From contig JAHFFN010000001.1 in assembly GCA_023247915.1 (NCBI GenBank), positions 9,417 to 73,416 on the forward strand: DNA of 64,000 nt. Reading direction: 5' to 3'. Below, piece by piece: positions 1 to 64,000 of the stretch. Positions within the stretch are counted from its first letter, which is position 1. The number at the start of each line of letters is the position of its first letter. The notes below the pieces were generated by a model, which did not search any database, was not told the origin of the DNA, and saw only the letters and a list, made by a program, of their open reading frames with translations. The DNA is from Candidatus Omnitrophota bacterium (GTDB taxonomy: Bacteria > Omnitrophota > Gorgyraeia > 2-02-FULL-51-18). The translations under genes were made by a program, and so were the position numbers.

Positions 1-8999: not shown

Positions 9000-9852
9000 G
9001 TTTTTTTCCTCGTTTTAGAAGAACGACCGGGACTTTCGATGAAAGACGCGCGCATTGGGTGAAATGACTTGCCCCCAATTTTTTTGTGGAGTGCCTTTCA
9101 ATTCCATACGAACAGCGGAGCAATTCTACAAACGCCTGCCGAGGATCCAATGAGCGAATTTGAACCTTGGGGCTTTCTTTTAAAACATAAATTTTTCGAA
9201 GCGGCGCATTCTTTTTGAAAAATGATTTCCTTTTTAAAATGGATCGCTTTTTAGATCCCGGCTCAACCAAAGGCGCTTCCCTAAGAGAAACTTTTAAAAA
9301 ACGCGCGGCGTCAGGCCATAATTTTATTTGTGGAAATGCCGGAATCACCTGAAAACCTTTTTTGGGATCCAGAGCCAACGCATTATCGGTAAGCAGCGGA
9401 TAGCCTCTGGCATGAAATAGGGCGACCGTCGTGGACTTTCCCTCCCCAGAGGCTCCCAAAAACGCGATGGCACCCTTTTTGGAAGCGACCGCGGATCCGT
9501 GCAACACAAGATACCCTCTTTGCTCAAGAATAATCGACAACGCGGCGCCTAACAACACCAATCGCAACACTTTGGGGCTCCCCTTGCGATCGGGATCTAC
9601 CCAGATTTCCTTTCCATCCCGCACCAGCAGAGACGCTTCATTTTTCCAATGAAGAAACACGCGATTTGGATTTTTTGAATTAAACGAATGGTCTCGAAAA
9701 TGCGGGCTTTTTTGAAAAACTTCGCGAGAACTCAGTGGTTTGGAGATAATTTTGATGTCTACCGGTTTTCGCCCCGAAGAAAGTTCGGGCAAAAAAAATT
9801 CGGAGGAAATATTTAAACCAAAAGCGTTATAAAGAAACTTTTTCTTGGGCAA
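8950..9852 (-). CDS. HPr-kinase-like lasso peptide tailoring kinase
   Basis: 300 aa. LVLHGSAVASKKGAIAFLGASGEGKSTTVALFHARGYPLLTDNALALD matches the HprK C-terminal P-loop domain. The gene lies immediately downstream of the precursor ORF with a 3-nt gap. It uses a TTG start. Confidence 0.7.
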   Translation of the reverse strand: MPKKKFLYNAFGLNISSEFFLPELSSGRKPVDIKIISKPLSSREVFQKSPHFRDHSFNSKNPNRVFLHWKNEASLLVRDGKEIWVDPDRKGSPKVLRLVLLGAALSIILEQRGYLVLHGSAVASKKGAIAFLGASGEGKSTTVALFHARGYPLLTDNALALDPKKGFQVIPAFPQIKLWPDAARFLKVSLREAPLVEPGSKKRSILKRKSFFKKNAPLRKIYVLKESPKVQIRSLDPRQAFVELLRCSYGIERHSTKKLGASHFTQCARLSSKVPVVLLKRGKKLADLPALIQAVERDLL

Positions 9853-9855
9853 AAA

Positions 9856-10011
9856 TCAGGTGGCAGCTCGGCTCGCGGCATCGTTGGTTCGCGTTCCCTT
9901 GGCGGTTATTTTGTGAATAGTTCCATAAACCGTCAGTTTTGGGGAAGAATAGCTTTTTTTCTTGGAGGATTCGGGCTTTGTGGAAACGCGATTTTCTTTT
10001 TGTTTTGACAT
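9856..10011 (-). CDS. Lasso peptide precursor (A) gene, 51 aa, not present in the ORF track
   Basis: Manual translation gives MSKQKENRVSTKPESSKKKSYSSPKLTVYGTIHKITAKGTRTNDAASRAAT, with TGA at 9856-9858 and an in-frame TAA two codons upstream of the ATG. The leader carries a YSSPKL motif like paeninodin-type leaders (YSKPSL). A Thr lies near the cleavage site. The predicted core, AKGTRTNDAASRAAT or KGTRTND..., has Asp at position 8 or 7 for macrolactam formation and a Ser/Thr-rich tail. Confidence 0.65.
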   Translation of the reverse strand: MSKQKENRVSTKPESSKKKSYSSPKLTVYGTIHKITAKGTRTNDAASRAAT

Positions 10012-10034
10012 GGGTTAATTATAACAAATCCCTC

Positions 10035-11558
10035 TCAAATATCAACAATATCATCCTGGCGAACACTGAACATCTTTACCACATAGTCGGGACTTTGAGA
10101 TCCGAAGAAAACATGGTTTTTAGCTTGATAAAAGCCTAGCCGGATCAGCCTTTCATCCAGGTCATTGATTGCCTCGGTTTGAACGAGATTCATGGCAATA
10201 AACCACACCCGCGAAAATTTCTGAGTCCCGTGCCTGCCATTAAAATCTCTCATATCCACAAAAGTGGCTTTGGTGGAAAGATTTAATTTTTTTTGATAGT
10301 AGTCCATGATCGAATTTGGTTTCGCGATGGCGTCATTCTCCCCCGCGTGCTCCAAAACATAGCGAAACCCGCCCTCAAAATCGTCCTTGGATTCAATATC
10401 CGCGGGAAGATAAATCGCCCGAAGACTTTCTCTAAACAGCGCCACGCTGAATAAACTTAAAAATAGAAGCAGAAAAGCTCTATTTTTTAAGGTGGTCACA
10501 CTTTTGGCTAGCCATAGAATGATGAAAATTGCCACAAATCCAAAATAGCGGGACTTCAATCGGCTGTGATCCAATATCACGACGATCACAGGAAACGAAA
10601 GAATAGCGATCGCGATGAATTTTTCTTTTAGTTCGCTTTTAAAAAAGCGCCACGCGATCAAGCCCCCGGCGATGGCAAAGCATAAAGCTGAAAAACAAAA
10701 AGACCAGGAAGTTTTAAAATAATGCAGGACATCTTTATTAAAATTAATATCAAAAAACGGCCCTACGAGAGAGCTCCAATAGATGCAAAGTATTTTTCTC
10801 GGTAAAATCCACGGCCGGCTAAACAACATCTCGTCCCGACAAGAGATGGATTCGTTAAAAGGAAAGCAGGTGTTGTAAAAATGATAGAGGCACAACAAAA
10901 GCGCAGGCACGCAAACCACAAATACAACGCCTTGAAACCATAATGTTTTTTTTGGGGTCTGCTTGACCCAAACCATCCATGCATGCGCCCCAGCAATCAC
11001 CCCAAACCAAAACCAAGAAAAATGAGTCGTGTAAATAGCGGCGGCGGCTGTCAGGCCATAAACGATTCCCCACTTAGCAGGTCGCGCGGCGCGTGTCATT
11101 CTTAGAAAAAAGTAAGTCCCCCACGTATAAAAAAGAACCGGTAGTCCATGATTTCTAATTTCATTGGTCAGGTGAATAAAATAAGGTGAGATCGAAACAA
11201 AAAATGCCGCGAATAGGGCGGTTCTTTTCTCGTAGTACTCTTTTGCTAGAAAATAAACCCCAACGATCACTCCGACACCCGCTATCCATGAGGGCAGTCG
11301 AAAAGCAATTTCATTAAAACCAAAAAAACGTATCGATTCGTGCAGTAAAACAAAATAAAGCGGCGGGTGGACGTCCTGAATGCAATAAAAAATTCCCGCT
11401 TTTAAAGGCGCCTTCGCGATAAGAATACTGGCCCATTCATCGCCCCAAAACGCATGACCCCTTAAAAGCATCCAGAGTCTTAGAACAACCCCTATAAAAA
11501 AGAGAATCAAGAACATGGTTTGCTTTTCAACCACAAAGATAAAAGGGTGGCCTGCCAT
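10035..11558 (-). CDS. GT-C family membrane glycosyltransferase (PMT_2/ArnT-like)
   Basis: 507 aa polytopic protein. HPPLYFVLLH...FRLPSWIAGV...ISPYFIHLTNEIRNHGLP is the conserved N-terminal block of the ArnT/PMT-like family. It is paralogous to 15230-16705. Confidence 0.65.
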   Translation of the reverse strand: MAGHPFIFVVEKQTMFLILFFIGVVLRLWMLLRGHAFWGDEWASILIAKAPLKAGIFYCIQDVHPPLYFVLLHESIRFFGFNEIAFRLPSWIAGVGVIVGVYFLAKEYYEKRTALFAAFFVSISPYFIHLTNEIRNHGLPVLFYTWGTYFFLRMTRAARPAKWGIVYGLTAAAAIYTTHFSWFWFGVIAGAHAWMVWVKQTPKKTLWFQGVVFVVCVPALLLCLYHFYNTCFPFNESISCRDEMLFSRPWILPRKILCIYWSSLVGPFFDINFNKDVLHYFKTSWSFCFSALCFAIAGGLIAWRFFKSELKEKFIAIAILSFPVIVVILDHSRLKSRYFGFVAIFIILWLAKSVTTLKNRAFLLLFLSLFSVALFRESLRAIYLPADIESKDDFEGGFRYVLEHAGENDAIAKPNSIMDYYQKKLNLSTKATFVDMRDFNGRHGTQKFSRVWFIAMNLVQTEAINDLDERLIRLGFYQAKNHVFFGSQSPDYVVKMFSVRQDDIVDI

Positions 11559-13375
11559 AAAAGCGTGGCATCCTCATGCGTGGCGTTTTTTAAAAATCGG
11601 TTGTGACATTCCTTAAGAATCGCCAACTCCATGTACGGCGCGATCGCTTCTGTTTCTTCAATCACTTCTTTCCGGATCATGGCCTCGTGGACATTTCTCA
11701 AGGTTTTAATCAAATGCCCGCCCATATAAATTTTTCCACCGCGACGTCGGACTTTTTCTGGCAAAATATCTTTTAGACTTCTCCTCATTAGCGCACGAGT
11801 CCAGCCCTCTTCCAATTTTTGACGAGCCGGTAGCGAGAAACAAAATTCCACGAGCCTCCTGTCAAAAAAAGGGTAGCGATGTTCGATAGAAAAAGGGGCG
11901 CTTAGATGATTCATGGCTATTATATTTTCCGGAATTAGGCCGGAAGACAACTCGTTTTGCTGTTCCTGCCGAACTGTCAGAACCGCCTGCATTTGATACC
12001 CGAGATAATGCTCGGCGCGGCGTTTCAATTTTATTTTTTTTGCGAAATCTCGATTGATCGCCGTCCCGTCCATCCACAAGGGTTTCCCACGCCAGCGAAC
12101 CTGCCGCCATGCCTTCCAAACCGGCGCCGGCATCAAAGGCCTCAACGCTTTCTGCCACAACACCCTCTCCACCGGCTGTTTCAAATGTTCTGAAAGCGCA
12201 CGAGCTTCTTTAAAAAGCTTTCCCCAACGAAACCGGCTTAAAAGCTCGGTCAAATGCGCGTAGCCTCTCCCCACCACTTCATCGCCGCCGTATCCGTCCA
12301 GCAAAACTCTTACCTTCCGTTTTTGCGCCTCGGGGTACACGCCCGCTTGAAACAAGGATAAATTAGCGATATAAGGCCCGTCTAAACGCCGAAAAGCAAC
12401 CTCCGGATCTCTCAGTGGTGTCATGGAGTCCGCTTGAATTTCATGCGGTACCTTTCCTGGCAAGTCGTTCACAGATTGGATAAATTCTCTTTCGTCGCAT
12501 TCTGGAAATTGATCGAATACCAACGAAAAAGTATTCACGGAGCCTGCCATACTGACAATGGAGGAGGAGTCCAGCCCTCCGCTTAAAAGCGATCCCGCCG
12601 GAAATGCGCTTCGCAAACGGCAGTCCACCGCTTTTTTAAAAAGTTCTCTAAATCGCTCCTCACATTCCCGATCTGGCAATGAAAGAGGCTGGCTATCAAG
12701 TTCCAAACTCCAATATTTTTTAAGGACAATTTGACGCGGAGCGATGGTGAGCGAATGCGCCGGCGCCAGACAACGTATATTTTCATAAAATGTGATTTCT
12801 TTGTCTTCGCCAGACCAAAGAAGAAAATCACCAATCATGGTCTCGTTTAGGCGTGGCTCAATTTCAGGGCAACAAAAAAGCGCCTTGATCTCAGAGGCAA
12901 AGGCAAACAATCGATCTGATTTGAAATAATAAAAGGGCTTTATTCCAAAAATATCTCTCGCACAAAAAATTTGTTTTTTATTTTCATCCCAGATCGCGAA
13001 AGCGAAATCACCCAAGATCTTGTCGGGACAGGTCTCTCCCCACTTCTGGTAAGCCTTCAAAATCAAGGCGCTGTCGGAAATATCCGTTTGATTTTCGTTT
13101 TTTCCGTAAAAAATTTCGAGAAGCTCTTCCCGGTTATCAACGCGCGCGTCGGCAGTGATGGCCAGTCGTGATTTTTCGTCAAAGAAAGGAAGTTTTTCGG
13201 GGATGGACTCAGGAGTCGTCCAAAACATCCGGTGAGTGAATCCCACGGAACCCCGGCTCCAAATACCGGACGCATCGGAACCTCTAGGAACCAAGCTTCG
13301 ATTCATTCCATCCAATAGTTCGGATTCTACCGGCCTTGCGTCTCGATAATAAACTCCCGCGAGTCCGCTCATCAA
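11507..13375 (-). CDS. Lasso peptide cyclase (asparagine synthetase B-like, C protein)
   Basis: 622 aa. The AsnB fold has a PP-loop SGGLDSS. The N-terminus is MMSGLAGV, with Ser where AsnB has its glutaminase Cys, consistent with a cyclase rather than a true Asn synthetase. Confidence 0.75.
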   Translation of the reverse strand: MMSGLAGVYYRDARPVESELLDGMNRSLVPRGSDASGIWSRGSVGFTHRMFWTTPESIPEKLPFFDEKSRLAITADARVDNREELLEIFYGKNENQTDISDSALILKAYQKWGETCPDKILGDFAFAIWDENKKQIFCARDIFGIKPFYYFKSDRLFAFASEIKALFCCPEIEPRLNETMIGDFLLWSGEDKEITFYENIRCLAPAHSLTIAPRQIVLKKYWSLELDSQPLSLPDRECEERFRELFKKAVDCRLRSAFPAGSLLSGGLDSSSIVSMAGSVNTFSLVFDQFPECDEREFIQSVNDLPGKVPHEIQADSMTPLRDPEVAFRRLDGPYIANLSLFQAGVYPEAQKRKVRVLLDGYGGDEVVGRGYAHLTELLSRFRWGKLFKEARALSEHLKQPVERVLWQKALRPLMPAPVWKAWRQVRWRGKPLWMDGTAINRDFAKKIKLKRRAEHYLGYQMQAVLTVRQEQQNELSSGLIPENIIAMNHLSAPFSIEHRYPFFDRRLVEFCFSLPARQKLEEGWTRALMRRSLKDILPEKVRRRGGKIYMGGHLIKTLRNVHEAMIRKEVIEETEAIAPYMELAILKECHNRFLKNATHEDATLLWQATLLSLWLKSKPCS

Positions 13376-14328
13376 TCCTTGACCCGGATGAGCAGGCCTT
13401 TAAACATCAAACGCTTCACATAAAACTTAAGATCTTTTTCCAAGCGAACAGGATCCACCTCGTATTCTTTTTGTATCGCCCGGGACACCGCTTTCACGTC
13501 CTTTAATTCCTCCAAAAGCTCCCAGAAATGCGAAGCGATGCCGTCGAGCCGTAAACAAATCCTGGTTTTCGCGTTCACGACGAGTCGACCACTAGCGGTT
13601 CTTTTTGAGACCACCTCGTCCGGAATCTGCACCCGCGACACTGGCCGATTGTCAGGTCGGCGCGTTTTCATTTTAGTTAAGACAGTCCCGTCCGAACCGA
13701 GCCTCATAAACGAAACTCCGCGTTTTTTCGGCAGAAACCAACCAGCCAACACTGTTCTTGGGTTTCGACCCGTCGGCATCGTGACCCGGTGCTGAAGCTT
13801 TTTGGAGATGCGAAATAAAAAAGCATTTCCAAATCCGGTGTTGGCGATCTGTGCGGTAATCTTTTTGGAAAACCTGTTCCTTATTTTAAAAACCCCGCCC
13901 TGATAAACACGCTCGCTTAAATTCACGCTAATCCCTACATAACGCAAATGCCGGACGTCGATGTCATTGTGCCAATGATCATAATGGCCGCGGCCGGGAA
14001 TTAAAGAATACATGCGCCCGGCAAAACACCCGATTTTTTTACAACCCGTGATTCGTTCCACCGCTTTAAAAAGCGCGGGATCGTTGAGCAGAAAATGCAT
14101 CGCGTTAATCCCGGTATTTTGTCTCATGCAAGACTCGGTGGCGATGCCCCTATCTGTTCTGGGGTAAAATTCAGCCGAACGAACCGTCTGTTGAATAAAT
14201 TTCAGTAAGGATTTATCTAGAAATTTTTGGATTTTAATTAGATTCGTTTGAGAATATTTATTTTGAACTTTCCTTAGATTTTTTTTAGAAAAAGAAATAT
14301 GAGTGCCCGTCTTTTTGATTTGTATCAT
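13372..14328 (-). CDS. Fe(II)/2OG oxygenase domain fused to a C-terminal PqqD-like RiPP recognition element (RRE)
   Basis: The start is probably MIQIKK at 14328, forming an ATGA overlap with the upstream paralogue's stop. The N-terminal domain has HxD (WHND), a distal His (QHRVT) and RNPRT...GWF (prolyl-4-hydroxylase-like 2OG-binding Arg/Thr). The C-terminus, ICLRLDGIASHFWELLEE...QKEYEVDPVRLEKDLKFYVKRL, matches PqqD. Confidence 0.6.
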   Translation of the reverse strand: MIQIKKTGTHISFSKKNLRKVQNKYSQTNLIKIQKFLDKSLLKFIQQTVRSAEFYPRTDRGIATESCMRQNTGINAMHFLLNDPALFKAVERITGCKKIGCFAGRMYSLIPGRGHYDHWHNDIDVRHLRYVGISVNLSERVYQGGVFKIRNRFSKKITAQIANTGFGNAFLFRISKKLQHRVTMPTGRNPRTVLAGWFLPKKRGVSFMRLGSDGTVLTKMKTRRPDNRPVSRVQIPDEVVSKRTASGRLVVNAKTRICLRLDGIASHFWELLEELKDVKAVSRAIQKEYEVDPVRLEKDLKFYVKRLMFKGLLIRVKD

Positions 14329-15194
14329 ACGTTTTTTAAAAAACCATGCGCGTTTAAATGATGAGCCAAAGACAAAACATCTTTTTCTAAAACATCGGGA
14401 GCTACACGATATTCCTTTTGAAGTTCCCGCAAAGCTAATTTCAGATGAGGTCTCTTTTTCAGATGATCCCACATCTTTCCCGCTACCGGGTCTAGCTCGC
14501 ATAATAAACTACGTTTTGGATCAAAAATAATTCTTTTTTTGTCTTTGGAATATTCCAAAAGTCCCTGGGGAATCTTCCATCGCGCCCCGTTTTTTTTGTT
14601 TGGCCTTACGACAATTTTTTTAGAACGCTCAAATGGTAAATCCGCACACGCGCAAAACCACCCGGTAAAAGCCGTTTTTGGATTTTTACCTCCGATGGCC
14701 GTCACGCGATGTTGCAAAAAACTAGCAACGCGAAACAAAACAACGTCCCCCAGTCCTGTGTTTTTGATCTCATGTAAAATATTTTTAGAACCGCGACGGC
14801 GTATCTGAAGAATCCCGCCTTGATAAGGTTTGGGACTCAAATTTAGGGTCAGCGCGACTCGCCGACCATACACCAAATCGTTATGCCAACGCATGGAGTC
14901 TTGATAACTGGGCAAAAGACGATAAGTGCGCCCGGTAAAAGAGCGGATACCGGCACAGCCGGTAATTTCTTTTATTTTTTTTAAAAGGGAGGGGTCATTC
15001 AACAGAAATTGAAGCGTATTGGATCCGGCGTTTTCACCGATCATGGACTCCGATCCACCGGAATCTTGATAGCGGAATGGTTTTGATTTCTTAAGAGCCT
15101 TCAGAATTTCCCGCAACAGTTTCTTGTTCAGGAATTTAGGCAAGCGAACATAATGATGCTTCTGATAAAATCGGCGCAGAGAGCTCGGAACCAT
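14325..15194 (-). CDS. Fe(II)/2OG oxygenase-RRE fusion, paralogue of 13372-14328
   Basis: 289 aa. FLLNDPSLLKKIKEITGC...WHND...YQGG...QHRVT...KNPKT..TGWF is followed by the PqqD-like LLCELDPVAGKMWDHL...LQKEYRVAPDVLEKDVLSLAHHL. Confidence 0.6.
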   Translation of the reverse strand: MVPSSLRRFYQKHHYVRLPKFLNKKLLREILKALKKSKPFRYQDSGGSESMIGENAGSNTLQFLLNDPSLLKKIKEITGCAGIRSFTGRTYRLLPSYQDSMRWHNDLVYGRRVALTLNLSPKPYQGGILQIRRRGSKNILHEIKNTGLGDVVLFRVASFLQHRVTAIGGKNPKTAFTGWFCACADLPFERSKKIVVRPNKKNGARWKIPQGLLEYSKDKKRIIFDPKRSLLCELDPVAGKMWDHLKKRPHLKLALRELQKEYRVAPDVLEKDVLSLAHHLNAHGFLKNV

Positions 15195-15229
15195 GGACGT
15201 ATTTTACCTCAAACGAGTATAATGAATCC

Positions 15230-16705
15230 ATGTTCCTATTTCTTATTTGCTTGCTTGGAATGGCACTGCGTTCGGCGCTTCTTTGGACAAATCGATCCTT
15301 TTGGTTTGATGAATGGGCTAGCATTGCCGTCGCCCAACACCCTTTAAGCCAAGGGATTAAAATTTGCGCGCTGGACACTCACCCTCCCCTTTATTTTGTC
15401 CTTCTGCGCCTTTCAGCCGTACTTTTTGAATTCAAAGAATGGGCTTTTCGTCTGCCATCCCTGGCGGCGGGTATCCTGCTTTTAGTTTTTGTGGCGCTTT
15501 TAGCCAATCGTCTTTTTGGAAAAAAAGTGGCGCTTCTATCCGCTTATTTTGTCGCGATCTCTCCTTATTTCATCCATCTTTCTTATGAAATAAGAAATCA
15601 CGGGCTTCCGATTCTTTTTTATGCGGCAGGAAGTTTTTTATTTTTTAAAATGATTGAAGGTTCTGATCGTAAACGTTGGCAATGGAGTTATGCCCTAACG
15701 GCCTGCGCGGCGCTGTACACAGTGCATTTTGCCTGGTTTTGGCTAACCGGGATTTTGGGGCTTCATTTTTTTCTTTCGCGAAATGAAGAAAACGCCAAAA
15801 AAGCCCTAAAGATTCAGGCGCTTGTGCTTTGCTTGGGAATCCCCGAACTCTGTCTTTTGGCTTACAACGTCCTGCATCGTGATGAAATCAGAGGATACAA
15901 TCTGGCTTCGCTTCATAAAATCGCGATTGCCGCCAAAGAAATTGTTTTTGTTTACTGGAATATTCTCGTCGGGTCGCGATTTTACATGCACTGGTCTTCA
16001 TCTATTTTTAGCGCCATGCGATCTTCCGTATTTTTTTGGCTGTCTTTGACTTTATTTCTTCTGGCAAGCGTTTCGATTGTCTATGAATTTTCCATGATTT
16101 TTAAAAAACAAAAAAGTCTTTTCTATTTTCTTATTTTTATTTGTTTTGTTCCTGTTTTTTTGGTGAGTCTCATCAACACCAACCGTCTGGACGCGCGCTA
16201 TTTTTCATTTGCGGCACTTTTTTTGATCCTCATTTTTTCAAAGAGCCTGATCGATTCCCATTCGAAAAAAAGCCGAATCGCGCTGATTGTTCTGACCACT
16301 CTCGTTTCGCTGAACGGGTTTGTTTACCTCGCGCAAACCCATGTTGATCCAATGCACCGGGACGATTATCAGGAAATGACGCGCTATGTTTTAACGCATG
16401 CTAAAAAAAATGATTTGGTTTTTATCAGTTCCCCGGTGGTGAATTATTATTCGAAAAAACTCGGGATTGCTTCTCAAGCCGTCCTTACCGAGGATCTAGG
16501 TGCATGGACTCGGAGCAAGGCGAGCCACATAGAAAGAATCTGGATTACCGGGGGAACTCCGTTAACTTCTTGTTTTTTTAAGGAGCTCGCGGATCGAATG
16601 GAAGCTCTGGGATTTGTTCCTGAATTAAAGTTTATCGATTTTGGCGGGGAAGACAACAATACCGGCCTGAACGTATTTAAGAATCAGGCATTCTCTAAAA
16701 AATAA
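15230..16705 (+). CDS. GT-C family membrane glycosyltransferase (PMT_2/ArnT-like)
   Basis: 491 aa. HPPLYFVLLRL...FRLPSLAAGILL...ISPYFIHLSYEIRNHGLP is homologous to 10035-11558. The gene is divergently oriented from the oxygenase-RRE genes. Confidence 0.65.
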   Translation: MFLFLICLLGMALRSALLWTNRSFWFDEWASIAVAQHPLSQGIKICALDTHPPLYFVLLRLSAVLFEFKEWAFRLPSLAAGILLLVFVALLANRLFGKKVALLSAYFVAISPYFIHLSYEIRNHGLPILFYAAGSFLFFKMIEGSDRKRWQWSYALTACAALYTVHFAWFWLTGILGLHFFLSRNEENAKKALKIQALVLCLGIPELCLLAYNVLHRDEIRGYNLASLHKIAIAAKEIVFVYWNILVGSRFYMHWSSSIFSAMRSSVFFWLSLTLFLLASVSIVYEFSMIFKKQKSLFYFLIFICFVPVFLVSLINTNRLDARYFSFAALFLILIFSKSLIDSHSKKSRIALIVLTTLVSLNGFVYLAQTHVDPMHRDDYQEMTRYVLTHAKKNDLVFISSPVVNYYSKKLGIASQAVLTEDLGAWTRSKASHIERIWITGGTPLTSCFFKELADRMEALGFVPELKFIDFGGEDNNTGLNVFKNQAFSKK

Positions 16706-17934
16706 GTTTTCTCTAACCATTCTTGGATAGCGGATGCGACTACTTGATGGCCGCGTGGATTCCAGTGCACATCAATTTTATAATTTAGGTTTTGATCGGG
16801 AAACGCGTTTACTTCTTTTCTTAAAAGAGGCGTTAAATTTAAAAACGGTATTTTATTTTTTTGAGCTAACACTTCCACCCTCTTCTCAAGAGTCGTGGTT
16901 TCGGTCAGCCATTCTTTCCGGACAACAAGCCCCAGCTGAATAGGGAGCGTATCAAATCCGGGGTCATACTGGTAAGGACAGGGCGCGTAGATAATTCCGA
17001 CTTCTATCTTGCGCGATTGGCACTTTTGAATCATTTTAGAAAAAATAGTCTCCATCGCCTTCCAGTTCTTTTCATCCTTAGGCGTAGGGATGTCCAACGA
17101 GGAAGTCCAATAGTCCGGCCGAGTCAAAGCGAACTTGACTCTATAAAATCCCACCCGGCTCTCATTAATCTCTTGAATGGCATCCGCAGGCACTTTTTTA
17201 AGCCAGTCATCGATTCTTCCTTGAGAAACATGACGGAGTCTGGCCTCTTGAAGAGTCTCTTTCACAACATCCAAACTTTTGGCTGATTCCCATTTCCTCT
17301 GCCCATGGTAACAAGCTTTTCTTATAAGCATAAGTAGCTTTGGAAATAAAATTTTAATTTTTTCTTTTAAAAAATTCCTTAAGGGGTTTAGTGAGTCGGT
17401 GGATGGCGCCTCATCATTTCCCGCCTCATCCACACCACTGTCTCCCGTGTCTTCCACATCGTTGGCATAAATCACAAACAAAACTTTATTGGGGTGATAC
17501 TTTAAAGCTGTTTCCGAAAGCATGCGCGCATATTGAGGAGGCCCGAAACCGGAAATTCCGCAATTAATAAAAGAGATTCTCTTGCCGGACTTACGGTATT
17601 GATTTTCAAGAATCGCCGGAAAAGTTTGATCCGCTTCTACCCCTTCCCCCTCAACAAAAGAATCGCCAATCACCACCACTCTCTCTTCATCCGGAGATCT
17701 TTTAAACGGAATATTTTGATAACGAATTCCCTGACTGTTGGATTTGATGTGATAAATACCATTTAAAAATTTATTCGTGGACTCATAATATCGAGGGTAC
17801 GACGCCTTGGAGGATTCTCCCTCAACCCAAACCAGTAAGGGCTCCACAACAAAACACATCGCGATAAACGTTAAAAAAAATAAGGCGCTGTTTTGGATTA
17901 TTTTAAGAAGCTTCATTAAAAAATCCTTGCGCAT
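16684..17934 (-). CDS. SGNH/GDSL-fold protein of the AlgX/AlgJ type (putative polysaccharide O-acyltransferase/esterase)
   Basis: 416 aa. N-terminal TM segment, then GDSFVEG (GDS block), IYANDVED, and DVHWNPRGH (the DxHW motif of AlgJ/AlgX). Confidence 0.55.
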   Translation of the reverse strand: MRKDFLMKLLKIIQNSALFFLTFIAMCFVVEPLLVWVEGESSKASYPRYYESTNKFLNGIYHIKSNSQGIRYQNIPFKRSPDEERVVVIGDSFVEGEGVEADQTFPAILENQYRKSGKRISFINCGISGFGPPQYARMLSETALKYHPNKVLFVIYANDVEDTGDSGVDEAGNDEAPSTDSLNPLRNFLKEKIKILFPKLLMLIRKACYHGQRKWESAKSLDVVKETLQEARLRHVSQGRIDDWLKKVPADAIQEINESRVGFYRVKFALTRPDYWTSSLDIPTPKDEKNWKAMETIFSKMIQKCQSRKIEVGIIYAPCPYQYDPGFDTLPIQLGLVVRKEWLTETTTLEKRVEVLAQKNKIPFLNLTPLLRKEVNAFPDQNLNYKIDVHWNPRGHQVVASAIQEWLEKTYFLENA

Positions 17935-19150
17935 CCAACCATGATTTAATTGTTTTGGCCGCGACGCGATGGCCTTCGGGCGTCCAATGAACGTCGATGT
18001 GAAAATTAAGCGGCTTTTCCGCGTGTGGGTAAGCTTCCCGCAGTGCCGGCGTCAGGTCTAAAAAAGATATTTTTTGCGCCTCCGCCAAAGACCGGAGACG
18101 TTTTTCAAATGCCGTTTCCTCGGTCAGCCATTTTTTCTCCACTCGAAGCCCAAGATTCACCGAAACGGGGTCATGATCGGGGTCGTACTGAAAAGGGCAA
18201 GGAATATAAATCATCGCGATTTCCACTCCCCGGCTCCGGCAGTGATCGAATATTTGATTTAAGGTTTTGTCCACGGCTTTCCATCGTTCTTCGGATTCGG
18301 GATCGGAAATATCCAGGGACTGTGTCCAAAAATCGGGCTCCAACAAACCCGCGACCAACCGGTCATGGCAAATCATGAAATGATTTGTTTTTTCGAGATC
18401 TTCTTGAGGAATTTTTTTTGCCCATTCTTCCACTTTTTTAGCAGGAATGCCCTTCCGCATCGCCTCGGCTCTTCCCAATTGAATGACGTCAAATTGTTGA
18501 TGTCGATCCCTGAAATACCGGTAACGCATCAGAGCACCTCTAAGTAAAGTGTACAATCTCGGGAAAATAGCGTGCGCCGCTTTCTTGATCCCCTTTGGTT
18601 CTTCCGGGATCTCTTCTAAGTGAAGCGGCGTTTTCCAATCCGTTTTGCTTATTTCTTGAAGTGTCGGCATGTCATGCAAATCATTCGCGTAAATAGCCAA
18701 AAGCAATTTATCCGGATGATAGGAGAATCCGATCTTGTCTAAAACTCTCGCGTACACATCGGGATTAGCCCCTGAGATGCCACCATTAATGAATAAAATA
18801 TTTTTGTTTTCTTCCGAATATTCCTTTTCAAGAAGAGCCGGGAAAGCCTGTTCAGCTTCCACTCCCAGTCCTTCAACAAAGGAGTCCCCTATAACCAATA
18901 CTCTAATCTCCTCGGGAGATTTTTTTTCTTGGGAAATGTCAGGGTAACGGATTCCTTCACGATTGGCTTCAAAGTGATACGTGCGGTTGATCAGATTCAT
19001 TTCTTTTTTAAAATAGGCGGGATACGACACTCTTTTTTCGAGATTTTGCGAAAAACCGCACCACTCGAGCGTCTTTTCGGACAGCCCCAGCATCAAAAGC
19101 GTCGTGAATAAAAAAATGCATGCGTTTTTGAAAAACAATCCGCTCTTCAC
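17903..19150 (-). CDS. SGNH/GDSL-fold AlgX/AlgJ-like protein, tandem paralogue
   Basis: 415 aa with the same blocks: VIGDSFVEG, IYANDLHD, DVHWTPEGH. Confidence 0.55.
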   Translation of the reverse strand: MKSGLFFKNACIFLFTTLLMLGLSEKTLEWCGFSQNLEKRVSYPAYFKKEMNLINRTYHFEANREGIRYPDISQEKKSPEEIRVLVIGDSFVEGLGVEAEQAFPALLEKEYSEENKNILFINGGISGANPDVYARVLDKIGFSYHPDKLLLAIYANDLHDMPTLQEISKTDWKTPLHLEEIPEEPKGIKKAAHAIFPRLYTLLRGALMRYRYFRDRHQQFDVIQLGRAEAMRKGIPAKKVEEWAKKIPQEDLEKTNHFMICHDRLVAGLLEPDFWTQSLDISDPESEERWKAVDKTLNQIFDHCRSRGVEIAMIYIPCPFQYDPDHDPVSVNLGLRVEKKWLTEETAFEKRLRSLAEAQKISFLDLTPALREAYPHAEKPLNFHIDVHWTPEGHRVAAKTIKSWLDAQGFFNEAS

Positions 19151-19860
19151 CGGTTTTTTCCCTTGGCTCTGATTTTAAAAATCATCCCAAAAGCGTCGGC
19201 TAATTTCCCGATAGTCAATTTGGAGTCGCCTCTTTCGCGGTTCAAAAAATCAATCGGGATTTCGACAATATCGAAACCTTTCCGGTGACACACTTCCAAC
19301 ACTTCGAACACAATCGAAGGCCCCGTCGAAACCATCGAGCTCAAATCAATGGATTCCAGAGCCTTTTTTCTAAAACAACGAAAGCCGGAGGTGCAGTCCT
19401 TGTAAGGCATTTTCAAAAATACGCGTATTGCTCCGTTAGCCATGCCGCTCAACGCGTTCCTCAGCATTCCCCTGTTTTTGATAGCGCCTTTCTTTAGATA
19501 TCTGGAACCAATCACGACATCATGCGAGCGCGCGGCTTCTAAGAAATCAGGGATTTTTTCCGGCGCGTGAGAACCGTCGGCATCCATCTCCAAGATAGGG
19601 TCATAGCCTTTTTGGACGGCGTATTCAAATCCTTGCACGCCGGCAAGGCCGCGGCCGCGGGCACCTGTTCGTGAGATAAGCTCCACTTGAGAAAAATCAG
19701 CAGCTATTTTTTTCACGCATTCGCCGGTTCCGTCAGGAGAGGCGTCATCCACGACGATCAGACGGGCTTCGGGAATCAGCCGAAGAATTTGCCTTAAAAG
19801 CGGTTCGATATTTTGCGCTTCATTGTAGGTAGGAATCACAATCGCGGGAAAAGAAGTCAA
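19147..19860 (-). CDS. GT2 polyprenyl-phosphate sugar synthase (Dpm1/ArnC-like)
   Basis: 237 aa. IPTYNEAQNI, VVDDASPDGTGE and EMDADGSH are the GT2 DxD-type blocks of polyprenol-monophosphate hexose synthases. Confidence 0.75.
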   Translation of the reverse strand: MTSFPAIVIPTYNEAQNIEPLLRQILRLIPEARLIVVDDASPDGTGECVKKIAADFSQVELISRTGARGRGLAGVQGFEYAVQKGYDPILEMDADGSHAPEKIPDFLEAARSHDVVIGSRYLKKGAIKNRGMLRNALSGMANGAIRVFLKMPYKDCTSGFRCFRKKALESIDLSSMVSTGPSIVFEVLEVCHRKGFDIVEIPIDFLNRERGDSKLTIGKLADAFGMIFKIRAKGKNR

Positions 19861-20303
19861 CGATTCAAAGCCTTATAAATCGGAACGAAGTGTTCTTTTT
19901 TTTGGCTCTCGCCCAACACCACACGACCACCGCTCTCCATCCAAGCATGCGCTTCCAAAGAAGCGCTCGGATTCTTACTGACACCGATATAAAGCTCCGA
20001 GGCATGCCCCGACTCTAGGAAAAGAGCCTGCGCAACCAGGGCTTTGGACAAGCAATTTTCGGCAAAACGGCTGTGAGCACTGACGGATTCAATCGCCCAA
20101 ATTATTTTTTCTTTGGAAATACCGCTAAGAACATTCCTCCGTTTCAACAGAAGAATAGGTTGAAATAAAAACTGCATCTGCTTTAGAGGAATAAAAAAAG
20201 TAAAAAAACGACTCACATTTAAAAGAATAAATACTCTCACGATTAGTTTTTTTTCGACCCAGGGTATTTGAAAAAACCGTTTTTTAATTTTCTTTGGATT
20301 CAT
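19857..20303 (-). CDS. Lasso peptide leader peptidase B2 (transglutaminase-like cysteine protease)
   Basis: 148 aa. ENCLSKALVAQALF...ELYIGV...LEAHAWMESGG matches the Cys...His core of lasso B2 (PF13471-like). Confidence 0.8.
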   Translation of the reverse strand: MNPKKIKKRFFQIPWVEKKLIVRVFILLNVSRFFTFFIPLKQMQFLFQPILLLKRRNVLSGISKEKIIWAIESVSAHSRFAENCLSKALVAQALFLESGHASELYIGVSKNPSASLEAHAWMESGGRVVLGESQKKEHFVPIYKALNR

Positions 20304-21553
20304 CGCTTCAGTCTATCAAAAGCCGGCTTGAGAGCAACAGCGGAATAAAAAATAAAGACAAAGTCCATCGGTGCCCGGAGCCGCGTCGCGGGCCAATAAA
20401 ACGCGTAAATCAAAGTCAGGCTCACGACAATCACCCAAAGAAAAATATCTTCTCTAAAAATAGACCGTCTTCTCAAATAAATACCGGCAATCGCTGTGAT
20501 AAAAATAAAAAGATGTGTCACTGAATAGGCCGCCTCCACAAGGAGACTTCGACTAGACGCTCCTGAAATCATAGGGCTTCCGTCGGAGCCGGTCTTCAAC
20601 TGCACCGACTCCTCACACAGATAAAACGGAACCAATCTCGGGTGAAATAAATAAAGAATGTTAAGCGCTTTGAGTCGTATCGTCCTCCAAGGATGCTCCC
20701 GCATAAACCGGAATGCTTTTTGTTGGAAAAGACGGTCGACCTCTGTTTCGGAAGTATCTTTAATTTTAATACCATCCGCTTGAAGCGTCTTGAACGCATA
20801 GTCACCCAGCACATCCACGCTGTATCGCGGGATCACATAATCCGAGTATTCGCAATTGCCTTTAAACAAATTGTAACCACTGCGAGTAGGGACGATGGAG
20901 CCGGTGAGAGTAAAATTTCTGTAAAACATCGGAAATGCCGTCACAAAAACAACTAAAAAAAGAATGGCCGCGTCCCGGAATCTTTTTTTGAATAAAAGAA
21001 TCCCCATTCCTATCAGGACAACCGGGAAAATAACAAATCTCGTTAAAATCGTAAGCCCCAGAGCTAATCCGCAGCCCGCCGCCGCCCTCCATTTTTCAGT
21101 GTTCAAATAATAATACGAGGCTACAATCAAAAGTGTCATAAATAATGGTACCTCGATGATCCCAACAGATTGTCGGATAAGATAAGGATGAAAAGAATAC
21201 AGAAAGACCGCGATCAATCCGACGCGGGATTCTCGCGTAAGCGCCACACAAAGTTTATACAGAAAAATAGTTCCCAAAGCACTGACACCGATTTGAGCCA
21301 TCATCACCCAAAAAAATTGATCCCCAGACAGCCTTCGAAATACCGCCAAAAACAACGGGTAAAACGGTTCATACCAAGAAGTCTCCATTCCTCCGTCAGT
21401 CCACCTCCAACGATGCAACAATTCTTGCATCCAGTATGGGTTCCCGGAGGTTCGAAGTGTTTTAAAATAAAATGAGAGGTAAGAAAACCGGGGAATAAAA
21501 CTCAGAGAGAAAATTAAAAAATATTTTCGCTGATGGGGGAAAAAATCCATCAA
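20300..21553 (-). CDS. GT-C-like polytopic membrane glycosyltransferase
   Basis: 417 aa with about 10 TM segments. It is placed between B1 and B2. GT-C family assignment rests on hydropathy pattern and context only. Confidence 0.4.
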   Translation of the reverse strand: MMDFFPHQRKYFLIFSLSFIPRFSYLSFYFKTLRTSGNPYWMQELLHRWRWTDGGMETSWYEPFYPLFLAVFRRLSGDQFFWVMMAQIGVSALGTIFLYKLCVALTRESRVGLIAVFLYSFHPYLIRQSVGIIEVPLFMTLLIVASYYYLNTEKWRAAAGCGLALGLTILTRFVIFPVVLIGMGILLFKKRFRDAAILFLVVFVTAFPMFYRNFTLTGSIVPTRSGYNLFKGNCEYSDYVIPRYSVDVLGDYAFKTLQADGIKIKDTSETEVDRLFQQKAFRFMREHPWRTIRLKALNILYLFHPRLVPFYLCEESVQLKTGSDGSPMISGASSRSLLVEAAYSVTHLFIFITAIAGIYLRRRSIFREDIFLWVIVVSLTLIYAFYWPATRLRAPMDFVFIFYSAVALKPAFDRLKR

Positions 21554-21843
21554 ATTTTTATTTCAATAAGGCGGGCATCCGCCAATTGATTCAAAACCTG
21601 TAAGATATCCTTCTCGCACGATTCTGTATCCACATCGTATTCTTTCAAAACCGCTTTTTGGATATCCCGCACAAAAATAGGCTTGTCTGAAATAAGATTC
21701 CACACAAACGCGCCCACCGTGTTCAAACCGTAATACATGCCCGCTTTGAGATCCAACACCACCGCCTCTCCGGACAAATCACAAGAAACCTGGTCTTTAG
21801 CCAGACAAACCAAAGCATCCAAAGACAGAGCATTGTTTTTCAT
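21550..21843 (-). CDS. Lasso peptide B1 protein (PqqD-like RRE)
   Basis: 97 aa. AVVLDLKAGMYYGLNTVGAFVWNLI...IQKAVLKEYDVDTESCEKDILQVLNQLADARLIE is a canonical PqqD/RRE. Confidence 0.8.
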   Translation of the reverse strand: MKNNALSLDALVCLAKDQVSCDLSGEAVVLDLKAGMYYGLNTVGAFVWNLISDKPIFVRDIQKAVLKEYDVDTESCEKDILQVLNQLADARLIEIKI

Positions 21844-23342
21844 GTTTCGACCCCCCGAGGAGTTCTTCTATAAACTTCTAAGTCATTTTTCGGAGGTTTT
21901 ATTTTCCAACGGCCAAAACCAATCTCCCCTTTATGATTTGGATTGGAATCTAGAGTGTCCTGCAAAAACCATTCACCCCCAATGTCTCCTTTATAATCTG
22001 CAATAGAATCCGGCCGGATAATCACAATCGACACGTCTTTTTTGTCTTTTTCGGTAAATGTGCTGTATGTCCATAAAAATACATGCGGAGTAATCGCCTT
22101 AACCGCGTAATACGGCAAAAAGCCGCAATACACGACGTCCTCTTTTTTGACATGTTTTTTGATAAAAGTCTCGACCATCCGGTAATCCCTAGCCTCGTAT
22201 TGATACAAAATCAGAGCCAGTCTTGCAGGTAGTCCAGCGATCAACACGAAGGAGATGATGGCCGCCAAAAGAATTTTCTTTTGTTTAGCGCCCAGAGAAA
22301 AATCAGCAGAAAACAGTGCCATAATAACGCAAATTCGAAGCGGTAGACTGATTGTCCAGGAATACTGCACGTGAAAATCCCATACCAGCCACATGATCAA
22401 CGGAAAAAGAAGAAATACCGTTCCGGCAAACCGAAGCCGTGTTTTTTGTTGAGACGTTAGGTAGCGTCCCGCCTTCCATAAAAGGAATAACGCAACAATA
22501 AAAAGAAAGATAGCCCCAACCGAAGCATTTTGAATCACCAAAAGTCTTTGTTTTTCCTGCCAAGTTTGGCCAAAAAAAACATACTGTTTGTTATAAGCCA
22601 AAAAAGCGTCCATCGCGTCATGCCAGCCAAAAAATGCCAGCATCCACGGGATCCCTGAGAAAAACCCGAGTCCCATCATAATAAATTCGTCCAAAAATGC
22701 TTTTTTAAAATAAAAAAAGAAAAGCACTGCGATAAAAATACCATAAAGCACTAGTGGTAACTGTACCCAGGGACAAATAAAAGCCAAAACAAAAATTGAA
22801 ATGAACCGTCCGTATTTATTTTTGATTGAAAAAGAACACAAAAGAGCGGCGGCCAACAAAATTGCCAGCGCATCCTGTCTTCCGCTTCTATAAGAGATCG
22901 TCGCCCCATGTCCACAGAGAGCCAGCACTAAAAGCGTCAAGCGGCCGCGGGTATCCTTGAACCAACCGAATCTCAGCGAGGACAACCATAAAAAAAATCC
23001 TGCCAAAGCCGCAAAAAAATAACCCATGGATCGGATTGTCGTAAGGCTAAATCCAAATATTTTAAGCCAAACAGATAAAAGAAGCGGGTAGAGTGGCACG
23101 TAGCAAGACCAAAAATCATGCCCACTTTGAAAAGGCCACGCATTGGAAACAAATCCTTCACCTAAATATAGATTTAGGCCGGGACTTACATAAAAAACTT
23201 CGTCATACCAAGGAACTGGTGATAAATGAGCGGTGAATAAATTAACTAAAAAGAAAACACTTAAAATCAACGCAACCCACCATGATTCATTTTTGCAGGA
23301 CATACGGCACTCCATAATCTCCGCTACTCCCCCCCTGCGCAT
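21840..23342 (-). CDS. GT-C-like polytopic membrane glycosyltransferase
   Basis: 500 aa. Many TM segments and an N-terminal periplasmic-loop WYDEVFY (DE motif). The start may be an internal Met. Confidence 0.4.
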   Translation of the reverse strand: MRRGGVAEIMECRMSCKNESWWVALILSVFFLVNLFTAHLSPVPWYDEVFYVSPGLNLYLGEGFVSNAWPFQSGHDFWSCYVPLYPLLLSVWLKIFGFSLTTIRSMGYFFAALAGFFLWLSSLRFGWFKDTRGRLTLLVLALCGHGATISYRSGRQDALAILLAAALLCSFSIKNKYGRFISIFVLAFICPWVQLPLVLYGIFIAVLFFFYFKKAFLDEFIMMGLGFFSGIPWMLAFFGWHDAMDAFLAYNKQYVFFGQTWQEKQRLLVIQNASVGAIFLFIVALFLLWKAGRYLTSQQKTRLRFAGTVFLLFPLIMWLVWDFHVQYSWTISLPLRICVIMALFSADFSLGAKQKKILLAAIISFVLIAGLPARLALILYQYEARDYRMVETFIKKHVKKEDVVYCGFLPYYAVKAITPHVFLWTYSTFTEKDKKDVSIVIIRPDSIADYKGDIGGEWFLQDTLDSNPNHKGEIGFGRWKIKPPKNDLEVYRRTPRGVET

Positions 23343-24612
23343 TGATAAAAGTCATCATCAGCGGATAAATCGCCGCCGTCGCTACTAGAGATACGATAAT
23401 CCATGCGCCCACCAAACACCGCGCGGCCTTGTCCCCAAACCATGGAGTGACGCGGCGATAAATCGCAAAAAAACCGAGCGCGATCGCCACAAACACATAA
23501 GGCATCGCCGGAATCATGTGATGCGGATAGACATCAATAGGAGACATCAGCATAAATAGCGGGAAAAAGATCAAAGCAGCAAAAGCGGTCGCGTATTCGG
23601 GTTCCGCGTCTCTGGTGTGCCCTAATTTGATCACTTCCACGAGACCCTCCATGAAAGGCCACGCCAGAATCGCTGTCGCCAAATGAATGAATCCTGTAAG
23701 CCACCCACACGGCCAACGCATAAATTTCATAAATTCATCATCAGCGAGCGCATAGGTCGCTTCCCACCCTGTCGCAAAACTGAAAGGGTGTTTCAGTGGC
23801 ACCATGTGCGCGTTGGAAACAAAAATGGATATAAATTTAAACGGGCTAATGAGCTGCAAGCGCGCTTCGCCGGTAAAATGCGATACCATCGTAAAAACAG
23901 CCCATGGAAAAAATAATGCCACGGACACTCCGATGCCGGCCATCAAACTGGGTTGATGAAATTGAACCTTCCTGCGCCAGGCTGTCCAAGCCAGCGCTAC
24001 TGCCAAAGCAACCGTCGGTAAATACATCTCCGAAGCCAAGGCAATTAAGCATAAAAGAGGAAAAATCGCGCGACTTCTTGATTTTTGAAGCACGCGAACA
24101 AAAAGAGCTAACGCTGGAATCAGAAAAGGCAGGATGAGATCCGGTGACCAAAGTTTGCGTGAAAAAGTGATTGCCCATGGGGAAACCGCAAAAAACGCGA
24201 GCGCAACCAACGCGATCCAACGCCAACGAGAACGAAAAAGACCATACGCCGCCGCCGCAAGACCTATGATGTTGAGCAGGACAACCCACACCACTGTCCC
24301 AAGAGGCGTGCGACCCAGCCATCGAAACAACGTCGTGGTATAAATAAATAAAGGCAATTCATAGATATCGCCCATGCTTGTTTTTAGCCCATAAGGAAGA
24401 AAAGTGGGATGTTTTAAAAAATTTCCCGCCATCACATAAGCATTTTGCTCATCTTCTTTCCATTCCATCGATGAAAAAAAAGATAGGCGGAGCCACGCTC
24501 CGATAATGACCACAAGCACAAACCAAATCCAATGGATAGAGTCTTTATTTTTATCTTCTTTAGGAGATAATCGCGGCATGGATAGCCTCGCAAACGGTTT
24601 CAATATTTTCAC
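23287..24612 (-). CDS. GT-C-like polytopic membrane glycosyltransferase
   Basis: 441 aa. EWKEDEQNAY acidic motif in the first loop, followed by many TM segments. Confidence 0.4.
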   Translation of the reverse strand: MKILKPFARLSMPRLSPKEDKNKDSIHWIWFVLVVIIGAWLRLSFFSSMEWKEDEQNAYVMAGNFLKHPTFLPYGLKTSMGDIYELPLFIYTTTLFRWLGRTPLGTVVWVVLLNIIGLAAAAYGLFRSRWRWIALVALAFFAVSPWAITFSRKLWSPDLILPFLIPALALFVRVLQKSRSRAIFPLLCLIALASEMYLPTVALAVALAWTAWRRKVQFHQPSLMAGIGVSVALFFPWAVFTMVSHFTGEARLQLISPFKFISIFVSNAHMVPLKHPFSFATGWEATYALADDEFMKFMRWPCGWLTGFIHLATAILAWPFMEGLVEVIKLGHTRDAEPEYATAFAALIFFPLFMLMSPIDVYPHHMIPAMPYVFVAIALGFFAIYRRVTPWFGDKAARCLVGAWIIVSLVATAAIYPLMMTFINAQGGSSGDYGVPYVLQK

Positions 24613-25750
24613 TGGTCAAACCGGCACCGGAAGGCAGATAAAATCCAAACTCTGACAAAAGATTGGAGACGGGATAATCTTTTTCTAGATTCGCATATTC
24701 TTTGGCGACCATTTTTTGGCGATGCATGGGCATAAAAAAGGGACGCGTCTCCACGCCTCGCTCGGCCAGAAATTCACAGAGTCTGTCGCGCGTAGGCTTG
24801 ATTTTTTTGGGATCGATCACAAGACCGTACATCCAAAAAACGCTTTGCGCGTCTTTGGATTCCGGAGGCAGTTGAAGGCCTTCTATTTTTTCGAGTTGTT
24901 GTCTATAAAGAGCGGCATTGTCACGTTTTTTTTGAATCAAAGTGTCGATATTCTCAAGCTGTGCCAATCCCAGCGCCGCTTGAATATTGGTCATGCGATA
25001 ATTGTATCCCACCTCTTCATGCCGGTACTGTCGCGTGGCATCCATTGGAAAACACAAATTGCCATAGTAGCGGCAACGCTCCGCCAACGCCGCGTCGCCG
25101 GTCACCACCATCCCCCCTTCGCCGGTGGTGATAATTTTATTCCCATAAAAACTAAAGCAGGAGATATCTCCCATACCGCCGACGCGTTTTCCTTTGTAAA
25201 GAGCGCCATGCGCTTCTGCCGCATCTTCAATAACTTTGAGTCCATGACGCTTTGCCAGATTTAATAGGGGATCCATGTCACAGGGATGTCCGTAGATATG
25301 CGCGGCGAGAATCGCTTTTGTTTTGGGATTAATTTTGGATGCGATTTTAGAAACGTCCATATTCCATGTGACGGGATCCGCGTCGACAAACACGGGCTTG
25401 GCTCCGCAATAAAGTACGGCAAAAAGCAAGGCTACCATCGTAAAATCGGGAACAATCACTTCATCATCTTTTCCGATTCCCAGCGCCTTGAGCACTAAGT
25501 GAAGTGCTGCTGTTCCACTGGTAGTCGCGATTCCGTAGGGGCGACCGCAGAAAGCACTGAACTGGTCTTCAAATTTTTTAAGATAAGGCCCTTTGGAGGA
25601 AACCCATCCGGAACGAACCGCGTCTAAAACATAGTCGGTTTCGCGACCCAAAAAAAGAGGCTCGCAAACGGGAATCTTATTGAATGTCTGGGTTTTCAAA
25701 TTTATCTTTGTCGAGATCTTGGACAACATAGGGCCCCTGCTTGATTTCAA
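24560..25750 (-). CDS. DegT/DnrJ/EryC1/StrS-family PLP-dependent sugar aminotransferase (ArnB/perosamine-synthase-like)
   Basis: 396 aa with a typical fold-type-I sugar aminotransferase sequence: VIVPDFTMVA, FSFYGNKIITTGEGG, Lys-containing block. Confidence 0.8.
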   Translation of the reverse strand: MKSSRGPMLSKISTKINLKTQTFNKIPVCEPLFLGRETDYVLDAVRSGWVSSKGPYLKKFEDQFSAFCGRPYGIATTSGTAALHLVLKALGIGKDDEVIVPDFTMVALLFAVLYCGAKPVFVDADPVTWNMDVSKIASKINPKTKAILAAHIYGHPCDMDPLLNLAKRHGLKVIEDAAEAHGALYKGKRVGGMGDISCFSFYGNKIITTGEGGMVVTGDAALAERCRYYGNLCFPMDATRQYRHEEVGYNYRMTNIQAALGLAQLENIDTLIQKKRDNAALYRQQLEKIEGLQLPPESKDAQSVFWMYGLVIDPKKIKPTRDRLCEFLAERGVETRPFFMPMHRQKMVAKEYANLEKDYPVSNLLSEFGFYLPSGAGLTSENIETVCEAIHAAIIS

Positions 25751-26093
25751 TCAACTCGCCTTCTTCGATGAATTTAAAACCATGCCCACCCGAGACAAAC
25801 AGAATCGTATCATCCTTAATAAGCTTGATCGCTTGAATAAATTTTCTTTCCTCGGTGTACAAGTCCACCAAAATAGACCCGCTTTTGACAAATAGCGCCT
25901 CCAGCGTGTACGTGACTCCGCGCGGCGCAGGTTTGTGTACGTGAGGCAGGATACGATGATTGGCGGGATAACGCATGTAGCCCATTTGAAGCGTCAATTC
26001 ATCCGCGGTAAAAAACTCAAGCCCCGGCTTGGAATGATCATGCGTTAAAACGAGCGCGATGAGTTTATTTTTATCCCGGATTTCTTTTAGCAT
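25677..26093 (-). CDS. WxcM/FdtA-like cupin (NDP-4-keto-6-deoxyhexose 3,4-ketoisomerase candidate)
   Basis: 138 aa. HVHKP His pair in a small cupin. Located between the aminotransferase and GMD genes. Confidence 0.45.
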   Translation of the reverse strand: MLKEIRDKNKLIALVLTHDHSKPGLEFFTADELTLQMGYMRYPANHRILPHVHKPAPRGVTYTLEALFVKSGSILVDLYTEERKFIQAIKLIKDDTILFVSGGHGFKFIEEGELIEIKQGPYVVQDLDKDKFENPDIQ

Positions 26094-27070
26094 TTTTTAA
26101 TTTTGATTTCGTTCTCGGCGTCTTCTTTGTCTTGCGCGATCATGCACGCGATTAATTCTTTAAAGGTCAGTGTCTGTTTAAAGCCAAAAGTCTTCTTTGC
26201 TTTTGTCGCATCCGCTCGAAGCGACGCGGTTCCGCCGGGTCTAAAGAATTTGGGATCAATTTGAATGTACTTGTTAGCGTCAAGCCCCACTTGTCGAAAA
26301 GCCTCTTCGGCCCATTCCCGCACCGAGTGAATCTCGCCAGTGCCGATAATAAAATCATCCGCTTTCTCAAGTTGCAAAATGCTGTGAGCGGCTTCCATGT
26401 AGTCCTTGGCATACCCAAAATCGATTCGAATATCGATATTCCCTAACAATAATTTATCCTGAAGCCCCATGGAAATACGCACCGCGGCTTTGGTGATTTT
26501 ACGTGTCACGTATTCTTCGACGCGACGCGGGGATTCATGATTAAAAAAGATGCCGGTCGAAGCAAAAAGACCGTGCACTTCCCTGAAATAACGCACAAGC
26601 ATCCACGCATAGGCTTTCGCGCACGCGTAAGGACTCTGCGGTTTAAGAGGGGTGTTTTCATTTTGACTGTCCCCCTCGGCTTGACCAAACATATTGGAAG
26701 TTAGCGGCTGAAAATATTTTATTTTCTTATCCGTCTGGCAAATAATCTCCATAAGGCGCCCCGGCGCGGCACCGGTGATATCGGACGCGTAATCCACCAC
26801 GTGATAACTCCAACCGGCGTGGTCTTGATCCGCTTCATTATAAATTTCGTGGGGTTTGATGGATTGAATGATGCGATAAAGAGAAGGTGCGTCCGCCAAG
26901 TCCCCCGCTTCTAATTTTATTTTATCCAGCAAGTGACGAATATTTTTGGTGTTTCCCGTGGCTGAACGCCGGACAAGTCCAAAAACCTCGTATCCTTTTT
27001 CAAGAAGGATTTCGGCTAGATAACTGCCGTCCTGCCCGGTCACGCCAAGAATCAGCGCTTTCTTTTTCAT
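26087..27070 (-). CDS. gmd: GDP-mannose 4,6-dehydratase
   Basis: 327 aa. The MKKKALILGVTGQDGSYLAEILLEKGYEVFGLVRRS N-terminus and the SDR YxxxK core are typical of GMD. Confidence 0.85.
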   Translation of the reverse strand: MKKKALILGVTGQDGSYLAEILLEKGYEVFGLVRRSATGNTKNIRHLLDKIKLEAGDLADAPSLYRIIQSIKPHEIYNEADQDHAGWSYHVVDYASDITGAAPGRLMEIICQTDKKIKYFQPLTSNMFGQAEGDSQNENTPLKPQSPYACAKAYAWMLVRYFREVHGLFASTGIFFNHESPRRVEEYVTRKITKAAVRISMGLQDKLLLGNIDIRIDFGYAKDYMEAAHSILQLEKADDFIIGTGEIHSVREWAEEAFRQVGLDANKYIQIDPKFFRPGGTASLRADATKAKKTFGFKQTLTFKELIACMIAQDKEDAENEIKIKKC

Positions 27071-28302
27071 GGGACTACCCTAAATTCCGGAAGCGGCACG
27101 ATAAATTTTCCCCCTTGGGAACGCCACAGAGACTCTCTTTTGTAAAATTCATCCAAAAACGCGTAGGGCAACACCAAAAAATAGTCCGGATTGAAACGAC
27201 GCGCTTCTTCCTCCGAATAAATAGGAATGCGCGTGCCAACCGTTAATTTTCCCCATTTTTCGGGACTGCGGTCAGAAGCGCCTCCGATCAGTGACGCGTC
27301 CAAACCATAATATTGCAAAAGCGTATTTCCTTTGGTGGAGGCGCCATAAACCCAGACTTTTTTTCCTTTGGCGACTTCCGATTTGATGAAATCCACGCAT
27401 TTTTTCTTGTTGGATTCCATTTTTTCAAAAAATGCCCGGTGAGTTTCTTTCCGGTCTAATCCCTTCTCCTCCTCAAAAAGACGCTTCACCCGCACGTTTT
27501 GAGAGGCTGTCGGCTTCATCTTTCCCTCCTGAAGCGCCGCGTAGATCCGGTAACTGCCGCCATTGACTTCATTGCGTGTCACATCCAAAATCTGAAGTCC
27601 GTTTTTTTTAAACAGATACTGCAAAGCCGAAAGTGAATAAAATTCCAAATGTTCGTGGCAAATATTGCCCACATCTCCGGTGTCAATCATATTTTTAAGA
27701 CACATGAGCTGTGCCACAAAAATACCGTCCTCACTCAAAGCCATCGCGGTGTCCCGGATAAAAAGGTTGGGATCTTCCATGTCATAAAACATGCCGATCG
27801 CCGTGATGACACGCGCCTTTTTTCCGATCCGTCGCTGGTAACTTTCAATATTCCAAAAATCGTCAATAAAATGGCTGAGACCTTGTTTGCCTTCTTCGGC
27901 AAGATTGGAAGCCGGCTCCACTCCCACGGTCACAAGACCGGGCACCGAATAAGTTCTTAAAAGCGTCCCGTCATTGGAGCCGATATCCAACACCACGTCG
28001 CCAGCCTTGAGCGGCAAAAAATTTTCAATTTCTTCTGTGATCTCTCTGAGCGCTTTTTTCATCGTATCAGTCACGCCGGATCGATACCAGTAAAAACGAG
28101 CGTAAAGAAGCTCTTGAGGAGCGGTGTGACGCAGTTGCACCAAGGAGCAATTTTCACACAAAATCATCTCTAGCGGAGCCGCGGGAACCTCCTCGCTGGT
28201 TTCCTTCACAAAATTTGAAATACACAAATTTCCCAGCGAATAAAGTTCCGTCAAACGTGAGGAGTCGCAAACACGGCAAGTCTTGCGTGTTAAAATTTCC
28301 AT
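27067..28302 (-). CDS. SAM-dependent C-methyltransferase-like protein with N-terminal zinc ribbon (TylCIII-type sugar C-methyltransferase architecture)
   Basis: CRVCDS...CENCSLVQL zinc-binding N-terminus, a class I MT motif (VVLDIGSNDGTLL) and a C-terminal C-MT domain. The start is probably MEILTRK (around 28302) rather than the ORF-track start at 28359. Confidence 0.6.
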   Translation of the reverse strand: MEILTRKTCRVCDSSRLTELYSLGNLCISNFVKETSEEVPAAPLEMILCENCSLVQLRHTAPQELLYARFYWYRSGVTDTMKKALREITEEIENFLPLKAGDVVLDIGSNDGTLLRTYSVPGLVTVGVEPASNLAEEGKQGLSHFIDDFWNIESYQRRIGKKARVITAIGMFYDMEDPNLFIRDTAMALSEDGIFVAQLMCLKNMIDTGDVGNICHEHLEFYSLSALQYLFKKNGLQILDVTRNEVNGGSYRIYAALQEGKMKPTASQNVRVKRLFEEEKGLDRKETHRAFFEKMESNKKKCVDFIKSEVAKGKKVWVYGASTKGNTLLQYYGLDASLIGGASDRSPEKWGKLTVGTRIPIYSEEEARRFNPDYFLVLPYAFLDEFYKRESLWRSQGGKFIVPLPEFRVVP

Positions 28303-29006
28303 CGTGTCCACAAAACTCTCCCGGTGTAGTTTAAACTCAACTGAAAAAACCGTAACCAATTGCCGTCCGTTTTCGAAACGCCGCTTTTTCGGTATCCATA
28401 ACTGTACCCCACTTCAATGATTTTTAGATCCCTTTGATGGGCACGGTAAACCCACTCGATAAAATACTCCCCAAATCCCTGATCCGACAAAGGGAGCGCC
28501 ACAAGAGCCTGGCGACGCGCCGCGGCAAAGCCAGAGGTCCAATCCCTAAAATAATTCCCCAAAATAAACCGGGCATAATCATTAAACAATCGGCTTAAAA
28601 AAGCTCTAAATTTTGACCGGCGATCCTCCCCTCCGGGAACATAACGCGAACCAATCGCGATATCGTATTCGTCCAAACGCTCGACGAGTCGCAACATATC
28701 TTCGGGCGAAATCCCCAAATCACAGTCCAACCAAACCACAATTTCGCCTTGAGCCAGTCGTGTACCTTCCGACAAGGCGGACGCGAGACCTCGGCGATTC
28801 AAACGCCGGATCAAACGGCATCGCGACTCCTTCAAACGTTCCACCACTTCCCAAGTGCGATCCGGGCTGTCATCGTCCACCACGATGATTTCTAGAAGCG
28901 ACGATCCTAATGCCGAAATAATTCGCCGGATCGCCTCCGCGATGTTTTCCCTCTCATTATAGGAAGGCATCACCACGGAAACGCTTTCGCGTTTTAATTC
29001 GGTCAC
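28290..29006 (-). CDS. GT2 polyprenyl-phosphate sugar synthase-like glycosyltransferase
   Basis: 238 aa. VVMPSYNEREN, VVDDDSPDRTWE, WLDCDLG. Confidence 0.7.
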   Translation of the reverse strand: MTELKRESVSVVMPSYNERENIAEAIRRIISALGSSLLEIIVVDDDSPDRTWEVVERLKESRCRLIRRLNRRGLASALSEGTRLAQGEIVVWLDCDLGISPEDMLRLVERLDEYDIAIGSRYVPGGEDRRSKFRAFLSRLFNDYARFILGNYFRDWTSGFAAARRQALVALPLSDQGFGEYFIEWVYRAHQRDLKIIEVGYSYGYRKSGVSKTDGNWLRFFQLSLNYTGRVLWTRWKF

Positions 29007-29767
29007 GCTTTCTGCCCTATCACAATGGCGTGCGTAAAAGCATCTCCGGAACCGAAAGAATACTCTAAAAGCTTAAACCCTGAGTTCTCTAAAAGACGGA
29101 GTGCGTGTTTTTTTGAGTGAAGGTGCGTAAATTCTGTCGGGCAAAGCTCGATATTTTTCTTAAGAAGTGTATTGCAAAAAAAGTGGATGACTTTAAAAGC
29201 CGCGACACTCAAACCATATTCCGGCGGCCAAAACAAAACAATTTTTCCTTGAGGCTTCAACACCCGATGAAACTCATGAAGTATCACATGAATGTCTTTC
29301 TCAAAAAAATGCTCCATCACTCCCAAATTATAGACGCCGTCAAAAGACTCTTTTTGAAAGGGCAATTCCAAAATACTCCCCCGCGCCGTACGAGCCAACT
29401 CCCCATGAAGCGCCCGGTAACGTTCCAGCGCCGGCAGTGAAATATCCAATGCCGTGATTTTCATTTTTTTGACCAGATCCACATCCACTTGTCCGGCGCC
29501 GCAACCGGCATGCAAAAGTTCCGAGGAATCGGGGAAATATTTTAAAACAAATCCGTTCAGGGAACGTTTAATGATGTGGGTGCGGTAAAAAGAGGCGATG
29601 CTGTCATACAGACGGCGGCGATGATTTGCTTGATTGAGCCAATACTCGTCCCAACCTTCTTGCTCTTTGGATAAAAGGAGGTCATTCATCGAGCTCAGTT
29701 TATACAAAGCGATGGGTCTTTTCCACGATTTATTGTATGATAAATCCATGTCAGCAAACTTTGCCAA
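29003..29767 (-). CDS. Class I SAM-dependent methyltransferase
   Basis: 254 aa. LHAGCGAGQVD motif I, with downstream motif II/III spacing. Confidence 0.6.
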   Translation of the reverse strand: MAKFADMDLSYNKSWKRPIALYKLSSMNDLLLSKEQEGWDEYWLNQANHRRRLYDSIASFYRTHIIKRSLNGFVLKYFPDSSELLHAGCGAGQVDVDLVKKMKITALDISLPALERYRALHGELARTARGSILELPFQKESFDGVYNLGVMEHFFEKDIHVILHEFHRVLKPQGKIVLFWPPEYGLSVAAFKVIHFFCNTLLKKNIELCPTEFTHLHSKKHALRLLENSGFKLLEYSFGSGDAFTHAIVIGQKA

Positions 29768-31547
29768 AGGGATTACTTGGGACTTGTCCGATCTTTACGC
29801 GTCCATTCAAGACGCTAAAATCGAATCTGATTTGAAGGTCGCCGAAGAAAAAGCGCGCGCTTTCGAAAAAAAATACAAACCTCTTTTCGAAAAATCACCG
29901 AACGGCTCTTTCCCTCTGGCGGATCTCATGAAAGATTACAAAGAAATCGCCGTCTTGACGACAAAACCGGCGGTATTCACTCATCTGTCTTTCGCTGGAA
30001 AAACCAATGACGCGGCAATCGCGGCTTTCATGCAAAAAACACAGGTGCGCCTGACGGATATCTCGTCGCATCTGGTATTTTTCGAAGTTTTCTGGAATAA
30101 ACTTCCCGCGGCACAAGCCAATCAGTGGATGAGCGATGCTTCCGTCAAAGCGGATCGTCATTTTCTGGAACGCATGCGCGCCTACGCCCCGCACACCTTG
30201 GCCGAGGGTGAGGAAAAAATCATGGCCATCAAATCCAATACCTCCGGCAGCGCTTTCTCACGGCTTTTTGATGAAATCATGAACAGTATCCCTTTTTATC
30301 TAGACATCCAAGGCACTCGCGTCAAAAAAACAGAGGGAGAGGTTCTTTCCCTGCTTCATTCCACCGATCGCACCGAAAGAAAAAAAGCTTCGGACAGTCT
30401 TGCCGAAGGCCTGGGCGCCAACACGCATCTTTTGACTTATATTTTTAATATGATTTTGGCGGATCACCGATCCTCGATGAAAATCCGGAATTACAAACAC
30501 CCGATGGATTCCCGCAATCTGGCGAATGAAACAGACCTTCCCAGTATCACGACTCTGATCGACAGCGTCAAAAAAGCTTACCCACTTGTCGCCCGCTACT
30601 ATCGCCTCAAGAAAAAACTGCTAGGACTCGAGACGCTTTACGATTATGACCGCTATGCCTCGATTAATTCTGAAGAAAATCAAGTGCCCTTCGAAGAATG
30701 CCAAAAAATCGTTCTTTCGGGTTACCGCGCGTTTTCCCCAGAAGCCGCTGAGATCGCCGAACAATTTTTCTCCAAGCGCTGGATCGACGCCGAAGTCCGT
30801 GAAGGCAAACAAGGCGGCGGTTTTTGCTGTGAAACAACGCCCGATCTTCACCCTTATGTTTTGGTCAATTACACCGGCAGTCTTCGGGATGTCATGACCG
30901 TCGCCCACGAGCTTGGCCACGGCATCCACCAGTATTTGTCCCGCAAAGCGGGTATTCTGGAGTCCGGCGCGCCGCTGACCATGGCCGAAACCGCCTCCGT
31001 CTTCGGAGAAATGCTGATTTTCGAGAAAATTCTTGAAAATGAAAAAGACCCCAAAAAGCGTCTCAGTCTGCTCTGTGGAAAAATCGATGACAATTTTGCG
31101 ACTGTGTACAGGCAAATCGCCATGACGGATTTTGAACTCCTATCGCATGAAGCGGGGCTGGCCGAGGGCGAACTCTCAAGCGAGCGTCTTAGCGACTTGT
31201 GGGTAGAGGCCAATCGGAGGATGTACGGCGACAGCGTGACATTGACGGACAATTATCGCCATGGCTGGAAATATATCCCCCACTTCATCCATTCGCCTTT
31301 TTATTGCTATGCCTATGCCTATGCGCAACTTTTTGTGTTATGTTTATATCAGACGTACAAAGCGGATAAAAAGGGCTTCGTTCCCAAGTACTTCGAAATG
31401 CTGTCCCTGGGAGGCTCCCGGAGCCCTGAGGATATCGCCAAGATCGCCGGACTTGATCTAAAAAGCCCCGGCTTCTGGCAGGCGGGCTTAAAACTGCTGG
31501 AAGAGCTCGTGGGGCAAGCGGAACAAATAGCGGAGAAACTCTCATGA
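29745..31547 (+). CDS. pepF: Oligoendopeptidase F (M3B family)
   Basis: HELGHGIHQ zinc motif and M3 family length. The start is probably MSANFAKGITWDLSDLY (29745), which avoids a 134-nt overlap with the upstream minus-strand gene. Confidence 0.8.
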   Translation, partial: SMSANFAKGITWDLSDLYASIQDAKIESDLKVAEEKARAFEKKYKPLFEKSPNGSFPLADLMKDYKEIAVLTTKPAVFTHLSFAGKTNDAAIAAFMQKTQVRLTDISSHLVFFEVFWNKLPAAQANQWMSDASVKADRHFLERMRAYAPHTLAEGEEKIMAIKSNTSGSAFSRLFDEIMNSIPFYLDIQGTRVKKTEGEVLSLLHSTDRTERKKASDSLAEGLGANTHLLTYIFNMILADHRSSMKIRNYKHPMDSRNLANETDLPSITTLIDSVKKAYPLVARYYRLKKKLLGLETLYDYDRYASINSEENQVPFEECQKIVLSGYRAFSPEAAEIAEQFFSKRWIDAEVREGKQGGGFCCETTPDLHPYVLVNYTGSLRDVMTVAHELGHGIHQYLSRKAGILESGAPLTMAETASVFGEMLIFEKILENEKDPKKRLSLLCGKIDDNFATVYRQIAMTDFELLSHEAGLAEGELSSERLSDLWVEANRRMYGDSVTLTDNYRHGWKYIPHFIHSPFYCYAYAYAQLFVLCLYQTYKADKKGFVPKYFEMLSLGGSRSPEDIAKIAGLDLKSPGFWQAGLKLLEELVGQAEQIAEKLS

Positions 31548-32188
31548 AAAATTTGCGATCCAAATGGCTGGTTCTTTCCGCGCTCCTTTTACTGTCTTCC
31601 GCTGTTTTCGCCGAAGAAGCTAAAACCATTTTTTATAACTTCGAAGGCCGCGTCACTTTGATGAGATACGGAAAAGGAACGCCGGCCAACTTTGACCTTC
31701 CGTTTCAAACGGGTGATATTTTTAAGATTGATACGGACAGTTTTCTGGACATCACCATGCATTATCTGGCCGCCGTAAAATTTGAAGCTTTGAGCGAATG
31801 CCGGGTTGTCAACGCCTCTGAAAGCGAAATGCACTTGGATTTAAAAAAAGGCATGGCTAAAGCCAATGTCAAAGGCCTGCCCACAGGCACGCGTTTCTTT
31901 TTGGAAACTCCTCTAGGAATCGCGAAGGTGCGCGAGCTGACTCCTTCTCAGCTGGCAGTGTGGATCTCCAAGGACAAGGATGGGAAAATGGTTTGCTCTT
32001 TCGCTTCCAAAAAAGGAACCTTGGATATTCAAGCCAAAACCTCTTCCTCTACCATGGTCATCTATGAAAGCCAAATCATTGAAATCCACGAGGATGGTTT
32101 TGTTTCTGCGCCACGGCAGGTGAATGAAGAAGAAGAAAAAATTACCGACAAAATTTCCTCGGTTTACATCGCTCCTAAACCAGACTGA
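31544..32188 (+). CDS. Secreted hypothetical protein
   Basis: 214 aa with signal peptide MKNLRSKWLVLSALLLLSSAVFA. No recognised domain. Confidence 0.4.
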   Translation: MKNLRSKWLVLSALLLLSSAVFAEEAKTIFYNFEGRVTLMRYGKGTPANFDLPFQTGDIFKIDTDSFLDITMHYLAAVKFEALSECRVVNASESEMHLDLKKGMAKANVKGLPTGTRFFLETPLGIAKVRELTPSQLAVWISKDKDGKMVCSFASKKGTLDIQAKTSSSTMVIYESQIIEIHEDGFVSAPRQVNEEEEKITDKISSVYIAPKPD

Positions 32189-33261
32189 TTTTTCTCGAAT
32201 TTTTTAAGCGCCTCCGCGACTACTCGATGACCCGCCGGAGTTAAATGGCCGTCATTTGTCCAAAACAGTCGCTCTCCTTCTCGCGCCGCTTTGCGGAAAG
32301 CGGGTCTCAAATCAATACTCTCTATGGCCTCTTCCCTGAATTTCTGAAGAATGCCATCATAAATGGTGTCATACAGAGGGCTGTAGATTTTGTGATACTC
32401 CTTGTCTGTTATCTGTCTAGATTCTTTCAAAATGGGAGGATAAATCTGCTCTTTAAACGGCATGAGAATCACAACAAATCGTGATCCCATGCTTTTACTT
32501 GTCCTCTGCCCCTCACGGATGAGCTTCAAGATATTTTCTCTGCCCTCTTTGGACGAAGCCACTCGTATTTGAGGAATCCAGTACGGCGTTTCCGCAAAAT
32601 TAAACGAGTAATCCTTATTTTTGAAAAAAATGGACTCCGTCACATTTCCGGTCGTGTTCAACACTTGGCCAAAAGTTAAAAAGCGTTTGAGGCAATGATA
32701 CAACACGCTGTGTTCTAAAATTTTTTCACGGTAGTGGCGAAATAAAAGATGCGGATGATGCGCAATCTCTTCGTCCCAATAATACAGACGCCCCTGATCG
32801 CCGCGAACATAGGATTGAGATTCATTCATGTCATTGGCAAAAACACTGTAAAAAATAATCTTGGGTGGCTTCCGTGAATGAATTGAGATCATTTTAATCA
32901 TCTCGTTGTAAATGCAAGGGCTCGCCGAAATAACACCGAGATTCAAAACACGCAAACCCAACGACTCTTGCAAACGCGCAGGAAATGTCTCCGACTCCGT
33001 GACCAAAGGGCCAAAAACCATCGAATCGCCTATGACAGCAATATCGCCGCCTTCTTCGATTTCTTTTTTTCTAAAAATCATGGTTTTGCCTTCGGCGACA
33101 CGCAAGCCGCTGCGGGCTCCCAAAGCGGATTCTTCTTTGACAAAAGCCTTCATGGTAGGACTGATAAACGATCCAAAGAGACGCAAAGAAAATTCCGCGC
33201 TTAAGAAACCGAGCGCGACACCAAAAACAATCAGAAGAATTTTAGGAAAAACGTTTTTCAA
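32164..33261 (-). CDS. SGNH/GDSL-fold AlgX/AlgJ-like protein (third paralogue)
   Basis: IAVIGDSMVFG, VFANDMNE, TNDGHLTPAGH. The likely start is TTG at 33261 (MKNVFPKILLIVFG signal peptide), which abuts the crcB stop. The ORF-track start at 33426 overlaps crcB. Confidence 0.5.
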   Translation of the reverse strand: MKNVFPKILLIVFGVALGFLSAEFSLRLFGSFISPTMKAFVKEESALGARSGLRVAEGKTMIFRKKEIEEGGDIAVIGDSMVFGPLVTESETFPARLQESLGLRVLNLGVISASPCIYNEMIKMISIHSRKPPKIIFYSVFANDMNESQSYVRGDQGRLYYWDEEIAHHPHLLFRHYREKILEHSVLYHCLKRFLTFGQVLNTTGNVTESIFFKNKDYSFNFAETPYWIPQIRVASSKEGRENILKLIREGQRTSKSMGSRFVVILMPFKEQIYPPILKESRQITDKEYHKIYSPLYDTIYDGILQKFREEAIESIDLRPAFRKAAREGERLFWTNDGHLTPAGHRVVAEALKKFEKNQSGLGAM

Positions 33262-33644
33262 AAGCTTGAGAAAACAATGCGCGCCAGAAAAGCGCCAAAA
33301 CGAAAAAGAAATAAACCCGCGATCACGCTCACACTGACATTCAAAACCGCTTTCCAGATCGCCGCGTCCCTCAAAAGATTGGAAGTCTCCAAAGTAAAAG
33401 CGGAAAAAGTAGTGAACGCGCCGCAAAAACCCACCATCAAAAGAAGCCTCGCGTTAGACCCCATCGCCATTTTCCCCTCAGGAATTGCCGAAAGGAAACC
33501 GATTAAAAAGCATCCTACCAAGTTAACAGCCAGAGTCCCGTAAGGAAATGCCGCGCCGCAAAACCTCTGGATAGAACCCCCCATGTAATACCGCGTCAAA
33601 CCACCAGCGATACTGCCCGCAACCAAACTCAGGATTTTTGTCAT
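33258..33644 (-). CDS. crcB: Fluoride ion channel CrcB/FluC
   Basis: 128 aa with 4 TM segments, FPYGTLAVNLVGCFLIGF and GFCGAFTTFSAF motifs. Confidence 0.8.
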   Translation of the reverse strand: MTKILSLVAGSIAGGLTRYYMGGSIQRFCGAAFPYGTLAVNLVGCFLIGFLSAIPEGKMAMGSNARLLLMVGFCGAFTTFSAFTLETSNLLRDAAIWKAVLNVSVSVIAGLFLFRFGAFLARIVFSSF

Positions 33645-33648
33645 AGGT

Positions 33649-34806
33649 TTAAGCCACCTTTTCTAGTTCTTGTTGTATCCTTTTTTGAATCAATAAAAGT
33701 TGTGCCGGATTGAAATCTTTTTGAATGTTTTTGATCAGGGATTCCTCCACCCCTTTAAGGGAGGGTCTCTCCGGATCCCCACTAATCGTAAAATTAAAAA
33801 TAAGTTTAGGATGGCGATTAAGCGTTGTCAAAAAAATCTGGCTTTCCGGACTCCAATCGGTGGTGGATTTTATTTTATGCGCTTCTATTTTTAAGCGATT
33901 TTTAGAATCCAAGTTTTCGGGACTAAGCCGCGAATCGGATTGAAGCGAGAGAAAACCTCTCTCAAAATAAACAGGCACCGTGTTCCGGTAGAGAGGTCTT
34001 AACATTTTTAGATCCACTTGATTTAAATTCACCTGAAGATGGATTTGACCGCGTTTTCTAAAAAAACGTGCCTGGAAACGTCCTTCCTGTTCATTCTTAA
34101 AACCACCTCTCAAAAAAATAGCGTCTATCGAAGGAGCCCCCTCCTTACTCCATTCCAAGCCGCTCACCGATACATTAATATTATTGAAAAAAAGCGGTTT
34201 TGTTTGACGATCCGTCAGAATTAGCCGGCCTTTTTTGATCTCAAGCGTTCCAATCTCAAATAAAACAGATCGCGGGTGGAAAAAATAACCCCATTCCGGC
34301 AGAGGTTTTTCGGCTTGGCTATGACGCACATCGTATTTAAATCGCTCGTACAGATTAAAGAACCAGTCTTTGTGTTTGGATCCGTGGAAAGACTTCCCGG
34401 ATTCCGCACCCTTGGTGTATAAAATTTTTTCGACGTTGAGAATCCCCTTCTGATCCTTCACCACTTTCATTTCCGCCTGATCCAAAATCAACGAGGACAC
34501 ATAAAATTTACCTCGCAAAAGGGACAAAAGACTCATATTGGCTTTAACGCGCCTGCTATAAAGCACTCGAACCTTGGGGAACGCAGGATCAAAAACTTCC
34601 AGATTGTCGGCGGAAAACGCCAGAAAAAGCGGGTGAAAGCGAACATGCTCCAAGGTGATACGCGATTCAGCGCGGCGGCTGAGAACCGTCAGAATTTTTT
34701 GCGTTAGGGAGGGAGAAAGGCTTCTGGCGATAGCGGCGTCTCCCGCCAGAGCGACGCCGATAAATAAAATAACCCAATGAAAGGTTCGTAGGCGCGATTG
34801 TGACAT
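33649..34806 (-). CDS. Secreted/anchored hypothetical protein (DUF748/AsmA-like?)
   Basis: 385 aa with an N-terminal TM/signal segment. Family assignment is weak. Confidence 0.3.
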   Translation of the reverse strand: MSQSRLRTFHWVILFIGVALAGDAAIARSLSPSLTQKILTVLSRRAESRITLEHVRFHPLFLAFSADNLEVFDPAFPKVRVLYSRRVKANMSLLSLLRGKFYVSSLILDQAEMKVVKDQKGILNVEKILYTKGAESGKSFHGSKHKDWFFNLYERFKYDVRHSQAEKPLPEWGYFFHPRSVLFEIGTLEIKKGRLILTDRQTKPLFFNNINVSVSGLEWSKEGAPSIDAIFLRGGFKNEQEGRFQARFFRKRGQIHLQVNLNQVDLKMLRPLYRNTVPVYFERGFLSLQSDSRLSPENLDSKNRLKIEAHKIKSTTDWSPESQIFLTTLNRHPKLIFNFTISGDPERPSLKGVEESLIKNIQKDFNPAQLLLIQKRIQQELEKVA

Positions 34807-34877
34807 AGCTATTATTTTACATGATTATACTTGGGGATAAAAATTAAAACTGCCTCTAAAAATGTTTTAATATTTTT

Positions 34878-35612
34878 ATGAATCGGTTATCCTATTTCTT
34901 GATGACCTCTAAACTGCTCCCTAGCCTCAGCATTTTCTTTCCGGCCTACTATGATGAAAATACCGTGGAAGCTCTTACGCGTTCAAGTATCGAAATCGCT
35001 AAAAGACTGACGGATGACTATGAGATCATCATCGTGGACGATAAAAGCCCCGACAAAACCGGCGCGATTGCCGACCGCTTAGCCAAAGAAATCAAAGAAG
35101 TGCGTGTGGTGCATCACCTCGAAAACAAGGGCATCGGTCAAGCCATGATCAGCGGGTACAAACATGCTTCGAAGGAGTGGGTTTTTTACACGGATGGCGA
35201 CGCCCAATACGATGTCTCAGAACTGCCGCTTTTTGCGGAACACACCAAAGATTTTGACATTCTCGTCGGCTACCGCTTAAAACGCGCCGAAGGACTTAAA
35301 CGTGTTTTCATCAGCCGTTGCTTTCACCTTCTCATTTTGAGTCTTTTTGGAATCCGGTTTAAAGACATTGATTGTAGTTTCAAATTAATCCATCGTCGCT
35401 TCCTAGACAAAATCTCTTTTTACACGCATAGCGGTCTTGTGGATGCTGAGATCCTTATTCAGGCCAGACTTTTAAAATTTCCCGTGAAAGAAATAGGCGT
35501 TCACCATTACCCAAGAAGATTTGGAAGCTCTCACTGTCTGAAACCAAGACTTATCCTTTCGATGCTTGTCGATACGTTTAAACTTCGTTTCAAACTTTGG
35601 AAAATCACGTGA
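34878..35612 (+). CDS. GT2 polyprenyl-phosphate sugar synthase-like glycosyltransferase
   Basis: IIVDDKSPDKTG, YTDGDAQYD (DxD). Confidence 0.7.
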   Translation: MNRLSYFLMTSKLLPSLSIFFPAYYDENTVEALTRSSIEIAKRLTDDYEIIIVDDKSPDKTGAIADRLAKEIKEVRVVHHLENKGIGQAMISGYKHASKEWVFYTDGDAQYDVSELPLFAEHTKDFDILVGYRLKRAEGLKRVFISRCFHLLILSLFGIRFKDIDCSFKLIHRRFLDKISFYTHSGLVDAEILIQARLLKFPVKEIGVHHYPRRFGSSHCLKPRLILSMLVDTFKLRFKLWKIT

Positions 35613-36493
35613 TTTTAGTTACCGGCGCCACCGGTTTTATCGGATCGTATCTGATGCCCCGTCTTGCCTCCTTTTCTAAAGTTCGTTGTTTGGTACGACC
35701 TCCGTCCATCCCTTCATTAAAAAAGAACGCCTCCGTCGAAATTATTCCTTATGATTTTTTATCGCCGGATTCTCTGGATCGGGCTCTTGAAGGGGTGCAT
35801 TGTGTGATTCATATGGCCGCTCTTTTAAGAAAAAAATCTCCCGATGAAATTCGAAAAGTAAATGTCGAGGGAACACAACGACTCCTAGACGCTGCACGAA
35901 ATCAGGGTGTCAGTCATTTTATTTTTACGAGCACCGAAAACGCTTTGCGTGAAAATCTCTCGGATGCTTATGCCCAAACAAAACGGGAGGCCGAAGTGAT
36001 TGTGCAAAGCTTTCCTAATCATTTGATTCTTCGCCCTTCTTTCGTTTATGGCCGTGGCGATACGCATGGCCTAGGACGCCTCTTATCTATTGCTGAAAAA
36101 TACCCGGTCGTTCCTCTCTTTGGCGGATTAAAACAAAAAATCCAACCGCTCTATATCGAAGACATGACGGAATACTTGCTACTCGCCGTTCAAAAAAATT
36201 TGAAAGGGGAATTTATTGTAGCGGGGTCAGAAACGGTAAACCTGAATGATTTTATGAAGAGAATGCTCCGAATACGCTCTTTAAAAAAAATGACACTCCC
36301 CATCCCTTATTTTATGTACGCCGCTTCCGCTATGGCCGGAGATTTATTTTTCAAATCCGGGGATTGGGGCAGCGCCCAACTTAAAAATATCTACCAAAGT
36401 AGAACCTATTCGATTGAGGAAACGATTCAAGCGTTTGGTTATACTCCGCGCAGTTTAGAGGCTGGGTTGAGGGGTTGGTTAGATAACAAATAA
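35597..36493 (+). CDS. NAD-dependent epimerase/dehydratase family protein
   Basis: ILVTGATGFIGSYL Rossmann motif, SDR-extended length. Confidence 0.75.
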   Translation: MENHVILVTGATGFIGSYLMPRLASFSKVRCLVRPPSIPSLKKNASVEIIPYDFLSPDSLDRALEGVHCVIHMAALLRKKSPDEIRKVNVEGTQRLLDAARNQGVSHFIFTSTENALRENLSDAYAQTKREAEVIVQSFPNHLILRPSFVYGRGDTHGLGRLLSIAEKYPVVPLFGGLKQKIQPLYIEDMTEYLLLAVQKNLKGEFIVAGSETVNLNDFMKRMLRIRSLKKMTLPIPYFMYAASAMAGDLFFKSGDWGSAQLKNIYQSRTYSIEETIQAFGYTPRSLEAGLRGWLDNK

Positions 36494-36498
36494 AATAT

Positions 36499-36636
36499 AG
36501 AGAGTGGGATTCGGCGCCCTACGCGCGTCACTTCGTTTGCCGCGCTTCGGGTCGGCCACTCGCGCGCCTGACGCGCCATATTGGCTGTCGTTTTTCTGCC
36601 TTTGTGGCAGCGGTGCGCTCCCTTCGAATCCCTATA
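36499..36636 (-). repeat. tRNA-linked structured element, copy B
   Basis: The core is about 85% identical to copy A. Its ends are AGAGAGTGGGATTCG and CCTTCGAATCCC, imperfect copies of the tRNA-Ser(GCT) 3' end. A hairpin with a 13-nt loop (TCACTTCGTTTGC) has stem GCGCG/CGCGC here and GTCGG/CCGAC in copy A, i.e. 3 compensatory pairs. Confidence 0.6.
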
Positions 36637-36647
36637 AACTGATTTTT

Positions 36648-36759
36648 CTTATAACAGGCTCAGATGCAAGGCGCGAATGAAGTTTGCGCGGAGGCGTGCC
36701 GGGAGGCACGCCGCACAAGCAAACTTTGTTCGCAACGTAGCAGATGAGCCTGTTATAAG
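36648..36759. other. About 112-nt imperfect long hairpin (nested inverted repeats) between element B and tRNA-Ser(GCT)
   Basis: Outer 14-bp inverted repeat cttataacaggctc/gagcctgttataag. Inner helices gcgaa/ttcgc and aagtttgc/gcaaactt, with apex ggcgtgcc-ggga-ggcacgcc. No U-tract on either strand. Confidence 0.5.
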
Positions 36760-36765
36760 AAAAAC

Positions 36766-36853
36766 GGAGAGACTGGGATTCGAACCCAGGGACCAGTTTT
36801 ACCCGGTCAGTCACTTAGCAGGCGACTGCAATCGGCCTCTCTGCCATCTCTCC
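36766..36853 (-). tRNA. tRNA-Ser (anticodon GCT)
   Basis: GGAGAGA acceptor, anticodon stem-loop GTCGC-CTGCTAA-GTGAC, long variable arm, T-arm CTGGG-TTCGAAT-CCCAG, TCTCTCC-G. Confidence 0.85.
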
Positions 36854-36885
36854 AAAAACTATTTTAAGTCAGCAAACAAGAATGG

Positions 36886-36970
36886 CGGAGAGGGTAGGAT
36901 TCGAACCCACGGTACCTTTCGGCACATCCGCTTTCAAGGCGGACGCAATCGACCACTCTGCCACCTCTCC
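36886..36970 (-). tRNA. tRNA-Ser (anticodon TGA)
   Basis: GGAGAGG acceptor, anticodon stem-loop TCCGC-CTTGAAA-GCGGA, long variable arm, GTGGG-TTCGAAT-CCTAC, CCTCTCC-G. Confidence 0.85.
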
Positions 36971-36982
36971 TAAAAGCTGAGA

Positions 36983-38257
36983 TTATTTCTTGATCACGCT
37001 CACGCCGCCCATGTACGGGCGAAGCACTTCGGGAATTAAAACAGATCCGTCTGCGTTTTGAAAATTTTCTAAGATGGCGATCATGACGCGCGGAAGCGCC
37101 AATCCCGAACCGTTAAGCGTGTGAACAAATTCAGACTTGGTAGAACCTTTGCGTTTAAAACGGATATTCGCGCGGCGCGCTTGAAAGTCTTCGAAGTTAC
37201 TCACCGACGAAACCTCCAACCACCGCCCCATTCCCGGCGCCCAAGCCTCGATATCATAGCACTTGGCCGCGGCAAAGCCCATATCACCACTACAAAGCTG
37301 CAGCACCCGGTAAGGAATTCCCAGTTTTTGTAAAATCACTTCCGCGTCTTTTAATAATTTCTCATGTTCTTGATACGAATCTTCCGGCCGAGTAAATTTA
37401 ACCAGCTCCACCTTGTCAAACTGATGGATACGCACCAACCCCTTGGTGTCTTTGCCGTAGGAGCCCGCTTCCCGGCGAAAACAGGGGGTGTAAGCCGTGT
37501 ACTTGAGCGGCAAGTCCTCTTCCTTCAAAACATCATCACGGTGAACATTGGTCACCGGCACTTCGGCGGTCGGGATTAAAAATAAGTCTTCGTCTTTCAA
37601 ACGATAGAGATCTTCTTCAAATTTGGGGAGTTGCCCCGTCCCGGTCATAGTCGCACGATTCACCAAGGATGGTGGCCAAAACTCCGTATACCCATGCTCT
37701 CGGGTATGCGTGTCCAACATAAAGTTAATCAAAGCCCGTTGGAGTCGAGCCCCCATTCCACGGTACAGGGCAAAACCACTCCCCGAAATCTTGGAAGAGA
37801 CCGCCATATCGAACATTCCTAGCTCCTGACCCAGCTCGGTATGCTCTTTTGGCTTAAAATCATGCTTTTTTGGCTCCCCCCAGCTAGAAACCACTGTATT
37901 TTGGGTAGAATCAGACCCAATTTTAACCGATTTATGAGGTATATTTGGGATAATATATAGTATTTCATTCAATTTTGAATCAAATTCACCCACTCTTACT
38001 TCAAATTCTTTGATTTTTTGGGAAGTGGATTTCATGGAGTCAATCTCGCCCTTGGCATCTTTCTTCTCCTTAAGAAGGGCGGAGATACGGTCATTGGCCT
38101 TATTCTTCTCGGCACGCAGTGCCTCCAGCTCTTGGAGCACCTGCCGGCGATCCATATCCAGGCGTAAAAAAGCCTCAAAATCGAGCTTGGGCGCCCTTAC
38201 TTTTAGGGCTTCCTTCACCTGTTCCTTATTGTCTCTAATAAAGGATAAATCCAGCAT
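36983..38257 (-). CDS. serS: Seryl-tRNA synthetase
   Basis: 424 aa. N-terminal coiled-coil arm (MLDLSFIRDNKEQVKEALKVR) and class II catalytic core motifs. Confidence 0.9.
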   Translation of the reverse strand: MLDLSFIRDNKEQVKEALKVRAPKLDFEAFLRLDMDRRQVLQELEALRAEKNKANDRISALLKEKKDAKGEIDSMKSTSQKIKEFEVRVGEFDSKLNEILYIIPNIPHKSVKIGSDSTQNTVVSSWGEPKKHDFKPKEHTELGQELGMFDMAVSSKISGSGFALYRGMGARLQRALINFMLDTHTREHGYTEFWPPSLVNRATMTGTGQLPKFEEDLYRLKDEDLFLIPTAEVPVTNVHRDDVLKEEDLPLKYTAYTPCFRREAGSYGKDTKGLVRIHQFDKVELVKFTRPEDSYQEHEKLLKDAEVILQKLGIPYRVLQLCSGDMGFAAAKCYDIEAWAPGMGRWLEVSSVSNFEDFQARRANIRFKRKGSTKSEFVHTLNGSGLALPRVMIAILENFQNADGSVLIPEVLRPYMGGVSVIKK

Positions 38258-38380
38258 TCCATCCTCGCTAAAATGTTTTGAGCTACTTTACCACTCTAAT
38301 ATATCCGGCGCCACAATTTTTGAGAGAGACAGGCTTCTGGAAAGGGTTAAATCTAGGAGCGAATGGGGGCTCTTTTTGGG

Positions 38381-38950
38381 TTAGCGCGTCGCCAGCCGTA
38401 AGGATTCAAGATCTGACACGGTATTGATATTCCTCAATTCCCGAATCGGTTGGTTCAAGGGGATGATATTTTTTTCTGAAATGGACTCAATGAGCCCCCG
38501 CATCGATAATTTTTCCATCGAAAGGCATCTGGAAATTTCGGGAAACAGGCCGGAAGGGTAAATGCCGGGGAATGGTTCTATTTTCTCCCCGGGTAACGCG
38601 TACAATGTCAGCACGGGTTTTTCTTTATTTTCATTGATCAGATATTTTAATAATTCCTGACTCACCGCCGGCATGTCACAGGTTAGCACCAGAAAATCAA
38701 CACCCGGATACAGGGACATCGCGGTTTCAATTCCTCCGAGCGGCCCTTTTTGCGGCAAACGGTCATAATGAACCGTCGCCTTGGGAATGGAACAAATTTT
38801 CTTTTCCTGCGTCACCACTAAAGGGAAAAGCTCGAGCTCATCCAATATTTTTACCGCCCGCAAAAGAAAAGATTCTCCCTTGTAAAGAGCTTCCGCCTTA
38901 TCTGAGCCAAATCGCCGGCTTAAACCTCCGGCCAAAACAAGTCCGCGCAT
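38381..38950 (-). CDS. mobA: Molybdenum cofactor guanylyltransferase
   Basis: LVLAGGLSRRFGSDKAEA is the MobA N-terminal motif. The start is probably MRGLVLAGG (around 38950), abutting the moaE stop. Confidence 0.75.
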   Translation of the reverse strand: MRGLVLAGGLSRRFGSDKAEALYKGESFLLRAVKILDELELFPLVVTQEKKICSIPKATVHYDRLPQKGPLGGIETAMSLYPGVDFLVLTCDMPAVSQELLKYLINENKEKPVLTLYALPGEKIEPFPGIYPSGLFPEISRCLSMEKLSMRGLIESISEKNIIPLNQPIRELRNINTVSDLESLRLATR

Positions 38951-39378
38951 CACAGCAAAACTTCCTGGGTGTGATGACAAACCCCCCATTCTGAGGAATC
39001 GTCATTAAAAAATTGTTTTTTCCAGATAGGAACTTCCCGCTTAATGCCTTCTATCACAAAACGGCAAGCGGAAAACGCCTCTTGGCGATGAGCGGAACTC
39101 ACAACAATCGCGACGGCCGCTTCCCCGACTTCAATCATTCCCACACGGTGTAAAACCCGGATATCCTCGACAGCCCATTGGCTTTTTGCCCGATGGATCA
39201 AATCAGCGATCATTTTAACGGCCATCGGCAAGTAACATTCATAATAAAGCCTTCGCACCTCTTGGCCTTCATCATGGTTTCTCACAAATCCCACAAAGGA
39301 CGCGACGGCACCGCAACGCGAATTAGCGGTGTTTGAGAAAAATTTTTCCAACAAGATGGGGTCAGTGGTAATGGACAT
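38950..39378 (-). CDS. moaE: Molybdopterin synthase catalytic subunit
   Basis: 142 aa, of MoaE family size, with the conserved VGFVRNHDEG-like block. Lies in the moa operon. Confidence 0.75.
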   Translation of the reverse strand: MSITTDPILLEKFFSNTANSRCGAVASFVGFVRNHDEGQEVRRLYYECYLPMAVKMIADLIHRAKSQWAVEDIRVLHRVGMIEVGEAAVAIVVSSAHRQEAFSACRFVIEGIKREVPIWKKQFFNDDSSEWGVCHHTQEVLL

Positions 39379-39382
39379 GGAA

Positions 39383-39640
39383 TCAGCCGCCGGACATAGG
39401 CATCATAATCGCCAGACAATCCCCCTCTTTTAGCTCTGTGTCTGGCATTTCAAAAGTCTCGTTGATCGCGTACACCAACGATTGTTTTTTTAAAAAATAC
39501 GTTTTGGAATCATGAGAAAAATAATCCGTGACCTCTCCTGCTTTAATTTTATCCGGAACAACCAGGGAATGGCTCGCGCCAAACATTTCTCTGAGCTCCG
39601 CAAAAAAAAGAACCTGAATTTTCACGAAATACCTCCGCAC
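39383..39640 (-). CDS. moaD: Molybdopterin synthase sulfur carrier subunit
   Basis: 85 aa, ending in Gly-Gly (MMPMSGG). Located between moeA and moaE. Confidence 0.75.
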   Translation of the reverse strand: MRRYFVKIQVLFFAELREMFGASHSLVVPDKIKAGEVTDYFSHDSKTYFLKKQSLVYAINETFEMPDTELKEGDCLAIMMPMSGG

Positions 39641-40848
39641 AGGTAGGGCAAGGAATGCACTTCCACTTTTTCACCCACCTCTAACACCTGCTTCGAGCCG
39701 GGGACTACCACAAAACTATTAGCCTGACAAAAAGATGACAACATGTGAGATTGTTGATGCTTCAAAGGAGTGACCTGGCGTTCTTGGGTGGGTTCGACAC
39801 GCGCTTTGATAAATAATGTCTTTTCCTGATCCGGATAGATCGCTTGGGAAAGCTTGATCCATTCTGACGAAAGAGCCGCATCGGCGTATCCCATTGAAAA
39901 ACGGATCGCCGGATACACATATTCATAAAAACAGGTAAAAACACTGGCGGGATTTCCCGGCAGACCAAACACAAGACAGTTTTCTTTCTTTCCAAAATAA
40001 AGCGGCTTGCCCGGTTTCTGGCTGACTTTCCAAAAAATTGTTTCGACGCCTGAGTCTGCGAGAATCGGTTTCACATAATCAAAATCTCCGACAGATACCC
40101 CTCCCATAAGAATCAAAATATTGCTTTCTTTTAAAGCGAAATGAATCATTTTTTTAATCAAGTCCGGACGATCGGGCACCTTGCGTGTAAAAAAAGGGCG
40201 AATCCTCATGCCTTCCAGTGCCGCGCGAATCATGGCGGTATTTGAATCGTATATTTTTCCGCGCTCCAAAGGATTGCCCGGTACCGTCAATTCACTGCCT
40301 GTAGCAACCAGTGAAATTTTAGGAATCTGATAGGCATAGAGGTGATGGATTCCCATGGACGCCAAAAAACCGACTGTGCCCGGATTGATCACGGAGCCTT
40401 CAGAGAGAACGGTTTGACCCTTTTTTATCTCCTCGCCTTTGCGGCGAATATTCTTTCCAGGAGACACCGGTGATTTCACGATAAGAAAATTATCTTGGAC
40501 AACCACGTTTTCTTTCGCCAAAACGGCGTCGGTGCCTTTCGGAATCGGTGCTCCCGTCATAAGGCCGCAAGCCTGCCCTTTTCTAATCGCCAATGAACTC
40601 GAGTCCCCGGCTTTCACGACACCCCGAATGGAAAGCCGTACCGGTGCTTCAAGGGTAGCGTCTTGGGTATCCGCGGATTTTAAAGCAAAACCATCCATCG
40701 CTGAATTATCAAACACGGGCAGAGAAATCGGCGCTTTTAGATTTCGGGCATTCACATGACCTAACGCTTCCAATAAAGGAATATTTTCTTCCTTCAAGGA
40801 AAGCTTGTGTTGGGCGATAAGTCTCTGAGCTTCGCTACAAGAAATCAT
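39622..40848 (-). CDS. moeA: Molybdopterin molybdotransferase
   Basis: 408 aa. MoeA N-terminal domain followed by the MoCF-biosynthesis domain (GGVSVGDFD). Confidence 0.85.
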   Translation of the reverse strand: MISCSEAQRLIAQHKLSLKEENIPLLEALGHVNARNLKAPISLPVFDNSAMDGFALKSADTQDATLEAPVRLSIRGVVKAGDSSSLAIRKGQACGLMTGAPIPKGTDAVLAKENVVVQDNFLIVKSPVSPGKNIRRKGEEIKKGQTVLSEGSVINPGTVGFLASMGIHHLYAYQIPKISLVATGSELTVPGNPLERGKIYDSNTAMIRAALEGMRIRPFFTRKVPDRPDLIKKMIHFALKESNILILMGGVSVGDFDYVKPILADSGVETIFWKVSQKPGKPLYFGKKENCLVFGLPGNPASVFTCFYEYVYPAIRFSMGYADAALSSEWIKLSQAIYPDQEKTLFIKARVEPTQERQVTPLKHQQSHMLSSFCQANSFVVVPGSKQVLEVGEKVEVHSLPYLCGGIS

Positions 40849-41597
40849 TAAAAAGCCTTTAAAACCAGGTTGATTGAAATAAATAAAACTAACCCTGCCA
40901 AAATTCTCTGAAGTTTAATCAGTGGGAGGTGGTGAGACCCCAATCGGGAGCCGATCCATCCTCCCAAAAAAGCCGAAAAGGCCAAGAGCCATAGATTGGG
41001 TGTCAGCGCTAATCCATTTTGAAGTTTTCCGGCAAGGCCTGACAGAGAATTTACAAAAATAAAAAAACTGGCGGCGGCAGAGGCTTCACCAAGAGTCGCC
41101 AAGCCTGTCAGAATTAAAAAAGGACTTAAAAAAATTCCTCCTCCGATCCCGACAAGCCCTGAAAAAAATCCCATCAGGGCTCCGGCAGGCAAACCCAAAG
41201 ACCAAAGTCTCTTGGTCGTTATCTCACGCTTATCTGCGGAACCACTGCGCAATAGAAAAAGTCTCAGCCCCGCAAACGCCAGGCACGCGCCTAAAAGAAT
41301 ATAGAAAACTTCCTTTTTAAGCGGCACATGCGCGCCTACAAATGCCAGCGGAATCGACAATGCCATAAAAGGTAAAACCAGCCGGAAGCGGAAATGCCCC
41401 GCTTTATAAAAATGAAAAAAACCAACACTGGAAACGACGAGATTGCAAATCAGCGCGATCGGAGCGCTTTGAGTGTGCGTGAAACCTGCCAGTGTCAAAA
41501 CCAAAAGATACGAAGAACCTCCGGCAAACCCTACCGTCGAATAGATAAAGGCAACAGCAAAAAATAAAAGTGGCAGTATTTGAAGAATGTGGCTCAT
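40848..41597 (-). CDS. TauE/SafE (DUF81) family membrane transporter
   Basis: 249 aa with about 8 TM segments. The Gly-rich pseudo-repeat is typical of PF01925. Confidence 0.6.
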   Translation of the reverse strand: MSHILQILPLLFFAVAFIYSTVGFAGGSSYLLVLTLAGFTHTQSAPIALICNLVVSSVGFFHFYKAGHFRFRLVLPFMALSIPLAFVGAHVPLKKEVFYILLGACLAFAGLRLFLLRSGSADKREITTKRLWSLGLPAGALMGFFSGLVGIGGGIFLSPFLILTGLATLGEASAAASFFIFVNSLSGLAGKLQNGLALTPNLWLLAFSAFLGGWIGSRLGSHHLPLIKLQRILAGLVLFISINLVLKAF

Positions 41598-42526
41598 ATT
41601 CCCGACTCCTGTTTAAGAATTAATTCATGTCCAAGGCCTCTCATCATTTTAAAGGCATGAAGAATGGCCGGGAAAATAGCATCAAGCGACTCTTCCACTC
41701 CACTGGAAGAGCCGGGCAAAGTCACGATCAATGTTTTTCCTCTCTGTCCCGCTAATCCCCGCGATAGCATCGCGTAGGGCGTGCGGCGCTGGCCAAAACC
41801 GCGCGCGGCCTCCATGATTCCCGGAATCTCGCGCTCAAGAACTTCTGTGACCGCTTCCACCGTAACATCCCGAGGACCCAAGCCCGTCCCCCCCGTGGTT
41901 AAAATAAGATTCACGCCTTTGTCGCAATATTCCAAAAGGCCGTGTTGAATAATTTCTTTGTCGTCCGGAAGAACGGAATAATCCGCCGGAATCCCCAGCG
42001 AGGCAAGCCGTTCTAAAATAATTTTTCCTGATTTATCCTGCCGGGTGCCCCTGGAAGTGCTATCGGAAGTGACAATGACGGCCGCTTTGAAATTGACAGG
42101 TATTTTTTCTTTAAAACTACTTTTTCCGCCGGTCTTTTGGATTAATTTTGTGCCGGTGATTTGAAGTTCCGTATCGATGGGCTTCAGCATATCGTAAATT
42201 GTGAGTGCGGCGACACTGGCCGCCGTCAGTGCTTCCATTTCAACGCCGGTTTTGGCGACCGCTTCGACCGTGGCTTGAATCAGCACTTCTGTTTCTTGAA
42301 CAATGAATTCGATCTCCACCCAATCAATCGCGATTGGGTGACAATAAGGCAAAAGTTCCGGTGTTTTTTTGGCCGCCATCACTCCCGCCGCGCGCGCAAT
42401 CGGTAAAATATCTTTTTTAGGGATGTCATTTTTTTCTAGGCGTCGCAGTGTTTCGGATTTGACCAGAACGCGGCTTTCCGCGACGGCCCGTCTAAGCGTT
42501 TCAATTTTTTGAGTGACTGATCTCAT
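41594..42526 (-). CDS. moaC: Fused cyclic pyranopterin monophosphate synthase (MoaC) / MogA-MoaB-like molybdopterin adenylyltransferase
   Basis: The N-terminal 150 aa are MoaC-like (LPYCHPI..., GVEMEALTAASVAALTIYDM). The C-terminal 160 aa are MogA/MoaB-like (TSDSTSRG...GGTGLGPRD). Confidence 0.75.
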   Translation of the reverse strand: MRSVTQKIETLRRAVAESRVLVKSETLRRLEKNDIPKKDILPIARAAGVMAAKKTPELLPYCHPIAIDWVEIEFIVQETEVLIQATVEAVAKTGVEMEALTAASVAALTIYDMLKPIDTELQITGTKLIQKTGGKSSFKEKIPVNFKAAVIVTSDSTSRGTRQDKSGKIILERLASLGIPADYSVLPDDKEIIQHGLLEYCDKGVNLILTTGGTGLGPRDVTVEAVTEVLEREIPGIMEAARGFGQRRTPYAMLSRGLAGQRGKTLIVTLPGSSSGVEESLDAIFPAILHAFKMMRGLGHELILKQESGI

Positions 42527-42530
42527 GGTT

Positions 42531-43511
42531 TTATCCTCCTACGGCTGTCATTACAAAATCATTGTGAGGCACTTCCGGACTATTTAAAAAATGCTCCTCT
42601 GGCCGGTTGAATACCGTCTCCAAAATATGTTTTTTTATCTCGTTTCGAGAATCGCCTTGCCGTAATAACTTTTTTAAATTCAAATCTTCTTTTCCGTGAA
42701 GACAGGTTTTCATCATCCCATTGGCCTTCAAGCGTAAACGATTGCACTTGGCACAAAAAACATTGGAAAGAGGGCTGATAAATCCTGCCTTCGTCTGAGT
42801 TCCTTCTAAATGAAAAGTTCTTGCCGGTGCGTGAGGATTTTCATCGTCGGGAATCAGATTGTATTTTCCTTCGATCAATTTTTTAGCGATATCCGCGCTC
42901 ATAAAACGACCCGCTCTAACTTCAAGAATCTCATTGGCTGTCGGCATCCATTCAATAAAGCGCAGATCTAGCCGCTTTTTAACCGAAAAATCCACAAGAT
43001 CCATGATTTCGTGATCGTTAACCCCCTTCATCAGGACAGCATTGATTTTTATGGGTGTTATTTTTTGATCCACAGCCTCTTGGATGCCATCCAGCACGTC
43101 CTGCCATTTGTCAGCACCCGTGATCCGTTTAAAATTCTCACGGTCAAGCGTATCCAAACTGATATTGATACGGTCTAAGCCCGCTTTTTTTAAATCACTG
43201 GCGAAATGTTTCAGCAAAACACCATTGGTCGTCATCACCACTTCCCGGATACCCGCAATCTTTTTGACGCGACTCACAAGATTGACCGCGTCTTTTCGAA
43301 GCAAGGGCTCCCCTCCCGTCAAACGCACTTTCCAGATGCCAAGTTCCGCAAAGATAGAAACAATTGTGACGATCTCGTCCTCATTTAATATTTCGTCTTC
43401 CTTAAAAGGATTGAGAGCCCCGTGCGGCATGCAGTAAAAACAACGCAGATTGCAACGGTCAATCAACGACACCCTTAAATAAGTCAGTTCTCGTCCGTAC
43501 TTATCAATCAT
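42531..43511 (-). CDS. moaA: GTP 3',8-cyclase (radical SAM)
   Basis: CNLRCFYCMP radical-SAM cluster motif and a C-terminal second-cluster Cys motif. Confidence 0.9.
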   Translation of the reverse strand: MIDKYGRELTYLRVSLIDRCNLRCFYCMPHGALNPFKEDEILNEDEIVTIVSIFAELGIWKVRLTGGEPLLRKDAVNLVSRVKKIAGIREVVMTTNGVLLKHFASDLKKAGLDRINISLDTLDRENFKRITGADKWQDVLDGIQEAVDQKITPIKINAVLMKGVNDHEIMDLVDFSVKKRLDLRFIEWMPTANEILEVRAGRFMSADIAKKLIEGKYNLIPDDENPHAPARTFHLEGTQTKAGFISPLSNVFCAKCNRLRLKANGMMKTCLHGKEDLNLKKLLRQGDSRNEIKKHILETVFNRPEEHFLNSPEVPHNDFVMTAVGG

Positions 43512-43520
43512 TCGATCCCC

Positions 43521-45077
43521 TTAAAAATTAATGGCCACTTCCATGTAAAACAAATCAGCGTTTCTTTTTGTCGTAAAAAATCGTTTCACGACATCGTCGC
43601 CGTAAAAGTGACTGTAATAGGCCATCACCGTCAAGTCCGGATTGACAGCCCATGTCAGGGTCGTGTCCACCATCCTTCCCAATTGTTTCTGACTATTCGA
43701 AGTGCGTGCCGCAAAGTCATCCGCGACATTGTCATGAATCGCGCCCGACCCGAGATACCAGCGATCATTTTTTTCAGAAAGTTCTACCGCGTGAAACTCT
43801 GTTCTCCACGTCAAAAAGTCCTTCGGCTTCAAGATTAAAGAAACAAAAGCATCTTCGGTATTCATCATGTTGTAAAGAATCGAGAATGAATAAAGCCTGG
43901 CGGTCGGCAACATCTGATGAAAGGTTCCGTGTGTCTCGTCCGCGGGATCGTTGTCACCGGAACCTTGATTAAATCCAACGCGCAACCAAGGCGTCCAAGG
44001 CGCTTGAGTGAGTTGATAACCTGTCTCGGCGGCAAACGCATACGCGGACTGTTCTTGTTCGAACCAACTACCGGTTTGATACGCGCCCCACCCGAGAACA
44101 TCCCACACACCAGAGCCCACCGTATAATCCCCCACCACATGCCCGCCAAAAGTGTAAAGATCAATATCACTTTCACGGCCTGCCAAAATAGTGCGCCCTG
44201 TATTATCCAAGCGTACCGTCGTGGCAGCGATGTTGCGGTGATCGTCGTAGTTATAGTAAAAAAACTGTTCTTCCATTCCTGGAATCAGTCTGTCTTTTTT
44301 GATATTGGCTTCCACGGCCATCACGTCAATATCTTGAATCGAACGCTGAGCTCTTTCCTCAAAACCACCCTGAGTCGGGCTAAAGCCGGCGACGCTGATT
44401 TGTGAAAAATCATCTTCACGCGCGACTTTCCACCCGTCAAAAGAACGTCCGTAGTGTGACCATTCGAAACTACCGATCAAGCGGTCGCCAATGCGTTGGG
44501 TTTTAAGCCAATCGATCTTTTTATCCGTGGATTTCATCTCATTGCCACTGGAATAATTAAAACGGCCGACCGTTTCGGTGACTCCACGAAGCCACTTCAC
44601 GTCTCCAAAAACAGGCTCTAAGAGCTGCCGGGTCTGCTTAATCTCAAGATTTAAGTATTTGATAAATTGGCCATGAGAATTACGGTCTCTTGAATTGGAA
44701 AAATAAAGCGAACCTGAGCCGGCTCCGGCGCTCGTCTTCGTAGGTAGATTTGAGAGCTGTGTGTATTGATGCGTGTAATTGACATTAAAAATATCATGCA
44801 CCCAACGCGCGCCGAACCGAAGTTGATTGGCTAAAAATTCGTAATCATTGTCGGTGGTGGACGTAAAATAGTTCCAAGCTTCATAACGGAGCCGATCCCG
44901 TCCAAAAAATGACACATTGCCCCAATCATTCGGCAAGGTCAACCGGAGATCTTTGAGTGTCACAAATCCGGGATCGGTTTTTAACGAAAAACCTGTCTCT
45001 TTTGCCGATGCCACGGATCCCCACAAACACAGGGTGACTGCTATGACTGCGATATTCCATTTATTTATGATTTTCAT
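43521..45077 (-). CDS. Outer-membrane beta-barrel porin (alginate-export/AlgE-like family)
   Basis: 518 aa. Signal peptide, alternating beta-strand pattern, C-terminal aromatic residue (…EVAINF). Confidence 0.45.
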   Translation of the reverse strand: MKIINKWNIAVIAVTLCLWGSVASAKETGFSLKTDPGFVTLKDLRLTLPNDWGNVSFFGRDRLRYEAWNYFTSTTDNDYEFLANQLRFGARWVHDIFNVNYTHQYTQLSNLPTKTSAGAGSGSLYFSNSRDRNSHGQFIKYLNLEIKQTRQLLEPVFGDVKWLRGVTETVGRFNYSSGNEMKSTDKKIDWLKTQRIGDRLIGSFEWSHYGRSFDGWKVAREDDFSQISVAGFSPTQGGFEERAQRSIQDIDVMAVEANIKKDRLIPGMEEQFFYYNYDDHRNIAATTVRLDNTGRTILAGRESDIDLYTFGGHVVGDYTVGSGVWDVLGWGAYQTGSWFEQEQSAYAFAAETGYQLTQAPWTPWLRVGFNQGSGDNDPADETHGTFHQMLPTARLYSFSILYNMMNTEDAFVSLILKPKDFLTWRTEFHAVELSEKNDRWYLGSGAIHDNVADDFAARTSNSQKQLGRMVDTTLTWAVNPDLTVMAYYSHFYGDDVVKRFFTTKRNADLFYMEVAINF

Positions 45078-45142
45078 TGTTTGTTTTCTCCCGTTGTTGT
45101 TTTAAATAAAAGCGTCCATCCTTGGAACGCCTTTTAAACACC

Positions 45143-45162
45143 GGGAAACTTCTTTATTTCCC
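45143..45162 (-). promoter_or_regulatory. Intergenic RNA hairpin GGGAAAU-AAAGAA-GUUUCCC (hexaloop with A1/G4) between nrtD and the porin gene
   Basis: Palindrome gggaaacttctttatttccc at 45143-45162. It lies 14 nt after the nrtD stop, and a second stem plus U-tract (GGCGU...ACGCUUUUAUUU) follows on the minus strand. Confidence 0.45.
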
Positions 45163-45175
45163 TAATTAAAATGAA

Positions 45176-45988
45176 TTAAGCGGCTACCGAATGGTCGCCG
45201 TAACTCTCGCTCTCCAAAAATCCAATGAGTGTTCCCCGATGAACATAATAATCAGGATGCTCAATCACTTCCTGTTTATTACGGGGTCGCTCAAAATTAA
45301 CTTTTAGAATATTACCTACATGCGCGCGTGGCCCACTCGTCATCATGACGACTCTATCTGAAAGATACAGCGCCTCGTCCACGTCGTGAGTCACCATAAG
45401 AGCCGTTATTTTTTCGGTATTCCAAATATCGAGTAAGATTTCTTGGAGATCCGCGCGGGTGAGCGAATCCAGCATGCCGAATGGCTCGTCCAAAAGCAGT
45501 AATTTAGGCTTTAAAGCGAACGCGCGCGCGAGACTGACACGTTGCTTCATTCCGATGGAAAGTTCGGACGCTTTTTTATTCAAACTGTCCCCAAGACCCA
45601 CACGTTCGAGATAATGCTTACAAACCGCCACGCGCTCTTTATGGGAATCGTTTGGCCTCACCTGATCGACACCAATCAATACATTTTGAAGAGCCGTCAT
45701 CCACGGAAAGAGACTGGGGCTCTGAAACACAACGCCGCGGTCAGGACCCGGTTCCTCAATCAGTCGGTTTTGAAGAATCACCCCGCCGCGGGACACCTTA
45801 TTCAACCCCGCCGCCACCATCAACATCGTGGACTTACCGCAACCGGAATGCCCAATGATGGTGATAAATTCACCCTTCGCGATGCGAAGCTCAAACCCCT
45901 CCACGACAGCAATAGGCCCATTGGGCGAAGGATATTCCTTCGTCGTGTCCGTAAAATGAAGAAATGGATTTAGAAGTTCCATGGACAT
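45176..45988 (-). CDS. nrtD: Nitrate/sulfonate/bicarbonate-type ABC transporter ATP-binding subunit (NrtD-like)
   Basis: GHSGCGKST Walker A, LSIGMKQRVSLARA signature. The start is probably M20/M22 (MSMELLNPF). Confidence 0.7.
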   Translation of the reverse strand: MSMELLNPFLHFTDTTKEYPSPNGPIAVVEGFELRIAKGEFITIIGHSGCGKSTMLMVAAGLNKVSRGGVILQNRLIEEPGPDRGVVFQSPSLFPWMTALQNVLIGVDQVRPNDSHKERVAVCKHYLERVGLGDSLNKKASELSIGMKQRVSLARAFALKPKLLLLDEPFGMLDSLTRADLQEILLDIWNTEKITALMVTHDVDEALYLSDRVVMMTSGPRAHVGNILKVNFERPRNKQEVIEHPDYYVHRGTLIGFLESESYGDHSVAA

Positions 45989-45998
45989 ACTGTCGGGC

Positions 45999-46823
45999 TC
46001 AGGCATAGCAAACTCCACGCTCACTCGCGGTTTCTTCACAAACAACCCGAGGCTTACGAATATTCAAAAGATACTTGGTGATGCCATTACGCAATTTTTT
46101 GTACGATTCATCGGTATTAAATGTTTTTTTGTCGCGAGGCCGTGGAATTTCAACCTGGAAATCAGGCCCCAAGGTCGCGCGAGGTCCCGGATTGAGAGGA
46201 ACAATGCGGTCGGCCAAGAGAATCGCCTCATCAATGTCATTGGTAATCAAAACAACGGTCTTTTTTTCAGTTCTCCAGATTTTTTCAATCTCTATTTGCA
46301 AGGAACTGCGTGTGAGCGCGTCCAGAGCGCCCAACGGCTCATCCAAAAGAAGGATGTCCGGATTCATCGCGAGGGCTCTTGCCACGGAAACGCGTTGGCG
46401 CATGCCGCCCGAAAGCTCATGGGGACGTTTGTACACGGCCGCGGCGAGATTGACCATGCGTAAATATTTCATGATTCGCTCTTCTCGCTCAGTTTTAGAC
46501 TGATCACTAAAAACTTGGTCAACGGCAAGCGCGACATTCCCGTGTACCGTGAGCCATGGCAAAAGAGAGTAGTTTTGAAACACAACGCCGCGGTCGGGCC
46601 CTGGGCCGGTAATAGGTTTTCCTCGCAGTAAAATTTCACCTTCGTCCGGCGCCAATAAACCGCTGATTAATGATATCAATGTGGTTTTTCCGCTTCCCGA
46701 AAATCCCAGGATCGCCAAAAATTCGCCTTCTTCGATAGAAAGGTTAATATTTTTTAAAACATCCACACGCTCGGAACCGTGTCCGTAACCTTTGCTCACA
46801 TTTTTTAATTCTAAAAATGCCAT
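45999..46823 (-). CDS. nrtC: ABC transporter ATP-binding subunit (NrtC-like)
   Basis: GFSGSGKTT Walker [16 protein letters not shown] signature, [11 protein letters not shown]. Confidence 0.7.
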
Positions 46824-46835
46824 CCCATACTCCTT

Positions 46836-47852
46836 TTAGTGCGTCTCAGGCGTGTAACTCACAAGCGAGTGGAGCGTCACCATCACACGATCGAGAATAA
46901 AACCAATGATACCGATGGTGAAAACCGCCACCATGATGCGCGCTAAAGATTGGCTGGAGCCATTTTGAAACTCGTCCCAGACAAATTTTCCAAGACCTGG
47001 ATTTTGTGAAAGCATTTCAGAAGCGATCAGCACAATCCAGCCCACCCCGAGCGAAATCCGGAGACCCGCAAAAATGTAAGGCAGGCTTGACGGGATCACG
47101 ATTTTAAAAATCTTATTAAAAAATCCAAGTTTCAGGACACGCGCGACATTCAAATAATCTTTATCAATCGAGGCCACGCCGAGCGATGTGTTGATGAGAC
47201 TAGGCCAGAGACAACACAAAGACACCGTCACCGACGAAATAATGTACGATTTGGGGAGCCATTCCCTGGGCACCACATAAATCGAGCTGACAATCATCGT
47301 GACGATAGGAAGCCAGGCCACGGGGGATACGGGTTTAAAAATTTGTATCAAAGGCGTCAACGCCATTGAAAGCGTTCTGCTTAAACCGCATAAAATTCCC
47401 AGTGGCACCGCGATCACAGACGCGATTAAAAAGCCGGTGAACACTGTGCGAAGGCTGGTAAAGATCTGATCGAGATAGGTCGGTTTTCCGGTGAATTTCC
47501 GGTTCTTCGCGGGTTCCGAAGGATTTGCCGCCAGTTTTGCCGCGTTTTTCTCGGCTTGAATTTTGTAAAATTCGACTTCTTTTCTTCTTTCTTCTTTGTA
47601 TTCATGGGCGAGACTTCTTACTTGCTCTAGTACCTGAGCCGGTCCTGGGACTCGGCCAAGGTTTGTTTCTATCCCAGCGGCGGCGCCATTCCACACTAAA
47701 AGAAAAATCGCGAATGTCATCACCGGCACCCCGATTCTTAAGAGGATTTCACGAATTTGCTCATTCGCATCCTCACCGGTCGCCAAGCGTATCACGGGCG
47801 TGAACCACCCAAAACCCGCGATGGATAGAACCCGAATCAATTTATTTTTCAT
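46836..47852 (-). CDS. nrtB: ABC transporter permease (NrtB-like)
   Basis: 338 aa with 6 TM segments and a BPD_transp_1 EAA-like loop. Confidence 0.7.
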
Positions 47853-47860
47853 GACACACT

Positions 47861-49189
47861 CTATTTCTTTCCGATGGCAAATTTCTGCAAATATTCGTTT
47901 GGTTTTTTGCCGTCATAAGCGATATTGTCGATGAAATCGCTGGCCGGAGATTCCTTAAAGCCATCCGTTTGGGGAATGTCGGACTCCGCTAGCTTTCCTT
48001 CGGCGACAAGTTCTTTAGCCGCCTCCGTCCAAATGTCCGGACGATACACCTTCTTCGCCAATTCGAAATACCATTCATCCGGCTTGGATTCAATTTGCCC
48101 CCAACGCCTTATTTGCGTCAGCCACCAAATAGCGCCGGAATAATAAGGATAAGTCGTGTTATCCCTGAAAAAAACATCCCAATCCGGCTCGTCACGGATG
48201 TCGTCTTTTTCATATCCAAATTTTCCTTTGAGCATCCGGGAGATGATTTCATAATCGGCACCGACATATTCTGGCTTGGACAAAATTTTCGCGGCTTCTT
48301 CTCTATTCTCGACGCTCGCGTCAAGCCATTTACCCGCTTGAATCAACGCGCGCACGATCGCCTTTAGCGTTTCTGGATTTTTATCAGCCCATTCCTTGGT
48401 GACTCCGAAAACTTTGTCGGGCAGTCCTTTGGCATAAAAATAGCTGGAGGTCACCGGCACCCCGATGCCACGCACAGAAATTTGCGTATGCCAGGGGTCA
48501 TTCACGCAAACGCCTTGCACCGTCCCCGCTTGCAAAACAGCCGGCATTTGCGGAGGAGGGGTTACGGATAGCTGAACATCTCCCTCGGTATAGCCGTTCG
48601 TATCAGTCGGTGTATAAAAACCCGGGTGAATTCCTCCGGCCGCCAACCAATAACGAAAGGAATAGTTATGAACGCCGACAGGATACGTCATGGCAAGTTT
48701 GAAAGGTTTTCCTTCGTTTTTAAATTCTTCCACCACAGGCTTCATGGCATCCGCCTTGATAGGATGCACGGGCTTGCCATCGGATTGCACGGGAATATTC
48801 GGCTTCATTTTTTTCCAAACTTCGTTCGAAACGGAAATTCCCGCTCCATTTTGAGACATCACGTAAGGAACAATAATATGCGCTTTCGTCAGAAGACCTT
48901 CCGTGTGCCCGAGCGGAGCCGGCGCCAGCATATGCGAGCCGTCCAATTCACCGTCAATCACCCGGTCCATCAGAGTCTTCCAGTTGGCTTGAGCTTCAAT
49001 CTTGACATAGAGCCCTTCCGCCTCAAAAAACCCTTTTTCCTTGGCGATGACGATCGGCGCGCAGTCCGTCAATTTGATAAAACCCAGCGTCAACTCGTCT
49101 TTTTCAACTTCCGCGAACGCGACTCTTGTCATCAAACCTAAGCCCATACACACCAGCGAAATAACCATGATCCAAGTTTTATTTCTCAC
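47861..49189 (-). CDS. nrtA: Nitrate/bicarbonate ABC transporter substrate-binding lipoprotein (NrtA/CmpA-like)
   Basis: 442 aa with signal peptide. The length and sequence resemble the NrtA family. Lies in the nasA/nirBD operon. Confidence 0.65.
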
Positions 49190-49296
49190 AACCTACCTCC
49201 CATGGAATCTACTTTCATTTCTTTTTATAAAGAAACCAAATAAAAAAGCATTCACCCGATTTTTCTTCGAGGAACGCCTTCGCCCTAAAACTTTTT

Positions 49297-49316
49297 GGGA
49301 AACGCCTTTATTTCCC
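49297..49316 (-). promoter_or_regulatory. Intergenic RNA hairpin GGGAAAU-AAAGGC-GUUUCCC between nasA and nrtA
   Basis: Near-identical copy of the 45143 motif, about 108 nt upstream of the nrtA start. An AAGGCGTTCC block follows, as at 45143. Confidence 0.45.
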
Positions 49317-49407
49317 TAAATGACTTACAAGAGAATTCTAGCTTTCTTAGATTACGCCCACGTTACGACTGAATGAAGAACATTTGAACATCCCGAATCT
49401 TCGAAAG

Positions 49408-51642
49408 CTAATGCCTTTTTGGCCGTTCCAGAAGCGGCACTGCGATGGAGCGCTCAACACGCACAGCGGCCTGTTTATAGTTGGGTTCTCTGGAAATGGG
49501 GTCGCAATCGCTTACGGTCAAATTGTTCGCGTTGGCCTCCGCGTAATGGAACGGGATAAAGATTTGCCCGGGAGCGATCGTCTCCGTGACGCGGAGAATG
49601 ACACGTTCGACCACTCCGCGCCTGGATTCCACACGCACGTAGTCGCCATGTTGAAATTTCAGATTCTGAGCATCCCGAGGATTCATTTCCACCCAGGCCT
49701 CGGGAGACAGCCGATTGAGCAGAGGAATCGCGCCTGTTTTAGTCCGTGTATGCCAATGTTCGACCGTTCTGCCGGTATTCAACCAAAAAGGGTAGTCCTT
49801 GTCGGGAACTTCGGACGGCGCTTTCCAATCAATAGGCCAAAGTTTCGCGCGGCCGTCCTCCGTCTCAAATTTTCCATCCGTATAAAGCCTCACGGATTCT
49901 TTAGGGGAACGCGTGCTACCTTCCTTAAACGGCCACTGAATCCCACCATGTTTTTCCAGAAGTTCATACGTGATCCCCGAATAATCACACAGCCGTCCGT
50001 GAGTCACCTTTTTCCATTCCTCAAAAGCGTCGCGCGGGCCTTTCCAATGAGGGTAAATGCTTTCCGACACGCCTAGTTCCTTGGCAATCATGAGAAAAAT
50101 ATCAAAATCAGATTTGGCTTCTCCCGGGGGCTCGACCGCTTTGTTCACCTTACTGACCATGCGCTCGGAGTTGGTGTAAGTGCCTTCTTTCTCCCCCCAA
50201 ACCCCCGCCGGCAACACAAGATCCGCGACTCGGCTGGTTGGAATCGGATGATACCCATCTTGAACCACTAGAAATTCAAGGCGTTCCAAACAATCCAAAA
50301 GATACGCTTGATTAGGAAATGAAACCAGTGGATTGGTCGCGATAATCCAAAGTGCTTTAATTTTTCCGGTCAATACCCCTTCGATAATATCGGGGTAAGC
50401 CATGCCACGGGAGGTGGGAATGATTTCCTCTTGGATGCCCCAAAGCGCCGCGAGCTCTTTACGATGCTCGGGATTTTCAAATTTCCGGTAGCCCGGCAAA
50501 CCGGATGTAAAACCAGCCTCCCGCGTACCCATCGCGTTGCACTGTCCTGTGATTGAAAATGGCGAAGCGCCGACGCGCCCGACATTGCCGGTGATGAGCG
50601 CGAGATTACAAATCGCGTTCACCGTTTCGGCTCCCTGCGCGCTATGATTAACACCCATTGTCCAAGCAATAAAAGGAGCGTTGGCACTGCCGTAAAGAAG
50701 CGCGATTTGACGAATGCGCTCAGGCGTAAGACCCGTGATATCACTCACCCGATCCGGTGTCCAAGATTCCAGATCTTCACGCAATTTTTCAAAACCGTTG
50801 GTATGTTTTTCGATGTAGCCGCGGTTAATTTTTTCTTCCTTAATCAGAATATGCATCATTCCGTTTAATAGAGCGATATCACTTCTGGGTTTGATCGGCA
50901 AATGAATATCGGCCATCATGGCCGTTTTTGTCACGCGGGGATCCACCACAATAAGAACTCGTCTTTTGTTTTTCTCAAGACGATAACAAAGAATGGGGTG
51001 ATTATCCGCGATATTGGCGCCGATCAAAAAAACCAGATCCGCTTTTTCCAGATCTTCATAAGAGCCCGGAGGGCCGTCGCTCCCAAATGACCGTTTGTAC
51101 CCGGACGCGGCGCTGGCCATACAAAGCGTCGTATTTCCATCGTAGTTTTTGGTCTTAAAACCAAGTTGCGCAAGCTTGCCAAGTGTGTAAAATTCCTCCG
51201 TGACTAATTGCCCCGTACCGATGATGCCCAAAGATTCTGGGCCGTATTTGTTCTGAATCGTCTGAAAGCGCCCCACCATCTCACGAATAGCCCAGTCCCA
51301 GCCGACCCGTTGGAATCGCTTATTTATTTTGAGTAAAGGGTATTTGGCGCGATTGGGCGCGTTGATCGCGTCATGTTCACAAAGTCCCTTGGGGCAAAGC
51401 CGCCCTTCGTTGACGGGATGGTTCTGGTTGCCTCGCACACTCACCGCTTTTCCTTTTTTGACGCCAATAAAAAGCCCGCAGCCTACCGAGCAATAACCGC
51501 AAGTGGTGGGAATCCACCGGTCTGGAATTTTGGCTTTGGACATGTAACCAAATTGCTCATCCACGTCATAAGCGTACTTTTCTGTTTGAAGATCAATCCC
51601 TAAGCGGCGGCGTACCGACTGAAAAAATGTTTTTGGATTCAA
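49408..51642 (-). CDS. nasA: Assimilatory nitrate reductase catalytic subunit (molybdopterin oxidoreductase)
   Basis: CGYCSVGCGL N-terminal 4Fe-4S motif, MopB family length, C-terminal molydop_binding domain. No twin-arginine signal. Uses a TTG start overlapping the upstream stop. Confidence 0.85.
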   Translation of the reverse strand: MNPKTFFQSVRRRLGIDLQTEKYAYDVDEQFGYMSKAKIPDRWIPTTCGYCSVGCGLFIGVKKGKAVSVRGNQNHPVNEGRLCPKGLCEHDAINAPNRAKYPLLKINKRFQRVGWDWAIREMVGRFQTIQNKYGPESLGIIGTGQLVTEEFYTLGKLAQLGFKTKNYDGNTTLCMASAASGYKRSFGSDGPPGSYEDLEKADLVFLIGANIADNHPILCYRLEKNKRRVLIVVDPRVTKTAMMADIHLPIKPRSDIALLNGMMHILIKEEKINRGYIEKHTNGFEKLREDLESWTPDRVSDITGLTPERIRQIALLYGSANAPFIAWTMGVNHSAQGAETVNAICNLALITGNVGRVGASPFSITGQCNAMGTREAGFTSGLPGYRKFENPEHRKELAALWGIQEEIIPTSRGMAYPDIIEGVLTGKIKALWIIATNPLVSFPNQAYLLDCLERLEFLVVQDGYHPIPTSRVADLVLPAGVWGEKEGTYTNSERMVSKVNKAVEPPGEAKSDFDIFLMIAKELGVSESIYPHWKGPRDAFEEWKKVTHGRLCDYSGITYELLEKHGGIQWPFKEGSTRSPKESVRLYTDGKFETEDGRAKLWPIDWKAPSEVPDKDYPFWLNTGRTVEHWHTRTKTGAIPLLNRLSPEAWVEMNPRDAQNLKFQHGDYVRVESRRGVVERVILRVTETIAPGQIFIPFHYAEANANNLTVSDCDPISREPNYKQAAVRVERSIAVPLLERPKRH

Positions 51643-53354
51643 TGCTTTCCCCCGCTTTCGGTGAAAAAACCTCCGGGAATGTTTTTGGGCACCACCGTGA
51701 CAAAAAAAAGATATCGTCCTAAAAACTCGCTGGAAAGGGCGATCAAGAAAGAAATTCCGGCAAACACGGCCGTTCCTATTCCCGAAACCGCGTCGCGCGT
51801 CAAAAAGGAGCTTAGGTAAAAAAATGGGAGGATAAAACTATTCAAAGTTAAAAGTCCGATGCGTAAAAGAAAATGAACTCGGAAGCGCCGTGTCATCAGC
51901 AGTGCCGAATCATACAATTCAGGATTTTTCCCTTCATTGACTTGAAAAAGTCGTGCGAAAAGCACCAAGAGCTGAGAAAAACCGGCGACCGCCGAAATAG
52001 CAAGCCAACAAAGAACTGGTCCAAGACTCTCGCGCGTCAGATTCTTTCCCATAAACACCAAATGAAGACCATAAACCACCAAACTAAAAAGCGGCCCCAA
52101 AATAAATCCTGTAAGAAAGAAACGTAAAGGCGTGCGGATAGTGTTCCAGGCGGGTCTGGCTGGAACCAGATAAATTTTAGCGCTGGCAAAAATTCCTGCC
52201 ATGCCAGAAAAAGCGGCGATGCCGCCTATGGATACAAGGATCACTTCTGGAAACTCCAAGTGTAGAAAGGTTTCCGCTAAAAGTAAGGCCGCGTATGCCG
52301 CGCCCGCAAAAGAAAATAGAGAGAAAAATAAAATTTCACGGGAAAGCCACGAGCGCCGCCACATTCGAAGCGCTTTGTAAGCGTAGAGCGGACGCCCCAA
52401 ATGAAAAACAGACGCGGATAGGGCTAGCCCCGTCACCGCCAAAATACCCGACGCGCCAAACACCTGAAATTCTTCCAAAGGTTTTAAAAATCCGACGACA
52501 TGCGCCAAAAGACTTCCGAGCCACAGCGTCATCAGTCCTCCCGCCGCCAGTTGAGTCAGTACCGTCATGACGATCAAGGATGTGTGAGGCTCTTCCGGTT
52601 CAACGCGATGGCGGTTTAAGCGCATGGTATCTTCCGGCATCGATTCTGGAAGTGTGATCCGGGTTGTTGAAATAGTGATGCTTGAATCCGGCATATGGGG
52701 CGCATCCGCGGCCGAATGGTCTTTAAGCCACTCGGCGACATTCACTGTTTCGATACGAATCGCTTTTTCTGGGCAGGCCGCCACGCAGGCCGGCGCCATG
52801 CCATCCGCAAGCCGGCTATAACACATATCACACTTGGTAACAATGCCGCGTTCTTTATTAAATTGGGGAACGCCATAAGCACAATTCCAAGTGCAGTAGC
52901 GGCATCCGATACATTCTTCGGCCTTATGACGAACCACACCCGTTTTCGGATCTTTAAGATAAGCGTCTGTCGGACAACCGGTCAAACAAGCCGGATCGAG
53001 ACAATGATTGCAAGCCATGGACATGTGAAATTTCTTAGCATTAGGATAAATGCCGCCTTCAATCTCGCCGACACGCCGCCAGTTGACCGTCGCGGGATTG
53101 TTGTTCTGTTCATTGCAGGCCACCACGCAACACTGACAACCCACACAACGTGACATATCAAAATGAAAACGGTACTGTTCTCCGTCCGCCAGGGGCTCTG
53201 TCGGAATAAGCGACTCTATTGGCTCTACAACACCCAACACGGTGCCGGTGATTTTATTTCCGCGCGGCGCGTAATAGCCTTCCTTACCCACCCTATTTTT
53301 TAAGGGTAGATTGTATTTATCCATCATTTCAAAGATTAAAGACTCTTCCGGCAT
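51639..53354 (-). CDS. Fused 4x[4Fe-4S] ferredoxin (DmsB/NrfC-like) and polytopic membrane anchor (DmsC/NrfD-like)
   Basis: The N-terminal 200 aa carry four CxxCxxCxxxCP-type clusters. The C-terminal 330 aa have about 8 TM segments. Confidence 0.6.
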   Translation of the reverse strand: MPEESLIFEMMDKYNLPLKNRVGKEGYYAPRGNKITGTVLGVVEPIESLIPTEPLADGEQYRFHFDMSRCVGCQCCVVACNEQNNNPATVNWRRVGEIEGGIYPNAKKFHMSMACNHCLDPACLTGCPTDAYLKDPKTGVVRHKAEECIGCRYCTWNCAYGVPQFNKERGIVTKCDMCYSRLADGMAPACVAACPEKAIRIETVNVAEWLKDHSAADAPHMPDSSITISTTRITLPESMPEDTMRLNRHRVEPEEPHTSLIVMTVLTQLAAGGLMTLWLGSLLAHVVGFLKPLEEFQVFGASGILAVTGLALSASVFHLGRPLYAYKALRMWRRSWLSREILFFSLFSFAGAAYAALLLAETFLHLEFPEVILVSIGGIAAFSGMAGIFASAKIYLVPARPAWNTIRTPLRFFLTGFILGPLFSLVVYGLHLVFMGKNLTRESLGPVLCWLAISAVAGFSQLLVLFARLFQVNEGKNPELYDSALLMTRRFRVHFLLRIGLLTLNSFILPFFYLSSFLTRDAVSGIGTAVFAGISFLIALSSEFLGRYLFFVTVVPKNIPGGFFTESGGKH

Positions 53355-53356
53355 TT

Positions 53357-53734
53357 TTATTCGGTTTCTTTAGCGGATGGAATGGCTGACGGGGCAGTGG
53401 AGGGAGTGCAAAGCTTTGAATTTTTAAAATCAACGCAGATTTTTTCTTGAATGACTTTCACGGGATAAACTTTGACCTGCCCTTCACCACCGCTGAGCGC
53501 GCATCCGGTTTTAAGATCAATTTTCCAATTATGGAGAGGACAAAAAACCGACTTTCCCGATACGATGCCATCCGCCAAAGGACCTTGCTTGTGAGGGCAA
53601 TGATTGTCGATCGCTAAATATTCATTTCCCAAATTAAATAACGCGATTTCATAATTTTGATAAATCACGCGTTTTCCTTCTCTGAGTGGGAGTGAGCCCC
53701 TATCCGCTACCGGAACCCATTGCATTGATTCCAT
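53357..53734 (-). CDS. nirD: Nitrite reductase [NAD(P)H] small subunit
   Basis: CPHKQGPLADG...CPLHNWKIDLKTG, a Rieske-like NirD. Confidence 0.8.
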   Translation of the reverse strand: MESMQWVPVADRGSLPLREGKRVIYQNYEIALFNLGNEYLAIDNHCPHKQGPLADGIVSGKSVFCPLHNWKIDLKTGCALSGGEGQVKVYPVKVIQEKICVDFKNSKLCTPSTAPSAIPSAKETE

Positions 53735-56175
53735 TAGAGGCTCCCAATCAAGGCTTCCGCCTCTTTGGGCAAAACCAGTTCAGAGAATTGAAGCGGGTGA
53801 ATATTTTTTTCGGATTCCGTTTTCCAGGGATCCACCGCCTTTGATTTCGCCTTCGCCAAACGATCCAATAATCCTTTTTTTATTTCATCGGAAGCCAACA
53901 CCGTTTCACGGCGGATTGTCTCAAGGCCTACGCGTACCACAAAATCATAAGTTCTTTCCAAGTATTCGCCATTCTCGCGATAATATTGGAAAAAGAGCAG
54001 CGCCGCCTCGAGCGCCTCTTCGGTTGTTTTCACCGTAATCAAAATATCCGCCGCGCGCACGATTTTCCCCGCCCCACCGCCGATCACAACCTGCCAACCA
54101 CCTTCAATTCCAACCAACCCGATGTCTTTAACCGTCGCTTCCGCGCAGTTTCTCGGGCAACCCACGACACCCATTTTTACTTTTCCGGGAGTGTAGAGAC
54201 CTTCAAGAAGCGTTTCAAGTTTAATGCCTGTTTCAATAGAGTTTTGAGTGCCATAACGACAGAAATCAGTCCCCACGCAAGACTTCACCATGCGCACCGC
54301 TTTCGCGTAAGCGTGACCTGAATTCATTCCAAGATCCGCCCACATTTTCGGCAAATCTTCTTTTTTAACACCCAATAGATCGATGCGCTGACTGCCGGTG
54401 ACCTTCACCATCTTCACATTGTATTTTTCAGCGGCATCCGCGATCTTTCTGAGTTCATTGGGTGTTGTCACGCCTCCCTTCATACGTGGAATCACCGAAA
54501 ATGTCCCGTCCTTTTGAATATTAGCGTGAACACGATCATTGATATAACGCGCGGAGCGGTCTTCCTTATGTTCTCCCATCCAAACCTCATCCACCAAAAA
54601 GCTTAAGGCCGGCTTACAAAACGAACAGCCCGTGCTGTTGCCGTAAATATCAAGAATATCTTGAACTGTTTTTAACTTTTGTGTTTGGATCATCGTTCGA
54701 AGTTTTGTTTTCGCGAACGGCACGCAGGCGCACAGCACCTCTTTTTTTTCTTCTTGGAATTCGGCTCCCACCACCGCTTTTAAAATATCCCCGACCAAAC
54801 ACGCGCAGGTTCCGCACCCGCTCGACGCCTTGGTGCAAGCTTTAACCTCTGAGACTGTTTTAAGAGCGTTTTCACGGATGGCCGTGACAATCTGCCCTTT
54901 AGACACTCCGATACAGCCGCAAATCGTATCCGTATCCGGGCGTGACATGACATCCGTCGGGGAGCCAGGCACCGCGGGTGGCACGTCAAAAAGAAGACGA
55001 TGCCGCTTGTCTCCGACGCGATCTTGTTTTCGAATCATTTCTAAAAAACGGTTGGCGTCGGAAGAATCCCCGATAAGAATCGTGCCAATGACACGCTCCT
55101 GATGCACCACCACTTTTTTATAAACTCCGAAAGCATGGTCTTGATAGCTGATGACTTCCTTTTCAGGTTCTCCGTCTTTAAAATCTCCAGCCGAAAAAAG
55201 CTCAATGCCCATTACTTTTAGTTTTGTCGCAAGAGTGGACCCCTCATAAATGGAGCCTTTGTTGCCAGTAATAGTCGCCGCCAGCACTTTCCCCTGTTCG
55301 TACAGCGGCGCCACAAGACCATAAACTTTCTCGCGGTGCTCCACGCATTCGCCGATAGCAAAAATAGACGGATCGCTGGTTTCCAGGAAATCGTTCACCA
55401 CGATGCCTCGATTTATTTTTAAATCGGCCTTTTTAGCCAATTCCACGTTTGGACGGATCCCGCACGCGATCACCACGATGTCCGCCGGAACAATGGATCC
55501 ATCTTTAAAAAGCACTCCCTCGACAGAATCCTCACCCATGATCCGGTTAGTATTTTTATTTAGGAGAACTTCGATTCCCAGTTTTTCAATTTCCCTTTTT
55601 AGAAATTGTCCCCCCACCGTATCCAGCTGGACATCCATCAAGCGATCCATGATATGAACAACGGTTACCTGTTGCCCCTGATTCAAAAGTCCGCGCGCGG
55701 CTTCAAGCCCTAAAAGACCTCCGCCAATAACAACCGCTTTTTTGGCGGATTTACAATGCTCCAAAATTCCGTGTGTATCCGCCATATTTCTGAAAACATA
55801 AACTCCTTTTTTTCGAACTCCCTCAATCGGAGGAATGAAAGGATTACTACCTGTCGCTAAAAGCAAAAGGTCATAAGAAAACGCGTTTCCTTTGTCTGTC
55901 TCCACCGTTTTATTCAAGGCATCAATGTCTATAATTTTTGTGCCTAGATGCACGGTGATATTATTTTTTTTGTACCATTCTTCGGTATTGATATAAATAT
56001 CTTCGATGGATTTTTCACCCGCCAACACAGACGAGAGAAGAATCCGGTTATAGTTGTAATAGGGTTCTTCTGAGAAAACTGTGATTCTAAAATTTGGTTT
56101 CTGTTGGAGTATTTGATCCACACAGGCCATGCCTGCCATGCCATTTCCGACGACAATCAGATGCTTGGGTTTCAT
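53734..56175 (-). CDS. nirB: Nitrite reductase [NAD(P)H] large subunit
   Basis: 813 aa. FAD/NAD Rossmann motifs (VVGNGMAG), BFD-like 2Fe-2S and sirohaem/4Fe-4S nitrite-sulfite reductase domains. Confidence 0.9.
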   Translation of the reverse strand: MKPKHLIVVGNGMAGMACVDQILQQKPNFRITVFSEEPYYNYNRILLSSVLAGEKSIEDIYINTEEWYKKNNITVHLGTKIIDIDALNKTVETDKGNAFSYDLLLLATGSNPFIPPIEGVRKKGVYVFRNMADTHGILEHCKSAKKAVVIGGGLLGLEAARGLLNQGQQVTVVHIMDRLMDVQLDTVGGQFLKREIEKLGIEVLLNKNTNRIMGEDSVEGVLFKDGSIVPADIVVIACGIRPNVELAKKADLKINRGIVVNDFLETSDPSIFAIGECVEHREKVYGLVAPLYEQGKVLAATITGNKGSIYEGSTLATKLKVMGIELFSAGDFKDGEPEKEVISYQDHAFGVYKKVVVHQERVIGTILIGDSSDANRFLEMIRKQDRVGDKRHRLLFDVPPAVPGSPTDVMSRPDTDTICGCIGVSKGQIVTAIRENALKTVSEVKACTKASSGCGTCACLVGDILKAVVGAEFQEEKKEVLCACVPFAKTKLRTMIQTQKLKTVQDILDIYGNSTGCSFCKPALSFLVDEVWMGEHKEDRSARYINDRVHANIQKDGTFSVIPRMKGGVTTPNELRKIADAAEKYNVKMVKVTGSQRIDLLGVKKEDLPKMWADLGMNSGHAYAKAVRMVKSCVGTDFCRYGTQNSIETGIKLETLLEGLYTPGKVKMGVVGCPRNCAEATVKDIGLVGIEGGWQVVIGGGAGKIVRAADILITVKTTEEALEAALLFFQYYRENGEYLERTYDFVVRVGLETIRRETVLASDEIKKGLLDRLAKAKSKAVDPWKTESEKNIHPLQFSELVLPKEAEALIGSL

Positions 56176-56270
56176 AGAGACTTTTTATTGCTTGTCATGA
56201 GCGTTCCTTCTGATTTAAAAAATAAAATCCTTACCATAAACGAGCGATGCTTCTTCGCACCCGTTTAAAA

Positions 56271-56290
56271 TAAGGACGTCTTTATCCTAA
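56271..56290 (-). promoter_or_regulatory. Hairpin AGGAU-AAAGAC-GUCCU plus UUAUUUU between the GAF-ANTAR gene and nirB
   Basis: Same AAAGNN hexaloop closed by U.G as the 45143 and 49297 hairpins, but with a different (covarying) stem. The U-rich tail suggests a terminator/attenuator about 95 nt upstream of nirB. Confidence 0.4.
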
Positions 56291-56307
56291 TTAATTTTTA
56301 AATAAAA

Positions 56308-56997
56308 TTACTTTTCCAGCTCAGCCGCCATCAAGATCGCTTCCGCGATTTCTTTCTGGGGTTTGTTCTTATCCATGCTGGCCTTCTGAATAAAGCGATG
56401 GGATTCTTCTTCGCCCATATGGTATCTCTTCATTAAGATCCGTTTTGCGCTATCCAAAGCCTTTTTCGTATTTAACGCTAACCGTGCTTCCGCTTCCTCC
56501 GAAACCAGCCTCCCGTGTTCCACCATGATCGCCGCTTGGTTGGCAATGGTCTGAACCAGCTGCACCTCTTCCTTAGAAAAGGTTTTTTCTTCTTCCGTGT
56601 AACAATTCAACACGCCGATCACTTTATCGGAAAGCATGAGTGGTACCGATAACAAAGAGCATAAACCTTCTTGCTTGGCGATTTCAGGGTAACTGTAAAT
56701 CGCATCCTGAGTCACATCCGCCACCTGAATCGCTTGTTTTTTGACCACCACGCGACCCGAGATGCTCTGCCCCACCTTAATGGGGGGTTTGTCGCGATAA
56801 GCGGCGCTCAAACTTTGAGTGGCTCTAATCACCAACTCTTCTTTATTTTTAGAGAGCAACATTAAAGAACAAATTTTAGACCCGATCAGTTCCGCCGTCA
56901 TCCCAACCACTTGCTGGAGAATGGCATCCAGATCTTGCTTACCTACCAAGGATCGGCTTATCTGATACAGCACTTCTAGCTGACGTTTTTCTTTCAC
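56308..56997 (-). CDS. GAF-ANTAR antitermination regulator (NasT/NasR-like)
   Basis: 229 aa. N-terminal GAF domain and a C-terminal ANTAR helix bundle (ALNTKKALDSAKRILMKRYHMGEEESHRFIQKASMD). Located next to nirB. Confidence 0.7.
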   Translation of the reverse strand: MKEKRQLEVLYQISRSLVGKQDLDAILQQVVGMTAELIGSKICSLMLLSKNKEELVIRATQSLSAAYRDKPPIKVGQSISGRVVVKKQAIQVADVTQDAIYSYPEIAKQEGLCSLLSVPLMLSDKVIGVLNCYTEEEKTFSKEEVQLVQTIANQAAIMVEHGRLVSEEAEARLALNTKKALDSAKRILMKRYHMGEEESHRFIQKASMDKNKPQKEIAEAILMAAELEK

Positions 56998-57284
56998 TGG
57001 ATGTTCCTGCTTTTTATAGAAGTATACTGGGGCTTGTTACGAATAGATTAACCTGGGGTTAAAATCGGGAGGTGGGGGTTGTGGGATCGCCGGGAGCGGG
57101 ACGTGACGCTGAATACATTTTCTTTAACAAAACCCTAGAAAGTGCGATAATAATTTCCGTAGTAGCCTTCCCTCGAGGGATCAGTCCTACCACTTAAATT
57201 GACCTCGAAGTAGTTCAGCCCAACTGAACGAAAGAAATGACAAAACCTGGTCGTTTACTTCACATTCAAAAAGGGGCTTGAACT

Positions 57285-57821
57285 ATGTCAAAACACATCG
57301 TTTCTGTTATTCAGGGTTCTGCGATTTCTTCAAAAATCTATCTGATCCGCGGAAAGCGCATCATGCTCGATTCTGATCTTGCGGAGCTATACAACGTTGG
57401 CACAAAAGTCATGAATCTAGCTGTTCGGAGAAATCTTAAGCGCTTTCCCGATGACTTTATGTTTCAGCTTTCTCAGGAAGAGACCGAATCTTTGAGGTTT
57501 CAAATTGAAACCTCAAAGAAAGGCCGTGGTGGCCGCCGTTATCTTCCCTATGCTTTTACTCAAGAAGGGGTGGCGATGCTTTCGGGTATTTTGAATAGCG
57601 ACCGAGCCATTGAGGCTAATATCCTCATCATGCGTGCCTTCACCAAGCTCCGGGAAATGGCCTCCGTGAACGAACTTATTCGTCAAAAGATAGATGACCT
57701 TGAGCATAAATATGAAAAACACGAAAAGAAATTTAAAATTATTTTTGAGGCGCTTCGAGAACTATTGGAACCAGCAAAACTATCAAAGAAAAAACCTATT
57801 GGATTCCACACGAAATACTAG
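57285..57821 (+). CDS. ORF6N (KilA-N-like) domain protein
   Basis: 178 aa. IRGKRIMLDSDLAELYNVGTKVMNLAVRRNLKRFPDDFMFQL is the ORF6N domain. The C-terminus is a coiled coil. Confidence 0.6.
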   Translation: MSKHIVSVIQGSAISSKIYLIRGKRIMLDSDLAELYNVGTKVMNLAVRRNLKRFPDDFMFQLSQEETESLRFQIETSKKGRGGRRYLPYAFTQEGVAMLSGILNSDRAIEANILIMRAFTKLREMASVNELIRQKIDDLEHKYEKHEKKFKIIFEALRELLEPAKLSKKKPIGFHTKY

Positions 57822-57834
57822 GGGAGAAAAATGT

Positions 57835-58017
57835 GAGCCGGGCGCGGATCGGCGCCCTCCACTACGTAAGTCTTGTCGACTCCGTCGACAAGCTTACTTC
57901 GTTCCGGGTCGGCCATTCGACGTCGTTGATGGATGGCGTAAACTAATTGAGTTGTCTTTGTGGCAACTCAATTAGTTTACGCTTTTATTTGGGCAACGAC
58001 GTCTCTCTTCGATCCGC
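57835..58017 (-). repeat. tRNA-linked structured element, copy C, bounded by a 17-nt direct repeat of the tRNA-Lys 3' end
   Basis: gagccgggcgcggatcg at 57835-57851 is the complement of the tRNA-Lys 3' end CGATCCGCGCCCGGCTC. The inner end reads (minus sense) GAGCCGG-GCGCG-GATCGAAGAGAG and the outer end GGGCGC-CGATC-CGCGC-CCGGCTC. It shares the ACTTCGTT..CGGGTCGGCCA..TTTGTGGCA blocks with copies A and B, plus two extra long hairpins (a 15-bp stem aaactaattgagttg/caactcaattagttt). Confidence 0.55.
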
Positions 58018-58059
58018 GCCCGGCTCAATTTTTGAACCGAAAAAAAACCCGAAAAAAAT

Positions 58060-58132
58060 TGAGCCGGGCGCGGATCGAACGCGCGACACCTTCCTTAAAA
58101 GGGAAGTGCTCTACCAACTGAGCTACCGGCTC
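58060..58132 (-). tRNA. tRNA-Lys (anticodon TTT)
   Basis: GAGCCGG-TA-GCTC..GAGC-A-CTTCC-CTTTTAA-GGAAG-GTGTC-GCGCG-TTCGATC-CGCGC-CCGGCTC-A. Confidence 0.9.
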
Positions 58133-58153
58133 TAAAAATTTTTCGGAGTTATT

Positions 58154-58714
58154 TCAAACCTGGGTGAGCTCTTTTTCCTTCGAGGATTGAGCTTGGTCAA
58201 TGATCTGAATGTACTTATCGGTAAGTTTTTGAATGCTATCCAAAGTTTTTGTCTTTTCATCTTCGGTGATTGCTTTGTCTTTCTCTAAAACTTTAATTCG
58301 CTCATTGGCGTCACGGCGAACAGAGCGCACGGAGACACGGCCTTCTTCGGCAATCTTGTGAAGAATTTTCACTAGTTCCTCACGGCGTTCACGCGTCAGC
58401 GGAGGAATGGATAAACGAATTTGCTTTCCGTCCACAATGGGAGCGATGCCCAGATCGGAGTCCGCGATCGCCTTTTCTATCGGCTTGAGCGCTCCCGCGT
58501 CCCAAGGCGCGATCACAATCAAACGAGGTTCAGGAACCGTGATGCTAGCGATCTGCTTCATCGGTGTCATGGCACCATAATAATCCACGCGCAAATTATC
58601 CACCATACTGCTATTGGCACGACCCGTGCGAATCCCGCCGAGATTTTGATTCAAGGCGTCGATGGACTTTTTCATCTTTTCTTCGCATTCTTTAATGACG
58701 ATTTGTGAGCTCAT
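58154..58714 (-). CDS. frr: Ribosome recycling factor
   Basis: 186 aa, RRF family. Confidence 0.9.
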   Translation of the reverse strand: MSSQIVIKECEEKMKKSIDALNQNLGGIRTGRANSSMVDNLRVDYYGAMTPMKQIASITVPEPRLIVIAPWDAGALKPIEKAIADSDLGIAPIVDGKQIRLSIPPLTRERREELVKILHKIAEEGRVSVRSVRRDANERIKVLEKDKAITEDEKTKTLDSIQKLTDKYIQIIDQAQSSKEKELTQV

Positions 58715-58728
58715 AAAAATTTTAGGCT

Positions 58729-59463
58729 TTAATTAGAAACAACGGTTCCGATGTTTTCCCCGGTCACAGCCCGGCGAATATTACCCTGTTTCAAAAGATC
58801 AAACACGATGATGGGCAAATTATTATCCATGCAAAGGCTGATCGCCGTGGCATCCATCACCTTGAGACTCTTTTTCAAAACTTCCATGTAGCGAATATGC
58901 GTGAAGCGTTTGGCATTCTTCACTTTTTTGGGATCCGCCGAATAAATGCCATCCACCTTGGTGGCTTTTAAAATGACATCCGCGCCCAGTTCAATCGCGC
59001 GAAGTGCCGCGGTCGTATCCGTCGTAAAATAAGGATTTCCGGTACCACCAGCTAAAATGACGATACGGTTTTTTTCCAGATGACGTATCGCGCGGCGGCG
59101 AATGTACGGCTCGGCTAATGCTTCCATGTTGATCGCGGTTTGGACGCGTGTGAAAGCGCCCTTACGCTCAAGCGCGTCTTGAAGCGCCATCGCGTTGATC
59201 ACCGTGGCAAGCATTCCCATGTAATCCGCGGTCGAGCGATCCATGCCGCGGGACGCCGCTTGGAGACCTCTAAAAATATTGCCTCCGCCGATCACGACGG
59301 CTAGTTCCACGCCGAGCGCCTTCACATCAATCAACTGCAGCGCGATCGAATCTACAATTTTAGGATCAATCCCGTAATTGAGACTGCCTTGGAGAGCTTC
59401 CCCGCTGAGCTTTAGAAGCACCCGTTTGTAGGTTTTCGATTTCTTCATGAAGTTAAGCGGCAA
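58729..59463 (-). CDS. pyrH: UMP kinase
   Basis: [11 protein letters not shown]-terminal motif. Lies in the conserved rpsB-tsf-pyrH-frr order. Confidence 0.9.
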
Positions 59464-60292
59464 TCGCCTCGCCTAGTTGAAAACGAACAAAACTTTGAAT
59501 CTTCACCGTTTCGCCTAATTTCTTCGAAGCGTCATCCAATAATTTTTGGACGGACATCTTGTCGTCTTTGATAAACGGCTGTTCCAAAAGACATTGGGTT
59601 TGATAAAATTTATCCAATTTCCCTTGGACAATTTTTTCGAGAATATTTTCGGGTTTCCCCTTCACTTCTTCCCTAAAAACCGCCTTTTCGCGCTCGACAA
59701 TAATGGAAGGCACTTCGGCGCGTGTCAAAGAAATCGGATTGGACGCCGCGATTTGCATCGCGATATTTTTTCCGAGTTCTTCCAAAGCCGGATTCGACGC
59801 CGATTTGGGCGCAACGATTTCAACCAACACACCGAGTTTGTTATTGGAATGAATGTAGGTGAAGAAAACGCCGTCCTTGGTTTCGGCGAGTTTCGCGCGG
59901 CGAACCAGCATTTTCTCGCCGATTTTTCCGGAAAGCTCCGCGATGCGGGCATTTAGTTTTTCAGAACCCAACGCGCTTTCGCCGCCGGCCAAAACTTCGT
60001 CCATCGCCATCCCGGTCAGATTTTTAAAATCATCTGTCCGAGCCACGAAATCGGTTTCGCAATTGGTTTCCACGAGCACCGCTTTTTTGCCATTCACGCG
60101 GGAAGTGATCAAGCCTTCTTTGGCCTCACGGCCGGCGCGCTTGGCGGCAGATGCCATGCCTTTTTTCCGGAGGAAATCAATGGCCTGCTCGATATTTCCA
60201 TTAGTGGCTTGGAGCGCGGCCTTGCAATCCATCATGCCTGCGCCCGTACGATCGCGCAGTTCTTTGACGTGGTCAGCGGAGGCGATGCTCAT
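59453..60292 (-). CDS. tsf: Elongation factor Ts
   Basis: [20 protein letters not shown]-terminal UBA-like motif. Confidence 0.9.
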
Positions 60293-61056
60293 GAATTGCC
60301 TGCCACCACTTCTTCAATGGATTCGTCTTTGTCGGGTTTGACTTCAGAGCGGCTGATTTTTTGCACGCCTTCCAACACGCTATCCACAATGATGGAGGTG
60401 ATTAATTTGATCGAACGAATCGCATCGTCATTGCCGGGAATCGGATACTGAATGCGATCCGGATCGGAATCCGTGTCCACGATGCCGACCACGGGAATTC
60501 CCAAACGATTGGCTTCTTTGACCGCAATATCCTCTTTCTTGGCGTCAATCACGAACATCGCGCCCGGGAGACGAGGCATATCGGTCACGCCTTTTAGATT
60601 TTTTTCAAGCTTCTGGATTTCGGATTCGAGCATTGAAACTTCTTTTTTGGTGAGCGCTTCAAAGGTACCGTCTTCGCGCATCAGAATCAGGCTCTTATAA
60701 CGCTTGATGCTGTTTTTGATGGTCTGATAATTGGTCAACATCCCGCCCAACCAACGATGATTCACATAAAACATGTTGCAGCGTTTGGCTTCAGCTTCAA
60801 TGATAGCCTGGGCTTGGGGTTTGGTACCGACAAAAAGAACCGGGGCGCCTTGAGAGGCGACATCGCGCATAAAGTTACAAGCGCGAGTGATGTGTGCCGC
60901 GGTCTTTTCAAGATCAATGATGTAGATACCGCTTTTTTCCCCAAAAATATATTGTTTCATTTTGGGGTTCCATTTTTTGGTTTGGTGACCGAAATGGACG
61001 CCGGCCTCGAGCAGATTTTGGATTAACTCTTTAGACAAGGTACTCTCCTTCTTCAT
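60289..61056 (-). CDS. rpsB: 30S ribosomal protein S2
   Basis: [19 protein letters not shown] motif. Confidence 0.9.
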
Positions 61057-61259
61057 TTTAAGGAATCACATAAGCCTTTATCTTTAAAAGACTTAGGCAC
61101 GTCTTTCGACGTTCATTCCCGCCCGGATCTAGGATCCGAGCCCCTTCGTTTTAGGCGCTTATAAAGAAGCCACAATGGCTACTAAAAACCGCCTACTTTT
61201 GTAAAGTTAGGATTATACCAGAGATTCAAAGCCAGGCAAGGATTTTCGCTTGGAGGCTC

Positions 61260-63077
61260 TTAGATACGAAATTGGAGCTCATAAAGCCGCTTGTAGAGGC
61301 CGTTTTTGGCGAGCAATTCGTCATGGGTGCCGATTTCCGCGATCTGGCTGTTATCGATCACCAAAATACGGTGCGCGTCTTTAATCGTCGACAAACGGTG
61401 GGCAATCACAAGCACGGTGCGCCCTTTCATCAAATTATGAATCGCCTCCTGCACCAAAATTTCAGATTCGGAGTCGAGCGCCGAGGTCGCTTCATCTAAA
61501 ATCAGAAGTGGCGGGTTTTTGAGCACCGCCCGGGCGATGGAAAGGCGCTGTCTCTCTCCTCCGGACAGGCGTACCCCGCGATCCCCAATCATCGTTTGAT
61601 ACTTAAGAGGAAGTTTGCAGATAAATTCATGCGCGTTGGCGATACGAGCGGCTTTTTCAATGTCTTCCTGCGGCGTTTTGGAACGGCCATAAGCGATATT
61701 GGAACTGACCGTGTCATTAAAAAGAACGGTTTCTTGGGTGACAATGCCAATCTGCTCGCGCAAAGACTTGAGCGTCACGTCTTTAATTGGAATCCCATCA
61801 ATCGAGATCACCCCTTCTTGCGGATCATAAAAACGCGGAAGCAAATTCACAAGACTCGTCTTCCCCGCGCCGCTGGGTCCGACAATCGCAACGATCTCAC
61901 CGGCCTTGGCCTTAAAACTGATTTTGGATAAATTAATTTTCTCGCCGTAACTAAACGTCACATTGTCGAATGAAATTTCTTTTTTGAGAGGCGCCAAATT
62001 TTTGGCTTGGGGCTTTTCAACGATGGTGTTAGGCGCGTCCATGATTTCAAAAATACGTTCGGCGGCGGCCATTGCGTGTTGATTAATCCCATGCACCCGG
62101 CTCAAGCGCTTAAACGGCCTTAAAAGTGAAAAAAGCGCCAAGAGAAATGCGATGAAAGCCCCCGGCGACATGTGATTGTCGATGACTTCACGGCCCCCGG
62201 TCCAAAGCACGATCCCTAAGCAGAGAAATCCGATAAATTCCGTCAGCGGCGCCACAATAATCATGCGGCTGATCGAGAGCATCATGGTTTGATAGAGAGA
62301 TTGGTTTTGGCGTTCAAAACGCTGGTTTTCATATTTTTCCATGCCAAACCCCTGAACAATGCGAATACCAGAAATCGATTCAAAAAGTGTCGAGTTGATC
62401 TCCGCCACTTGCTCTTGGCTGGAGCGACTGATTTTTTTGAGACGACGCCCCACGCGGAACACGGGATAAATGACCAGCGGCAATAAAATAAAAATAATAA
62501 AAACAAGTTTCCAGGGAATGTCGAAAATGTATTTGACCGACAAAAGCGCGAAAATATTCATCACAATCTGCACCGGCTGAAAAAGAAAATCCGTAAGCCC
62601 CTCGGAAATCGCGTCACGAATCACCCCCGTGTCATAAGTGATTCTCGACACCAAGGCGCCCGTCTGAGCCTTGGAAAAGAAACTCAAAGGCAGGCTAATA
62701 ATTTTTTGATACACCTGATTGCGCACGTCCCGGATCACGCATTGGCTCACATCATTCATGAGATAAGATTGGAAATATTCAAAAATCAGTCTTAAGAAAG
62801 TGGTGCCAATCGTCCAAAAAATAATTAGATTTAAAAGATCCCAGCGCGGCAACGCGTTTAGGTGATACACGAAATCAACGATAAACGTAGGTAGCTGATC
62901 TTGATGCGGAAGAACGATGGGTTTTCCCGCCAAAATCGTATCAATAAAAGGGATCAGCACGCCGATAATCGGCAGTCCGCTCAAAAGCGAATTCATCACC
63001 ATCGTCACAAATGCCAGATACAACCTCTGCTTATGCGGTCCGACAAAACCGATGAGACGTCGATAATTACTTTTCAT
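61260..63077 (-). CDS. ABC exporter, fused permease-ATPase (MsbA-like lipid exporter family)
   Basis: 605 aa. 6-TM domain and NBD (GPSGAGKTS, LSGGERQRLSIARA, LILDEATSALD). Confidence 0.8.
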   Translation of the reverse strand: MKSNYRRLIGFVGPHKQRLYLAFVTMVMNSLLSGLPIIGVLIPFIDTILAGKPIVLPHQDQLPTFIVDFVYHLNALPRWDLLNLIIFWTIGTTFLRLIFEYFQSYLMNDVSQCVIRDVRNQVYQKIISLPLSFFSKAQTGALVSRITYDTGVIRDAISEGLTDFLFQPVQIVMNIFALLSVKYIFDIPWKLVFIIFILLPLVIYPVFRVGRRLKKISRSSQEQVAEINSTLFESISGIRIVQGFGMEKYENQRFERQNQSLYQTMMLSISRMIIVAPLTEFIGFLCLGIVLWTGGREVIDNHMSPGAFIAFLLALFSLLRPFKRLSRVHGINQHAMAAAERIFEIMDAPNTIVEKPQAKNLAPLKKEISFDNVTFSYGEKINLSKISFKAKAGEIVAIVGPSGAGKTSLVNLLPRFYDPQEGVISIDGIPIKDVTLKSLREQIGIVTQETVLFNDTVSSNIAYGRSKTPQEDIEKAARIANAHEFICKLPLKYQTMIGDRGVRLSGGERQRLSIARAVLKNPPLLILDEATSALDSESEILVQEAIHNLMKGRTVLVIAHRLSTIKDAHRILVIDNSQIAEIGTHDELLAKNGLYKRLYELQFRI

Positions 63078-64000
63078 AAAGCGCGTAGTCTCCCGAACGA
63101 GCTGTTTCGTGTATACCCAGTTCTGTTAATCGAGCGGACATGGGCATCGCCTCTTTATCAAACATCAGACACAAAAAGCGCCCCGGTGGATTTTTAGCGG
63201 CGGAAATCAACGCGTTTTCATCATCCAAATATCTCGTTTGCCTTCCCAAATAAAAATTGGAAGCGGGCGCCTCATGATAGTGATAGAGGTACAGAATGTC
63301 TTGAGCGTTTGTTTTGGACTCAATGGCGGGAGCGATATTTTTAATCGGACGGCTGTAGTCTTGATTAAACACATGCGAATAATGCACATGAAGCGCCAAA
63401 ATACCCAAAAATAATAATTTCACTCCGCCGGAGTATTTTTCATCCAGCAGGCGACCGGAAACATAGGCCACCGATAAGGAAAGCGCCGGGTACGCCGGAA
63501 AAATATACCAGGGGAGCTTGGTTTTCATGAGCGTCACGATAATAAAAATAACGAACATCCACAACGACAGATAAATAATTTCCTCAAGACGATCTTTGAT
63601 CGCCTTAAAAAGAAAAAAGGGCGCCGAAAAAACGCCCACGAGGATCCAAGGATGATATTTATTCACCATAGTGCGAATATAAAAGTAATAGTTCCCCGCG
63701 TGCCCTTCCAATGCCTGAGAACTTCTCAAGAAAAAATGTTTGTAAAGCGCTTCGTCTAAATACGCCTGCCCGTAATGCGCGGCCTGATACCCTGTCCAAC
63801 CGACCGCCATCACTAAAAAAACCCCTAGACCCGCCCAAAAAGCCGGTCGTTTTAAAAGCACCAGCTCGTCCGCCCACCAGGCATAAAATCCGACGATAGG
63901 AAACACAAAAGCAATCGCGAAGCTTTTAGTCAAAAAACCAAATCCCGCCGCCAGCCCGAAAAAAACCAGGTAGCGGTCTTTTTCGCGTCCCAACCAGAAA
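63067..64000 (-). CDS. GT-C family (PMT_2/ArnT-like) membrane glycosyltransferase, C-terminal part (gene continues beyond window end)
   Basis: Polytopic membrane protein with the C-terminal block typical of ArnT-like proteins. The reading frame is open to the window edge. Confidence 0.5.
   Translation of the reverse strand, partial: FWLGREKDRYLVFFGLAAGFGFLTKSFAIAFVFPIVGFYAWWADELVLLKRPAFWAGLGVFLVMAVGWTGYQAAHYGQAYLDEALYKHFFLRSSQALEGHAGNYYFYIRTMVNKYHPWILVGVFSAPFFLFKAIKDRLEEIIYLSLWMFVIFIIVTLMKTKLPWYIFPAYPALSLSVAYVSGRLLDEKYSGGVKLLFLGILALHVHYSHVFNQDYSRPIKNIAPAIESKTNAQDILYLYHYHEAPASNFYLGRQTRYLDDENALISAAKNPPGRFLCLMFDKEAMPMSARLTELGIHETARSGDYALYEK

Follow-up and report, generated by a model that had tools for sequence, protein, structure and literature searches.

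Does the short open reading frame (ORF) directly upstream of an HprK-like kinase gene encode a peptide precursor and, if so, to which class does this peptide belong and how might it be modified? The question concerns a stretch of 64,000 nucleotides, referred to here as the window, in which an earlier note had proposed the ORF as the A gene of a kinase-associated lasso peptide cluster. On the evidence assembled below, the 51-codon ORF is considered to be the precursor (A) gene of a lasso peptide pathway with a probability of roughly 85%, the steps of that pathway being predicted from homology. The features of the precursor region, in window coordinates, are as follows.

9856..10011, minus strand: precursor (A) gene, 51 codons plus TGA, recognized by the family leader HMM, NF033528 and public gene calls
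9901..10011, minus strand: predicted leader peptide, residues 1-37, MSKQKENRVSTKPESSKKKSYSSPKLTVYGTIHKITA, with the cleavage site placed by spacing and a register test
9934..9951, minus strand: YSSPKL (YxxPxL, the RRE-recognized motif), codons 21-26, aligned to the family consensus
9904..9906, minus strand: Thr36, predicted penultimate leader residue T(-2), matching the invariant T of family leaders
9859..9900, minus strand: predicted core peptide KGTRTNDAASRAAT, 14 aa, placed by the leader register
9880-9882, minus strand: Asp7 codon, core position 7 in the T(-2) register
9859-9861, minus strand: codon of the C-terminal Thr14, the predicted core end
10018..10045, minus strand: promoter-like site TTGATA-16 nt (TG)-TATAAT, 11/12 match, of putative function
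8950..9852, minus strand: HprK-like kinase (K), assigned by profile and P-loop, with a TTG start 3 nt beyond the A stop

Read on the minus strand from 10011 to 9856, the ORF translates as MSKQKENRVSTKPESSKKKSYSSPKLTVYGTIHKITAKGTRTNDAASRAAT followed by a stop. Its earlier description as a 51-aa frame with a stop two codons before the ATG was borne out (the upstream context reads N-stop-P-M), and because this upstream stop is in frame, the ATG at 10011 is the sole possible start; no in-frame GTG or TTG starts occur within the ORF. The gene fills the gap between its neighbors exactly, leaving 23 nt on its 5' side and 3 nt on its 3' side. Its placement directly 5' of the kinase gene likewise stands, with K beginning 3 nt after the TGA of A at a TTG start that is backed by N-terminal conservation (F-x-Y-x-A-Y-G-L...) across nine homologs. 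The ORF had been called unannotated, which is true of its function; as a gene, however, it is already present in the NCBI, ENA and Logan gene calls, and its public entry (P0001) is a nameless singleton cluster. A word-indexed homology search with the 51-aa peptide returned only the peptide itself. A second metagenome copy of the locus (L001) is 99.86% identical, with only 3 SNPs in 2149 nt, all of them outside the ORF.

By itself, a 51-aa ORF could be a product of chance, 147 ORFs of at least 30 aa being found in 15 kb. The leader motif could not, since a strict leader regex and a leader HMM each match this one ORF among the 2412 six-frame stop-to-stop segments of the 64-kb window. The HMM was built from 93 small ORFs adjoining kinase homologs in other genomes, with the window excluded, and a Thr is invariant across these 93 family leaders. 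It matches the ORF with E=1e-8 and reveals no second precursor in the window, where the next best segment has E=0.14. Conservation of the leader motif, on which the earlier note had staked its reading, was thus found: the YSSPKL leader aligns to the consensus mKKpYntPkLtvhGsVeeIT. Two curated models score below their thresholds, with NF033528 (lasso_cyano) matching residues 18-37 at E=3.5e-6 and 26.9 bits (curated cut-off 33) and NF033521 (lasso_leader_L3) scoring 13.2 bits (E=0.073, cut-off 19). The precursor of another locus, L084, passes NF033521 with 25.2 bits. The YxxPxL motif is recognized by the RRE (PMC10368454, PMC13381572), and the leader residue T(-2) has a role in recognition by B2 (PMC10368454). 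Both occur here at the expected spacing, with Y21, P24 and L26 placing YxxPxL at -17..-12 and T36 standing at -2. Judged by its leader, the predicted peptide is an ordinary lasso precursor and adds one more example to an established class.

The same arrangement recurs in other genomes. Among 80 kinase-homolog loci retrieved with a 10-sequence kinase alignment, 70 contain a small ORF with the leader motif, mostly 15-600 nt upstream of the kinase and on the same strand, so that the conserved small ORF expected by the earlier note in homologous clusters is indeed present. These loci span cyanobacteria, Acidobacteriota, Gemmatimonadota, Chloroflexota, methanogens and others. Their usual gene order is B1-B2-C-A-K-(N)-D, with C typically just upstream of A, and homologs of C were found in 65 of the 80 loci, of B2 in 65, of D in 56 and of N in 27. 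An internal control is provided by three loci (L036, L040 and L049) whose precursors lack a ring acid and which also lack a cyclase match.

The promoter-like site ends 6 nt before the precursor ATG, and this position suggests that the precursor may be transcribed from a promoter of its own into a leaderless or near-leaderless mRNA. The site is the best in a 9.5-kb scan (11/12) and the only sigma70-like site of at least 11/12 in the 64-kb window, in which about 0.7 would be expected by chance. No Shine-Dalgarno sequence lies at a usable distance before the precursor ATG, as is also the case for many other genes of the window.

Where the leader ends determines what the product would be. A published rule places YxxPxL at -17..-12 and thereby fixes the cleavage site of lasso leaders (PMC10368454). 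In the peptide, this rule and the T(-2) register coincide (Y-17, P-14, L-12, G-8, T-2), and the cut is therefore predicted to fall after Ala37. A register test on 96 family precursors points the same way: setting Thr at -2 brings an acidic residue (Asp or Glu) to core positions 7-9 in 76 of them, and setting it at -1 does so in 41; a T(-3) register would leave the window peptide without a ring acid. On the family-wide test and the published rule, the T(-1) and T(-3) registers were rejected. The cut drawn earlier after Thr36 is accordingly the less likely of the two options that had been considered, while the Asp then placed at core position 7 or 8 (Asp44, residue 7 with T(-2) and 8 with T(-1)) is retained as residue 7, with the core starting at Lys.

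Nevertheless, the alternative cut has to be weighed, as the same pathway with cleavage after Thr36 would release the 15-mer AKGTRTNDAASRAAT with an Ala1-Asp8 ring of eight residues. Ala is a classical first residue, whereas Lys1 is found in no other of the 96 family precursors, and eight-residue rings are far commoner in the family than seven-residue rings, a ring acid at core position 7 alone being seen in just 4 precursors. Against it, the cut would move YxxPxL to -16..-11 and Thr to -1, which breaks the rule of PMC10368454; it performs worse in the register test; and an Ala at -1, as required by the preferred cut, is seen in 8 other family leaders. Cleavage after Thr36 is thus regarded as unlikely, and cleavage after Ala37 is preferred.

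With cleavage after Ala37, a Lys1-Asp7 macrolactam is predicted, consisting of a seven-residue ring and a seven-residue tail, with a mass of 1400.71 Da for KGTRTNDAASRAAT minus H2O. Such a product would lie at the edge of the known range, combining the smallest ring size with Lys1 and with a C-terminal Thr in place of the Ser of its relatives; a C-terminal Thr occurs in 2 of 89 family cores. Rings of the xanthomonin/canucin type start with Gly, and their clusters lack a kinase, whereas the window cluster has K. Precedents exist for seven-residue rings in the xanthomonins (cited in PMC7549694) and for a 14-mer lasso peptide in canucin (PMC9266682).

Beyond the precursor and the kinase, the window encodes the remaining components of a lasso pathway.

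11507..13375, minus strand: lasso macrolactam cyclase (C), NF033535 at 669 bits against a cut-off of 525
19857..20303, minus strand: lasso leader peptidase B2, NF033537 at 68.3 bits against a cut-off of 33, PF13471 at E=7.6e-20
21550..21843, minus strand: stand-alone RRE (B1), B1 HMM from related loci at E=2e-33, and NF033536 at E=2.7e-19 (69 bits, below the cut-off of 80)
7860..8999, minus strand: NTP_transf_5 nucleotidyltransferase (N), PF14907 at E=6.8e-39, adjoining K
6169..7884, minus strand: ABC exporter (D), PF00005 and PF00664

Taken with the NF033528 match and the 70 of 80 loci, the presence of C, B2, B1, N and an exporter in the window supports the proposed assignment to a kinase-associated lasso cluster. 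B1 and B2, which had been counted as part of the cluster, are indeed both encoded in the window, but they lie 10-12 kb from A rather than adjacent to it.

Although the class of the precursor appears clear, a threaded topology is not assured, because Arg11 is the sole bulky plug in the tail AASRAAT. A second alternative is a leader-dependent product that is unthreaded or linear, phosphorylated and glycosylated in the manner of the linear polyphosphorylated peptides (LPPs), or a branched-cyclic lactam. LPP systems share the RRE, HprK-like kinase, NTP transferase, MsbA-like exporter, YxxP leaders and capsule loci (PMC13381572), and unmodified pseudomycoidin is unthreaded (PMC6993621). The few bulky residues in the tail of the window peptide would fit such a product, as would the acid-less cores without a cyclase match at L036, L040 and L049. 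However, LPP clusters, known from Bacillota, have neither the cyclase nor B2 and rely on an archaeal-type signal peptidase, whereas in the window a cyclase above its curated cut-off shares a tightly packed operon with the peptide, a B2 peptidase is present, Asp stands at core position 7, and no archaeal-type signal peptidase was found among the cluster ORFs scanned. This alternative is judged slightly less probable again than cleavage after Thr36, and the Lys1-Asp7 lasso peptide is retained as the preferred product.

An HprK-like kinase gene adjoins A, the arrangement of kinase-tailored lasso systems. The best matches of the kinase family profile are HPr kinase/phosphorylase structures (1jb1, 2qmh and 1ko7; E 6e-10 to 1e-8), and its P-loop, GASGEGKST, is conserved. 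In total, 120 homologs of K were found, mostly cyanobacterial and most with PF07475 or PF27840; the genome-contig locus search gave no locus above 40% identity to the window K. Membership in the HprK-related kinase A/B systems of Haft was considered and rejected, with scores far below the cut-offs (32.4 bits for TIGR04352, HprK-related kinase A, against 200). K carries D156-N157 where at least 90% of its homologs have Asp-Asp, an Asn thus taking the place of one of the two Asp residues that bind metal; PsmK cannot do without its corresponding pair, D158/D159 (PMC6993621).

The substrates of lasso kinases are linear precursors, which are phosphorylated on a C-terminal Ser (PMC8498205, PMC6993621), the acceptor of PadeK, ThcoK, SyanK and PsmK; the corresponding residue here is Thr. 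A different site is known from BsfK, which phosphorylates Ser3 and accepts an S3T substitution (PMC10368454), while LppK does not accept Thr (PMC13381572). In the family, 37 of 89 cores end in Ser, about 4-fold over the 9.9% background, whereas Ser or Thr at core position 3 shows no enrichment (11/89). The C-terminal Thr14, already named as a candidate site in the earlier note, is therefore kept as the most likely phosphorylation site, with Thr3 as a less likely alternative.

The cluster can be compared with several characterized systems. Like the paeninodin and pseudomycoidin clusters of Bacillota (C-A-K-B1-B2-(N)-D), it has a precursor directly 5' of an HprK-like kinase gene, an N gene, an ABC exporter and split B1 and B2 proteins; in those systems, the kinase modifies a hydroxyl residue at an end of the linear precursor (PMC8498205, PMC6993621). 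In contrast, the window peptide ends in Thr rather than Ser, its predicted Lys1-Asp7 ring differs from the nine-residue ring of pseudomycoidin, which joins Ala1 to an acidic residue 9 (PMC6993621), B1 and B2 are encoded at a distance of 10-12 kb, oxygenase-RRE fusions and GT-C genes are added, and the organism is a diderm. The leader motif also differs, being YxxP (YSSP) in the window and WxxP in paeninodin-like peptides (PMC13381572). The label "paeninodin-type" given earlier thus holds for the position of the A gene 5' of the kinase and fails for the leader, which is nearer to the general YxxP lasso type and to "lasso_cyano". BsfA/BsfK of Bradymonas sediminis resembles the window in its Gram-negative host, its K and N genes and its YxxPxL at -17..-12 (PMC10368454), but BsfA has Ile at -2, a Gly1-Asp8 ring, phospho-Ser3 and a C-terminal Asp, while the window peptide has Thr at -2 and its family favors a C-terminal Ser over position 3. 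NF033528 "lasso_cyano" is the best curated match of the peptide, and the cyclase falls squarely within the paired NF033535 family, yet the window core is unrelated to the typical "lasso_cyano" cores (QGGxxxTDVPxG...).

Several further genes set this cluster apart from its relatives.

13372..14328, minus strand: 2OG-Fe(II) oxygenase-RRE (PqqD) fusion, copy 1, PF13640 and PF05402 (318-aa start taken from the public gene call)
14325..15194, minus strand: 2OG-Fe(II) oxygenase-RRE (PqqD) fusion, copy 2, PF13640 and PF05402
10035..11558, minus strand: GT-C/PMT_2 membrane glycosyltransferase between C and A, PF13231 at E=2e-15

The catalytic HxD...H triad is intact in both oxygenases. An AlphaFold model of copy 2 (pLDDT 87.5) has a 2OG domain joined through a linker to an RRE, and a fold search with this copy returned protein prolyl hydroxylases as the closest structures; a PDB sequence search with the oxygenase-RRE fusion gave no match. 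A 2OG hydroxylase that acts on a linear lasso precursor has precedent (PMC9266682, reference list of PMC7549694). CanE is a separate enzyme that the reviews consulted do not describe as RRE-fused, whereas the 2OG domains of the window are RRE-fused and prolyl-hydroxylase-like. The GT-C gene shares 52 nt with the 3' end of C and has a paralog at 15230-16705 (35% identity); it is gene order alone that suggests its link to the peptide. Searches with tblastn and phmmer detected no 2OG or PMT_2 homologs in the 80 kinase loci, and no description of RRE-fused 2OG oxygenases or of interleaved GT-C genes in lasso clusters was found in the literature searched. The combination of PqqD, two 2OG genes and a PMT_2 gene recurs at L085, a distant lasso-like locus.

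On the basis of homology, the pathway might proceed as follows. A strong promoter of its own probably drives the 156-nt A gene, yielding a leaderless or near-leaderless transcript. The 37-residue leader would be bound by PqqD-type RREs, both the stand-alone B1 and those of the two oxygenase fusions. The HprK-like kinase would then phosphorylate a hydroxyl of the still-linear precursor, most likely on Thr14 and alternatively on Thr3, and the NTP_transf_5 protein encoded beside K, whose activity is putative, may decorate the phosphate, as PsmN adds a hexose to it in pseudomycoidin. The two prolyl-hydroxylase-like oxygenases would hydroxylate residues of the linear precursor. After the B2 cysteine peptidase had cut behind Ala37, the asparagine synthetase-like cyclase would close the lactam between the Lys1 alpha-amine and the Asp7 side chain, and the product would be exported by the ABC transporter.

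A third alternative holds that the cluster is a decaying remnant, split by the insertion of glycan genes, whose product has been lost. The separation of B1 and B2 from C-A-K-N-D, the DD-to-DN change in the kinase and the atypical core (Lys1, seven-residue ring, C-terminal Thr) would suit such a history. On the other hand, by their ORF coordinates all cluster genes are intact and tightly packed with 4-nt start/stop overlaps, in two operons (GT-B1-GT-B2-GT2-SGNH-SGNH and ox-ox-C-GT-A-K-N-D) that this packing suggests are co-translated, both oxygenases retain their catalytic triad, and a strong promoter-like site directly precedes the peptide. Decay is accordingly held to be quite improbable. The weakest alternative, a chance open frame in a spacer or promoter region or a structured RNA, would draw on the abundance of short ORFs, the missing Shine-Dalgarno sequence and curated HMM scores below cut-off, but it is effectively refuted by the unique family HMM match (E=1e-8), the conserved position beside the kinase in 70 of 80 loci and the exact fit between flanking genes, and the RNA version was rejected with no Rfam match at E<=1 and a fold no better than shuffles (z=0.35).

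The preferred reading, an intact lasso cluster, leaves its setting to be interpreted. The lasso genes are interleaved with GT-C glycosyltransferases inside a polysaccharide locus, in a diderm host with MsbA, AsmA and Wza. Because lasso and glycan genes interleave in the two operons, an arrangement echoed at L085, a new tailoring route tied to the envelope glycan machinery can be sketched, in which a Lys1-Asp7 lasso peptide would be hydroxylated by the two RRE-fused 2OG oxygenases and phosphorylated on Thr, and its Ser/Thr-rich core glycosylated by GT-C enzymes with polyprenyl-phosphate-linked sugars made by the adjacent GT2. This combination, sugars included, is doubtful as a whole and is offered tentatively.

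With the precursor identified, the cluster becomes directly testable, as the substrate, cleavage site, ring residues and masses are specified. Capsule loci are where kinase-type lasso and LPP clusters have been reported in Bacilli (PMC13381572). The location described here extends that observation from Bacilli to a polysaccharide locus of a Gram-negative bacterium, a setting that bears on the role of non-antibiotic phosphorylated lasso peptides.

The earlier note had read a 51-residue minus-strand open reading frame, placed directly 5' of an HprK-like kinase gene, as a lasso peptide precursor, and its translation is reproduced exactly (MSKQKENRVSTKPESSKKKSYSSPKLTVYGTIHKITAKGTRTNDAASRAAT), from an ATG at 10011 to a TGA at 9856. 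A stop lies two codons 5' of this ATG, as had also been stated (the in-frame context reads N-stop-P-M), so a longer version of the frame is impossible; no in-frame GTG or TTG occurs within it. It is separated by 23 nt from the stop of the 5' gene (10035-11558) and by 3 nt from the TTG start of the 300-aa gene on its 3' side (8950-9852). The description "unannotated" holds for name and function, as the gene is unnamed, but not for the gene itself, which is called in NCBI, ENA and Logan as P0001. The genes relevant to its interpretation are as follows.

Precursor, polysaccharide and lasso genes in the window
3329-6079, Wza- and Wzc-like genes
8950-9852, minus, K, HprK-like kinase, 3' of A (family profile against HPr kinase/phosphorylase structures)
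9856-10011, minus, A, the precursor (translation, leader HMM)
3' of A on its strand, N, NTP_transf_5 nucleotidyltransferase (PF14907, E = 7e-39)
3' of A on its strand, D, ABC exporter (domain annotation)
10035-11558, 5' of A, GT-C/PMT_2 membrane glycosyltransferase
11507-13375, C, lasso cyclase (NF033535, 669 bits against a 525-bit cut-off)
13372-14328, minus, ox copy 1, 2OG-Fe(II) oxygenase with PqqD-type RRE
14325-15194, minus, ox copy 2, 2OG-Fe(II) oxygenase with PqqD-type RRE
19147-19860, GT2, polyprenyl-phosphate-sugar-synthase-like
19857-20303, B2, leader peptidase (NF033537, 68 bits against 33; PF13471)
21550-21843, B1, stand-alone RRE (B1 HMM of related loci, E = 2e-33; NF033536, E = 3e-19)

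Considering that 15 kb contain 147 ORFs of 30 aa or more, a length of 51 aa alone is no evidence. For comparison, bacterial and archaeal assemblies, one genome per species, supplied 80 loci encoding kinase homologs at 32-40% identity. The leader pattern [YFW]xxPx[LIVMF]xxxGx[LIVMA]xx[LIVM]T was present in one or more small ORFs in 70 of these loci, mostly on the kinase strand and 15-600 nt 5' of the kinase; in the six frames of the window, the pattern occurs once, in this ORF. Run over the full set of 2412 stop-to-stop segments in the window, a leader HMM built from 93 distinct leaders in the kinase loci of other genomes, with the window left out, matched the ORF at E = 1e-8 (consensus mKKpYntPkLtvhGsVeeIT, window KKKSYSSPKLTVYGTIHKIT), with the runner-up at E = 0.14. 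This uniquely strong match, the lack of any Rfam family in the ORF region and a predicted fold no better than that of shuffled sequence (z = 0.35) effectively exclude a chance frame or RNA element. Residues 18-37 also match NF033528 ("lasso peptide", lasso_cyano; NCBIfam) at E = 3.5e-6, with a score of 26.9 bits that is below the 33-bit cut-off; NF033521 likewise scores 13.2 bits, below its 19-bit cut-off. The peptide is a further member of a known lasso-precursor class, the YxxP type, closest to NCBIfam's cyanobacterial lasso family, whose curated threshold it does not reach; it is not paeninodin-type in the strict sense.

With C, B1 and B2 all found in the window, the class-defining lasso genes are complete, arranged in two blocks. 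The customary order in related loci is B1-B2-C-A-K-(N)-D. Of the 80 kinase loci, 65 yielded a detectable C and 65 a B2, while D was seen in 56 and N in 27. A decayed cluster is unlikely, given that genes and catalytic motifs are intact. The observation of the ORF is confirmed, and its interpretation as the precursor of a kinase-associated lasso cluster is supported with the cleavage site corrected.

YxxPxL is reported to occupy leader positions -17 to -12, and Thr is the customary penultimate leader residue (PMC10368454). With the spacing of Y21, P24, L26 and T36, both rules give a single cut after Ala37, predicting a 37-residue leader and a 14-residue core, KGTRTNDAASRAAT, with Asp at position 7. 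A linear product resembling linear polyphosphorylated peptides (LPP) is disfavored, since C, B2 and Asp7 are all present. The register was examined in 96 distinct precursors by counting Asp or Glu at core positions 7-9: 76 have such an acid with Thr at -2 (position 7 in the window), 41 with Thr at -1 (position 8 in the window) and 74 with Thr at -3, which leaves the window without an acid in range. The earlier note had left Asp at 7 or 8; by these counts an Ala1-Asp8 ring is possible but disfavored. Together with the spacing rules, they make the cut it had drawn between HKIT and AKG less probable than its alternative, a core starting at Lys1.

The predicted Lys1-Asp7 ring would be unusual within the kinase-adjacent precursor family, in which 37 precursors have the ring acid at position 9, 25 have it at 8 and 4 have it at 7 alone, and position 1 is mostly G, Q, A, V or N, with Lys in the window only. 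Seven-residue rings and 14-mer lasso peptides nevertheless have precedents in the xanthomonins, as cited in PMC7549694, and in canucin (PMC9266682).

Two other kinds of kinase-adjacent precursor were observed in related loci. At L036:2351-2701, L040:5434-5784 and L049:8859-9961 (four tandem copies), the same leader precedes cores without Asp/Glu at positions 7-9 (e.g., GGIGRGRSKARSGRGRG...), and no cyclase homolog was detected in these loci, which shows that ring acid and cyclase go together. These precursors look like linear, LPP-like relatives of lasso systems in Gemmatimonadaceae and Phycisphaerales (compare PMC13381572). At L016:9439-9963 and 8835-9398, L029:9333-9956, L041:9382-9927 and L064:9296-9976, a lasso-type leader and short core continue in frame into a C-terminal Peptidase_S74 domain, the self-cleaving "chaperone of endosialidase" (PF13884; E 3e-11 to 2e-10 in the three loci scanned, the L029 fusion being assigned by sequence similarity alone). 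These ORFs lie directly 5' of the HprK-like kinase, as ordinary precursors do, and autoproteolysis before the SDRxLKE motif would set the core C-terminus.

The family profile of K finds its best matches among crystal structures of HPr kinase/phosphorylase (1jb1, 2qmh and 1ko7; E 6e-10 to 1e-8), and its P-loop GASGEGKST is conserved. Because the N-terminus F-x-Y-x-A-Y-G-L-x-I-x-S is kept across nine homologs, the 300-aa TTG start is supported over the shorter public gene call (236 aa, P0003); its position 3 nt past the stop of A implies that A and K are translationally coupled. Residues D156-N157 (9382-9387) correspond to D-D in at least 90% of 35 homologs and to D158/D159, which are essential in PsmK (PMC6993621); the Asp-Asn change may alter or weaken K. 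Lasso-associated HprK homologs act on the linear precursor, and PadeK, ThcoK, SyanK and PsmK phosphorylate a C-terminal Ser (PMC8498205, PMC6993621), whereas BsfK phosphorylates Ser3 and also accepts Thr at this position (PMC10368454). Among 89 cores beside kinases of the window's clade, 37 end in Ser (9.9% Ser background) and 2 in Thr, while Ser/Thr at position 3 (11/89) is not enriched; C-terminal Thr14 is thus the favored putative acceptor, with Thr3 as the alternative. In pseudomycoidin, attachment of one or two hexoses to the phosphate requires PsmN (PMC6993621), to which N may be a parallel.

A sigma70-like site (TTGATA, 16 nt with TG, TATAAT; 10045-10018, minus) ends 6 nt before the ATG of A. 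It is the only site in the 64-kb window with at least 11/12 matches; about 0.7 are expected by chance anywhere in the window, and the notable feature is therefore its position, suggesting that A has its own promoter and is transcribed as a leaderless mRNA. No Shine-Dalgarno sequence precedes A, which is uninformative since many window genes also lack one. Three cluster gene starts share a -10-like hexamer, 6 nt and ATG, a pattern hinting that the organism may use leaderless mRNAs:
10009-10023, minus, TATAAT-TAACCC-ATG, the start of A
15215-15232, plus, TATAAT-GAATCC-ATG
15192-15209, minus, TAAAAT-ACGTCC-ATG

Both tandem ox copies keep the HxD...H iron triad. An AlphaFold model of copy 2 (pLDDT 87.5) begins with a jelly-roll domain (1-186), which a disordered linker (187-201) joins to an RRE of three strands and three helices (205-282); its nearest solved folds are the protein prolyl hydroxylases Tpa1, OGFOD1, PHD2 and bacterial P4H, and the predicted core contains no proline. 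No ox homolog was found in the 80 kinase loci. An exhaustive search returned 908 representatives at E <= 0.001, and about one-third of the best 150 were 300-340 aa long with both domains covered. Relatives, some fused and some stand-alone, occur in other lasso-type clusters: one (L084) combines C, kinase, two stand-alone 2OG genes and a 61-aa precursor that is Thr-terminated like that of the window (...YETPRLVEYGNVTDITA, then after the cut GENGTHFD...RGT); in another (L085), B1, C, A and K are accompanied by D, PqqD, a PMT_2 gene and two 2OG genes; and in two more (L087, L088), B1 and B2 occur with three or four 2OG(-RRE) genes. From this context, we infer that ox-family proteins are recurrent tailoring enzymes of lasso pathways; no description of RRE-fused 2OG oxygenases was found in the lasso literature searched. 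At L082:6695-11017, a fusion of this kind (P0129, 338 aa) directly follows a TldD/PmbA peptidase pair, with no lasso genes called in the locus, so it may also serve a different RiPP pathway.

The lasso genes are located inside a polysaccharide region that includes the Wza- and Wzc-like genes and, as far as about position 29 kb, sugar-modifying enzymes, SGNH proteins and multiple GT-C and GT2 genes. Lasso and glycan genes are interleaved, with 4-nt overlaps between most neighbors, both along the run from the glycosyltransferase at 21840-23342 through B1, GT-C and B2 to GT2 and along ox-ox-C; C overlaps the adjoining GT-C gene by 52 nt. Within 15230-24612, B1 and B2 are embedded among GT-C/PMT_2-like membrane glycosyltransferases, GT2 and two SGNH/AlgX-like proteins, and a further PMT_2 gene lies between C and A. 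This arrangement suggests that the lasso pathway is functionally coupled to envelope glycosylation, and from gene order it may be speculated that the peptide is a substrate of the GT-C enzymes. In Bacilli, clusters of the kinase-type lasso and LPP kinds have been reported to lie with capsule loci (PMC13381572), a similar glycan-locus setting from which the window differs in its diderm host and tighter interleaving. More than the ORF itself, what makes the locus interesting is the predicted product, which would combine a ring of seven residues with Lys1 and a terminal Thr, and the unusual tailoring genes.

Follow-up and report, generated by a model that had tools for sequence, protein, structure and literature searches.

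A paeninodin-like lasso-peptide cluster interleaved with genes for GT-C transferases and lipid-phosphate-sugar synthases in an uncultured diderm bacterium

Gene content of the locus

A complete kinase/nucleotidyltransferase-type (paeninodin-like) lasso-peptide cluster is present at 1.7-36.5 kb of the window, by which we mean the whole 64-kb stretch of DNA that was analysed. The lasso genes are interleaved with genes for five GT-C-fold membrane transferases, three DPMS/ArnC-type GT2s, three membrane-anchored SGNH/AlgX-like enzymes, a GDP-sugar tailoring set, and Wza and Wzc. The host is an uncultured diderm bacterium, as seen from its Wza, AsmA-like and MsbA-like genes. All genes are on the minus strand unless stated otherwise.

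The lasso genes, which an earlier reading of the sequence alone had proposed, are genuine. The Asn-synthase-like cyclase (11507..13375) scored 669 bits against NF033535 (cut-off 525), and the transglutaminase-like B2 leader peptidase (19857..20303; Transglut_core3) 68.3 bits against NF033537 (cut-off 33). The 97-aa B1 protein, a stand-alone PqqD-type RRE (21550..21843), scored 69.5 bits against NF033536, below the 80-bit cut-off, and is 43-51% identical to the PqqD proteins of the lasso loci L002, L089 and L090. The precursor of 51 aa (9856..10011) has a leader that contains YSSPKLTVYG...KIT, with a motif that is common to the precursors of six related loci and has a single match within the window. 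Its predicted core is KGTRTND-AASRAAT (KGTRTNDAASRAAT), in which 4 of 14 residues are Ser or Thr; the description of the core as Thr/Ser-rich thus holds moderately at most. A promoter-like site (10018..10045, minus strand; TTGATA-16-TATAAT with TG extension, 11/12 positions) lies directly upstream of the precursor gene and is the top sigma-70-like match across 1.5-21 kb.

Two genes encode 2OG-Fe(II) oxygenases fused to a PqqD RRE, one at 14325..15194 (2OG-FeII_Oxy_3 and PqqD) and a 36% identical paralogue at 13372..14502, the true start of which is probably downstream, giving a protein of ~318 aa. The HxD...H residues are invariant in our alignment A2, and the fusion is kept in the related loci L005 and L008, both without a GT-C gene. 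The cluster is completed by an HprK-like peptide kinase (8950..9852; weak match to TIGR04352) with 30-39% identity to lasso kinases of related loci annotated ScmC/Hpr_kinase_C, a PF14907 nucleotidyltransferase-fold protein of PsmN's Pfam class (7860..8999; NTP_transf_5, 134 bits), and a half-transporter-type ABC exporter (6169..7884; ABC_membrane and ABC_tran) that shares 32-36% identity with its counterparts in the lasso loci L002 and L005.

Three of the GT-C genes exceed the gathering score of Pfam PMT_2 and stand among the core lasso genes. The first (10035..11558; 57.6 bits), with a conserved W-x-DE-W following TM1, is located between the cyclase and the precursor. Its paralogue (15230..16705, plus strand; 60.9 bits) lies between B2 and the cyclase and the third (20300..21553; 37.2 bits) between B1 and B2, so that two GT-C genes are indeed placed among B1, B2 and the cyclase, as claimed earlier. 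The 15230 gene has its own promoter-like site (15194-15223) and is the sole plus-strand gene within the block. The fourth GT-C protein (21840..23342) belongs to a family without a Pfam model and gave no Pfam or NCBIfam matches. The significant fold-search matches of its AlphaFold (AF2) model (pLDDT 84, pTM 0.87) were all GT-C proteins, namely PglB, ArnT, ALG9/ALG12, STT3, DPY19 and AftB, with the best TM-score for ArnT (TM 0.60), and D47 is invariant in a WxDE motif following TM1. Judged by this model, the 21840 product is a GT-C-fold enzyme. The fifth (23287..24612) is a probable GT-C with a sub-threshold PMT_2 match (18.5 bits, E 0.0025), nine or more predicted TM segments and, following TM1, the acidic motif WKEDE.

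A separate GT-C gene (63067..63993; PMT_2 26.8 bits, cut-off 26.1) is truncated by the window end. It overlaps an MsbA-like gene (TIGR02203 531 bits, below the 602-bit cut-off) and lies 27 kb away from the locus, with housekeeping genes (Moco, nitrate assimilation, tsf, pyrH) in between; it is thus outside the locus and, contrary to the sequence-only reading, not around the RiPP genes. The "at least six" GT-C paralogues of that reading therefore stand in part: four are above the PMT_2 cut-off and 21840 is recognized by its fold, but 23287 is weak, and only the 10035 and 15230 proteins are detectably paralogous (35% identity), being the sole pair linked by BLASTP, with no mutual matches among the remaining window GT-Cs. 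By sequence comparison the set appears to bring together four or five separate lineages, and "paralogue expansion" is overstated. The GT-C proteins showed no sequence-level match to solved GT-Cs, ArnT included, and the MIR, PMT_4TMC and STT3 features of known peptide-acting GT-Cs were absent from them in the Pfam analyses.

All three GT2s of the proposed polyprenyl-phosphate-hexose-synthase type were confirmed as Glycos_transf_2 proteins, with DPMS 5MLZ, ArnC and GtrB among their best solved relatives. The 238-aa protein at 28290..29006 (121.6 bits) matched DPMS 5MLZ best (E 5e-35), followed by ArnC. The 237-aa protein at 19147..19860 (93.6 bits) likewise matched DPMS 5MLZ (E 1e-28), and its leading NCBIfam matches were AglJ, PpgS and Dol-P-hexose transferase; the third (34878..35612, plus strand; 81.5 bits) matched ArnC structures (E 2e-17).

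Genes for sugar tailoring encode an NDP-sugar C-methyltransferase (27067..28359; Methyltransf_14, Methyltransf_13, Methyltransf_23), a GDP-mannose 4,6-dehydratase-like (Gmd-like) protein (26087..27070; GDP_Man_Dehyd 313 bits; TIGR01472 339 bits, below the cut-off of 415), a DegT/LegC-type sugar aminotransferase (24560..25750; DegT_DnrJ_EryC1 427.6 bits; TIGR04181 357 bits) and an NAD-dependent sugar epimerase/reductase of the Epimerase family (35597..36493, plus strand). A SAM-dependent methyltransferase gene (29003..29767; Methyltransf_11/25) is the first of the long minus-strand operon and overlaps the next gene by 4 bp. A 138-aa protein without a predicted TM segment (25677..26093), which the public record also lists as a gene, had no Pfam or NCBIfam matches. 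The SGNH/AlgX-like enzymes comprise a membrane-anchored esterase or acyltransferase with one N-terminal TM segment (17903..19150; Lipase_GDSL_2 and ALGX), its tandem paralogue (16684..17934; 39% identity) and a third member (32164..33426; ALGX 51.7 bits). Export and envelope functions are represented by a Wza-type outer-membrane polysaccharide export protein (5168..6079; Poly_export and SLBB; best NCBIfam TIGR03027), a Wzc-type chain-length determinant/tyrosine autokinase (3329..5155; Wzz, GNVR, AAA_31; TIGR01007 150 bits, cut-off 108), an AsmA/YhdP-like protein (1688..3295; sub-threshold Pfam YhdP, AsmA and DUF748) and a DUF748/AsmA-like protein (33649..34806). Neither the glycan-backbone builders (phosphoglycosyl transferase, Wzx, Wzy, GT4) nor a GtrA/ArnEF-type flippase were found within the 64-kb window.

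Lasso and glycosylation genes are interleaved one by one, and eight junctions overlap by 4 bp. Five of these link the chain GT-C 21840 - B1 - GT-C 20300 - B2 - GT2 - SGNH, in which the 20300 gene overlaps its neighbours on either side; one joins the cyclase and the adjacent oxygenase gene, and two fall in the sugar-tailoring genes. From this layout we infer that the lasso and glycosylation modules form one long co-transcribed operon. The block as a whole is flanked by tRNA-Ser genes and also by a ~135-bp direct repeat, the copies of which are 35,070 bp apart. The GC content (0.41-0.50) is uniform over lasso, glycan and housekeeping genes, and no integrase was seen.

Genomic contexts of related genes

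We compared the locus with seven related lasso loci, a small sample (n=7), and found a GT-C gene in none of them. They are compact lasso sets around the cyclase and the precursor (C-A), with B1/B2, kinase, PF14907 and exporter genes varying in combination and order. The sister clusters have B1-B2-C-A contiguous, unlike the window, and no gene between cyclase and precursor, where the window has GT-C 10035. The window and three of the seven related loci have this type of lasso cluster within a polysaccharide locus, with widely differing glycan enzymes: Wza/Wzc/Gmd-like genes in L008, GT2, Bac_transf and ABC-2 genes in L089, and GT2, Wzy_C, GT4 and sugar-nucleotide genes in L090. The lasso sets of L001 and L002 have no neighbouring glycan enzymes. 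The gene order kinase - PF14907 - exporter/OM barrel - Wza - Wzc is common to the window and L008, with identities of 46% for Wzc and 41% for Wza. Lasso clusters of this type in Bacilli are likewise reported to be embedded in capsular polysaccharide loci (2026; PMC13381572).

In the reverse comparison, relatives of the 10035/15230 GT-Cs were located in 80 metagenomic loci, 932 kb in all, and in two genome loci. The metagenomic loci gave no match to the cyclase, B2, PqqD, kinase or PF14907 gene, and the genome loci likewise had no lasso genes. The nearest relatives of these two proteins and of 21840 sit in LPS/EPS-type polysaccharide clusters. For the 10035/15230 family, the GT-C gene follows a UDP-GlcNAc 2-epimerase and a GT4 gene in L003 (Omnitrophota) and is directly followed by a DPMS-like GT2 in L004/L012, L010 and L011; its neighbours in L010 include YfhO, PMT_2, GT2, GT4, GT9 and Bac_transf. 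For the 21840 family (n=2 contexts), the neighbours are GT4, GT9, methyltransferase, carbamoyltransferase, GT2 and Glycos_transf_4 in P0129 (39% identity), and four GT4s, Wzy_C, Bac_transf and DegT in P0130. These gene contexts suggest the cell envelope, and not a peptide, as the target of the GT-C enzymes, although the relatives are only 26-39% identical and acceptor specificity may not carry over.

Candidate acceptors of the lipid-linked sugars

We lean towards the reading that the locus is a lipid-phosphate-sugar system for decoration of the envelope, co-transcribed with a paeninodin-type lasso pathway. The lasso module would comprise the precursor, B1, B2, cyclase, HprK-like kinase, PF14907 protein, ABC exporter and two hydroxylases with their own leader-binding domain. 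The other module would carry out lipid-carrier-dependent glycosylation in the periplasm. A GDP-hexose may be dehydrated, C-methylated and aminated by the Gmd-like, C-methyltransferase, DegT and methyltransferase enzymes, and the sugars would be transferred to undecaprenyl phosphate at the cytoplasmic face by the three GT2s. After flipping across the membrane, for which the window yielded no flippase, the lipid-linked sugars would be moved by the five GT-C-fold enzymes, of four or five apparently unrelated lineages, to a periplasm-facing acceptor, and the SGNH/AlgX-like enzymes may add or remove O-acyl groups. By analogy with ArnC/ArnT, RgtE/RgtD/RgtF and GtrB/GtrC, a glycan of the envelope is the most probable acceptor, whether LPS core, lipid A or the polysaccharide of the adjacent Wza/Wzc. 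The lipid-phosphate-donor enzymology of the sequence-only reading is upheld by the combination of GT2s, GT-C-fold transferases and tailoring genes in one putative operon, and decoration of LPS or polysaccharide, offered there as the alternative, is favoured by the GT4/GT9/phosphoglycosyl-transferase/Wzy-type clusters around the nearest relatives. Two observations speak against this reading: B1-B2-C-A is contiguous in sister clusters but interleaved in the window, which implies that several independent rearrangements were retained and argues for more than co-location, and the window has neither backbone-building genes nor a GtrA/ArnEF-type flippase gene.

The acceptor proposed earlier was the exported lasso peptide. 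In this scheme the peptide, once exported by the ABC transporter, would be O-glycosylated by the GT-Cs in the periplasm on Thr/Ser, or else on residues hydroxylated by the RRE-fused oxygenases, with undecaprenyl-phosphate sugars from the three GT2s. The interleaving and translational coupling of GT-C/GT2 genes with B1, B2, cyclase and precursor speak for it, as do the position of GT-C 10035 in a place that is empty in sister loci, the Ser/Thr residues of the core, the lack of backbone genes in the window, and the existence of glycosylated lasso peptides, though these are products of other types of enzyme. Among GT-C enzymes, PMT and the pilin arabinosyltransferase TfpW can attach sugars to Ser/Thr of exported proteins. 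However, the comparisons in both directions and the polysaccharide contexts of the closest homologues argue against this acceptor, the GT-Cs are devoid of MIR, PMT_4TMC and STT3 features, and five GT-Cs, three lipid-sugar synthases and three SGNH enzymes are much machinery for a 14-residue peptide. GT-C/GT2 relatives do occur without lasso genes, but since they are only 26-39% identical and their synteny is not the same, the peptide hypothesis is weakened by them, and we regard it as unlikely. Any glycosylation of the lasso peptide would more likely take the known route of the kinase and the PF14907 protein, with a phospho-hexose on the C-terminal Ser/Thr.

That route would also begin a scheme in which peptide and glycan are one product: the PF14907 enzyme would phosphoglycosylate the phosphorylated C-terminal Thr, other enzymes of the locus would extend or decorate it, and the conjugate would be exported via Wza. 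Alternatively, both could serve one pathway, with the lasso peptide acting in Wzc/Wza-dependent polysaccharide export as a cofactor, either structural or regulatory. The gene order shared with L008 and the addition of a hexose onto phosphate by PsmN (PMC6993621) are consistent with such a link, and the recurrence of the lasso type in polysaccharide loci with varied enzymes points to polysaccharide production generally, not to GT-Cs. Yet the chemistry is wholly inferred, a peptide-polysaccharide conjugate of this kind is not known, and L001 and L002 have no adjacent glycan enzymes; we consider both versions improbable. Least probable is the absence of any functional link, with modules shuffled together in a horizontally acquired island and merely co-inherited. 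Polysaccharide loci are recombination hot spots, and the tRNA-Ser genes and direct repeat that bracket the block would fit an island, but the composition is uniform, an integrase was not seen, the association recurs in unrelated lineages, and the overlapping start and stop codons imply that co-expression was selected. 

Comparison with known systems

The putative envelope-decoration module resembles the ArnB/ArnC/ArnT system for aminoarabinose on lipid A and the Rgt system in its nucleotide-sugar tailoring, including a DegT-type aminotransferase, in a GT2 that charges undecaprenyl/bactoprenyl phosphate with a sugar, and in GT-C transferases at the periplasmic face, several distinct ones in one organism included. 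In Rhizobium, RgtE with RgtD/RgtF provides lipid A GalA transferases and a bactoprenyl-P-GalA synthase (PMC7663294). Among solved structures, the window's three GT2s have their best relatives in ArnC and DPMS, but they lack the C-terminal TM helices of ArnC and GtrB. The window differs further in that the GT-Cs have no sequence-level match to ArnT, that no NCBIfam equivalog cut-off was reached, that the donor probably derives from GDP-sugar (Gmd-like) and is C-methylated, and that the genes are interleaved with RiPP genes. Protein O-mannosylation by Ppm1/Dpm1 and PMT and O-antigen glucosylation by GtrA/B/C have the same two steps, in which a synthase makes the polyprenyl-phosphate sugar and a GT-C then acts outside the membrane, but the window has no PMT (PF02366), MIR or PMT_4TMC domains and no GtrA flippase; the sole Pfam match of its GT-Cs is the generic PMT_2.

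We know of no GT-C enzyme that glycosylates a lasso peptide in the manner of davasin IgtG. The latter is a membrane-associated glycosyltransferase that puts several sugars on a Ser of the mature lasso peptide (PMC11912497); its gene likewise lies within the lasso cluster, but it has a DXD domain and uses UDP-glucose directly, not a lipid-phosphate sugar and a GT-C. The 2OG/Fe(II) lasso hydroxylase CanE, which is assisted by B1 (reviewed in PMC9266682), works on the linear precursor aided by an RRE, as the window's oxygenases presumably do; in the window the RRE is fused to the oxygenase and the gene is duplicated.

In gene content the lasso module resembles the paeninodin and pseudomycoidin clusters, with precursor, B1, B2, cyclase, HprK-like kinase, PF14907 protein and ABC exporter (PMC6993621, PMC9266682, PMC13381572) and a precursor that ends in a C-terminal hydroxy residue; PsmK/PsmN put a phospho-hexose on the lasso peptide (PMC6993621). 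The window differs in its diderm host, in a C-terminal Thr instead of Ser and in the two RRE-fused 2OG oxygenases. In Bacilli, too, the clusters lie in a polysaccharide locus with a gene for a tyrosine autokinase (PMC13381572). Unlike in these known clusters, the glycan genes of the window lie between, and not just around, the core lasso genes, and these neighbours are of the GT-C and DPMS type.

Layout of the lasso/glycan block

According to the ORF listing and the Pfam/NCBIfam scans, minus-strand genes follow one another almost without gaps between 29767 and 1688, and a single gene among them is on the plus strand (15230-16705). In transcription order, the run starts with a methyltransferase (29003), a GT2 enzyme (28290), a sugar C-methyltransferase (27067), a Gmd-like 4,6-dehydratase (26087), a 138-aa unknown protein (25677), a DegT aminotransferase (24560), a probable GT-C enzyme (23287) and a GT-C-fold protein (21840), followed in ninth place by the lasso B1/PqqD gene (21550). 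It continues with a GT-C gene (20300), the leader peptidase gene B2 (19857), a GT2 gene (19147), two genes for SGNH/AlgX-like enzymes (17903 and 16684), the plus-strand GT-C gene (15230), two 2OG-Fe(II) oxygenase-PqqD fusions (14325 and 13372), the lasso cyclase (11507), another GT-C gene (10035), the 51-aa precursor (9856), an HprK-like kinase (8950), a PF14907 nucleotidyltransferase (7860), an ABC exporter (6169), Wza (5168), Wzc (3329) and, last, an AsmA-like protein (1688). The region upstream, at 29.6-36.5 kb, contains an M3 peptidase, a third SGNH/AlgX enzyme, a DUF748/AsmA-like protein, a third GT2 (34878) and an epimerase; from 37 kb on, the window holds housekeeping genes (seryl-tRNA synthetase, Moco biosynthesis, nitrate assimilation, pyrH and tsf). 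The M3 oligoendopeptidase-F-like gene (29634-31547, +) diverges from the start of the long operon and is followed by a gene for a 214-aa secreted protein without a family match (31544-32188, +).

Overlaps of 4 bp were observed at eight junctions of the block, and five consecutive ones join GT-C 21840, B1, GT-C 20300, B2, GT2 19147 and SGNH 17903. Judged solely by this spacing, the genes of the block are probably co-transcribed. The best sigma-70-like site between 1.5 and 21 kb (10018-10045, minus strand, TTGATA-16-TGnTATAAT) is located directly upstream of the precursor gene, spanning the 23-bp gap and the 3' end of GT-C 10035, and suggests that the genes for the precursor, kinase, PF14907 protein, ABC exporter and Wza/Wzc could be transcribed separately.

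The whole 35-kb block is bracketed by three tRNA-Ser genes (1583-1667, 36764-36854 and 36883-36970), with the anticodon CGA at one end and GCT and TGA at the other, beside the seryl-tRNA synthetase gene. It is also bracketed by a direct repeat of about 135 bp (approximately 1428-1562 and 36498-36635, 35,070 bp apart; mean column identity in the alignment 84%), each copy of which ends in a partial copy of the neighbouring tRNA 3' end (e.g. 1426-1443). These ends look att-like; no integrase was seen for the bracketed block, and its composition is uniform. A recent insertion of either the lasso or the glycan module was rejected on the grounds of uniform GC and GC3. A 253-aa protein (646-1407, minus strand) encoded a little beyond the tRNA-Ser boundary resembles methylphosphonate hydroxylase/PhyH-type oxygenases, with 179 bits against a cut-off of 500 bits.

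Lasso genes and related loci

The cyclase scored 669 with NF033535 (cut-off 525) and B2 68 with NF033537 (cut-off 33), while B1 matched PqqD in Pfam and scored 69.5 with NF033536, below the cut-off of 80. The precursor, MSKQKENRVSTKPESSKKKSYSSPKLTVYGTIHKITAKGTRTNDAASRAAT, was the only such peptide found in the window. Its leader contains the motif YxxPx[LV]..[YH]G....[IL]T, which is common to the precursors beside six related cyclases, and in the window reads YSSPKL...KIT-A/KGTRTND (D7), with Thr at -2. When the conserved Thr is placed at -2, the window precursor and the six related ones all have predicted macrolactam rings that span 7-9 residues and end in Asp, and we infer the core to be KGTRTND-AASRAAT (KGTRTNDAASRAAT). 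This core, described as rich in Ser and Thr in the sequence-only reading, is only moderately so.

Adjoining the precursor are the HprK-like kinase, the PF14907 protein and the ABC exporter, all homologous to their counterparts in related loci. The pair of kinase and PF14907 protein is the signature of paeninodin and pseudomycoidin clusters; there, the C-terminal Ser receives its phosphate from PsmK, and a hexose on this phosphate requires PsmN (PMC6993621; PMC9266682). The gene content points to a lasso cluster of the paeninodin (kinase) type, with a predicted lasso topology. Pfam calls the kinase family ScmC, a name that led to nothing but unrelated acronyms in the literature. Both oxygenase-RRE fusions, a tandem duplicate at 13372-15194, retain the HxD...H triad and recall CanE, which needs B1 (PMC9266682); no solved structure was matched by their sequences. 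Two sister clusters also conserve such a fusion, immediately upstream of their cyclase genes (L005, 2-790; L008, 8395-9339).

The cyclase has thousands of relatives, the closest only 47-48% identical, and the comparison on the lasso side covers seven contexts, a handful of those relatives. Gene orders were read in P0003 (cyclase-kinase, with PF14907 and PqqD on the opposite strand), L001 (B2-cyclase-precursor-kinase-PF14907), L002 (B1-B2-cyclase-precursor-kinase-ABC) and L005 (oxygenase/PqqD-cyclase-precursor-kinase-PF14907-ABC). Locus L090 has the order GT2-Wzy_C-PqqD-B2-cyclase-precursor-kinase-PF14907-AsnS-GT4, amid sugar-nucleotide genes. In L089 (GCA_023250515.1), the kinase is accompanied by two lasso-type cyclases, two PqqD, three PF14907 proteins (one fused to a methyltransferase) and a PRMT-like methyltransferase, and the lasso genes adjoin GT2, Bac_transf and ABC-2 exporter genes. 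In L008 (GCA_964606485.1, CAZSGP010000001.1, 128-150 kb), the order oxygenase/PqqD-methyltransferase-cyclase-precursor-kinase-PF14907 runs directly into genes for an outer membrane beta-barrel, Wza, Wzc and a Gmd-like protein. The succession of kinase, PF14907, exporter, Wza and Wzc is common to the window and L008, with identities of 46% for Wzc and 50% for the Gmd-like protein. Neither a B2 peptidase nor a stand-alone B1 was found within 10 kb of the L008 cyclase; lasso synthesis without B has a precedent in pseudomycoidin (PMC6993621).

Wherever B1 and B2 are present in the related loci, the core B1-B2-cyclase-precursor is contiguous. Polysaccharide genes immediately surround the lasso genes in three of the seven loci, as they do in the window, with a different set of glycan enzymes in every case. 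None of the seven carries a GT-C gene. Thus, as far as these gene contents tell, the GT-C enzymes appear to be dispensable for this lasso family, and the recurrent partner of paeninodin-type clusters is polysaccharide production in general rather than the GT-C enzymes specifically.

GT-C and GT2 enzymes and their relatives

The assignment of GT-C enzymes and DPMS/ArnC-type GT2s in the sequence-only reading holds, based on the PMT_2 scores, the fold of 21840 and the best solved relatives of the GT2s. Four genes passed the PMT_2 cut-off in Pfam (10035, 15230, 20300 and the truncated 63067), and 21840 is added by its fold; 23287 is a weak call, with only 18.5 bits for PMT_2, nine or more TM segments and a WKEDE motif following TM1, and we regard it as a probable GT-C enzyme. 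For 21840, which had no Pfam or NCBIfam match, a model built with nine homologues reached a pLDDT of 84 and a pTM of 0.87. All 16 PDB matches of the model at E <= 0.001 were GT-C enzymes (PglB, ArnT, ALG9/12, STT3, DPY19 and AftB), the best TM-score being 0.60 to ArnT, and the predicted fold is that of GT-C. The 10035 AF2 model from three sequences was poor (pLDDT 60); its fold matched GT-C only and is silent on the acceptor.

A crude hydropathy scan gave the candidates 6-9 or more TM segments. The 10035 family (n=33 sequences) shows the W-x-DE-W motif after TM1 with little or no variation, and D47 in WxDE is invariant across the 21840 family; 20300 has no obvious equivalent of this acidic motif of the first extracytoplasmic loop. 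No window GT-C matched the NCBIfam ArnT models, and a phmmer search of all PDB chains with 10035, 20300, 21840 and 23287 matched neither ArnT nor any other solved GT-C. Of the domains of PMT protein O-mannosyltransferases (GT39), PF02366, MIR and PMT_4TMC were all absent at E <= 0.01, and PMT_2 was the only model to match. There was no STT3 Pfam match, and the likeness to PglB/STT3 is at the fold level only (TM 0.45-0.50). With hhalign, a thin alignment of three GT-C sequences gave probabilities below 10% for 20300, 21840 and 23287. BLASTP among the window GT-Cs linked only 10035 with 15230 (35% identity); therefore, what had been read as a paralogue expansion is a collection of distinct GT-C lineages. 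GT-C 63067, cut by the window end, does not belong to the RiPP surroundings in which it had been included: it lies 27 kb from the lasso/glycan locus, and its 3' end is overlapped by 11 bp by a gene for an MsbA-like ABC transporter (531 bits, slightly short of the MsbA cut-off; pair at 61260-63993). The two probably act together in lipid A/LPS modification, independently of the lasso block.

The best solved matches of all three GT2s were DPMS 5MLZ, ArnC and GtrB sll0501, and their top NCBIfam models were AglJ, PpgS, Dol-P-hexose transferase and ArnC, all below the equivalog cut-offs. By their GT-A catalytic domain they are predicted to be of the DPMS/ArnC/GtrB type, although the C-terminal TM helices of ArnC and GtrB are absent; with 237-244 aa and 0-1 weak hydrophobic segment, they resemble the short Dpm1 type. 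From the co-location of these GT2s, the GT-C enzymes probably use a lipid-phosphate-linked sugar donor, and the enzyme identities speak well for the donor-side chemistry proposed earlier. On the export side, Wza matched Poly_export and SLBB, and the Wzc-type BY-kinase scored 150 with TIGR01007 (cut-off 108). No initiating phosphoglycosyl transferase, Wzx or Wzy was found among the Pfam-scanned ORFs, which comprise most ORFs of at least 100 aa in the window of a contig that runs past it. The best NCBIfam matches of ABC 6169 include HepA and PglK. A role as lipid-linked-sugar flippase was rejected for this gene, since homologues (32-36% identical) follow the kinase in both L002 and L005, the former without any glycan enzymes next to it.

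A word-indexed search with 10035 retrieved only the window paralogue and one other protein, next to which a GT2 gene follows, whereas 81 of 1.84 billion representatives reached E <= 1e-30 in an exhaustive profile search; the subfamily exists, but it is rare. Among the scanned GTDB representatives, to which the window's own genome does not belong, an Omnitrophota copy (L003) is preceded by a UDP-GlcNAc 2-epimerase and a GT4, and a Planctomycetia copy (L004) is followed by a DPMS-like GT2. Such a GT2 also comes directly after each of the full-length members L010, L011 and L012; L010 is surrounded by YfhO, PMT_2, GT2, GT4, GT9 and Bac_transf genes, an LPS/O-antigen-like cluster. A metagenome scan, run with an alignment of 10 GT-C sequences as the 33-sequence one was too diverse, recovered 80 loci (932 kb in total, median 10.8 kb), and tblastn with all window proteins detected the cyclase, B2, PqqD, kinase and PF14907 in none of the 80. 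The closest 21840 homologue, P0129 (39% identity), is located among GT4, GT9, methyltransferase, carbamoyltransferase, GT2 and Glycos_transf_4 genes, and P0130 of the same family among four GT4s, Wzy_C, Bac_transf and DegT. P0129 shares a 546-kb contig (CAZSGP010000001.1) with L008, with about 25 kb between them, outside both loci read. Judged from these contexts, in which the homologues are distant (26-39% identity), the 10035/15230 and 21840 lineages appear to live in envelope-glycan loci without RiPP genes.

Acceptor of the GT-C system and known parallels

We lean slightly towards envelope decoration by the GT-C system, with any glycosylation of the peptide proceeding by the kinase and PF14907 route, because the GT-Cs seem dispensable to the lasso family, their lineages occur in glycan loci lacking RiPP genes and the link between lasso and polysaccharide genes is general. 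The sequence-only reading had named LPS or polysaccharide decoration as the alternative to its own hypothesis, the exported lasso peptide as acceptor. On that hypothesis, the peptide would be glycosylated by the GT-C enzymes in the periplasm, on Thr/Ser or on residues first hydroxylated by the RRE-fused oxygenases, and the sugars would come from undecaprenyl phosphate and may be C-methylated amino sugars of an unusual kind. All comparative evidence on the acceptor, from the seven lasso loci and from the GT-C loci, points elsewhere, and we consider this unlikely. If true, it would be the first RiPP tailored by a GT-C/lipid-linked-donor system and the first RiPP tailoring step after export, so that the tailoring of RiPPs would extend to a further enzyme class and a further cellular compartment.

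Envelope decoration does not account for lasso and glycan genes being interleaved one by one, with stop codons that overlap the next start, or for the window having no genes for a glycan backbone or a flippase. These two features therefore keep alive not only peptide glycosylation by the GT-Cs but also the still less probable idea that peptide and glycan form one functional unit, and the least probable of all, that the lasso and glycan modules are merely co-inherited with no functional link.

Literature searches yielded no paper in which a GT-C acts on a RiPP, and nothing relevant tying lasso peptides to Wza, or to HPr kinase and exopolysaccharide. In davasins, the mature lasso is glycosylated by IgtG, which is UDP-glucose-dependent (PMC11912497). 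The Rgt system, with several lipid A GalA transferases and a bactoprenyl-phosphate-GalA synthase (PMC7663294), is a precedent for multiple GT-Cs decorating LPS. In Bacilli, paeninodin-like lasso clusters and a related linear-peptide family are embedded in capsular polysaccharide loci, whose genes might modify the peptides, their role being given as unknown (PMC13381572, 2026). That lasso clusters of this type turn up repeatedly in polysaccharide loci, across distant lineages, suggests that such phosphorylated peptides serve in the envelope or in biofilms rather than acting as classical antibiotics, and the window locus offers a compact test case for this idea. Both halves of the locus are of known kinds, ArnC/ArnT- and Rgt-like envelope glycosylation and the paeninodin-type lasso clusters found in Bacilli capsule loci. 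What is new is the lasso/polysaccharide pattern in an uncultured diderm lineage, the gene-by-gene, translationally coupled interleaving of lasso and glycan genes, and partner enzymes of the GT-C/DPMS type in place of cytoplasmic transferases.

Follow-up and report, generated by a model that had tools for sequence, protein, structure and literature searches.

Tandem genes for Fe(II)/2OG oxygenase-RRE fusion proteins, candidate leader-guided peptide oxygenases, in a kinase-type lasso-peptide gene cluster

The window, a stretch of 64,000 nucleotides from a Candidatus Omnitrophota contig, contains what is, judging by its gene content, a lasso-peptide gene cluster of the kinase type (paeninodin-like). 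All the features given with coordinates here are on the minus strand. The lasso cyclase (C; 11507..13375) carries Asn_synthase and GATase domains and scored 669 bits with NF033535 (cutoff of 525). The B2 leader peptidase, a transglutaminase-like protein of 148 aa (19857..20303), matched PF13471 and reached 68.3 bits with NF033537 (cutoff of 33), and a free B1 RRE of 97 aa (21550..21843) was identified with PF05402 (66 bits) and NF033536 (69.5 bits, under the cutoff of 80). The HprK-like kinase (8950..9852) showed a weak match to TIGR04352, and its orthologues adjoin the cyclase in nearly all related clusters. The remaining components are a PF14907 nucleotidyltransferase (NTase; 7860..8999, 134 bits) and an ABC exporter with ABC_tran and ABC_membrane domains (6169..7884), probably the D protein. 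Genes of the PMT_2/GT-C, GT2, and SGNH types are interleaved in the cluster, which is flanked by Wza/Wzc-type export genes. Paeninodin-like clusters share with this locus the A, B1, B2, and C components, the kinase, the NTase, the ABC exporter, and a YxxPxL leader, and in both the C-terminal hydroxy amino acid is the likely site of phosphorylation (PMC8498205, PMC13381572). In the literature covered, none of the characterized kinase-type lasso systems was reported with a 2OG oxygenase, whereas the window encodes such enzymes.

The precursor, a peptide of 51 aa (9856..10011), was recognized by its leader and by its position, which matches that of homologous precursors in related clusters. It is the only match in the window to the pattern [YWF]xxPx[LVIM]x3Gx4-6[TI]x, which was written for the precursor search of this analysis; the lasso_cyano model NF033528 gave it 26.9 bits, under the cutoff of 33. 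The leader reads ...Y21SSPKLTVYGTIHKIT36A37, with the landmarks Y21-S-S-P24-K-L26, G30, and T36-A37 (the threonine at position -2), followed by K1...D7. The predicted core, KGTRTNDAASRAAT, has Thr as its last residue and lacks proline. Its lysine at position 1 and its seven-residue ring are both unusual.

Upstream of the cyclase lie two paralogous genes, OxyRRE-1 (14325..15194; 289 aa) and OxyRRE-2 (13372..14328; 318 aa), identified from their open reading frames, sequences, Pfam matches (PF13640 and PF05402 in OxyRRE-1), and AF2 models as fusions of a 2OG/Fe(II) oxygenase with an RRE. Their products are 36% identical over the full length. Public assemblies call an identical 289-aa product for OxyRRE-1, and OxyRRE-2 is identical to a public protein (P0049) with the same start. 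The start and stop codons of the pair overlap in an ATGA (14325..14328, read in the sequence as ...aaaaacgtATGAtacaaatc...), and this overlap is predicted to couple their translation. The original prediction of two paralogous genes joined in this way was therefore borne out. The stop of OxyRRE-2 likewise overlaps the start of the lasso cyclase, to which the gene also appears to be translationally coupled.

The oxygenase domains occupy approximately residues 1 to 185 of OxyRRE-1 (14640..15194, delimited by DSSP strands at 15-181, Foldseek, and invariant columns) and residues 1 to 203 of OxyRRE-2 (13720..14328). The PF13640 score was 32.9 bits for OxyRRE-1, above the gathering threshold of 27, and 25.0 bits for OxyRRE-2, slightly under it. 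AF2 models of both proteins (pLDDT of 89.3 and pTM of 0.79 for OxyRRE-1; pLDDT of 91.9 and pTM of 0.89 for OxyRRE-2) showed a double-stranded beta-helix of the prolyl-hydroxylase type at the N terminus, and Foldseek matched OxyRRE-1 to 6n1f, Tpa1, PHD2, and PPHD with E values from 1e-10 to 1e-7. The iron ligands read from the sequence are H104 (14883-14885), D106 (14877-14879), and H162 (14709-14711) in OxyRRE-1 and H120 (13969-13971), D122 (13963-13965), and H180 (13789-13791) in OxyRRE-2. The putative binder of the 2OG C5-carboxylate, K173 or R191, follows 11 residues after the distal histidine. The prolyl-4-hydroxylase-like domain, the HxD, the distal histidine, and the basic 2OG-binding residue had all been proposed from the sequence, with structure prediction named as a check. 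The Pfam, AF2, and Foldseek results agree with that assignment, and the HxD...H residues are in place. The H, D, H triad is invariant across 46 aligned sequences. Since all 30 oxygenase sequences compared (both window proteins and 28 homologues) keep HxD...H and the K/R at +11, neither paralog should be dead, and the idea that one of them is a pseudo-enzyme was rejected. Because the motif is HxD and not HxG/A, halogenase chemistry is ruled out for the family as far as its sequences tell.

These domains resemble Tpa1/OGFOD1, PHD2, Pseudomonas PPHD, and PiuC in their PF13640 fold, in HxD...H with a basic 2OG-binding residue, and in that the latter act on polypeptides, but are only 13 to 20% identical to them. 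The prolyl-hydroxylase-like enzymes work with the catalytic domain alone, whereas a fused RRE is proposed to recruit the substrate of the window pair. Prolyl hydroxylases are the nearest structural relatives, although the predicted core has no proline.

In both proteins, a low-confidence linker (residues 189-200 in OxyRRE-1 and 208-219 in OxyRRE-2) leads to a C-terminal RRE. In OxyRRE-1 it maps to 14328..14573 (PF05402 at residues 222-286, supported by alignment to B1 proteins and by the AF2 elements E213-217, E220-225, E230-234, H236-247, H251-262, and H266-282) and in OxyRRE-2 to 13375..13638 (residues 231 to 318, approximately). PF05402 gave 32.7 and 37.1 bits (cutoff of 23.4), while the lasso-specific NF033536 gave only about 20 bits against its cutoff of 80. 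The models showed three beta-strands and then three alpha-helices, a winged helix-turn-helix, and the domains show no internal gaps when aligned with TbiB1, PbaB1, and the B1 of the window, with the segment KEYxV...EKD kept. The PqqD-like RRE claimed for each protein, whose winged-helix fold had also been left to structure prediction, was thus confirmed at the level of profiles and models, as was the count of three RREs in the cluster (two fused, one free). In crystal structures of PbaB1/LppB, the Y/WxxPxL motif is held by L65, Y69, V71, the acid that binds the Tyr hydroxyl, L87, and L92 (PMC13381572). The KEYxV...EKD segment corresponds to these residues in the alignment, and the counterparts of L65, Y69, V71, the acidic partner of the Tyr hydroxyl, L87, and L92 are conserved in the fused RREs, which appear to be of the lasso B1 type; the position of F83 is Leu in OxyRRE-1 and Tyr in OxyRRE-2. 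The B1 RREs TbiB1 (5V1U/5V1V), TfuB1 (6JX3), and PbaB1 (9X90) are discrete proteins that partner the B2 protease, whereas those of the pair are fused to oxygenases and have diverged in beta3. This strand reads LCEL or CLRL instead of the canonical Y-Y/F-G/N-L, the Y-Y/F pair being replaced by L-C or C-L, and the affinity for the leader or its register could therefore differ.

Such divergence would also fit oxygenases that act on the lasso precursor with an RRE that does not bind the leader, being either vestigial or a module for docking or scaffolding (for example of the partner paralog, the cyclase, or B2). LanB-type and dehydrogenase fusions offer documented cases of RREs that are vestigial or do not bind (PMC7470986), the cluster retains a free B1, and the pTM values suggest that the RRE is packed on the catalytic domain and does not float free. 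We consider this unlikely nonetheless: the hydrophobic pocket and the Tyr-binding acid are conserved, the RRE halves match a leader-bound B1 structure with an E value of 1e-13, and about 60 divergent clusters retain the domain in its whole length.

OxyRRE-1 and OxyRRE-2 are probably specialized Fe(II)/2OG peptide oxygenases of the kinase-type lasso pathway, guided by the leader through their own B1-type RREs. The observed part of this explanation consists of the domain folds, the catalytic residues, the gene coupling, and the conserved co-occurrence with lasso genes. Considering these features, the pair most likely oxidizes, and probably hydroxylates, the linear precursor under the guidance of its leader, before the leader is removed. 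In the mechanism that we infer for leader binding, order of steps, chemistry, and target residue, the C-terminal RRE would capture the YSSPKL motif as an extra beta-strand, and this tether would bring the core KGTRTNDAASRAAT of the linear, leader-bearing peptide to the iron center in the N-terminal beta-helix. There, 2OG and O2 would generate an Fe(IV)=O species, and a side-chain C-H would be oxidized, most probably hydroxylated. The two paralogs may differ in the site or the step at which they act. With only one YxxPxL motif in the leader, the precursor would have to visit the two fused RREs and the free B1 one after another; competition of three RREs for one motif is mechanistically awkward, and we assume that this sequential hand-off works. 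B1 would then present the precursor to B2, which would remove the leader, and the ring (predicted K1-D7) would be closed by the cyclase. Among 25 to 30 predicted cores of related clusters, a residue common to all, or one whose count follows the number of oxygenase paralogs, gave no consistent signal. These cores have a polar, basic character, with [K/R]-T at the end of most; some lack Pro, some Asn, and some Asp-Gly.

The same leader-guided enzymes could instead catalyze desaturation, epimerization, oxidative C-C/C-N cleavage, cross-linking, or, with both paralogs, successive oxidations of a single site. All these outcomes are open to the 2OG oxygenase fold, the structural neighbors include the carbocyclase SnoK as well as EasH and AsqJ, and SmaO/SmaX provide a RiPP precedent for oxidizing Asp in a two-step cascade (PMC12186529). 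Against this, hydroxylases are the top structural neighbors, the HxD motif speaks against a halogenase, and CanE, SmaO, and CorC are hydroxylases, as are CinX and YhhC (as cited in PMC12186529), making another chemistry improbable.

The closest characterized system is that of CanE and CanB1, where an Fe/2OG oxygenase is likewise reported to tailor a lasso precursor together with a B1-type RRE (PMC9266682, PMC8498205). CanE of Streptomyces canus is reported to hydroxylate the canucin precursor only in its linear, leader-bearing form and not as the folded lasso, with strong stimulation when CanB1 is present in trans (PMC9266682). CanE stands alone and borrows the single B1 of its pathway, whereas the window has a covalent RRE in each of two paralogous fusions and keeps a separate B1. 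The target given for CanE, a C-terminal Asp, has no counterpart in the window core, which ends in Thr. CorC of the corallotide graspetide pathway is a divergent PF13640 hydroxylase that targets the delta-carbon of Lys, and shows that an enzyme of this type can serve as a RiPP tailoring hydroxylase, but it acts late, on the cyclized peptide, in complex with the ATP-grasp enzyme and without an RRE (PMC13097080). Fusions of RREs to glycosyltransferases, carbamoyltransferases, and JmjC-type oxygenases have been described (PMC12710340); they share the theme of an RRE joined to a modifying enzyme, JmjC being a different class of 2OG oxygenase.

The original prediction had described the fusion, as a duplicated tandem pair beside the cyclase, as apparently novel. 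This was overstated: public data contain oxygenase-RRE fusions in about 60 clusters at 50% identity, all with a full-length RRE, and tandem arrays of 2 to 5 fusions occur in Melainabacteria and metagenomes. The interpretation is thus supported in its domain fusion, residues, and gene coupling, and not in the novelty of the architecture. The unfused PF13640 oxygenase is itself a regular member of kinase-type lasso clusters, being a frequent extra in those of many Acidobacteriota, Planctomycetia, and Melainabacteria, and of the 34 loci with enough flanking DNA, about 27 have the family, fused or free, in a lasso cluster together with B1, B2, C, HprK, and NTase. A private RRE for every oxygenase was rejected as a general rule, most free-oxygenase clusters having a single RRE; in Pyrinomonadaceae-type clusters, the RRE adjoining the oxygenase is probably the sole B1. 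One clade of fusions, of the Binataceae type, lies outside lasso clusters, so lasso substrates are not a requirement of the architecture; a search beside these fusions for a precursor-like small ORF returned nothing convincing.

The Binataceae-type fusions, with no lasso genes nearby, are among the observations that would suit a different substrate for the pair, be it a different peptide, a protein, or an intermediate (glycan or lipid) of the polysaccharide locus around the cluster. The interleaved PMT_2/GT-C, GT2, and SGNH genes and the flanking export genes point the same way, and the closest folds are those of prolyl hydroxylases acting on proteins (ribosomal, EF-Tu, HIF). Such a substrate is nevertheless doubtful, since OxyRRE-2 appears coupled to the cyclase, the RRE is of the lasso B1 type, a single peptide in the window fits the leader pattern ([YWF]xxPx[LVIM], then G and T/I), and C, HprK, and NTase co-occur with the oxygenase family across phyla, even where GT-C genes are absent. 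A broader reading would unite several of these elements. In it, PF13640-type oxygenases, with or without a fused RRE, would form a large family of leader-guided peptide oxygenases, expanded in some lineages into arrays of up to five site-specialized paralogs carrying private RREs. The interleaved GT-C/PMT_2 and GT2 enzymes would add sugars to the hydroxyls made in the window, much as collagen is first hydroxylated and then glycosylated, giving a heavily decorated lasso-type peptide tied functionally to Wza/Wzc export, and in Binataceae a non-lasso, TldD/PmbA-associated peptide pathway would have taken up the family as well. Taken as a whole, this reading is speculative and unlikely to hold in all its parts.

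Returning to leader-guided oxidation of the lasso precursor, the gene pair represents a known tailoring strategy in hard-wired and duplicated form, within a fairly widespread family for which we found no published description. The combination of PF13640, PqqD, and lasso genes in a fusion was described nowhere in the literature searched, and the PF13640-PqqD architecture is not mentioned in the main text of RRE-fusion surveys or in one supplement (PMC12710340). In the sources covered, CanE/CanB1, acting in trans, is the only system known for Fe/2OG hydroxylation of a lasso precursor with the help of an RRE. Because the partnership is here fused and duplicated, with a third, free RRE kept for the protease, the locus offers a natural test case for the sharing of one leader motif among several RREs and for how site specificity arises in leader-guided oxygenases. 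Uncultivated Acidobacteriota, Planctomycetia, Melainabacteria, and Binataceae carry the family widely; with no paper on it found, one reconstitution would allow hundreds of clusters to be annotated. Peptide engineering could also gain portable C-H hydroxylases that are addressed through a leader; the fusion pair overturns no principle of RiPP biosynthesis. In a neighbor-joining tree built from the oxygenase domains, the fused genes of a four-gene array (L008) and a five-gene array (L014, a Melainabacteria MAG) form orthologous pairs, which suggests that the paralogs within arrays may be specialized. The closest syntenic cluster to that of the window is found in a Planctomycetia MAG (L010), and its cyclase is 43% identical.

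The two oxygenase-RRE genes lie on the minus strand exactly where the original prediction had placed them. OxyRRE-1 (14325-15194) encodes 289 aa, and OxyRRE-2 starts at an ATG at 14328, inside the mechanical ORF 13372-14502, giving a 318-aa product. This ATG overlaps the TGA of the upstream OxyRRE-1 (gtATGAtac), and the stop codon of OxyRRE-2 (13374-13372) overlaps the cyclase start, so that OxyRRE-1, OxyRRE-2, and the cyclase are translationally coupled. The ATGA-coupled pair was also confirmed as paralogous, with 36% identity over the full length of the products. Public assemblies of the same DNA carry identical gene calls of 289, 318, and 621 aa, and the public protein P0049 matches OxyRRE-2 in its 318-aa form at 100% identity. 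An N-terminal beta-hairpin of about 15 residues, present in OxyRRE-2 (14284-14328, minus strand) and in most family members, is absent from OxyRRE-1 (15150-15194, minus strand), for which no upstream in-frame start exists.

Both proteins match 2OG-FeII_Oxy_3 (PF13640) and PqqD (PF05402) in Pfam, the PF13640 score of OxyRRE-2 being 2 bits under the gathering score. The AlphaFold2 models, computed from a 46-sequence alignment (pLDDT 89.3 and pTM 0.79 for OxyRRE-1; pLDDT 91.9 and pTM 0.89 for OxyRRE-2), revealed a beta-rich N-terminal domain followed by a 12-residue low-confidence linker. The HxD...H motif, plus K/R at +11 from the distal His, was present in every oxygenase sequence compared. Folds and conserved residues therefore agree with the expected N-terminal double-stranded beta-helix with a 2-His-1-carboxylate site and C-terminal winged-helix RRE, and the structural and architectural interpretation of the fusions is supported.

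The surrounding genes constitute a kinase-type (paeninodin-like) lasso cluster, with a cyclase (NF033535, 669 bits), the leader peptidase B2 (NF033537), a free RRE (B1), an HprK-like kinase, a PF14907 nucleotidyltransferase, and an ABC exporter. An HMM scan of the 64 kb identified exactly three RRE-bearing ORFs, B1 and the two fusions as anticipated, and two oxygenases. Only one window peptide matched the leader pattern used for the search. This 51-aa precursor (9856-10011, minus strand) has the leader Y21SSPKL...G30...T36-A37 and the predicted core KGTRTNDAASRAAT, which has Lys first and would close into an unusually small 7-residue ring with a tail of small residues. Related clusters (precursors in loci L003-L089) have short, polar, basic cores, the majority with a terminal [K/R]-T, probably the kinase site. 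A near-consensus sigma-70-like promoter (10018-10045, minus strand; TTGATA, 16-nt spacer with TG, TATAAT; 11/12 matches) ends 6 nt ahead of the precursor ATG at 10011, which implies a dedicated, nearly leaderless transcript. Overall, promoter-like matches were no more frequent than in shuffled sequence (6 found versus 8.1 expected).

Alignment of the fused RRE halves with the window B1, TbiB1, and PbaB1 needs no internal gaps, and both halves retain the KEYxV...EKD segment. Crystal structures of PbaB1 and LppB show the equivalent residues gripping the Y/WxxPxL leader motif through two hydrophobic pockets and a hydrogen bond (PMC13381572). Leader binding by the fused RREs appears likely from these alignments; we grade it no more firmly because their beta3 strand departs from the canonical B1 form (LCEL and CLRL versus Y-Y/F-G/N-L), a feature that would suit the rival view of a non-binding or scaffolding RRE better than the retained segment does.

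On balance, we favor leader-guided oxidation by both fusions, and hold it to be fairly probable. The RRE of each would bind the YSSPKL motif, and the Fe/2OG center would oxidize, probably hydroxylate, a side chain within the core of the linear precursor, with OxyRRE-1 and OxyRRE-2 acting on different sites. Because the leader holds only one motif, the precursor would be passed between RREs and end up at B1/B2 and the cyclase. The predicted core lacks Pro, though the nearest folds are prolyl hydroxylases, and no residue was common to all of the ~25-30 cores compared; the specific chemistry first proposed (for example, beta-hydroxylation of Asp/Asn or Thr) was overstated. A rival reading is a chemistry other than hydroxylation, against which stand two characterized hydroxylases: CorC, a PF13640 enzyme acting on Lys in a graspetide (PMC13097080), and CanE, which beta-hydroxylates the C-terminal Asp of canucin and is, according to reviews, the only demonstrated Fe/2OG lasso hydroxylase. 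The substrate of CanE is the linear precursor, and CanB1 strongly stimulates the enzyme (PMC9266682; PMC8498205); no additional oxygenase appears in a June 2026 review (PMC13352647). The OxyRRE pair would represent this already known type, RRE-dependent Fe/2OG lasso tailoring, here fused and duplicated, whereas CanE receives its RRE in trans.

RRE surveys mention glycosyltransferases, carbamoyltransferases, and JmjC domains as fusion partners, but not PF13640 (PMC12710340; PMC7470986). Full-text searches, in a collection with few subscription papers, turned up no account of a PF13640-PqqD fusion. Nevertheless, the presumed novelty of the fusion and of its tandem arrangement was exaggerated. 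A one-protein word-indexed search returned two fusions only, a profile search ~25 clusters at 90% identity (part of them named "PqqD family peptide modification chaperone" by NCBI), and an exhaustive HMMER search over 1.84 billion representatives 507 clusters (50% identity, E below 1e-30), with about 60 full-length fusions, counted manually, among the best 150. The pair is part of a large family on which our searches found no published study.

Among fetched loci, annotated by BLAST against the window proteins, about 27 of the 34 having enough flanking DNA carried the oxygenase, fused or free, with the cyclase, HprK, nucleotidyltransferase, B1, and B2; they came from Acidobacteriota, Planctomycetia, Melainabacteria, and soil metagenomes. 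Tandem arrays recur: one Melainabacteria MAG has five consecutive fused oxygenase genes (L014, 8013-12852) and a fused pair (L009, 6965-8891), and L008 (2451-6712) has four consecutive oxygenase genes, including a 545-aa 2OG-2OG-RRE protein and an RRE-less terminal copy. In an NJ tree built on the oxygenase domains, the L008 and L014 paralogs pair off as orthologues, which argues for functional specialization rather than recent redundancy. In the closest syntenic cluster (L010, 8858-15387; Planctomycetia, cyclase 43% identical), a DOT1/PCMT-like methyltransferase gene separates the Oxy-RRE gene from the cyclase, and no B1 or B2 homologue was detectable within 10 kb.

Most clusters with a free oxygenase have a single RRE, and those of the Pyrinomonadaceae type are ordered B2-OXY-RRE-C. 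The usual arrangement is thus like that of CanE/CanB1, in which the RRE is provided in trans, and the fused form in the window is derived. Split loci (L019-L021, L048, L051, and L091; L042, L056, and L059) encode a free oxygenase and an adjacent small discrete RRE, directly after the oxygenase (B2-OXY-RRE-C) or directly before it (RRE-OXY); they resemble intermediate stages of the window architecture, produced by gene fission or gene fusion. Binataceae-type single fusions (L001, 6695-11017; L004, 4852-9038; L005, 8001-8975; L013) form a separate clade outside any lasso cluster. Two TldD/PmbA protease genes directly precede the fusion in two contexts, and no YxxP-type precursor was found near these fusions, which may represent an unrecognised peptide-modification system.

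PMT_2/GT-C-like membrane proteins, one GT2, and two SGNH/AlgX-like genes are interleaved with the window lasso genes, which are flanked by ABC exporter, Wza-like Poly_export, Wzz/Wzc-like, and AsmA-like genes (interleaved and flanking genes at 10035-11558, 15230-16705 on the plus strand, 20300-21553, 21840-23342, 23287-24612; 19147-19860; 16684-19150; 1688-7884). In the L010 Planctomycetia MAG, genes for an OM barrel, Poly_export, and Wzz/Wzc likewise come after the syntenic OxyRRE-C-A-HprK-NTase block (15347-20045), and the L080, L089, and L099 clusters are bordered by PMT-like genes. These associations point to a possible connection of this lasso type with glycan or EPS machinery. The same neighborhood would accommodate a substrate other than the lasso precursor, tied to the glycan genes, a rival to be set against the recurrent lasso context of the family. 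Beyond the export genes, a PhyH-family (phytanoyl-CoA dioxygenase-like) 2OG oxygenase (646-1407, minus strand) probably has no connection with the lasso cluster. Three tRNA-Ser genes (CGA, GCT, and TGA), two directly adjoining serS (1583-1667, 36764-36970, 36983-38257), and a nitrate and nitrite assimilation block (NirB, NasC-like, NtrB; 46.8-56.2 kb) are ordinary chromosomal context.

Follow-up and report, generated by a model that had tools for sequence, protein, structure and literature searches.

Comparative analysis of the window (the whole stretch of 64,000 nt analysed here) placed the sequence behind tRNA-Ser(GCT), designated copy B, in a hitherto uncatalogued family of small tRNA-linked elements from Omnitrophota bacteria and showed that the element sequence is constrained as a folded single strand. 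Our leading interpretation, to which we give roughly even chances, is that these elements, copy B among them, are small mobile DNAs without genes that insert at a specific site, the T-loop of tRNA genes, in Omnitrophota.

All four tRNA genes of the window lie on the minus strand, and three of them carry a copy of the element (Table 1). In addition to the copies described previously (A and B), a third, copy C, was newly found behind tRNA-Lys, with its direct tail copy approximately 160 nt past the inverted copy. The motifs GCGCCCTCC, ACTTCGTT, CCGGGTCGGCCATTCG, CTTTGTGGCA, and CTCTCTTCGA are common to A, B, and C in the same order, and this collinear set occurs three times in the window compared to an expected 0.00. 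Besides these three, an unfiltered model search of the window returned no fourth copy above noise. On the tRNA strand, every copy shows the order tRNA, spacer, inverted tail copy (X'), core, direct tail copy (X), and T-rich trailer, and every copy is co-oriented with its tRNA. The spacer between the tRNA and X' measures 12-28 nt. The elements are approximately 140-215 nt in length, contain no gene, and have a G + C content of 52-64%, compared to approximately 46% for the genome.

Table 1. Positions in the window of the tRNA genes and of the parts of copies A, B, and C.
Feature	Position	Strand	Remark
tRNA-Ser(CGA)	1583-1667	minus	carries copy A
tRNA-Ser(GCT)	36764-36854	minus	carries copy B
tRNA-Ser(TGA)	36883-36970	minus	next tRNA, 28 nt on
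tRNA-Lys(TTT)	58060-58132	minus	carries copy C
Copy A, direct tRNA-Ser(CGA) tail copy	1426-1443	minus	18/18; with trailer 24 nt, one mismatch
Copy A, conserved core	1444-1552	minus	contains P3a (1453-1475)
Copy A, inverted tail copy	1553-1570	minus	18 nt, one G-T position
Copy A, spacer to tRNA-Ser(CGA)	1571-1582		12 nt
Copy B, direct (apparently displaced) tRNA-Ser(GCT) tail copy from T-loop C56, partly decayed	36499-36513	minus	CGAATCCCACTCTCT vs CGAATCCCAGTCTCTCCG
Copy B, conserved core	36514-36622	minus	
Copy B, P3	36513-36519 with 36549-36557		GGCGCCC with GGGTCGGCC (plus-strand letters)
Copy B, variable-arm hairpin P3a	36523-36545	minus	GCGCG/CGCGC and 13-nt loop
Copy B, P2	36562-36568 with 36612-36618		GCGCGCC with GGTGCGC (plus-strand letters)
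Copy B, P2a	36597-36601 with 36607-36611		CTGCC with GGCAG (plus-strand letters)
Copy B, inverted copy (X') of tRNA T-loop/T-stem	36623-36632	minus	10 nt perfect from T54
Copy B, closing helix P1	36623-36632 with 36504-36513		
Copy C, direct tRNA-Lys tail copy and about 6 nt of T-rich trailer	57827-57851	minus	from repeat search
Copy C, long-type core	57852-58007	minus	from shared motifs
Copy C, inverted tRNA-Lys tail and trailer copy	58008-58033	minus	26/26 complementary to 58054-58079

The surroundings of copy B have two further features. Two cognate tRNA genes, Ser-TGA and Ser-GCT, come directly after serS (36983-38257) in the same orientation and form a compact synthetase-tRNA cluster with it. 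A near-perfect hairpin of approximately 120 nt (36643-36764; DNA fold -43.5 kcal/mol, z = -11) separates tRNA-Ser(GCT) from copy B, and a similar hairpin of approximately 125 nt was found directly behind tRNA-Lys in a relative (L002, 9736-9860). Both read TTTTT..CATCTGC..GCATCTGA..AAAAA with a conserved TC/TC mismatch, and they constitute a second family of tRNA-trailer foldbacks.

To extend the family, metagenome contigs were searched with a gapped pattern common to all three window copies; six of the ten loci obtained were true members. Four of them lie behind tRNA-Leu(TAA) (L007), tRNA-Asp (L008), tRNA-Arg(CCT) (L011), and tRNA-Leu(GAG) (L012). L013 contains two subtypes, with at least three units in tandem and complete units back to back, and L015 lies between two tRNA-His genes. 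The window itself comes from an Omnitrophota genome: its SerRS has a 100% identical counterpart on a 95-kb NCBI/ENA contig, and those relatives of the protein that carry a name are Candidatus Omnitrophica. The host of L007 was assigned to Omnitrophota by its ThrRS. The family sample comprises only ten full copies (three in the window and seven in metagenome contigs) on at least six contigs, found with patterns derived from the family itself. These copies are associated with nine distinct tRNA genes, namely Ser-CGA, Ser-GCT, Lys, Leu-TAA, Leu-GAG, Asp, Arg, His, and one beyond a contig end. L008 also contains three remnants in which the 5' side is truncated and the 3' tRNA-like end is retained. 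Its regions 2520-2660 and 1640-1690 form a graveyard of fragments, several of them 5'-truncated with a tRNA-like 3' end, and the tail of one fragment derives from a tRNA other than the adjoining tRNA-Asp.

We considered whether the copies are chance resemblances or ordinary tRNA-gene terminators with no family relationship, a reading in whose favor it can be said that hairpins and T-runs often follow tRNA genes and that sub-threshold matches such as sX4 were obtained in Rfam. This reading is refuted by the number of collinear motif sets in the window relative to expectation, by the model scores of the copies, which range from 107 to 156 bits against noise of at most 14.5 bits, and by the pairing statistics given below, and its remaining probability is negligible.

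The repeats that flank the core begin at fixed tRNA positions. The direct repeat starts at C56 in all seven copies whose tRNA is on the contig and is perfect over 9-19 nt (18 or 19 nt in five intact copies, 9 nt in the decayed copy B, and 11 nt in the truncated L008 copy); allowing one mismatch, it extends to 24-26 nt in A and L012 and to 15 nt in B. The inverted copy starts at T54 and is perfect over 10 nt (B, L007, and L008), 12 nt (L012), 14 nt (L011), or 26 nt (C), and that of copy A is perfect over 6 nt, or 18 nt with one G-T position. In A, C, L011, and L012 it matches the neighbouring tRNA specifically. From T54 to the inner end of X', A, L007, L011, and L012 measure approximately 48-54 nt irrespective of the inverted-repeat length, as would be seen if a spacer already present were converted to give the longer palindromes.

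The preliminary description had drawn attention to copies A and B as about 85% identical over about 110 nt. The repeat search gave 86% identity over 133 nt (copy A 1429-1561 against copy B 36499-36631), and MAFFT gave the same value. The hairpin stems were located where they had been described: GTCGG (1453-1457) and CCGAC (1471-1475) enclose the loop TCACTTCGTTTGC (1458-1470) in copy A, and GCGCG (36523-36527) and CGCGC (36541-36545) enclose the same 13 nt (36528-36540) in copy B. The three consecutive inner pairs U-A, C-G, and G-C of copy A are C-G, G-C, and C-G in copy B, with pairing intact. The loop had been called invariant, which holds between A and B and fails beyond them: it reads TCACGTTGTTTGC in the L008 copy and TCACTTTGTTTGC in an L008 fragment, and the P3a hairpin of the remaining copies is a variable arm of 15-55 nt.

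By hand arithmetic, the ten P3a stem positions hold six of approximately 18 differences between A and B, and the probability of exact complements opposite three one-arm changes is approximately (1/3)^3; chance is therefore an unlikely explanation of the stem changes. Template switching in quasi-palindromes can yield paired changes in short hairpins without selection, and the A/B pair alone is thus not conclusive. Loss of the pairing in further copies had been named as a test, and the pairing was found to be kept. L008 has GGCGG/CCGCC around a near-identical loop at the position of the A/B stem, all ten full copies have a hairpin at the P3a position, and double changes occur at all four pairs of the P3a base (alignment columns 137-140 with 190-193). 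In copy A, the minus-strand GUCGG arm (CCGAC, 1471-1475) can alternatively pair with a P3 strand in the centroid structure. The substitutions in copy B abolish this alternative and retain P3a, which, in these predicted structures, points to P3a as the conserved pairing.

The tRNA-like end of copy B (36499-36513) has diverged from the tail of tRNA-Ser(GCT), as had been observed: the match is perfect over 9 nt, extends to 15 nt with one mismatch, and is divergent beyond. Of the two origins that had been offered, an older insertion fits better than transfer from a different Ser tRNA; tRNA-Ser(GCT) is the best match, with one mismatch in 15. This end looks like the displaced original tail, decaying without selection.

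To determine the common structure, the ten full copies were aligned in tRNA-sense orientation and a consensus fold was computed with RNAalifold. The consensus is a Y-shaped three-way junction of P1, P2, and P3. P1 consists of X' paired with X. P2 encloses the conserved hairpin CUGCC-ACAAA-GGCAG (P2a) and a second, variable hairpin, and P3 pairs GSCCG(A)CCC, with a bulged A, to GGGCGS'C and is capped by the variable hairpin P3a. The 3' strand is continuous through P3 and P1, placing the branch point exactly at the boundary between the core and the tRNA-derived sequence. Across the ten copies, 91.3% of the cells are paired compared to 75.9% in shuffles, and 19 of 30 pairs carry changes on both sides compared to 9.3 in shuffles; none of 500 shuffles attained the observed pairing values. 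In a control with a slid 3' partner, only 35-45% of the cells were paired. P3 displays a G-C to C-G swap (six copies against four) and a C-G to U-A change, and the sense strands of A and B fold more stably than shuffles, by 2.3 to 6.2 standard deviations. The earlier proposal that the covariation reflects structural constraint and not a mere sequence relic is thereby extended from P3a to P1, P2, P2a, and P3, and it is this covariation that indicates that the element is constrained as a folded single strand.

The composition of the fold bears on which strand folds and on whether it does so as RNA or DNA. Among 300 pairing cells, 270 are Watson-Crick, four G-U, and five A-C, and one-sided changes number three versus 41 two-sided changes. 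This almost purely Watson-Crick pairing fits DNA better than RNA. A choice of strand from the wobble counts was attempted and rejected as uninformative (four G-U against five A-C). On the sense strand, 49% of the unpaired bases are A and 27% are G, and the internal loop between P3 and P3a is 5'-GNA/5'-GNA, in which G and A are invariant in ten of ten copies and the middle position is free; the opposite strand would show pyrimidine-pyrimidine mismatches there. Judging from the A-rich unpaired bases and this loop, the tRNA-sense strand is the folded one, and it probably acts as a folded single strand. The plus-strand GC skew is uniformly negative across the window, which would make the tRNA-sense strand the lagging-strand template throughout.

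A possible but rather doubtful alternative is that the element is a structured sense-strand RNA, made together with the tRNA or just after it and set free when the tRNA 3' end is processed, in which the three-way junction acts as RNA, be it as a trailer-derived small RNA or terminator, an anti-tail regulator of tRNA maturation, or a template for target-primed reverse transcription. Functional RNAs typically have A-rich loops and G-A internal loops, and the presence of both here accordingly favors this alternative and counts against a mobile DNA element. The co-orientation of ten of ten copies with their tRNA and the P1 helix, followed by a T-run in most copies, also fit a transcript, as does the excess stability of the sense folds of A and B. 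The three 5'-truncated remnants of L008 with their 3' tRNA-like ends are such as target-primed reverse transcription leaves, and the perfect direct repeat of 9-19 nt resembles variable target-site duplications. Against an RNA stand the scarcity of G-U pairs, no more frequent than A-C, and the small number of one-sided changes. Furthermore, the tRNA and the element are separated in B and L008 by a strong foldback or terminator, making co-transcription doubtful there, and the perfect 26-bp antisense just behind tRNA-Lys would, were it to act as RNA, compete with tRNA folding. No reverse transcriptase is found nearby, no Rfam family matches at E ≤ 10, and the patchy distribution described below speaks against a host housekeeping role. 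Promoter and terminator scans gave weak consensus matches only. Taken together, the pairing statistics, the foldbacks separating tRNA from element, and the consideration that an essential tRNA should better tolerate a perfect 26-bp antisense behind it if only the DNA matters incline us toward DNA as the most likely nature of the folded single strand.

The distribution of the element was examined in five relatives with 77-82% SerRS identity (L002, L005, L017, L018, and L020). Their tRNA-Lys and tRNA-Ser genes are present and the element is absent; in L017, the closest relative, only 73 nt separate tRNA-Lys from serS. Synteny around the tRNAs is broken in all fetched SerRS, ThrRS, and PhyH-homologue loci, which yielded no occupied and empty version of one locus, and the insertion boundaries are therefore inferred. 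The patchy distribution, the tandem array in L013, and the truncated remnants in L008 are consistent with mobility of the element. To our knowledge, there is no DNA replicon as small as 150-200 nt, which counts against a mobile DNA element.

At L015 (8880-9204), the tRNA-His upstream of the element has its 3' part replaced from the T-loop on (CTTGATTCC... versus TTCAAATCCCG...), and an intact tRNA-His lies approximately 20 nt downstream of the element. The distal repeat still reads as the original tRNA-His T-loop and stem, and the broken upstream tRNA together with this original-like repeat fits a proximal tail supplied by the element and a distal tail from the original gene. The case is messy, and the broken upstream tRNA counts against the mobile-element reading. 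Two IS200-like Y1 transposase genes and one IS481-like transposase gene are located within 3 kb of this copy.

The genes neighbouring the copies are housekeeping genes. A PhyH-family dioxygenase gene lies downstream of copy A, and the genes next to copies B and C are convergent with them. The copies neither contain nor adjoin a recombinase, transposase, or reverse transcriptase gene, and tblastn with recombinase queries returned nothing in the window. An ORF6N-domain gene (57285-57821, plus strand), a mobile-element marker, lies immediately beside copy C. The tRNA-Ser genes of relatives have ORF6N and large serine recombinase genes next to them (L020, 11944-14097; L005, 17192-18628), and in L005 the final 17 codons of the recombinase overlap the 3' end of tRNA-Ser(GCT). 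Judged from these genes, tRNA genes are busy integration sites in this lineage. The genes frr, tRNA-Lys, and serS are adjacent in L002, L005, and L017, whereas in the window tRNA-Lys with copy C and serS are approximately 20 kb apart (38257-58060), with ORF6N, GAF-ANTAR, nitrite reductase, and molybdenum-cofactor genes in between; relative to these genomes, the region is a rearrangement or an island at tRNA-Lys.

The recombinase and ORF6N modules at tRNA-Ser genes of relatives and the ORF6N gene beside copy C could suggest that the copies are inert scars, that is, the att-site ends of deleted tRNA-integrated islands or prophages whose paired changes arose by template switching and not by selection. 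Displaced tRNA fragments are also normal scars of islands (PMC4383910). We nevertheless consider this account very improbable. Ten copies on at least six contigs have the same boundaries with no island DNA attached, and three complete units stand back to back in L013. The fold survives double changes at 19 pairs as well as differing hairpin lengths at one position, and palindrome correction does not yield conserved unpaired motifs or invariant G-A mismatches.

On the preferred reading of a mobile DNA element, the sequences suggest a site-specific, tRNA-regenerating integrative element reduced to a folded module of 150-200 nt. Islands in tRNA genes regenerate their target and leave a displaced fragment (PMC4383910), and after CTXphi integration a single functional site is accompanied by two att-like copies that do not function (PMC3089051). 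We infer a direction of events, a single-stranded DNA intermediate, and an enzyme as follows. The element would exist as a small circle or a single strand. Its inverted tail copy would pair with the tRNA tail or with the displaced tail to form the closing helix P1. Its tail/anti-tail hairpin would mimic the duplex form of the tRNA gene between the T-loop and the 3' end, and a putative trans-acting enzyme would recombine it at T54-C56, with P2 and P3 as the recognition scaffold. On insertion, the element would supply a replacement 3' part so that the tRNA gene stays intact, and the original 3' part from C56 on would be pushed to the far end and persist as a slowly decaying direct repeat, as in copy B. 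Template switching inside the palindrome has probably perfected the long, exact inverted copies where they stand. In this model, the fold would be the substrate of a putative trans-acting recombinase and, by analogy with CTXphi integration and integron attC sites, would most likely act as single-stranded DNA with a hairpin mimicking the duplex target. A more far-reaching version is that the family represents a new class of protein-less mobile elements with a target specificity encoded in nucleic acid: the folded strand would present a T-arm/acceptor hairpin to a host or helper recombinase, and the hairpin would be re-templated from each new tRNA target. We think this version improbable; if true, an uncultured phylum would possess a natural integration module that can be reprogrammed and does no harm to tRNA genes.

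If mobile, these would be among the smallest site-specific integrating elements described, targeting essential tRNA genes without inactivation and having an unusually well-supported fold. They would offer a handle on attachment-site switching between tRNA targets and would bear on whether folded single-stranded substrates, such as those of CTXphi and integron attC, are in use outside Proteobacteria. If the fold works as RNA, it would define a new tRNA-linked RNA family absent from Rfam. The copies also create partial tRNA fragments and strong hairpins behind tRNA genes, and in Omnitrophota genomes both mislead tRNA annotation and island finders and complicate assembly.

The element was compared with databases. 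In Rfam 15, only tRNAs reached the gathering score, and no meaningful overlap with the core was obtained even at E ≤ 10. A sub-threshold match to Xanthomonas sX4 was recorded at 1556-1679 (minus strand; 32.8 bits, where the cut-off is 70). This model itself consists of a tRNA followed by a segment complementary to the tRNA 3' end, and a similar tRNA and anti-tail arrangement may exist in Proteobacteria. BLAST searches of plasmid and phage collections gave no match. In viral contigs, the first pattern had no match, and two looser patterns of the P3 motif gave 28 loci, all chance occurrences in phage coding DNA of 57-73% GC, none with an adjoining tRNA and one with a weak (19-bit) partial model match. 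A scan of genome contigs with the 20-mer CTGACGCGCCATATTGGCTG yielded only a chance match in a Muribaculaceae coding region, and targeted literature searches returned no description of such a tRNA-linked element.

Several known systems were tried as candidates and rejected. The junction topology is similar to that of hammerhead-like ribozymes, but the element lacks both the CUGANGA/GAA core and the A-U closing pair, and none of the ribozymes in Rfam matches it. Crossover by a large serine recombinase at the T54-T55 dinucleotide was rejected because the distal junction lacks TT. With a TnpB-type guide RNA, in which the core would be the scaffold and the tail the guide, an occupied site would still be targeted through its regenerated tRNA. 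A retron was rejected as there is no reverse transcriptase. The element does share with retron msr-msd regions a length of 150-220 nt and terminal inverted repeats that close a junction with short hairpins and then a long variable hairpin; it differs in having no adjacent reverse transcriptase gene or Rfam msr match and in its tRNA-derived terminal repeats.

IS200/IS605-derived miniature elements make no target duplication and have a Y1 transposase in the genome; here, Y1_Tnp genes were seen near the L015 copy only, with none in the window, and flanking direct repeats are present. Like MITEs and REPINs, the elements are small, gene-less, multicopy (three in 64 kb and ten full copies overall), terminally self-complementary, and non-autonomous. 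Unlike in MITEs and REPINs, the terminal inverted repeats are target-derived and differ at each tRNA (10-26 nt), the flanking repeat is variable (approximately 18-26 nt where intact) instead of a short fixed duplication, and the target choice is strict.

Closer parallels are found among integrating elements. In tRNA islands and prophages of the tyrosine-integrase type and in their derivatives that lack an integrase, the target is likewise regenerated by the element and the displaced 3' fragment is a direct repeat starting inside the T-loop (PMC4383910), and tandem accretion occurs at one tRNA. Of the features in the Islander definition, the regenerated tRNA and the displaced 3' direct repeat are present and an integrase gene is not. 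The present element also differs in its size of 140-215 nt, its lack of genes, its extra inverted tail copy, its covarying three-way-junction core, and the absence of an integrase nearby. With CTXphi and other Xer-exploiting elements it has in common one regenerated site and two att-like copies, one of them inverted, a hairpin that would mimic the duplex target, and tandem arrays (PMC3089051); the corresponding arrangement of tail, spacer, inverted copy, core, and direct copy is found in all copies. Its target, by contrast, is the tRNA T-loop (TTCGAAT or a variant) and not dif with XerC/XerD sites, and it is approximately 40 times smaller, without phage or replication genes. Integron attC sites resemble the element as imperfect hairpins of 60-150 nt that act as folded single strands, keep their structure through sequence change, and have extrahelical bases and a variable terminal structure. 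The element has no R'' RYYYAAC and R' GTTRRRY boxes, and the base of its hairpin reads ..TTCGAAGRGAG / GGGCGSCGAAT..; in further contrast to attC, its core sequence is strongly conserved, and it is linked to tRNA genes rather than to cassette arrays.

Follow-up and report, generated by a model that had tools for sequence, protein, structure and literature searches.

The RNA hairpin P1, located between nrtD and a porin gene in the 64-kb window (the whole stretch of DNA analysed here), belongs to a covarying hairpin family that accompanies a GAF-ANTAR regulator gene. We propose, from sequence comparison and computed folds, that P1 is a putative regulator-binding hairpin that would act as a translational ON switch for the porin, as one of the three sites of a predicted regulon; we give this reading an even chance of being correct. 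The features of this junction, denoted site 1, and the regulator gene are the following.

45162..45143, minus strand: P1 of site 1, a putative ANTAR-binding hexaloop hairpin (5' arm 45162..45156, hexaloop 45155..45150, 3' arm 45149..45143)
45142..45148, minus strand: anti-Shine-Dalgarno (anti-SD) segment UUUCCCG, consisting of the P1 3' arm and the next G; pairs with CGGGAGA in the minimum-energy fold
45087..45093, minus strand: porin Shine-Dalgarno (SD) region CGGGAGA, the target of the anti-SD segment in the fold and duplex computations
43521..45077, minus strand: porin gene (518 aa, Pfam Alginate_exp, outer-membrane), the proposed regulated gene, within the conserved synteny nrtBCD-porin-moaA
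56308..56997, minus strand: gene of a GAF-ANTAR one-component regulator (229 aa; Pfam GAF 1e-21, ANTAR 2e-15)

The minus-strand RNA 45162..45143 reads GGGAAAU-AAAGAA-GUUUCCC and folds with seven pairs, including the closing U.G pair, at -7.3 kcal/mol. The hexaloop hairpin that the initial annotation had described at 45143-45162 is indeed present with the sequence given there, and its loop AAAGAA has A at position 1 and G at position 4, as in the hexaloops of ANTAR-target RNAs (Ramesh 2012). P1 also conforms to the single hexaloop defined as the minimal site (Walshaw 2022). On the minus strand, site 1 is placed between the nrtD stop codon (UAA, 45178..45176) and the porin ATG (45077..45075). 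The spacing from the nrtD stop to P1 is 14 nt in the window, and P1 starts 85 nt before the porin AUG (52-89 nt across the eight junctions described below). After P1, the minus-strand RNA continues in the order GGUGUUU-AAAAGGCGUUCC-AAGGAU-GGACGCUUUU-AUUUAAAACAACAA-CGGGAGA-AAACAAACA-AUG, where the AUG is the porin start.

The regulator gene is followed, on the minus strand, by site 3, nirB, nirD, a gene encoding a Fer4/DmsC fusion, the gene for a NasA-type nitrate reductase and site 2, and then by nrtA, nrtB, nrtC, nrtD, site 1, the porin gene, moaA, moaC/B, TauE, moeA and moaE. The regulator is thus encoded about 11 kb upstream of site 1, on the same strand. Detection of both Pfam domains in its product confirms the GAF-ANTAR assignment proposed earlier for 56308-56997. 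We identified 2715 homologues of the regulator with E <= 1e-10, and the named closest homologues come from Candidatus Omnitrophica/Omnitrophota MAGs. The ANTAR part aligns with EutV, Rv1626, NasR and AmiR. Where EutV has Tyr164, a residue that stacks on loop G4 (PMC8934654), the regulator has His, as does AmiR.

The gene between nirD and the NasA-type reductase (window 51639-53354, minus strand) encodes a 571-aa fusion of a 4Fe-4S dicluster domain with a DmsC-type membrane anchor. The fusion is conserved in L002, L007, L009, L012, L014, L027 and L052; for an assimilatory enzyme, an electron-transfer partner anchored in the membrane is unusual. Locus L002 carries two paralogous GAF-ANTAR regulators (698-1342 and 10001-10645), one of which precedes nirBD-Fer4/DmsC-nasA and the other nrtABCD-porin-moa. 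The Alginate_exp porin (window 43521-45077, minus strand; L001:4085-5581; L052:6001-7464; L055:2003-3427) is always found together with moa genes and nitrate transporters, either NrtABCD or a NarK-type MFS, and is a candidate nitrate/nitrite-selective outer-membrane channel; P0186 was called as a single 782-aa NrtD-porin ORF. Elsewhere in the window, on the plus strand, a perfect 20-bp hairpin followed by TTTTATTT (57936-57982) is located just past the ORF6N-domain gene (57285-57821). It adjoins a tRNA gene (58060-58132, minus strand) and overlaps the palindrome behind spurious miRNA and CRISPR-DR matches.

Two further copies of P1 had been reported near 49297 and 56271, and both are found, a near-identical one at 49316..49297 and a covarying one at 56288..56273. 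They belong to the following elements.

49238..49316, minus strand: site 2 attenuator before nrtA (P1 49316..49297; P2 49286..49270; terminator 49281..49244; U-run to 49238)
56217..56288, minus strand: site 3 attenuator before nirB (P1 56288..56273; terminator 56277..56227; U-tract 56226..56217)

At site 2, upstream of nrtA, P1 (GGGAAAU-AAAGGC-GUUUCCC) is separated by a 10-nt linker from P2 (AGGGC-GAAGGC-G(U)UCCU). A 15-bp terminator (-16.1 kcal/mol), with UUUUUUAUUU after it, takes its 5' strand from the P2 loop and 3' arm. The same layout recurs in L009, L011, L012, L014 and the narK leader of L001. At site 3, upstream of nirB, the 3' arm GUCCU of P1 (AGGAU-AAAGAC-GUCCU) is the first part of the basal 5' strand in a long terminator (-21.6 kcal/mol). 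An 11-bp basal helix with compensatory changes appears in the RNAalifold consensus of nine orthologous leaders. The second hexaloop hairpin is clear at site 2; its counterpart at site 3, GC-GAAGAA-GC (56258..56249), is located at the terminator apex and has G instead of A as the first loop base. Both sites are genuine attenuators, each of its own design and each with a terminator that excludes hairpin folds, and antitermination fits both.

Downstream of P1, site 1 contains a stem and a U-tract as well.

45108..45134, minus strand: terminator-like hairpin AAAGGCGU(U)CC-AAGGAU-GGACGCUUUU (core 45131..45112; apex hexaloop AAGGAU 45123..45118)
45104..45111, minus strand: U-tract UUUUAUUU, seven U in eight, the first four of which are able to pair with the upstream AAAA

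The initial annotation had pointed to this stem and tract, and they do exist, in a bulged and weak form. The core GGCGU(U)CC-AAGGAU-GGACGC (45131..45112) forms only with one U bulged out, and UUUUAUUU comes next at 45111..45104; the energy of the core is -6.7 kcal/mol, compared to -16.1 kcal/mol at site 2 and -21.6 kcal/mol at site 3. Extension of the core by A:U pairs brings the energy to -11.0 kcal/mol and uses half of the U-tract. The presence of a hairpin with a U-tract could mean that site 1 is a conditional terminator as well, at which the ANTAR protein, by binding P1 and perhaps also the AAGGAU apex, would let transcription continue past nrtD into the porin and moa genes; we consider this unlikely. 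The loop AAGGAU is itself an A1/G4 hexaloop, and the two A1/G4 hairpins of site 1, which have stems of at least three pairs and are 16 nt apart, formally conform to the published motif definition (PMC3369931). Furthermore, P2 is likewise the terminator apex at site 3 and in eight orthologous leaders, and site 1 has AAAGGCGUUCC in common with the overlap of P2 and terminator at site 2, which suggests that it derives from a full attenuator. The folds, however, do not behave as conditional termination would demand. The terminator stem is compatible with P1 as well as with the apex hairpin: the fold with P1 enforced keeps the downstream hairpin intact, so that there is no mutual exclusion between the two, and antitermination accordingly does not fit site 1. 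The overlap with a terminator that characterizes ANTAR-target RNAs is found at sites 2 and 3 and is missing here. Enumeration of all hexaloop hairpins in the site 1 RNA yielded only two A1/G4 candidates, P1 and the 3-bp apex UCC-AAGGAU-GGA, and no 5' arm from which a P2 in competition with the terminator stem could be built; a canonical P2 at this site was rejected on these grounds.

The relatives of the window point in the same direction. When the sequences of the seven other nrtD-porin junctions were read directly, a hairpin followed by a U-tract was found in none of them (0/7), whereas P1 is kept in all seven; a scan for bulge-free consensus terminators missed all three leader terminators of the window and is hence uninformative. 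Thus, with no exclusive fold, a stem of only -6.7 kcal/mol and no U-tract in the relatives, the antitermination checkpoint that had been assigned to 45143-45162 is not supported. The weak hairpin and U-tract probably attenuate read-through beyond nrtD in a leaky manner particular to this lineage; no control of this attenuation by P1 is visible.

What these junctions share is P1 itself. The junction set consists of eight sequences (the window, L002, L044, L046, L048, L049, L050 and L053); no more than four loci came from scanning metagenomes with the porin alignment. A single P1 is kept in all seven of the others, with the loops AACGGU (L002), AAGGAC (L044), AAAGAC (L046), AAUGGG (L048), AAAGGU (L049 and L050) and AAAGGG (L053). 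Thus, A1, A2 and G4 are present in all eight hexaloops, next to porins that are only 63-77% identical. A second hexaloop hairpin occurs at one of the seven other junctions (L002), and P1 is the sole hexaloop hairpin at six of the eight. The motif AAAGGCGUUC, which is present in the window and L002 and, more loosely, in L049, suggests, at the level of sequence, that the junctions descended from a full attenuator from which different parts were lost in different lineages. No clear hexaloop hairpin was seen at the MFS-porin junctions (L052, L055) or at porin genes with different neighbours (L051, L054, L056, L057); these loci were left out of the junction set.

When the RNA is folded without constraints, the P1 3' arm is base-paired to the porin ribosome-binding site in the minimum-energy structure of all eight junctions. 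The fold with P1 enforced is less stable by 1.3-8.3 kcal/mol, and the occupancy of P1 in the free ensemble is 0-32%. The two pairings of the arm are mutually exclusive. The duplexes between arm and ribosome-binding site are the following.

Window: UUUCCCG : CGGGAGA, -11.1 kcal/mol
L048: -15.5 kcal/mol
L049: GUGUUUCCC : GGGGGAACAC, -15.5 kcal/mol
L050: 13 bp, -15.4 kcal/mol
L053: GGUUUCCU : AGGAAACC, -13.0 kcal/mol
L002: UUUUUCCGGU : AUCGGAGGAA, -10.3 kcal/mol
L044: GACGUUCCUU : GAGGAAUGUC, -15.5 kcal/mol
L046: GACGUUCCUU : GAGGAACGUC, -17.3 kcal/mol

In the window, the alternative helix has only seven pairs and is near-isoenergetic with P1 (1.3 kcal/mol apart). Some pairing is expected between a pyrimidine-rich arm and any purine-rich SD. 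The cognate duplexes reach loop and flank bases that are needed neither by the P1 stem nor by likeness to an SD. When computed with a shorter arm segment, the duplexes rank in the top 0.02-2% of random 20-nt windows, that of the window being in the top 2%; the exception is L002 (15%). Arms and sites combined across clades give duplexes of just -4.7 to -8.7 kcal/mol. The native combination of arms and sites is equalled or beaten by 2 of 40,320 permutations (1 of 5,040 without L046), a count that is not a probability because few independent lineages stand behind the eight junctions: L044 hardly differs from L046 in this region, and five of the junctions have a GUUUCC-type arm. The same measure applied to the strong-terminator leaders gave generic values of -3.6 to -8.7 kcal/mol. 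The exception is the narK-porin leader of L001 (-13.0 kcal/mol), which has both a terminator and SD complementarity, a combination that counts in favor of the conditional terminator. Occlusion of the porin ribosome-binding site in the window is not unusual compared to other genes and provides no support by itself. Judging from the comparison of the junctions and the modelled folds, the conserved partner of P1 at the nrtD-porin junction is the porin ribosome-binding site.

These pairings suggest how the proposed ON switch would work. By default, the segment UUUCCCG that includes the P1 3' arm would pair with the porin SD region CGGGAGA and occlude the ribosome-binding site, in a helix enclosing long-range structure with the terminator-like hairpin at its apex. 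In the active state, we infer, an ANTAR dimer bound to the AAAGAA hexaloop would hold P1 closed and capture the anti-SD strand, leaving the ribosome-binding site free and switching porin translation on. The predicted topology is the same as at site 3, with the P1 3' arm as the 5' strand of a basal helix around an apical hairpin, except that the 3' strand of the basal helix at site 1 would be the porin SD region rather than the sequence preceding a U-tract. One hexaloop already makes up a minimal ANTAR target, and sites of this kind should occur wherever polymerase imposes no time constraint (PMC8934654). An observation against an ON switch is that the nrtD reading frame continues through P1 in L044 (3872), L046 (1546) and L048 (2709), where translating ribosomes would disturb the switch; in these three, translational coupling may interact with P1 or contribute at this site.

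Coupling could even be the entire story: P1 might be a decaying remnant of an attenuator that supports no useful binding, and the helix between its arm and the ribosome-binding site might couple porin translation to that of nrtD. The open nrtD frames agree with this explanation, as do the stop codon of nrtD in L048, which overlaps the porin start (CTCATGAGA; called genes 1871-2767 and 2764-4320), and that of L050 (2908), a TAA within the P1 loop. So does the piecemeal loss of attenuator parts, with P2 left in L002 alone and the U-tract in the window alone, and the state of P1 in L048, which contains three G.U pairs and has the lowest model score (18.5 bits). Coupling alone leaves unexplained, however, why the loops retain A1, A2 and G4 at all eight junctions and why the stems covary, a pattern indicative of selection on the loop. 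Moreover, a ribosome terminating at a stop codon 14 nt before P1 would be expected to open the 5' arm and release the anti-SD segment, which would oppose coupling. We therefore consider a mere relic with coupling to be distinctly improbable.

The connection of P1 with the regulator comes from the wider hairpin family. A genome scan with the alignment of regulator homologues yielded 43 loci, and 13 of these carry a hairpin of the same family directly 3' of the regulator stop codon, ahead of nirB or nrtA and followed by a terminator. We aligned 24 homologous hairpins without gaps. In this alignment, 91.7% of the stem cells are paired, compared to 76.3 +/- 1.8 in shuffles and at most 56.5% when the partner is slid, and both sides change in five of the seven stem pairs. 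Loop G4 is invariant (24/24), A1 and A2 each occur in 90% or more of the hairpins, and the closing pair is Y-G in every one, with the loop consensus AANGRN. An 18-base pattern has two matches in the window against 0.13 expected, a number that none of 100 shuffles reached. The covariance model assigns 27.7-28.4 bits (E about 4e-4) to the three window sites; because all three are in the training set, the informative result is the absence of other matches in the 64-kb window, where the next best match scores 17.6 bits (antisense of site 3) and the remainder at most 13.4 bits. In 718 kb of related loci, the matches of at least 18 bits are almost all leaders of nitrogen genes, on the strand of the regulator; they consist of the leaders, their second hairpins and three additional matches. 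The latter (L015:1106, L021:612 and L038:10223), outside the training set, score 20.7-21.4 bits, and the match at L021:612, upstream of the regulator gene itself, could mean autoregulation.

The bare A1/G4 rule was dropped as evidence: generic ANNGNN hexaloop hairpins with stems of at least five pairs number 86 on the two strands of the window, at chance level, and the weight is therefore carried by the specific sequence family. The initial annotation had named, as the observation that would speak against it, dispersal of the motif across the genome at the 3' ends of unrelated genes; no such dispersal was seen in the 64 kb of the window and the 718 kb of related loci. An Rfam search (evalue mode, 38000-64000) gave no match at the three sites and, as the only hit at the gathering score, the tRNA at 58060-58132. 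Hence, it is most improbable that P1 is a generic REP-like or terminator hairpin unrelated to nitrogen regulation: hexaloop hairpins as such are common, but the specific family occurs at only three sites in 64 kb, all within the cluster, recurs in the relatives almost exclusively in nitrogen-gene leaders on the regulator's strand, and matches no Rfam family. The tie originally drawn between an ANTAR-type hexaloop and the adjacent regulator is backed by the protein domains, the association at 13 loci and the covariation of the 24 hairpins. At the sequence level, the predicted link between P1 and the ANTAR regulator is strongly supported.

The signal is a different matter, and the description of P1 as part of a nitrate-specific regulatory RNA is not borne out. 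Among the window gene products examined, no NIT or NasS-type nitrate sensor was found, and the GAF domain of the regulator is most similar to those of PtsP/EI-Ntr. Its closest PDB matches are an uncharacterised GAF protein (3e0y, 5e-15) and the GAF domains of PtsP/EI-Ntr (3trc, 9e-12; 3ci6, 4e-8). [quoted passage not shown] At more distant GAF-ANTAR loci, leaders with a hexaloop and a terminator precede PII-like, NAD-synthetase-like and GltB-like genes, as identified from N-terminal sequence only (L012:3900, L014:8180, L029:13002/15334, L031:13001/15313, L033:12387/14710, L018:10689, L021 and L038). Because of the PtsP/EI-Ntr-like GAF domain and these distant leaders, a nitrogen-status signal appears at least as likely as nitrate, which we regard as a lead rather than a result. 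Taking this one step further, a single GAF-ANTAR sensor might use a single hairpin for three outputs, namely P2/terminator exclusion, P1/terminator exclusion and SD release, in response to nitrogen status (glutamine or 2-oxoglutarate) rather than nitrate. This comprehensive scheme is tentative and, in our view, somewhat more likely to be wrong than right. If it holds, SD release would be the first ANTAR-dependent translational ON switch on a single hexaloop.

A functional parallel to the proposed switch is found in phage Mu, where the Com protein opens the translation initiation region of mom through a protein-controlled anti-anti-SD switch. In both cases, a protein would stabilise one of two exclusive folds and thereby expose the SD; the analogy is strictly functional, given that the protein and RNA families are unrelated.

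Among ANTAR systems, the closest parallels are the antitermination leaders controlled by NasR (nasF of Klebsiella) and NasT (NalA/nirBD of Pseudomonas, Azotobacter and Paracoccus) (PMC3369931, PMC10783516). As in those systems, the ANTAR gene of the window is located beside nitrate/nitrite assimilation genes, and sites 2 and 3 fit well the pattern of hexaloops with required A1 and G4 that are followed by an intrinsic terminator. Unlike NasR, with its NIT domain, and NasT, which combines a REC domain with the partner NasS, the sensor of the window is a GAF domain, and the cluster comes from an Omnitrophota-type MAG. The leaders differ as well: site 1 has no terminator excluded by a hairpin, and the terminator overlap at site 3 involves P1 instead of P2. 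The EutV/eut system of Enterococcus faecalis resembles the present one in the loop, with the Y-G-closed AANGRN similar to the eut core AGCAANGRRGCUY (PMC3369931), in the presence of several sites in one cluster, including internal junctions, and in the single hexaloop as the minimal unit (PMC3369931, PMC8934654). In contrast to the window junction, which pairs with a ribosome-binding site, every eut site has a P2 that overlaps a terminator.

Control of translation initiation by an ANTAR protein has a precedent in the actinobacterial Rv1626/PdtaR regulon (PMC8164766; bioRxiv 10.1101/660928). The actinobacterial hairpins overlap the ribosome-binding site, whereas P1 is positioned 52-89 nt upstream and only its 3' arm is complementary to the site. 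With P1 starting 85 nt before the AUG, site 1 does not fall under the definition of an actinobacterial translational repressor. Furthermore, ANTAR control of translation in actinobacteria is repression (PMC8164766), as opposed to the activation proposed here. A literature search for ANTAR-dependent translational activation found nothing.

ANTAR proteins are widespread, and few have known RNA targets. No GAF-ANTAR regulator had been studied by 2012 (PMC3369931), and the parts of a 2025 review considered here (PMC12591593) name no characterised one. The locus described here provides a predicted regulon for the GAF-ANTAR class in an uncultivated phylum and allows the idea that one hexaloop can serve as a working ANTAR site to be examined directly. 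It also ties a porin of the Alginate_exp family to nitrate uptake and may represent an activating translational mode of ANTAR action, beside the known antitermination and translational repression.
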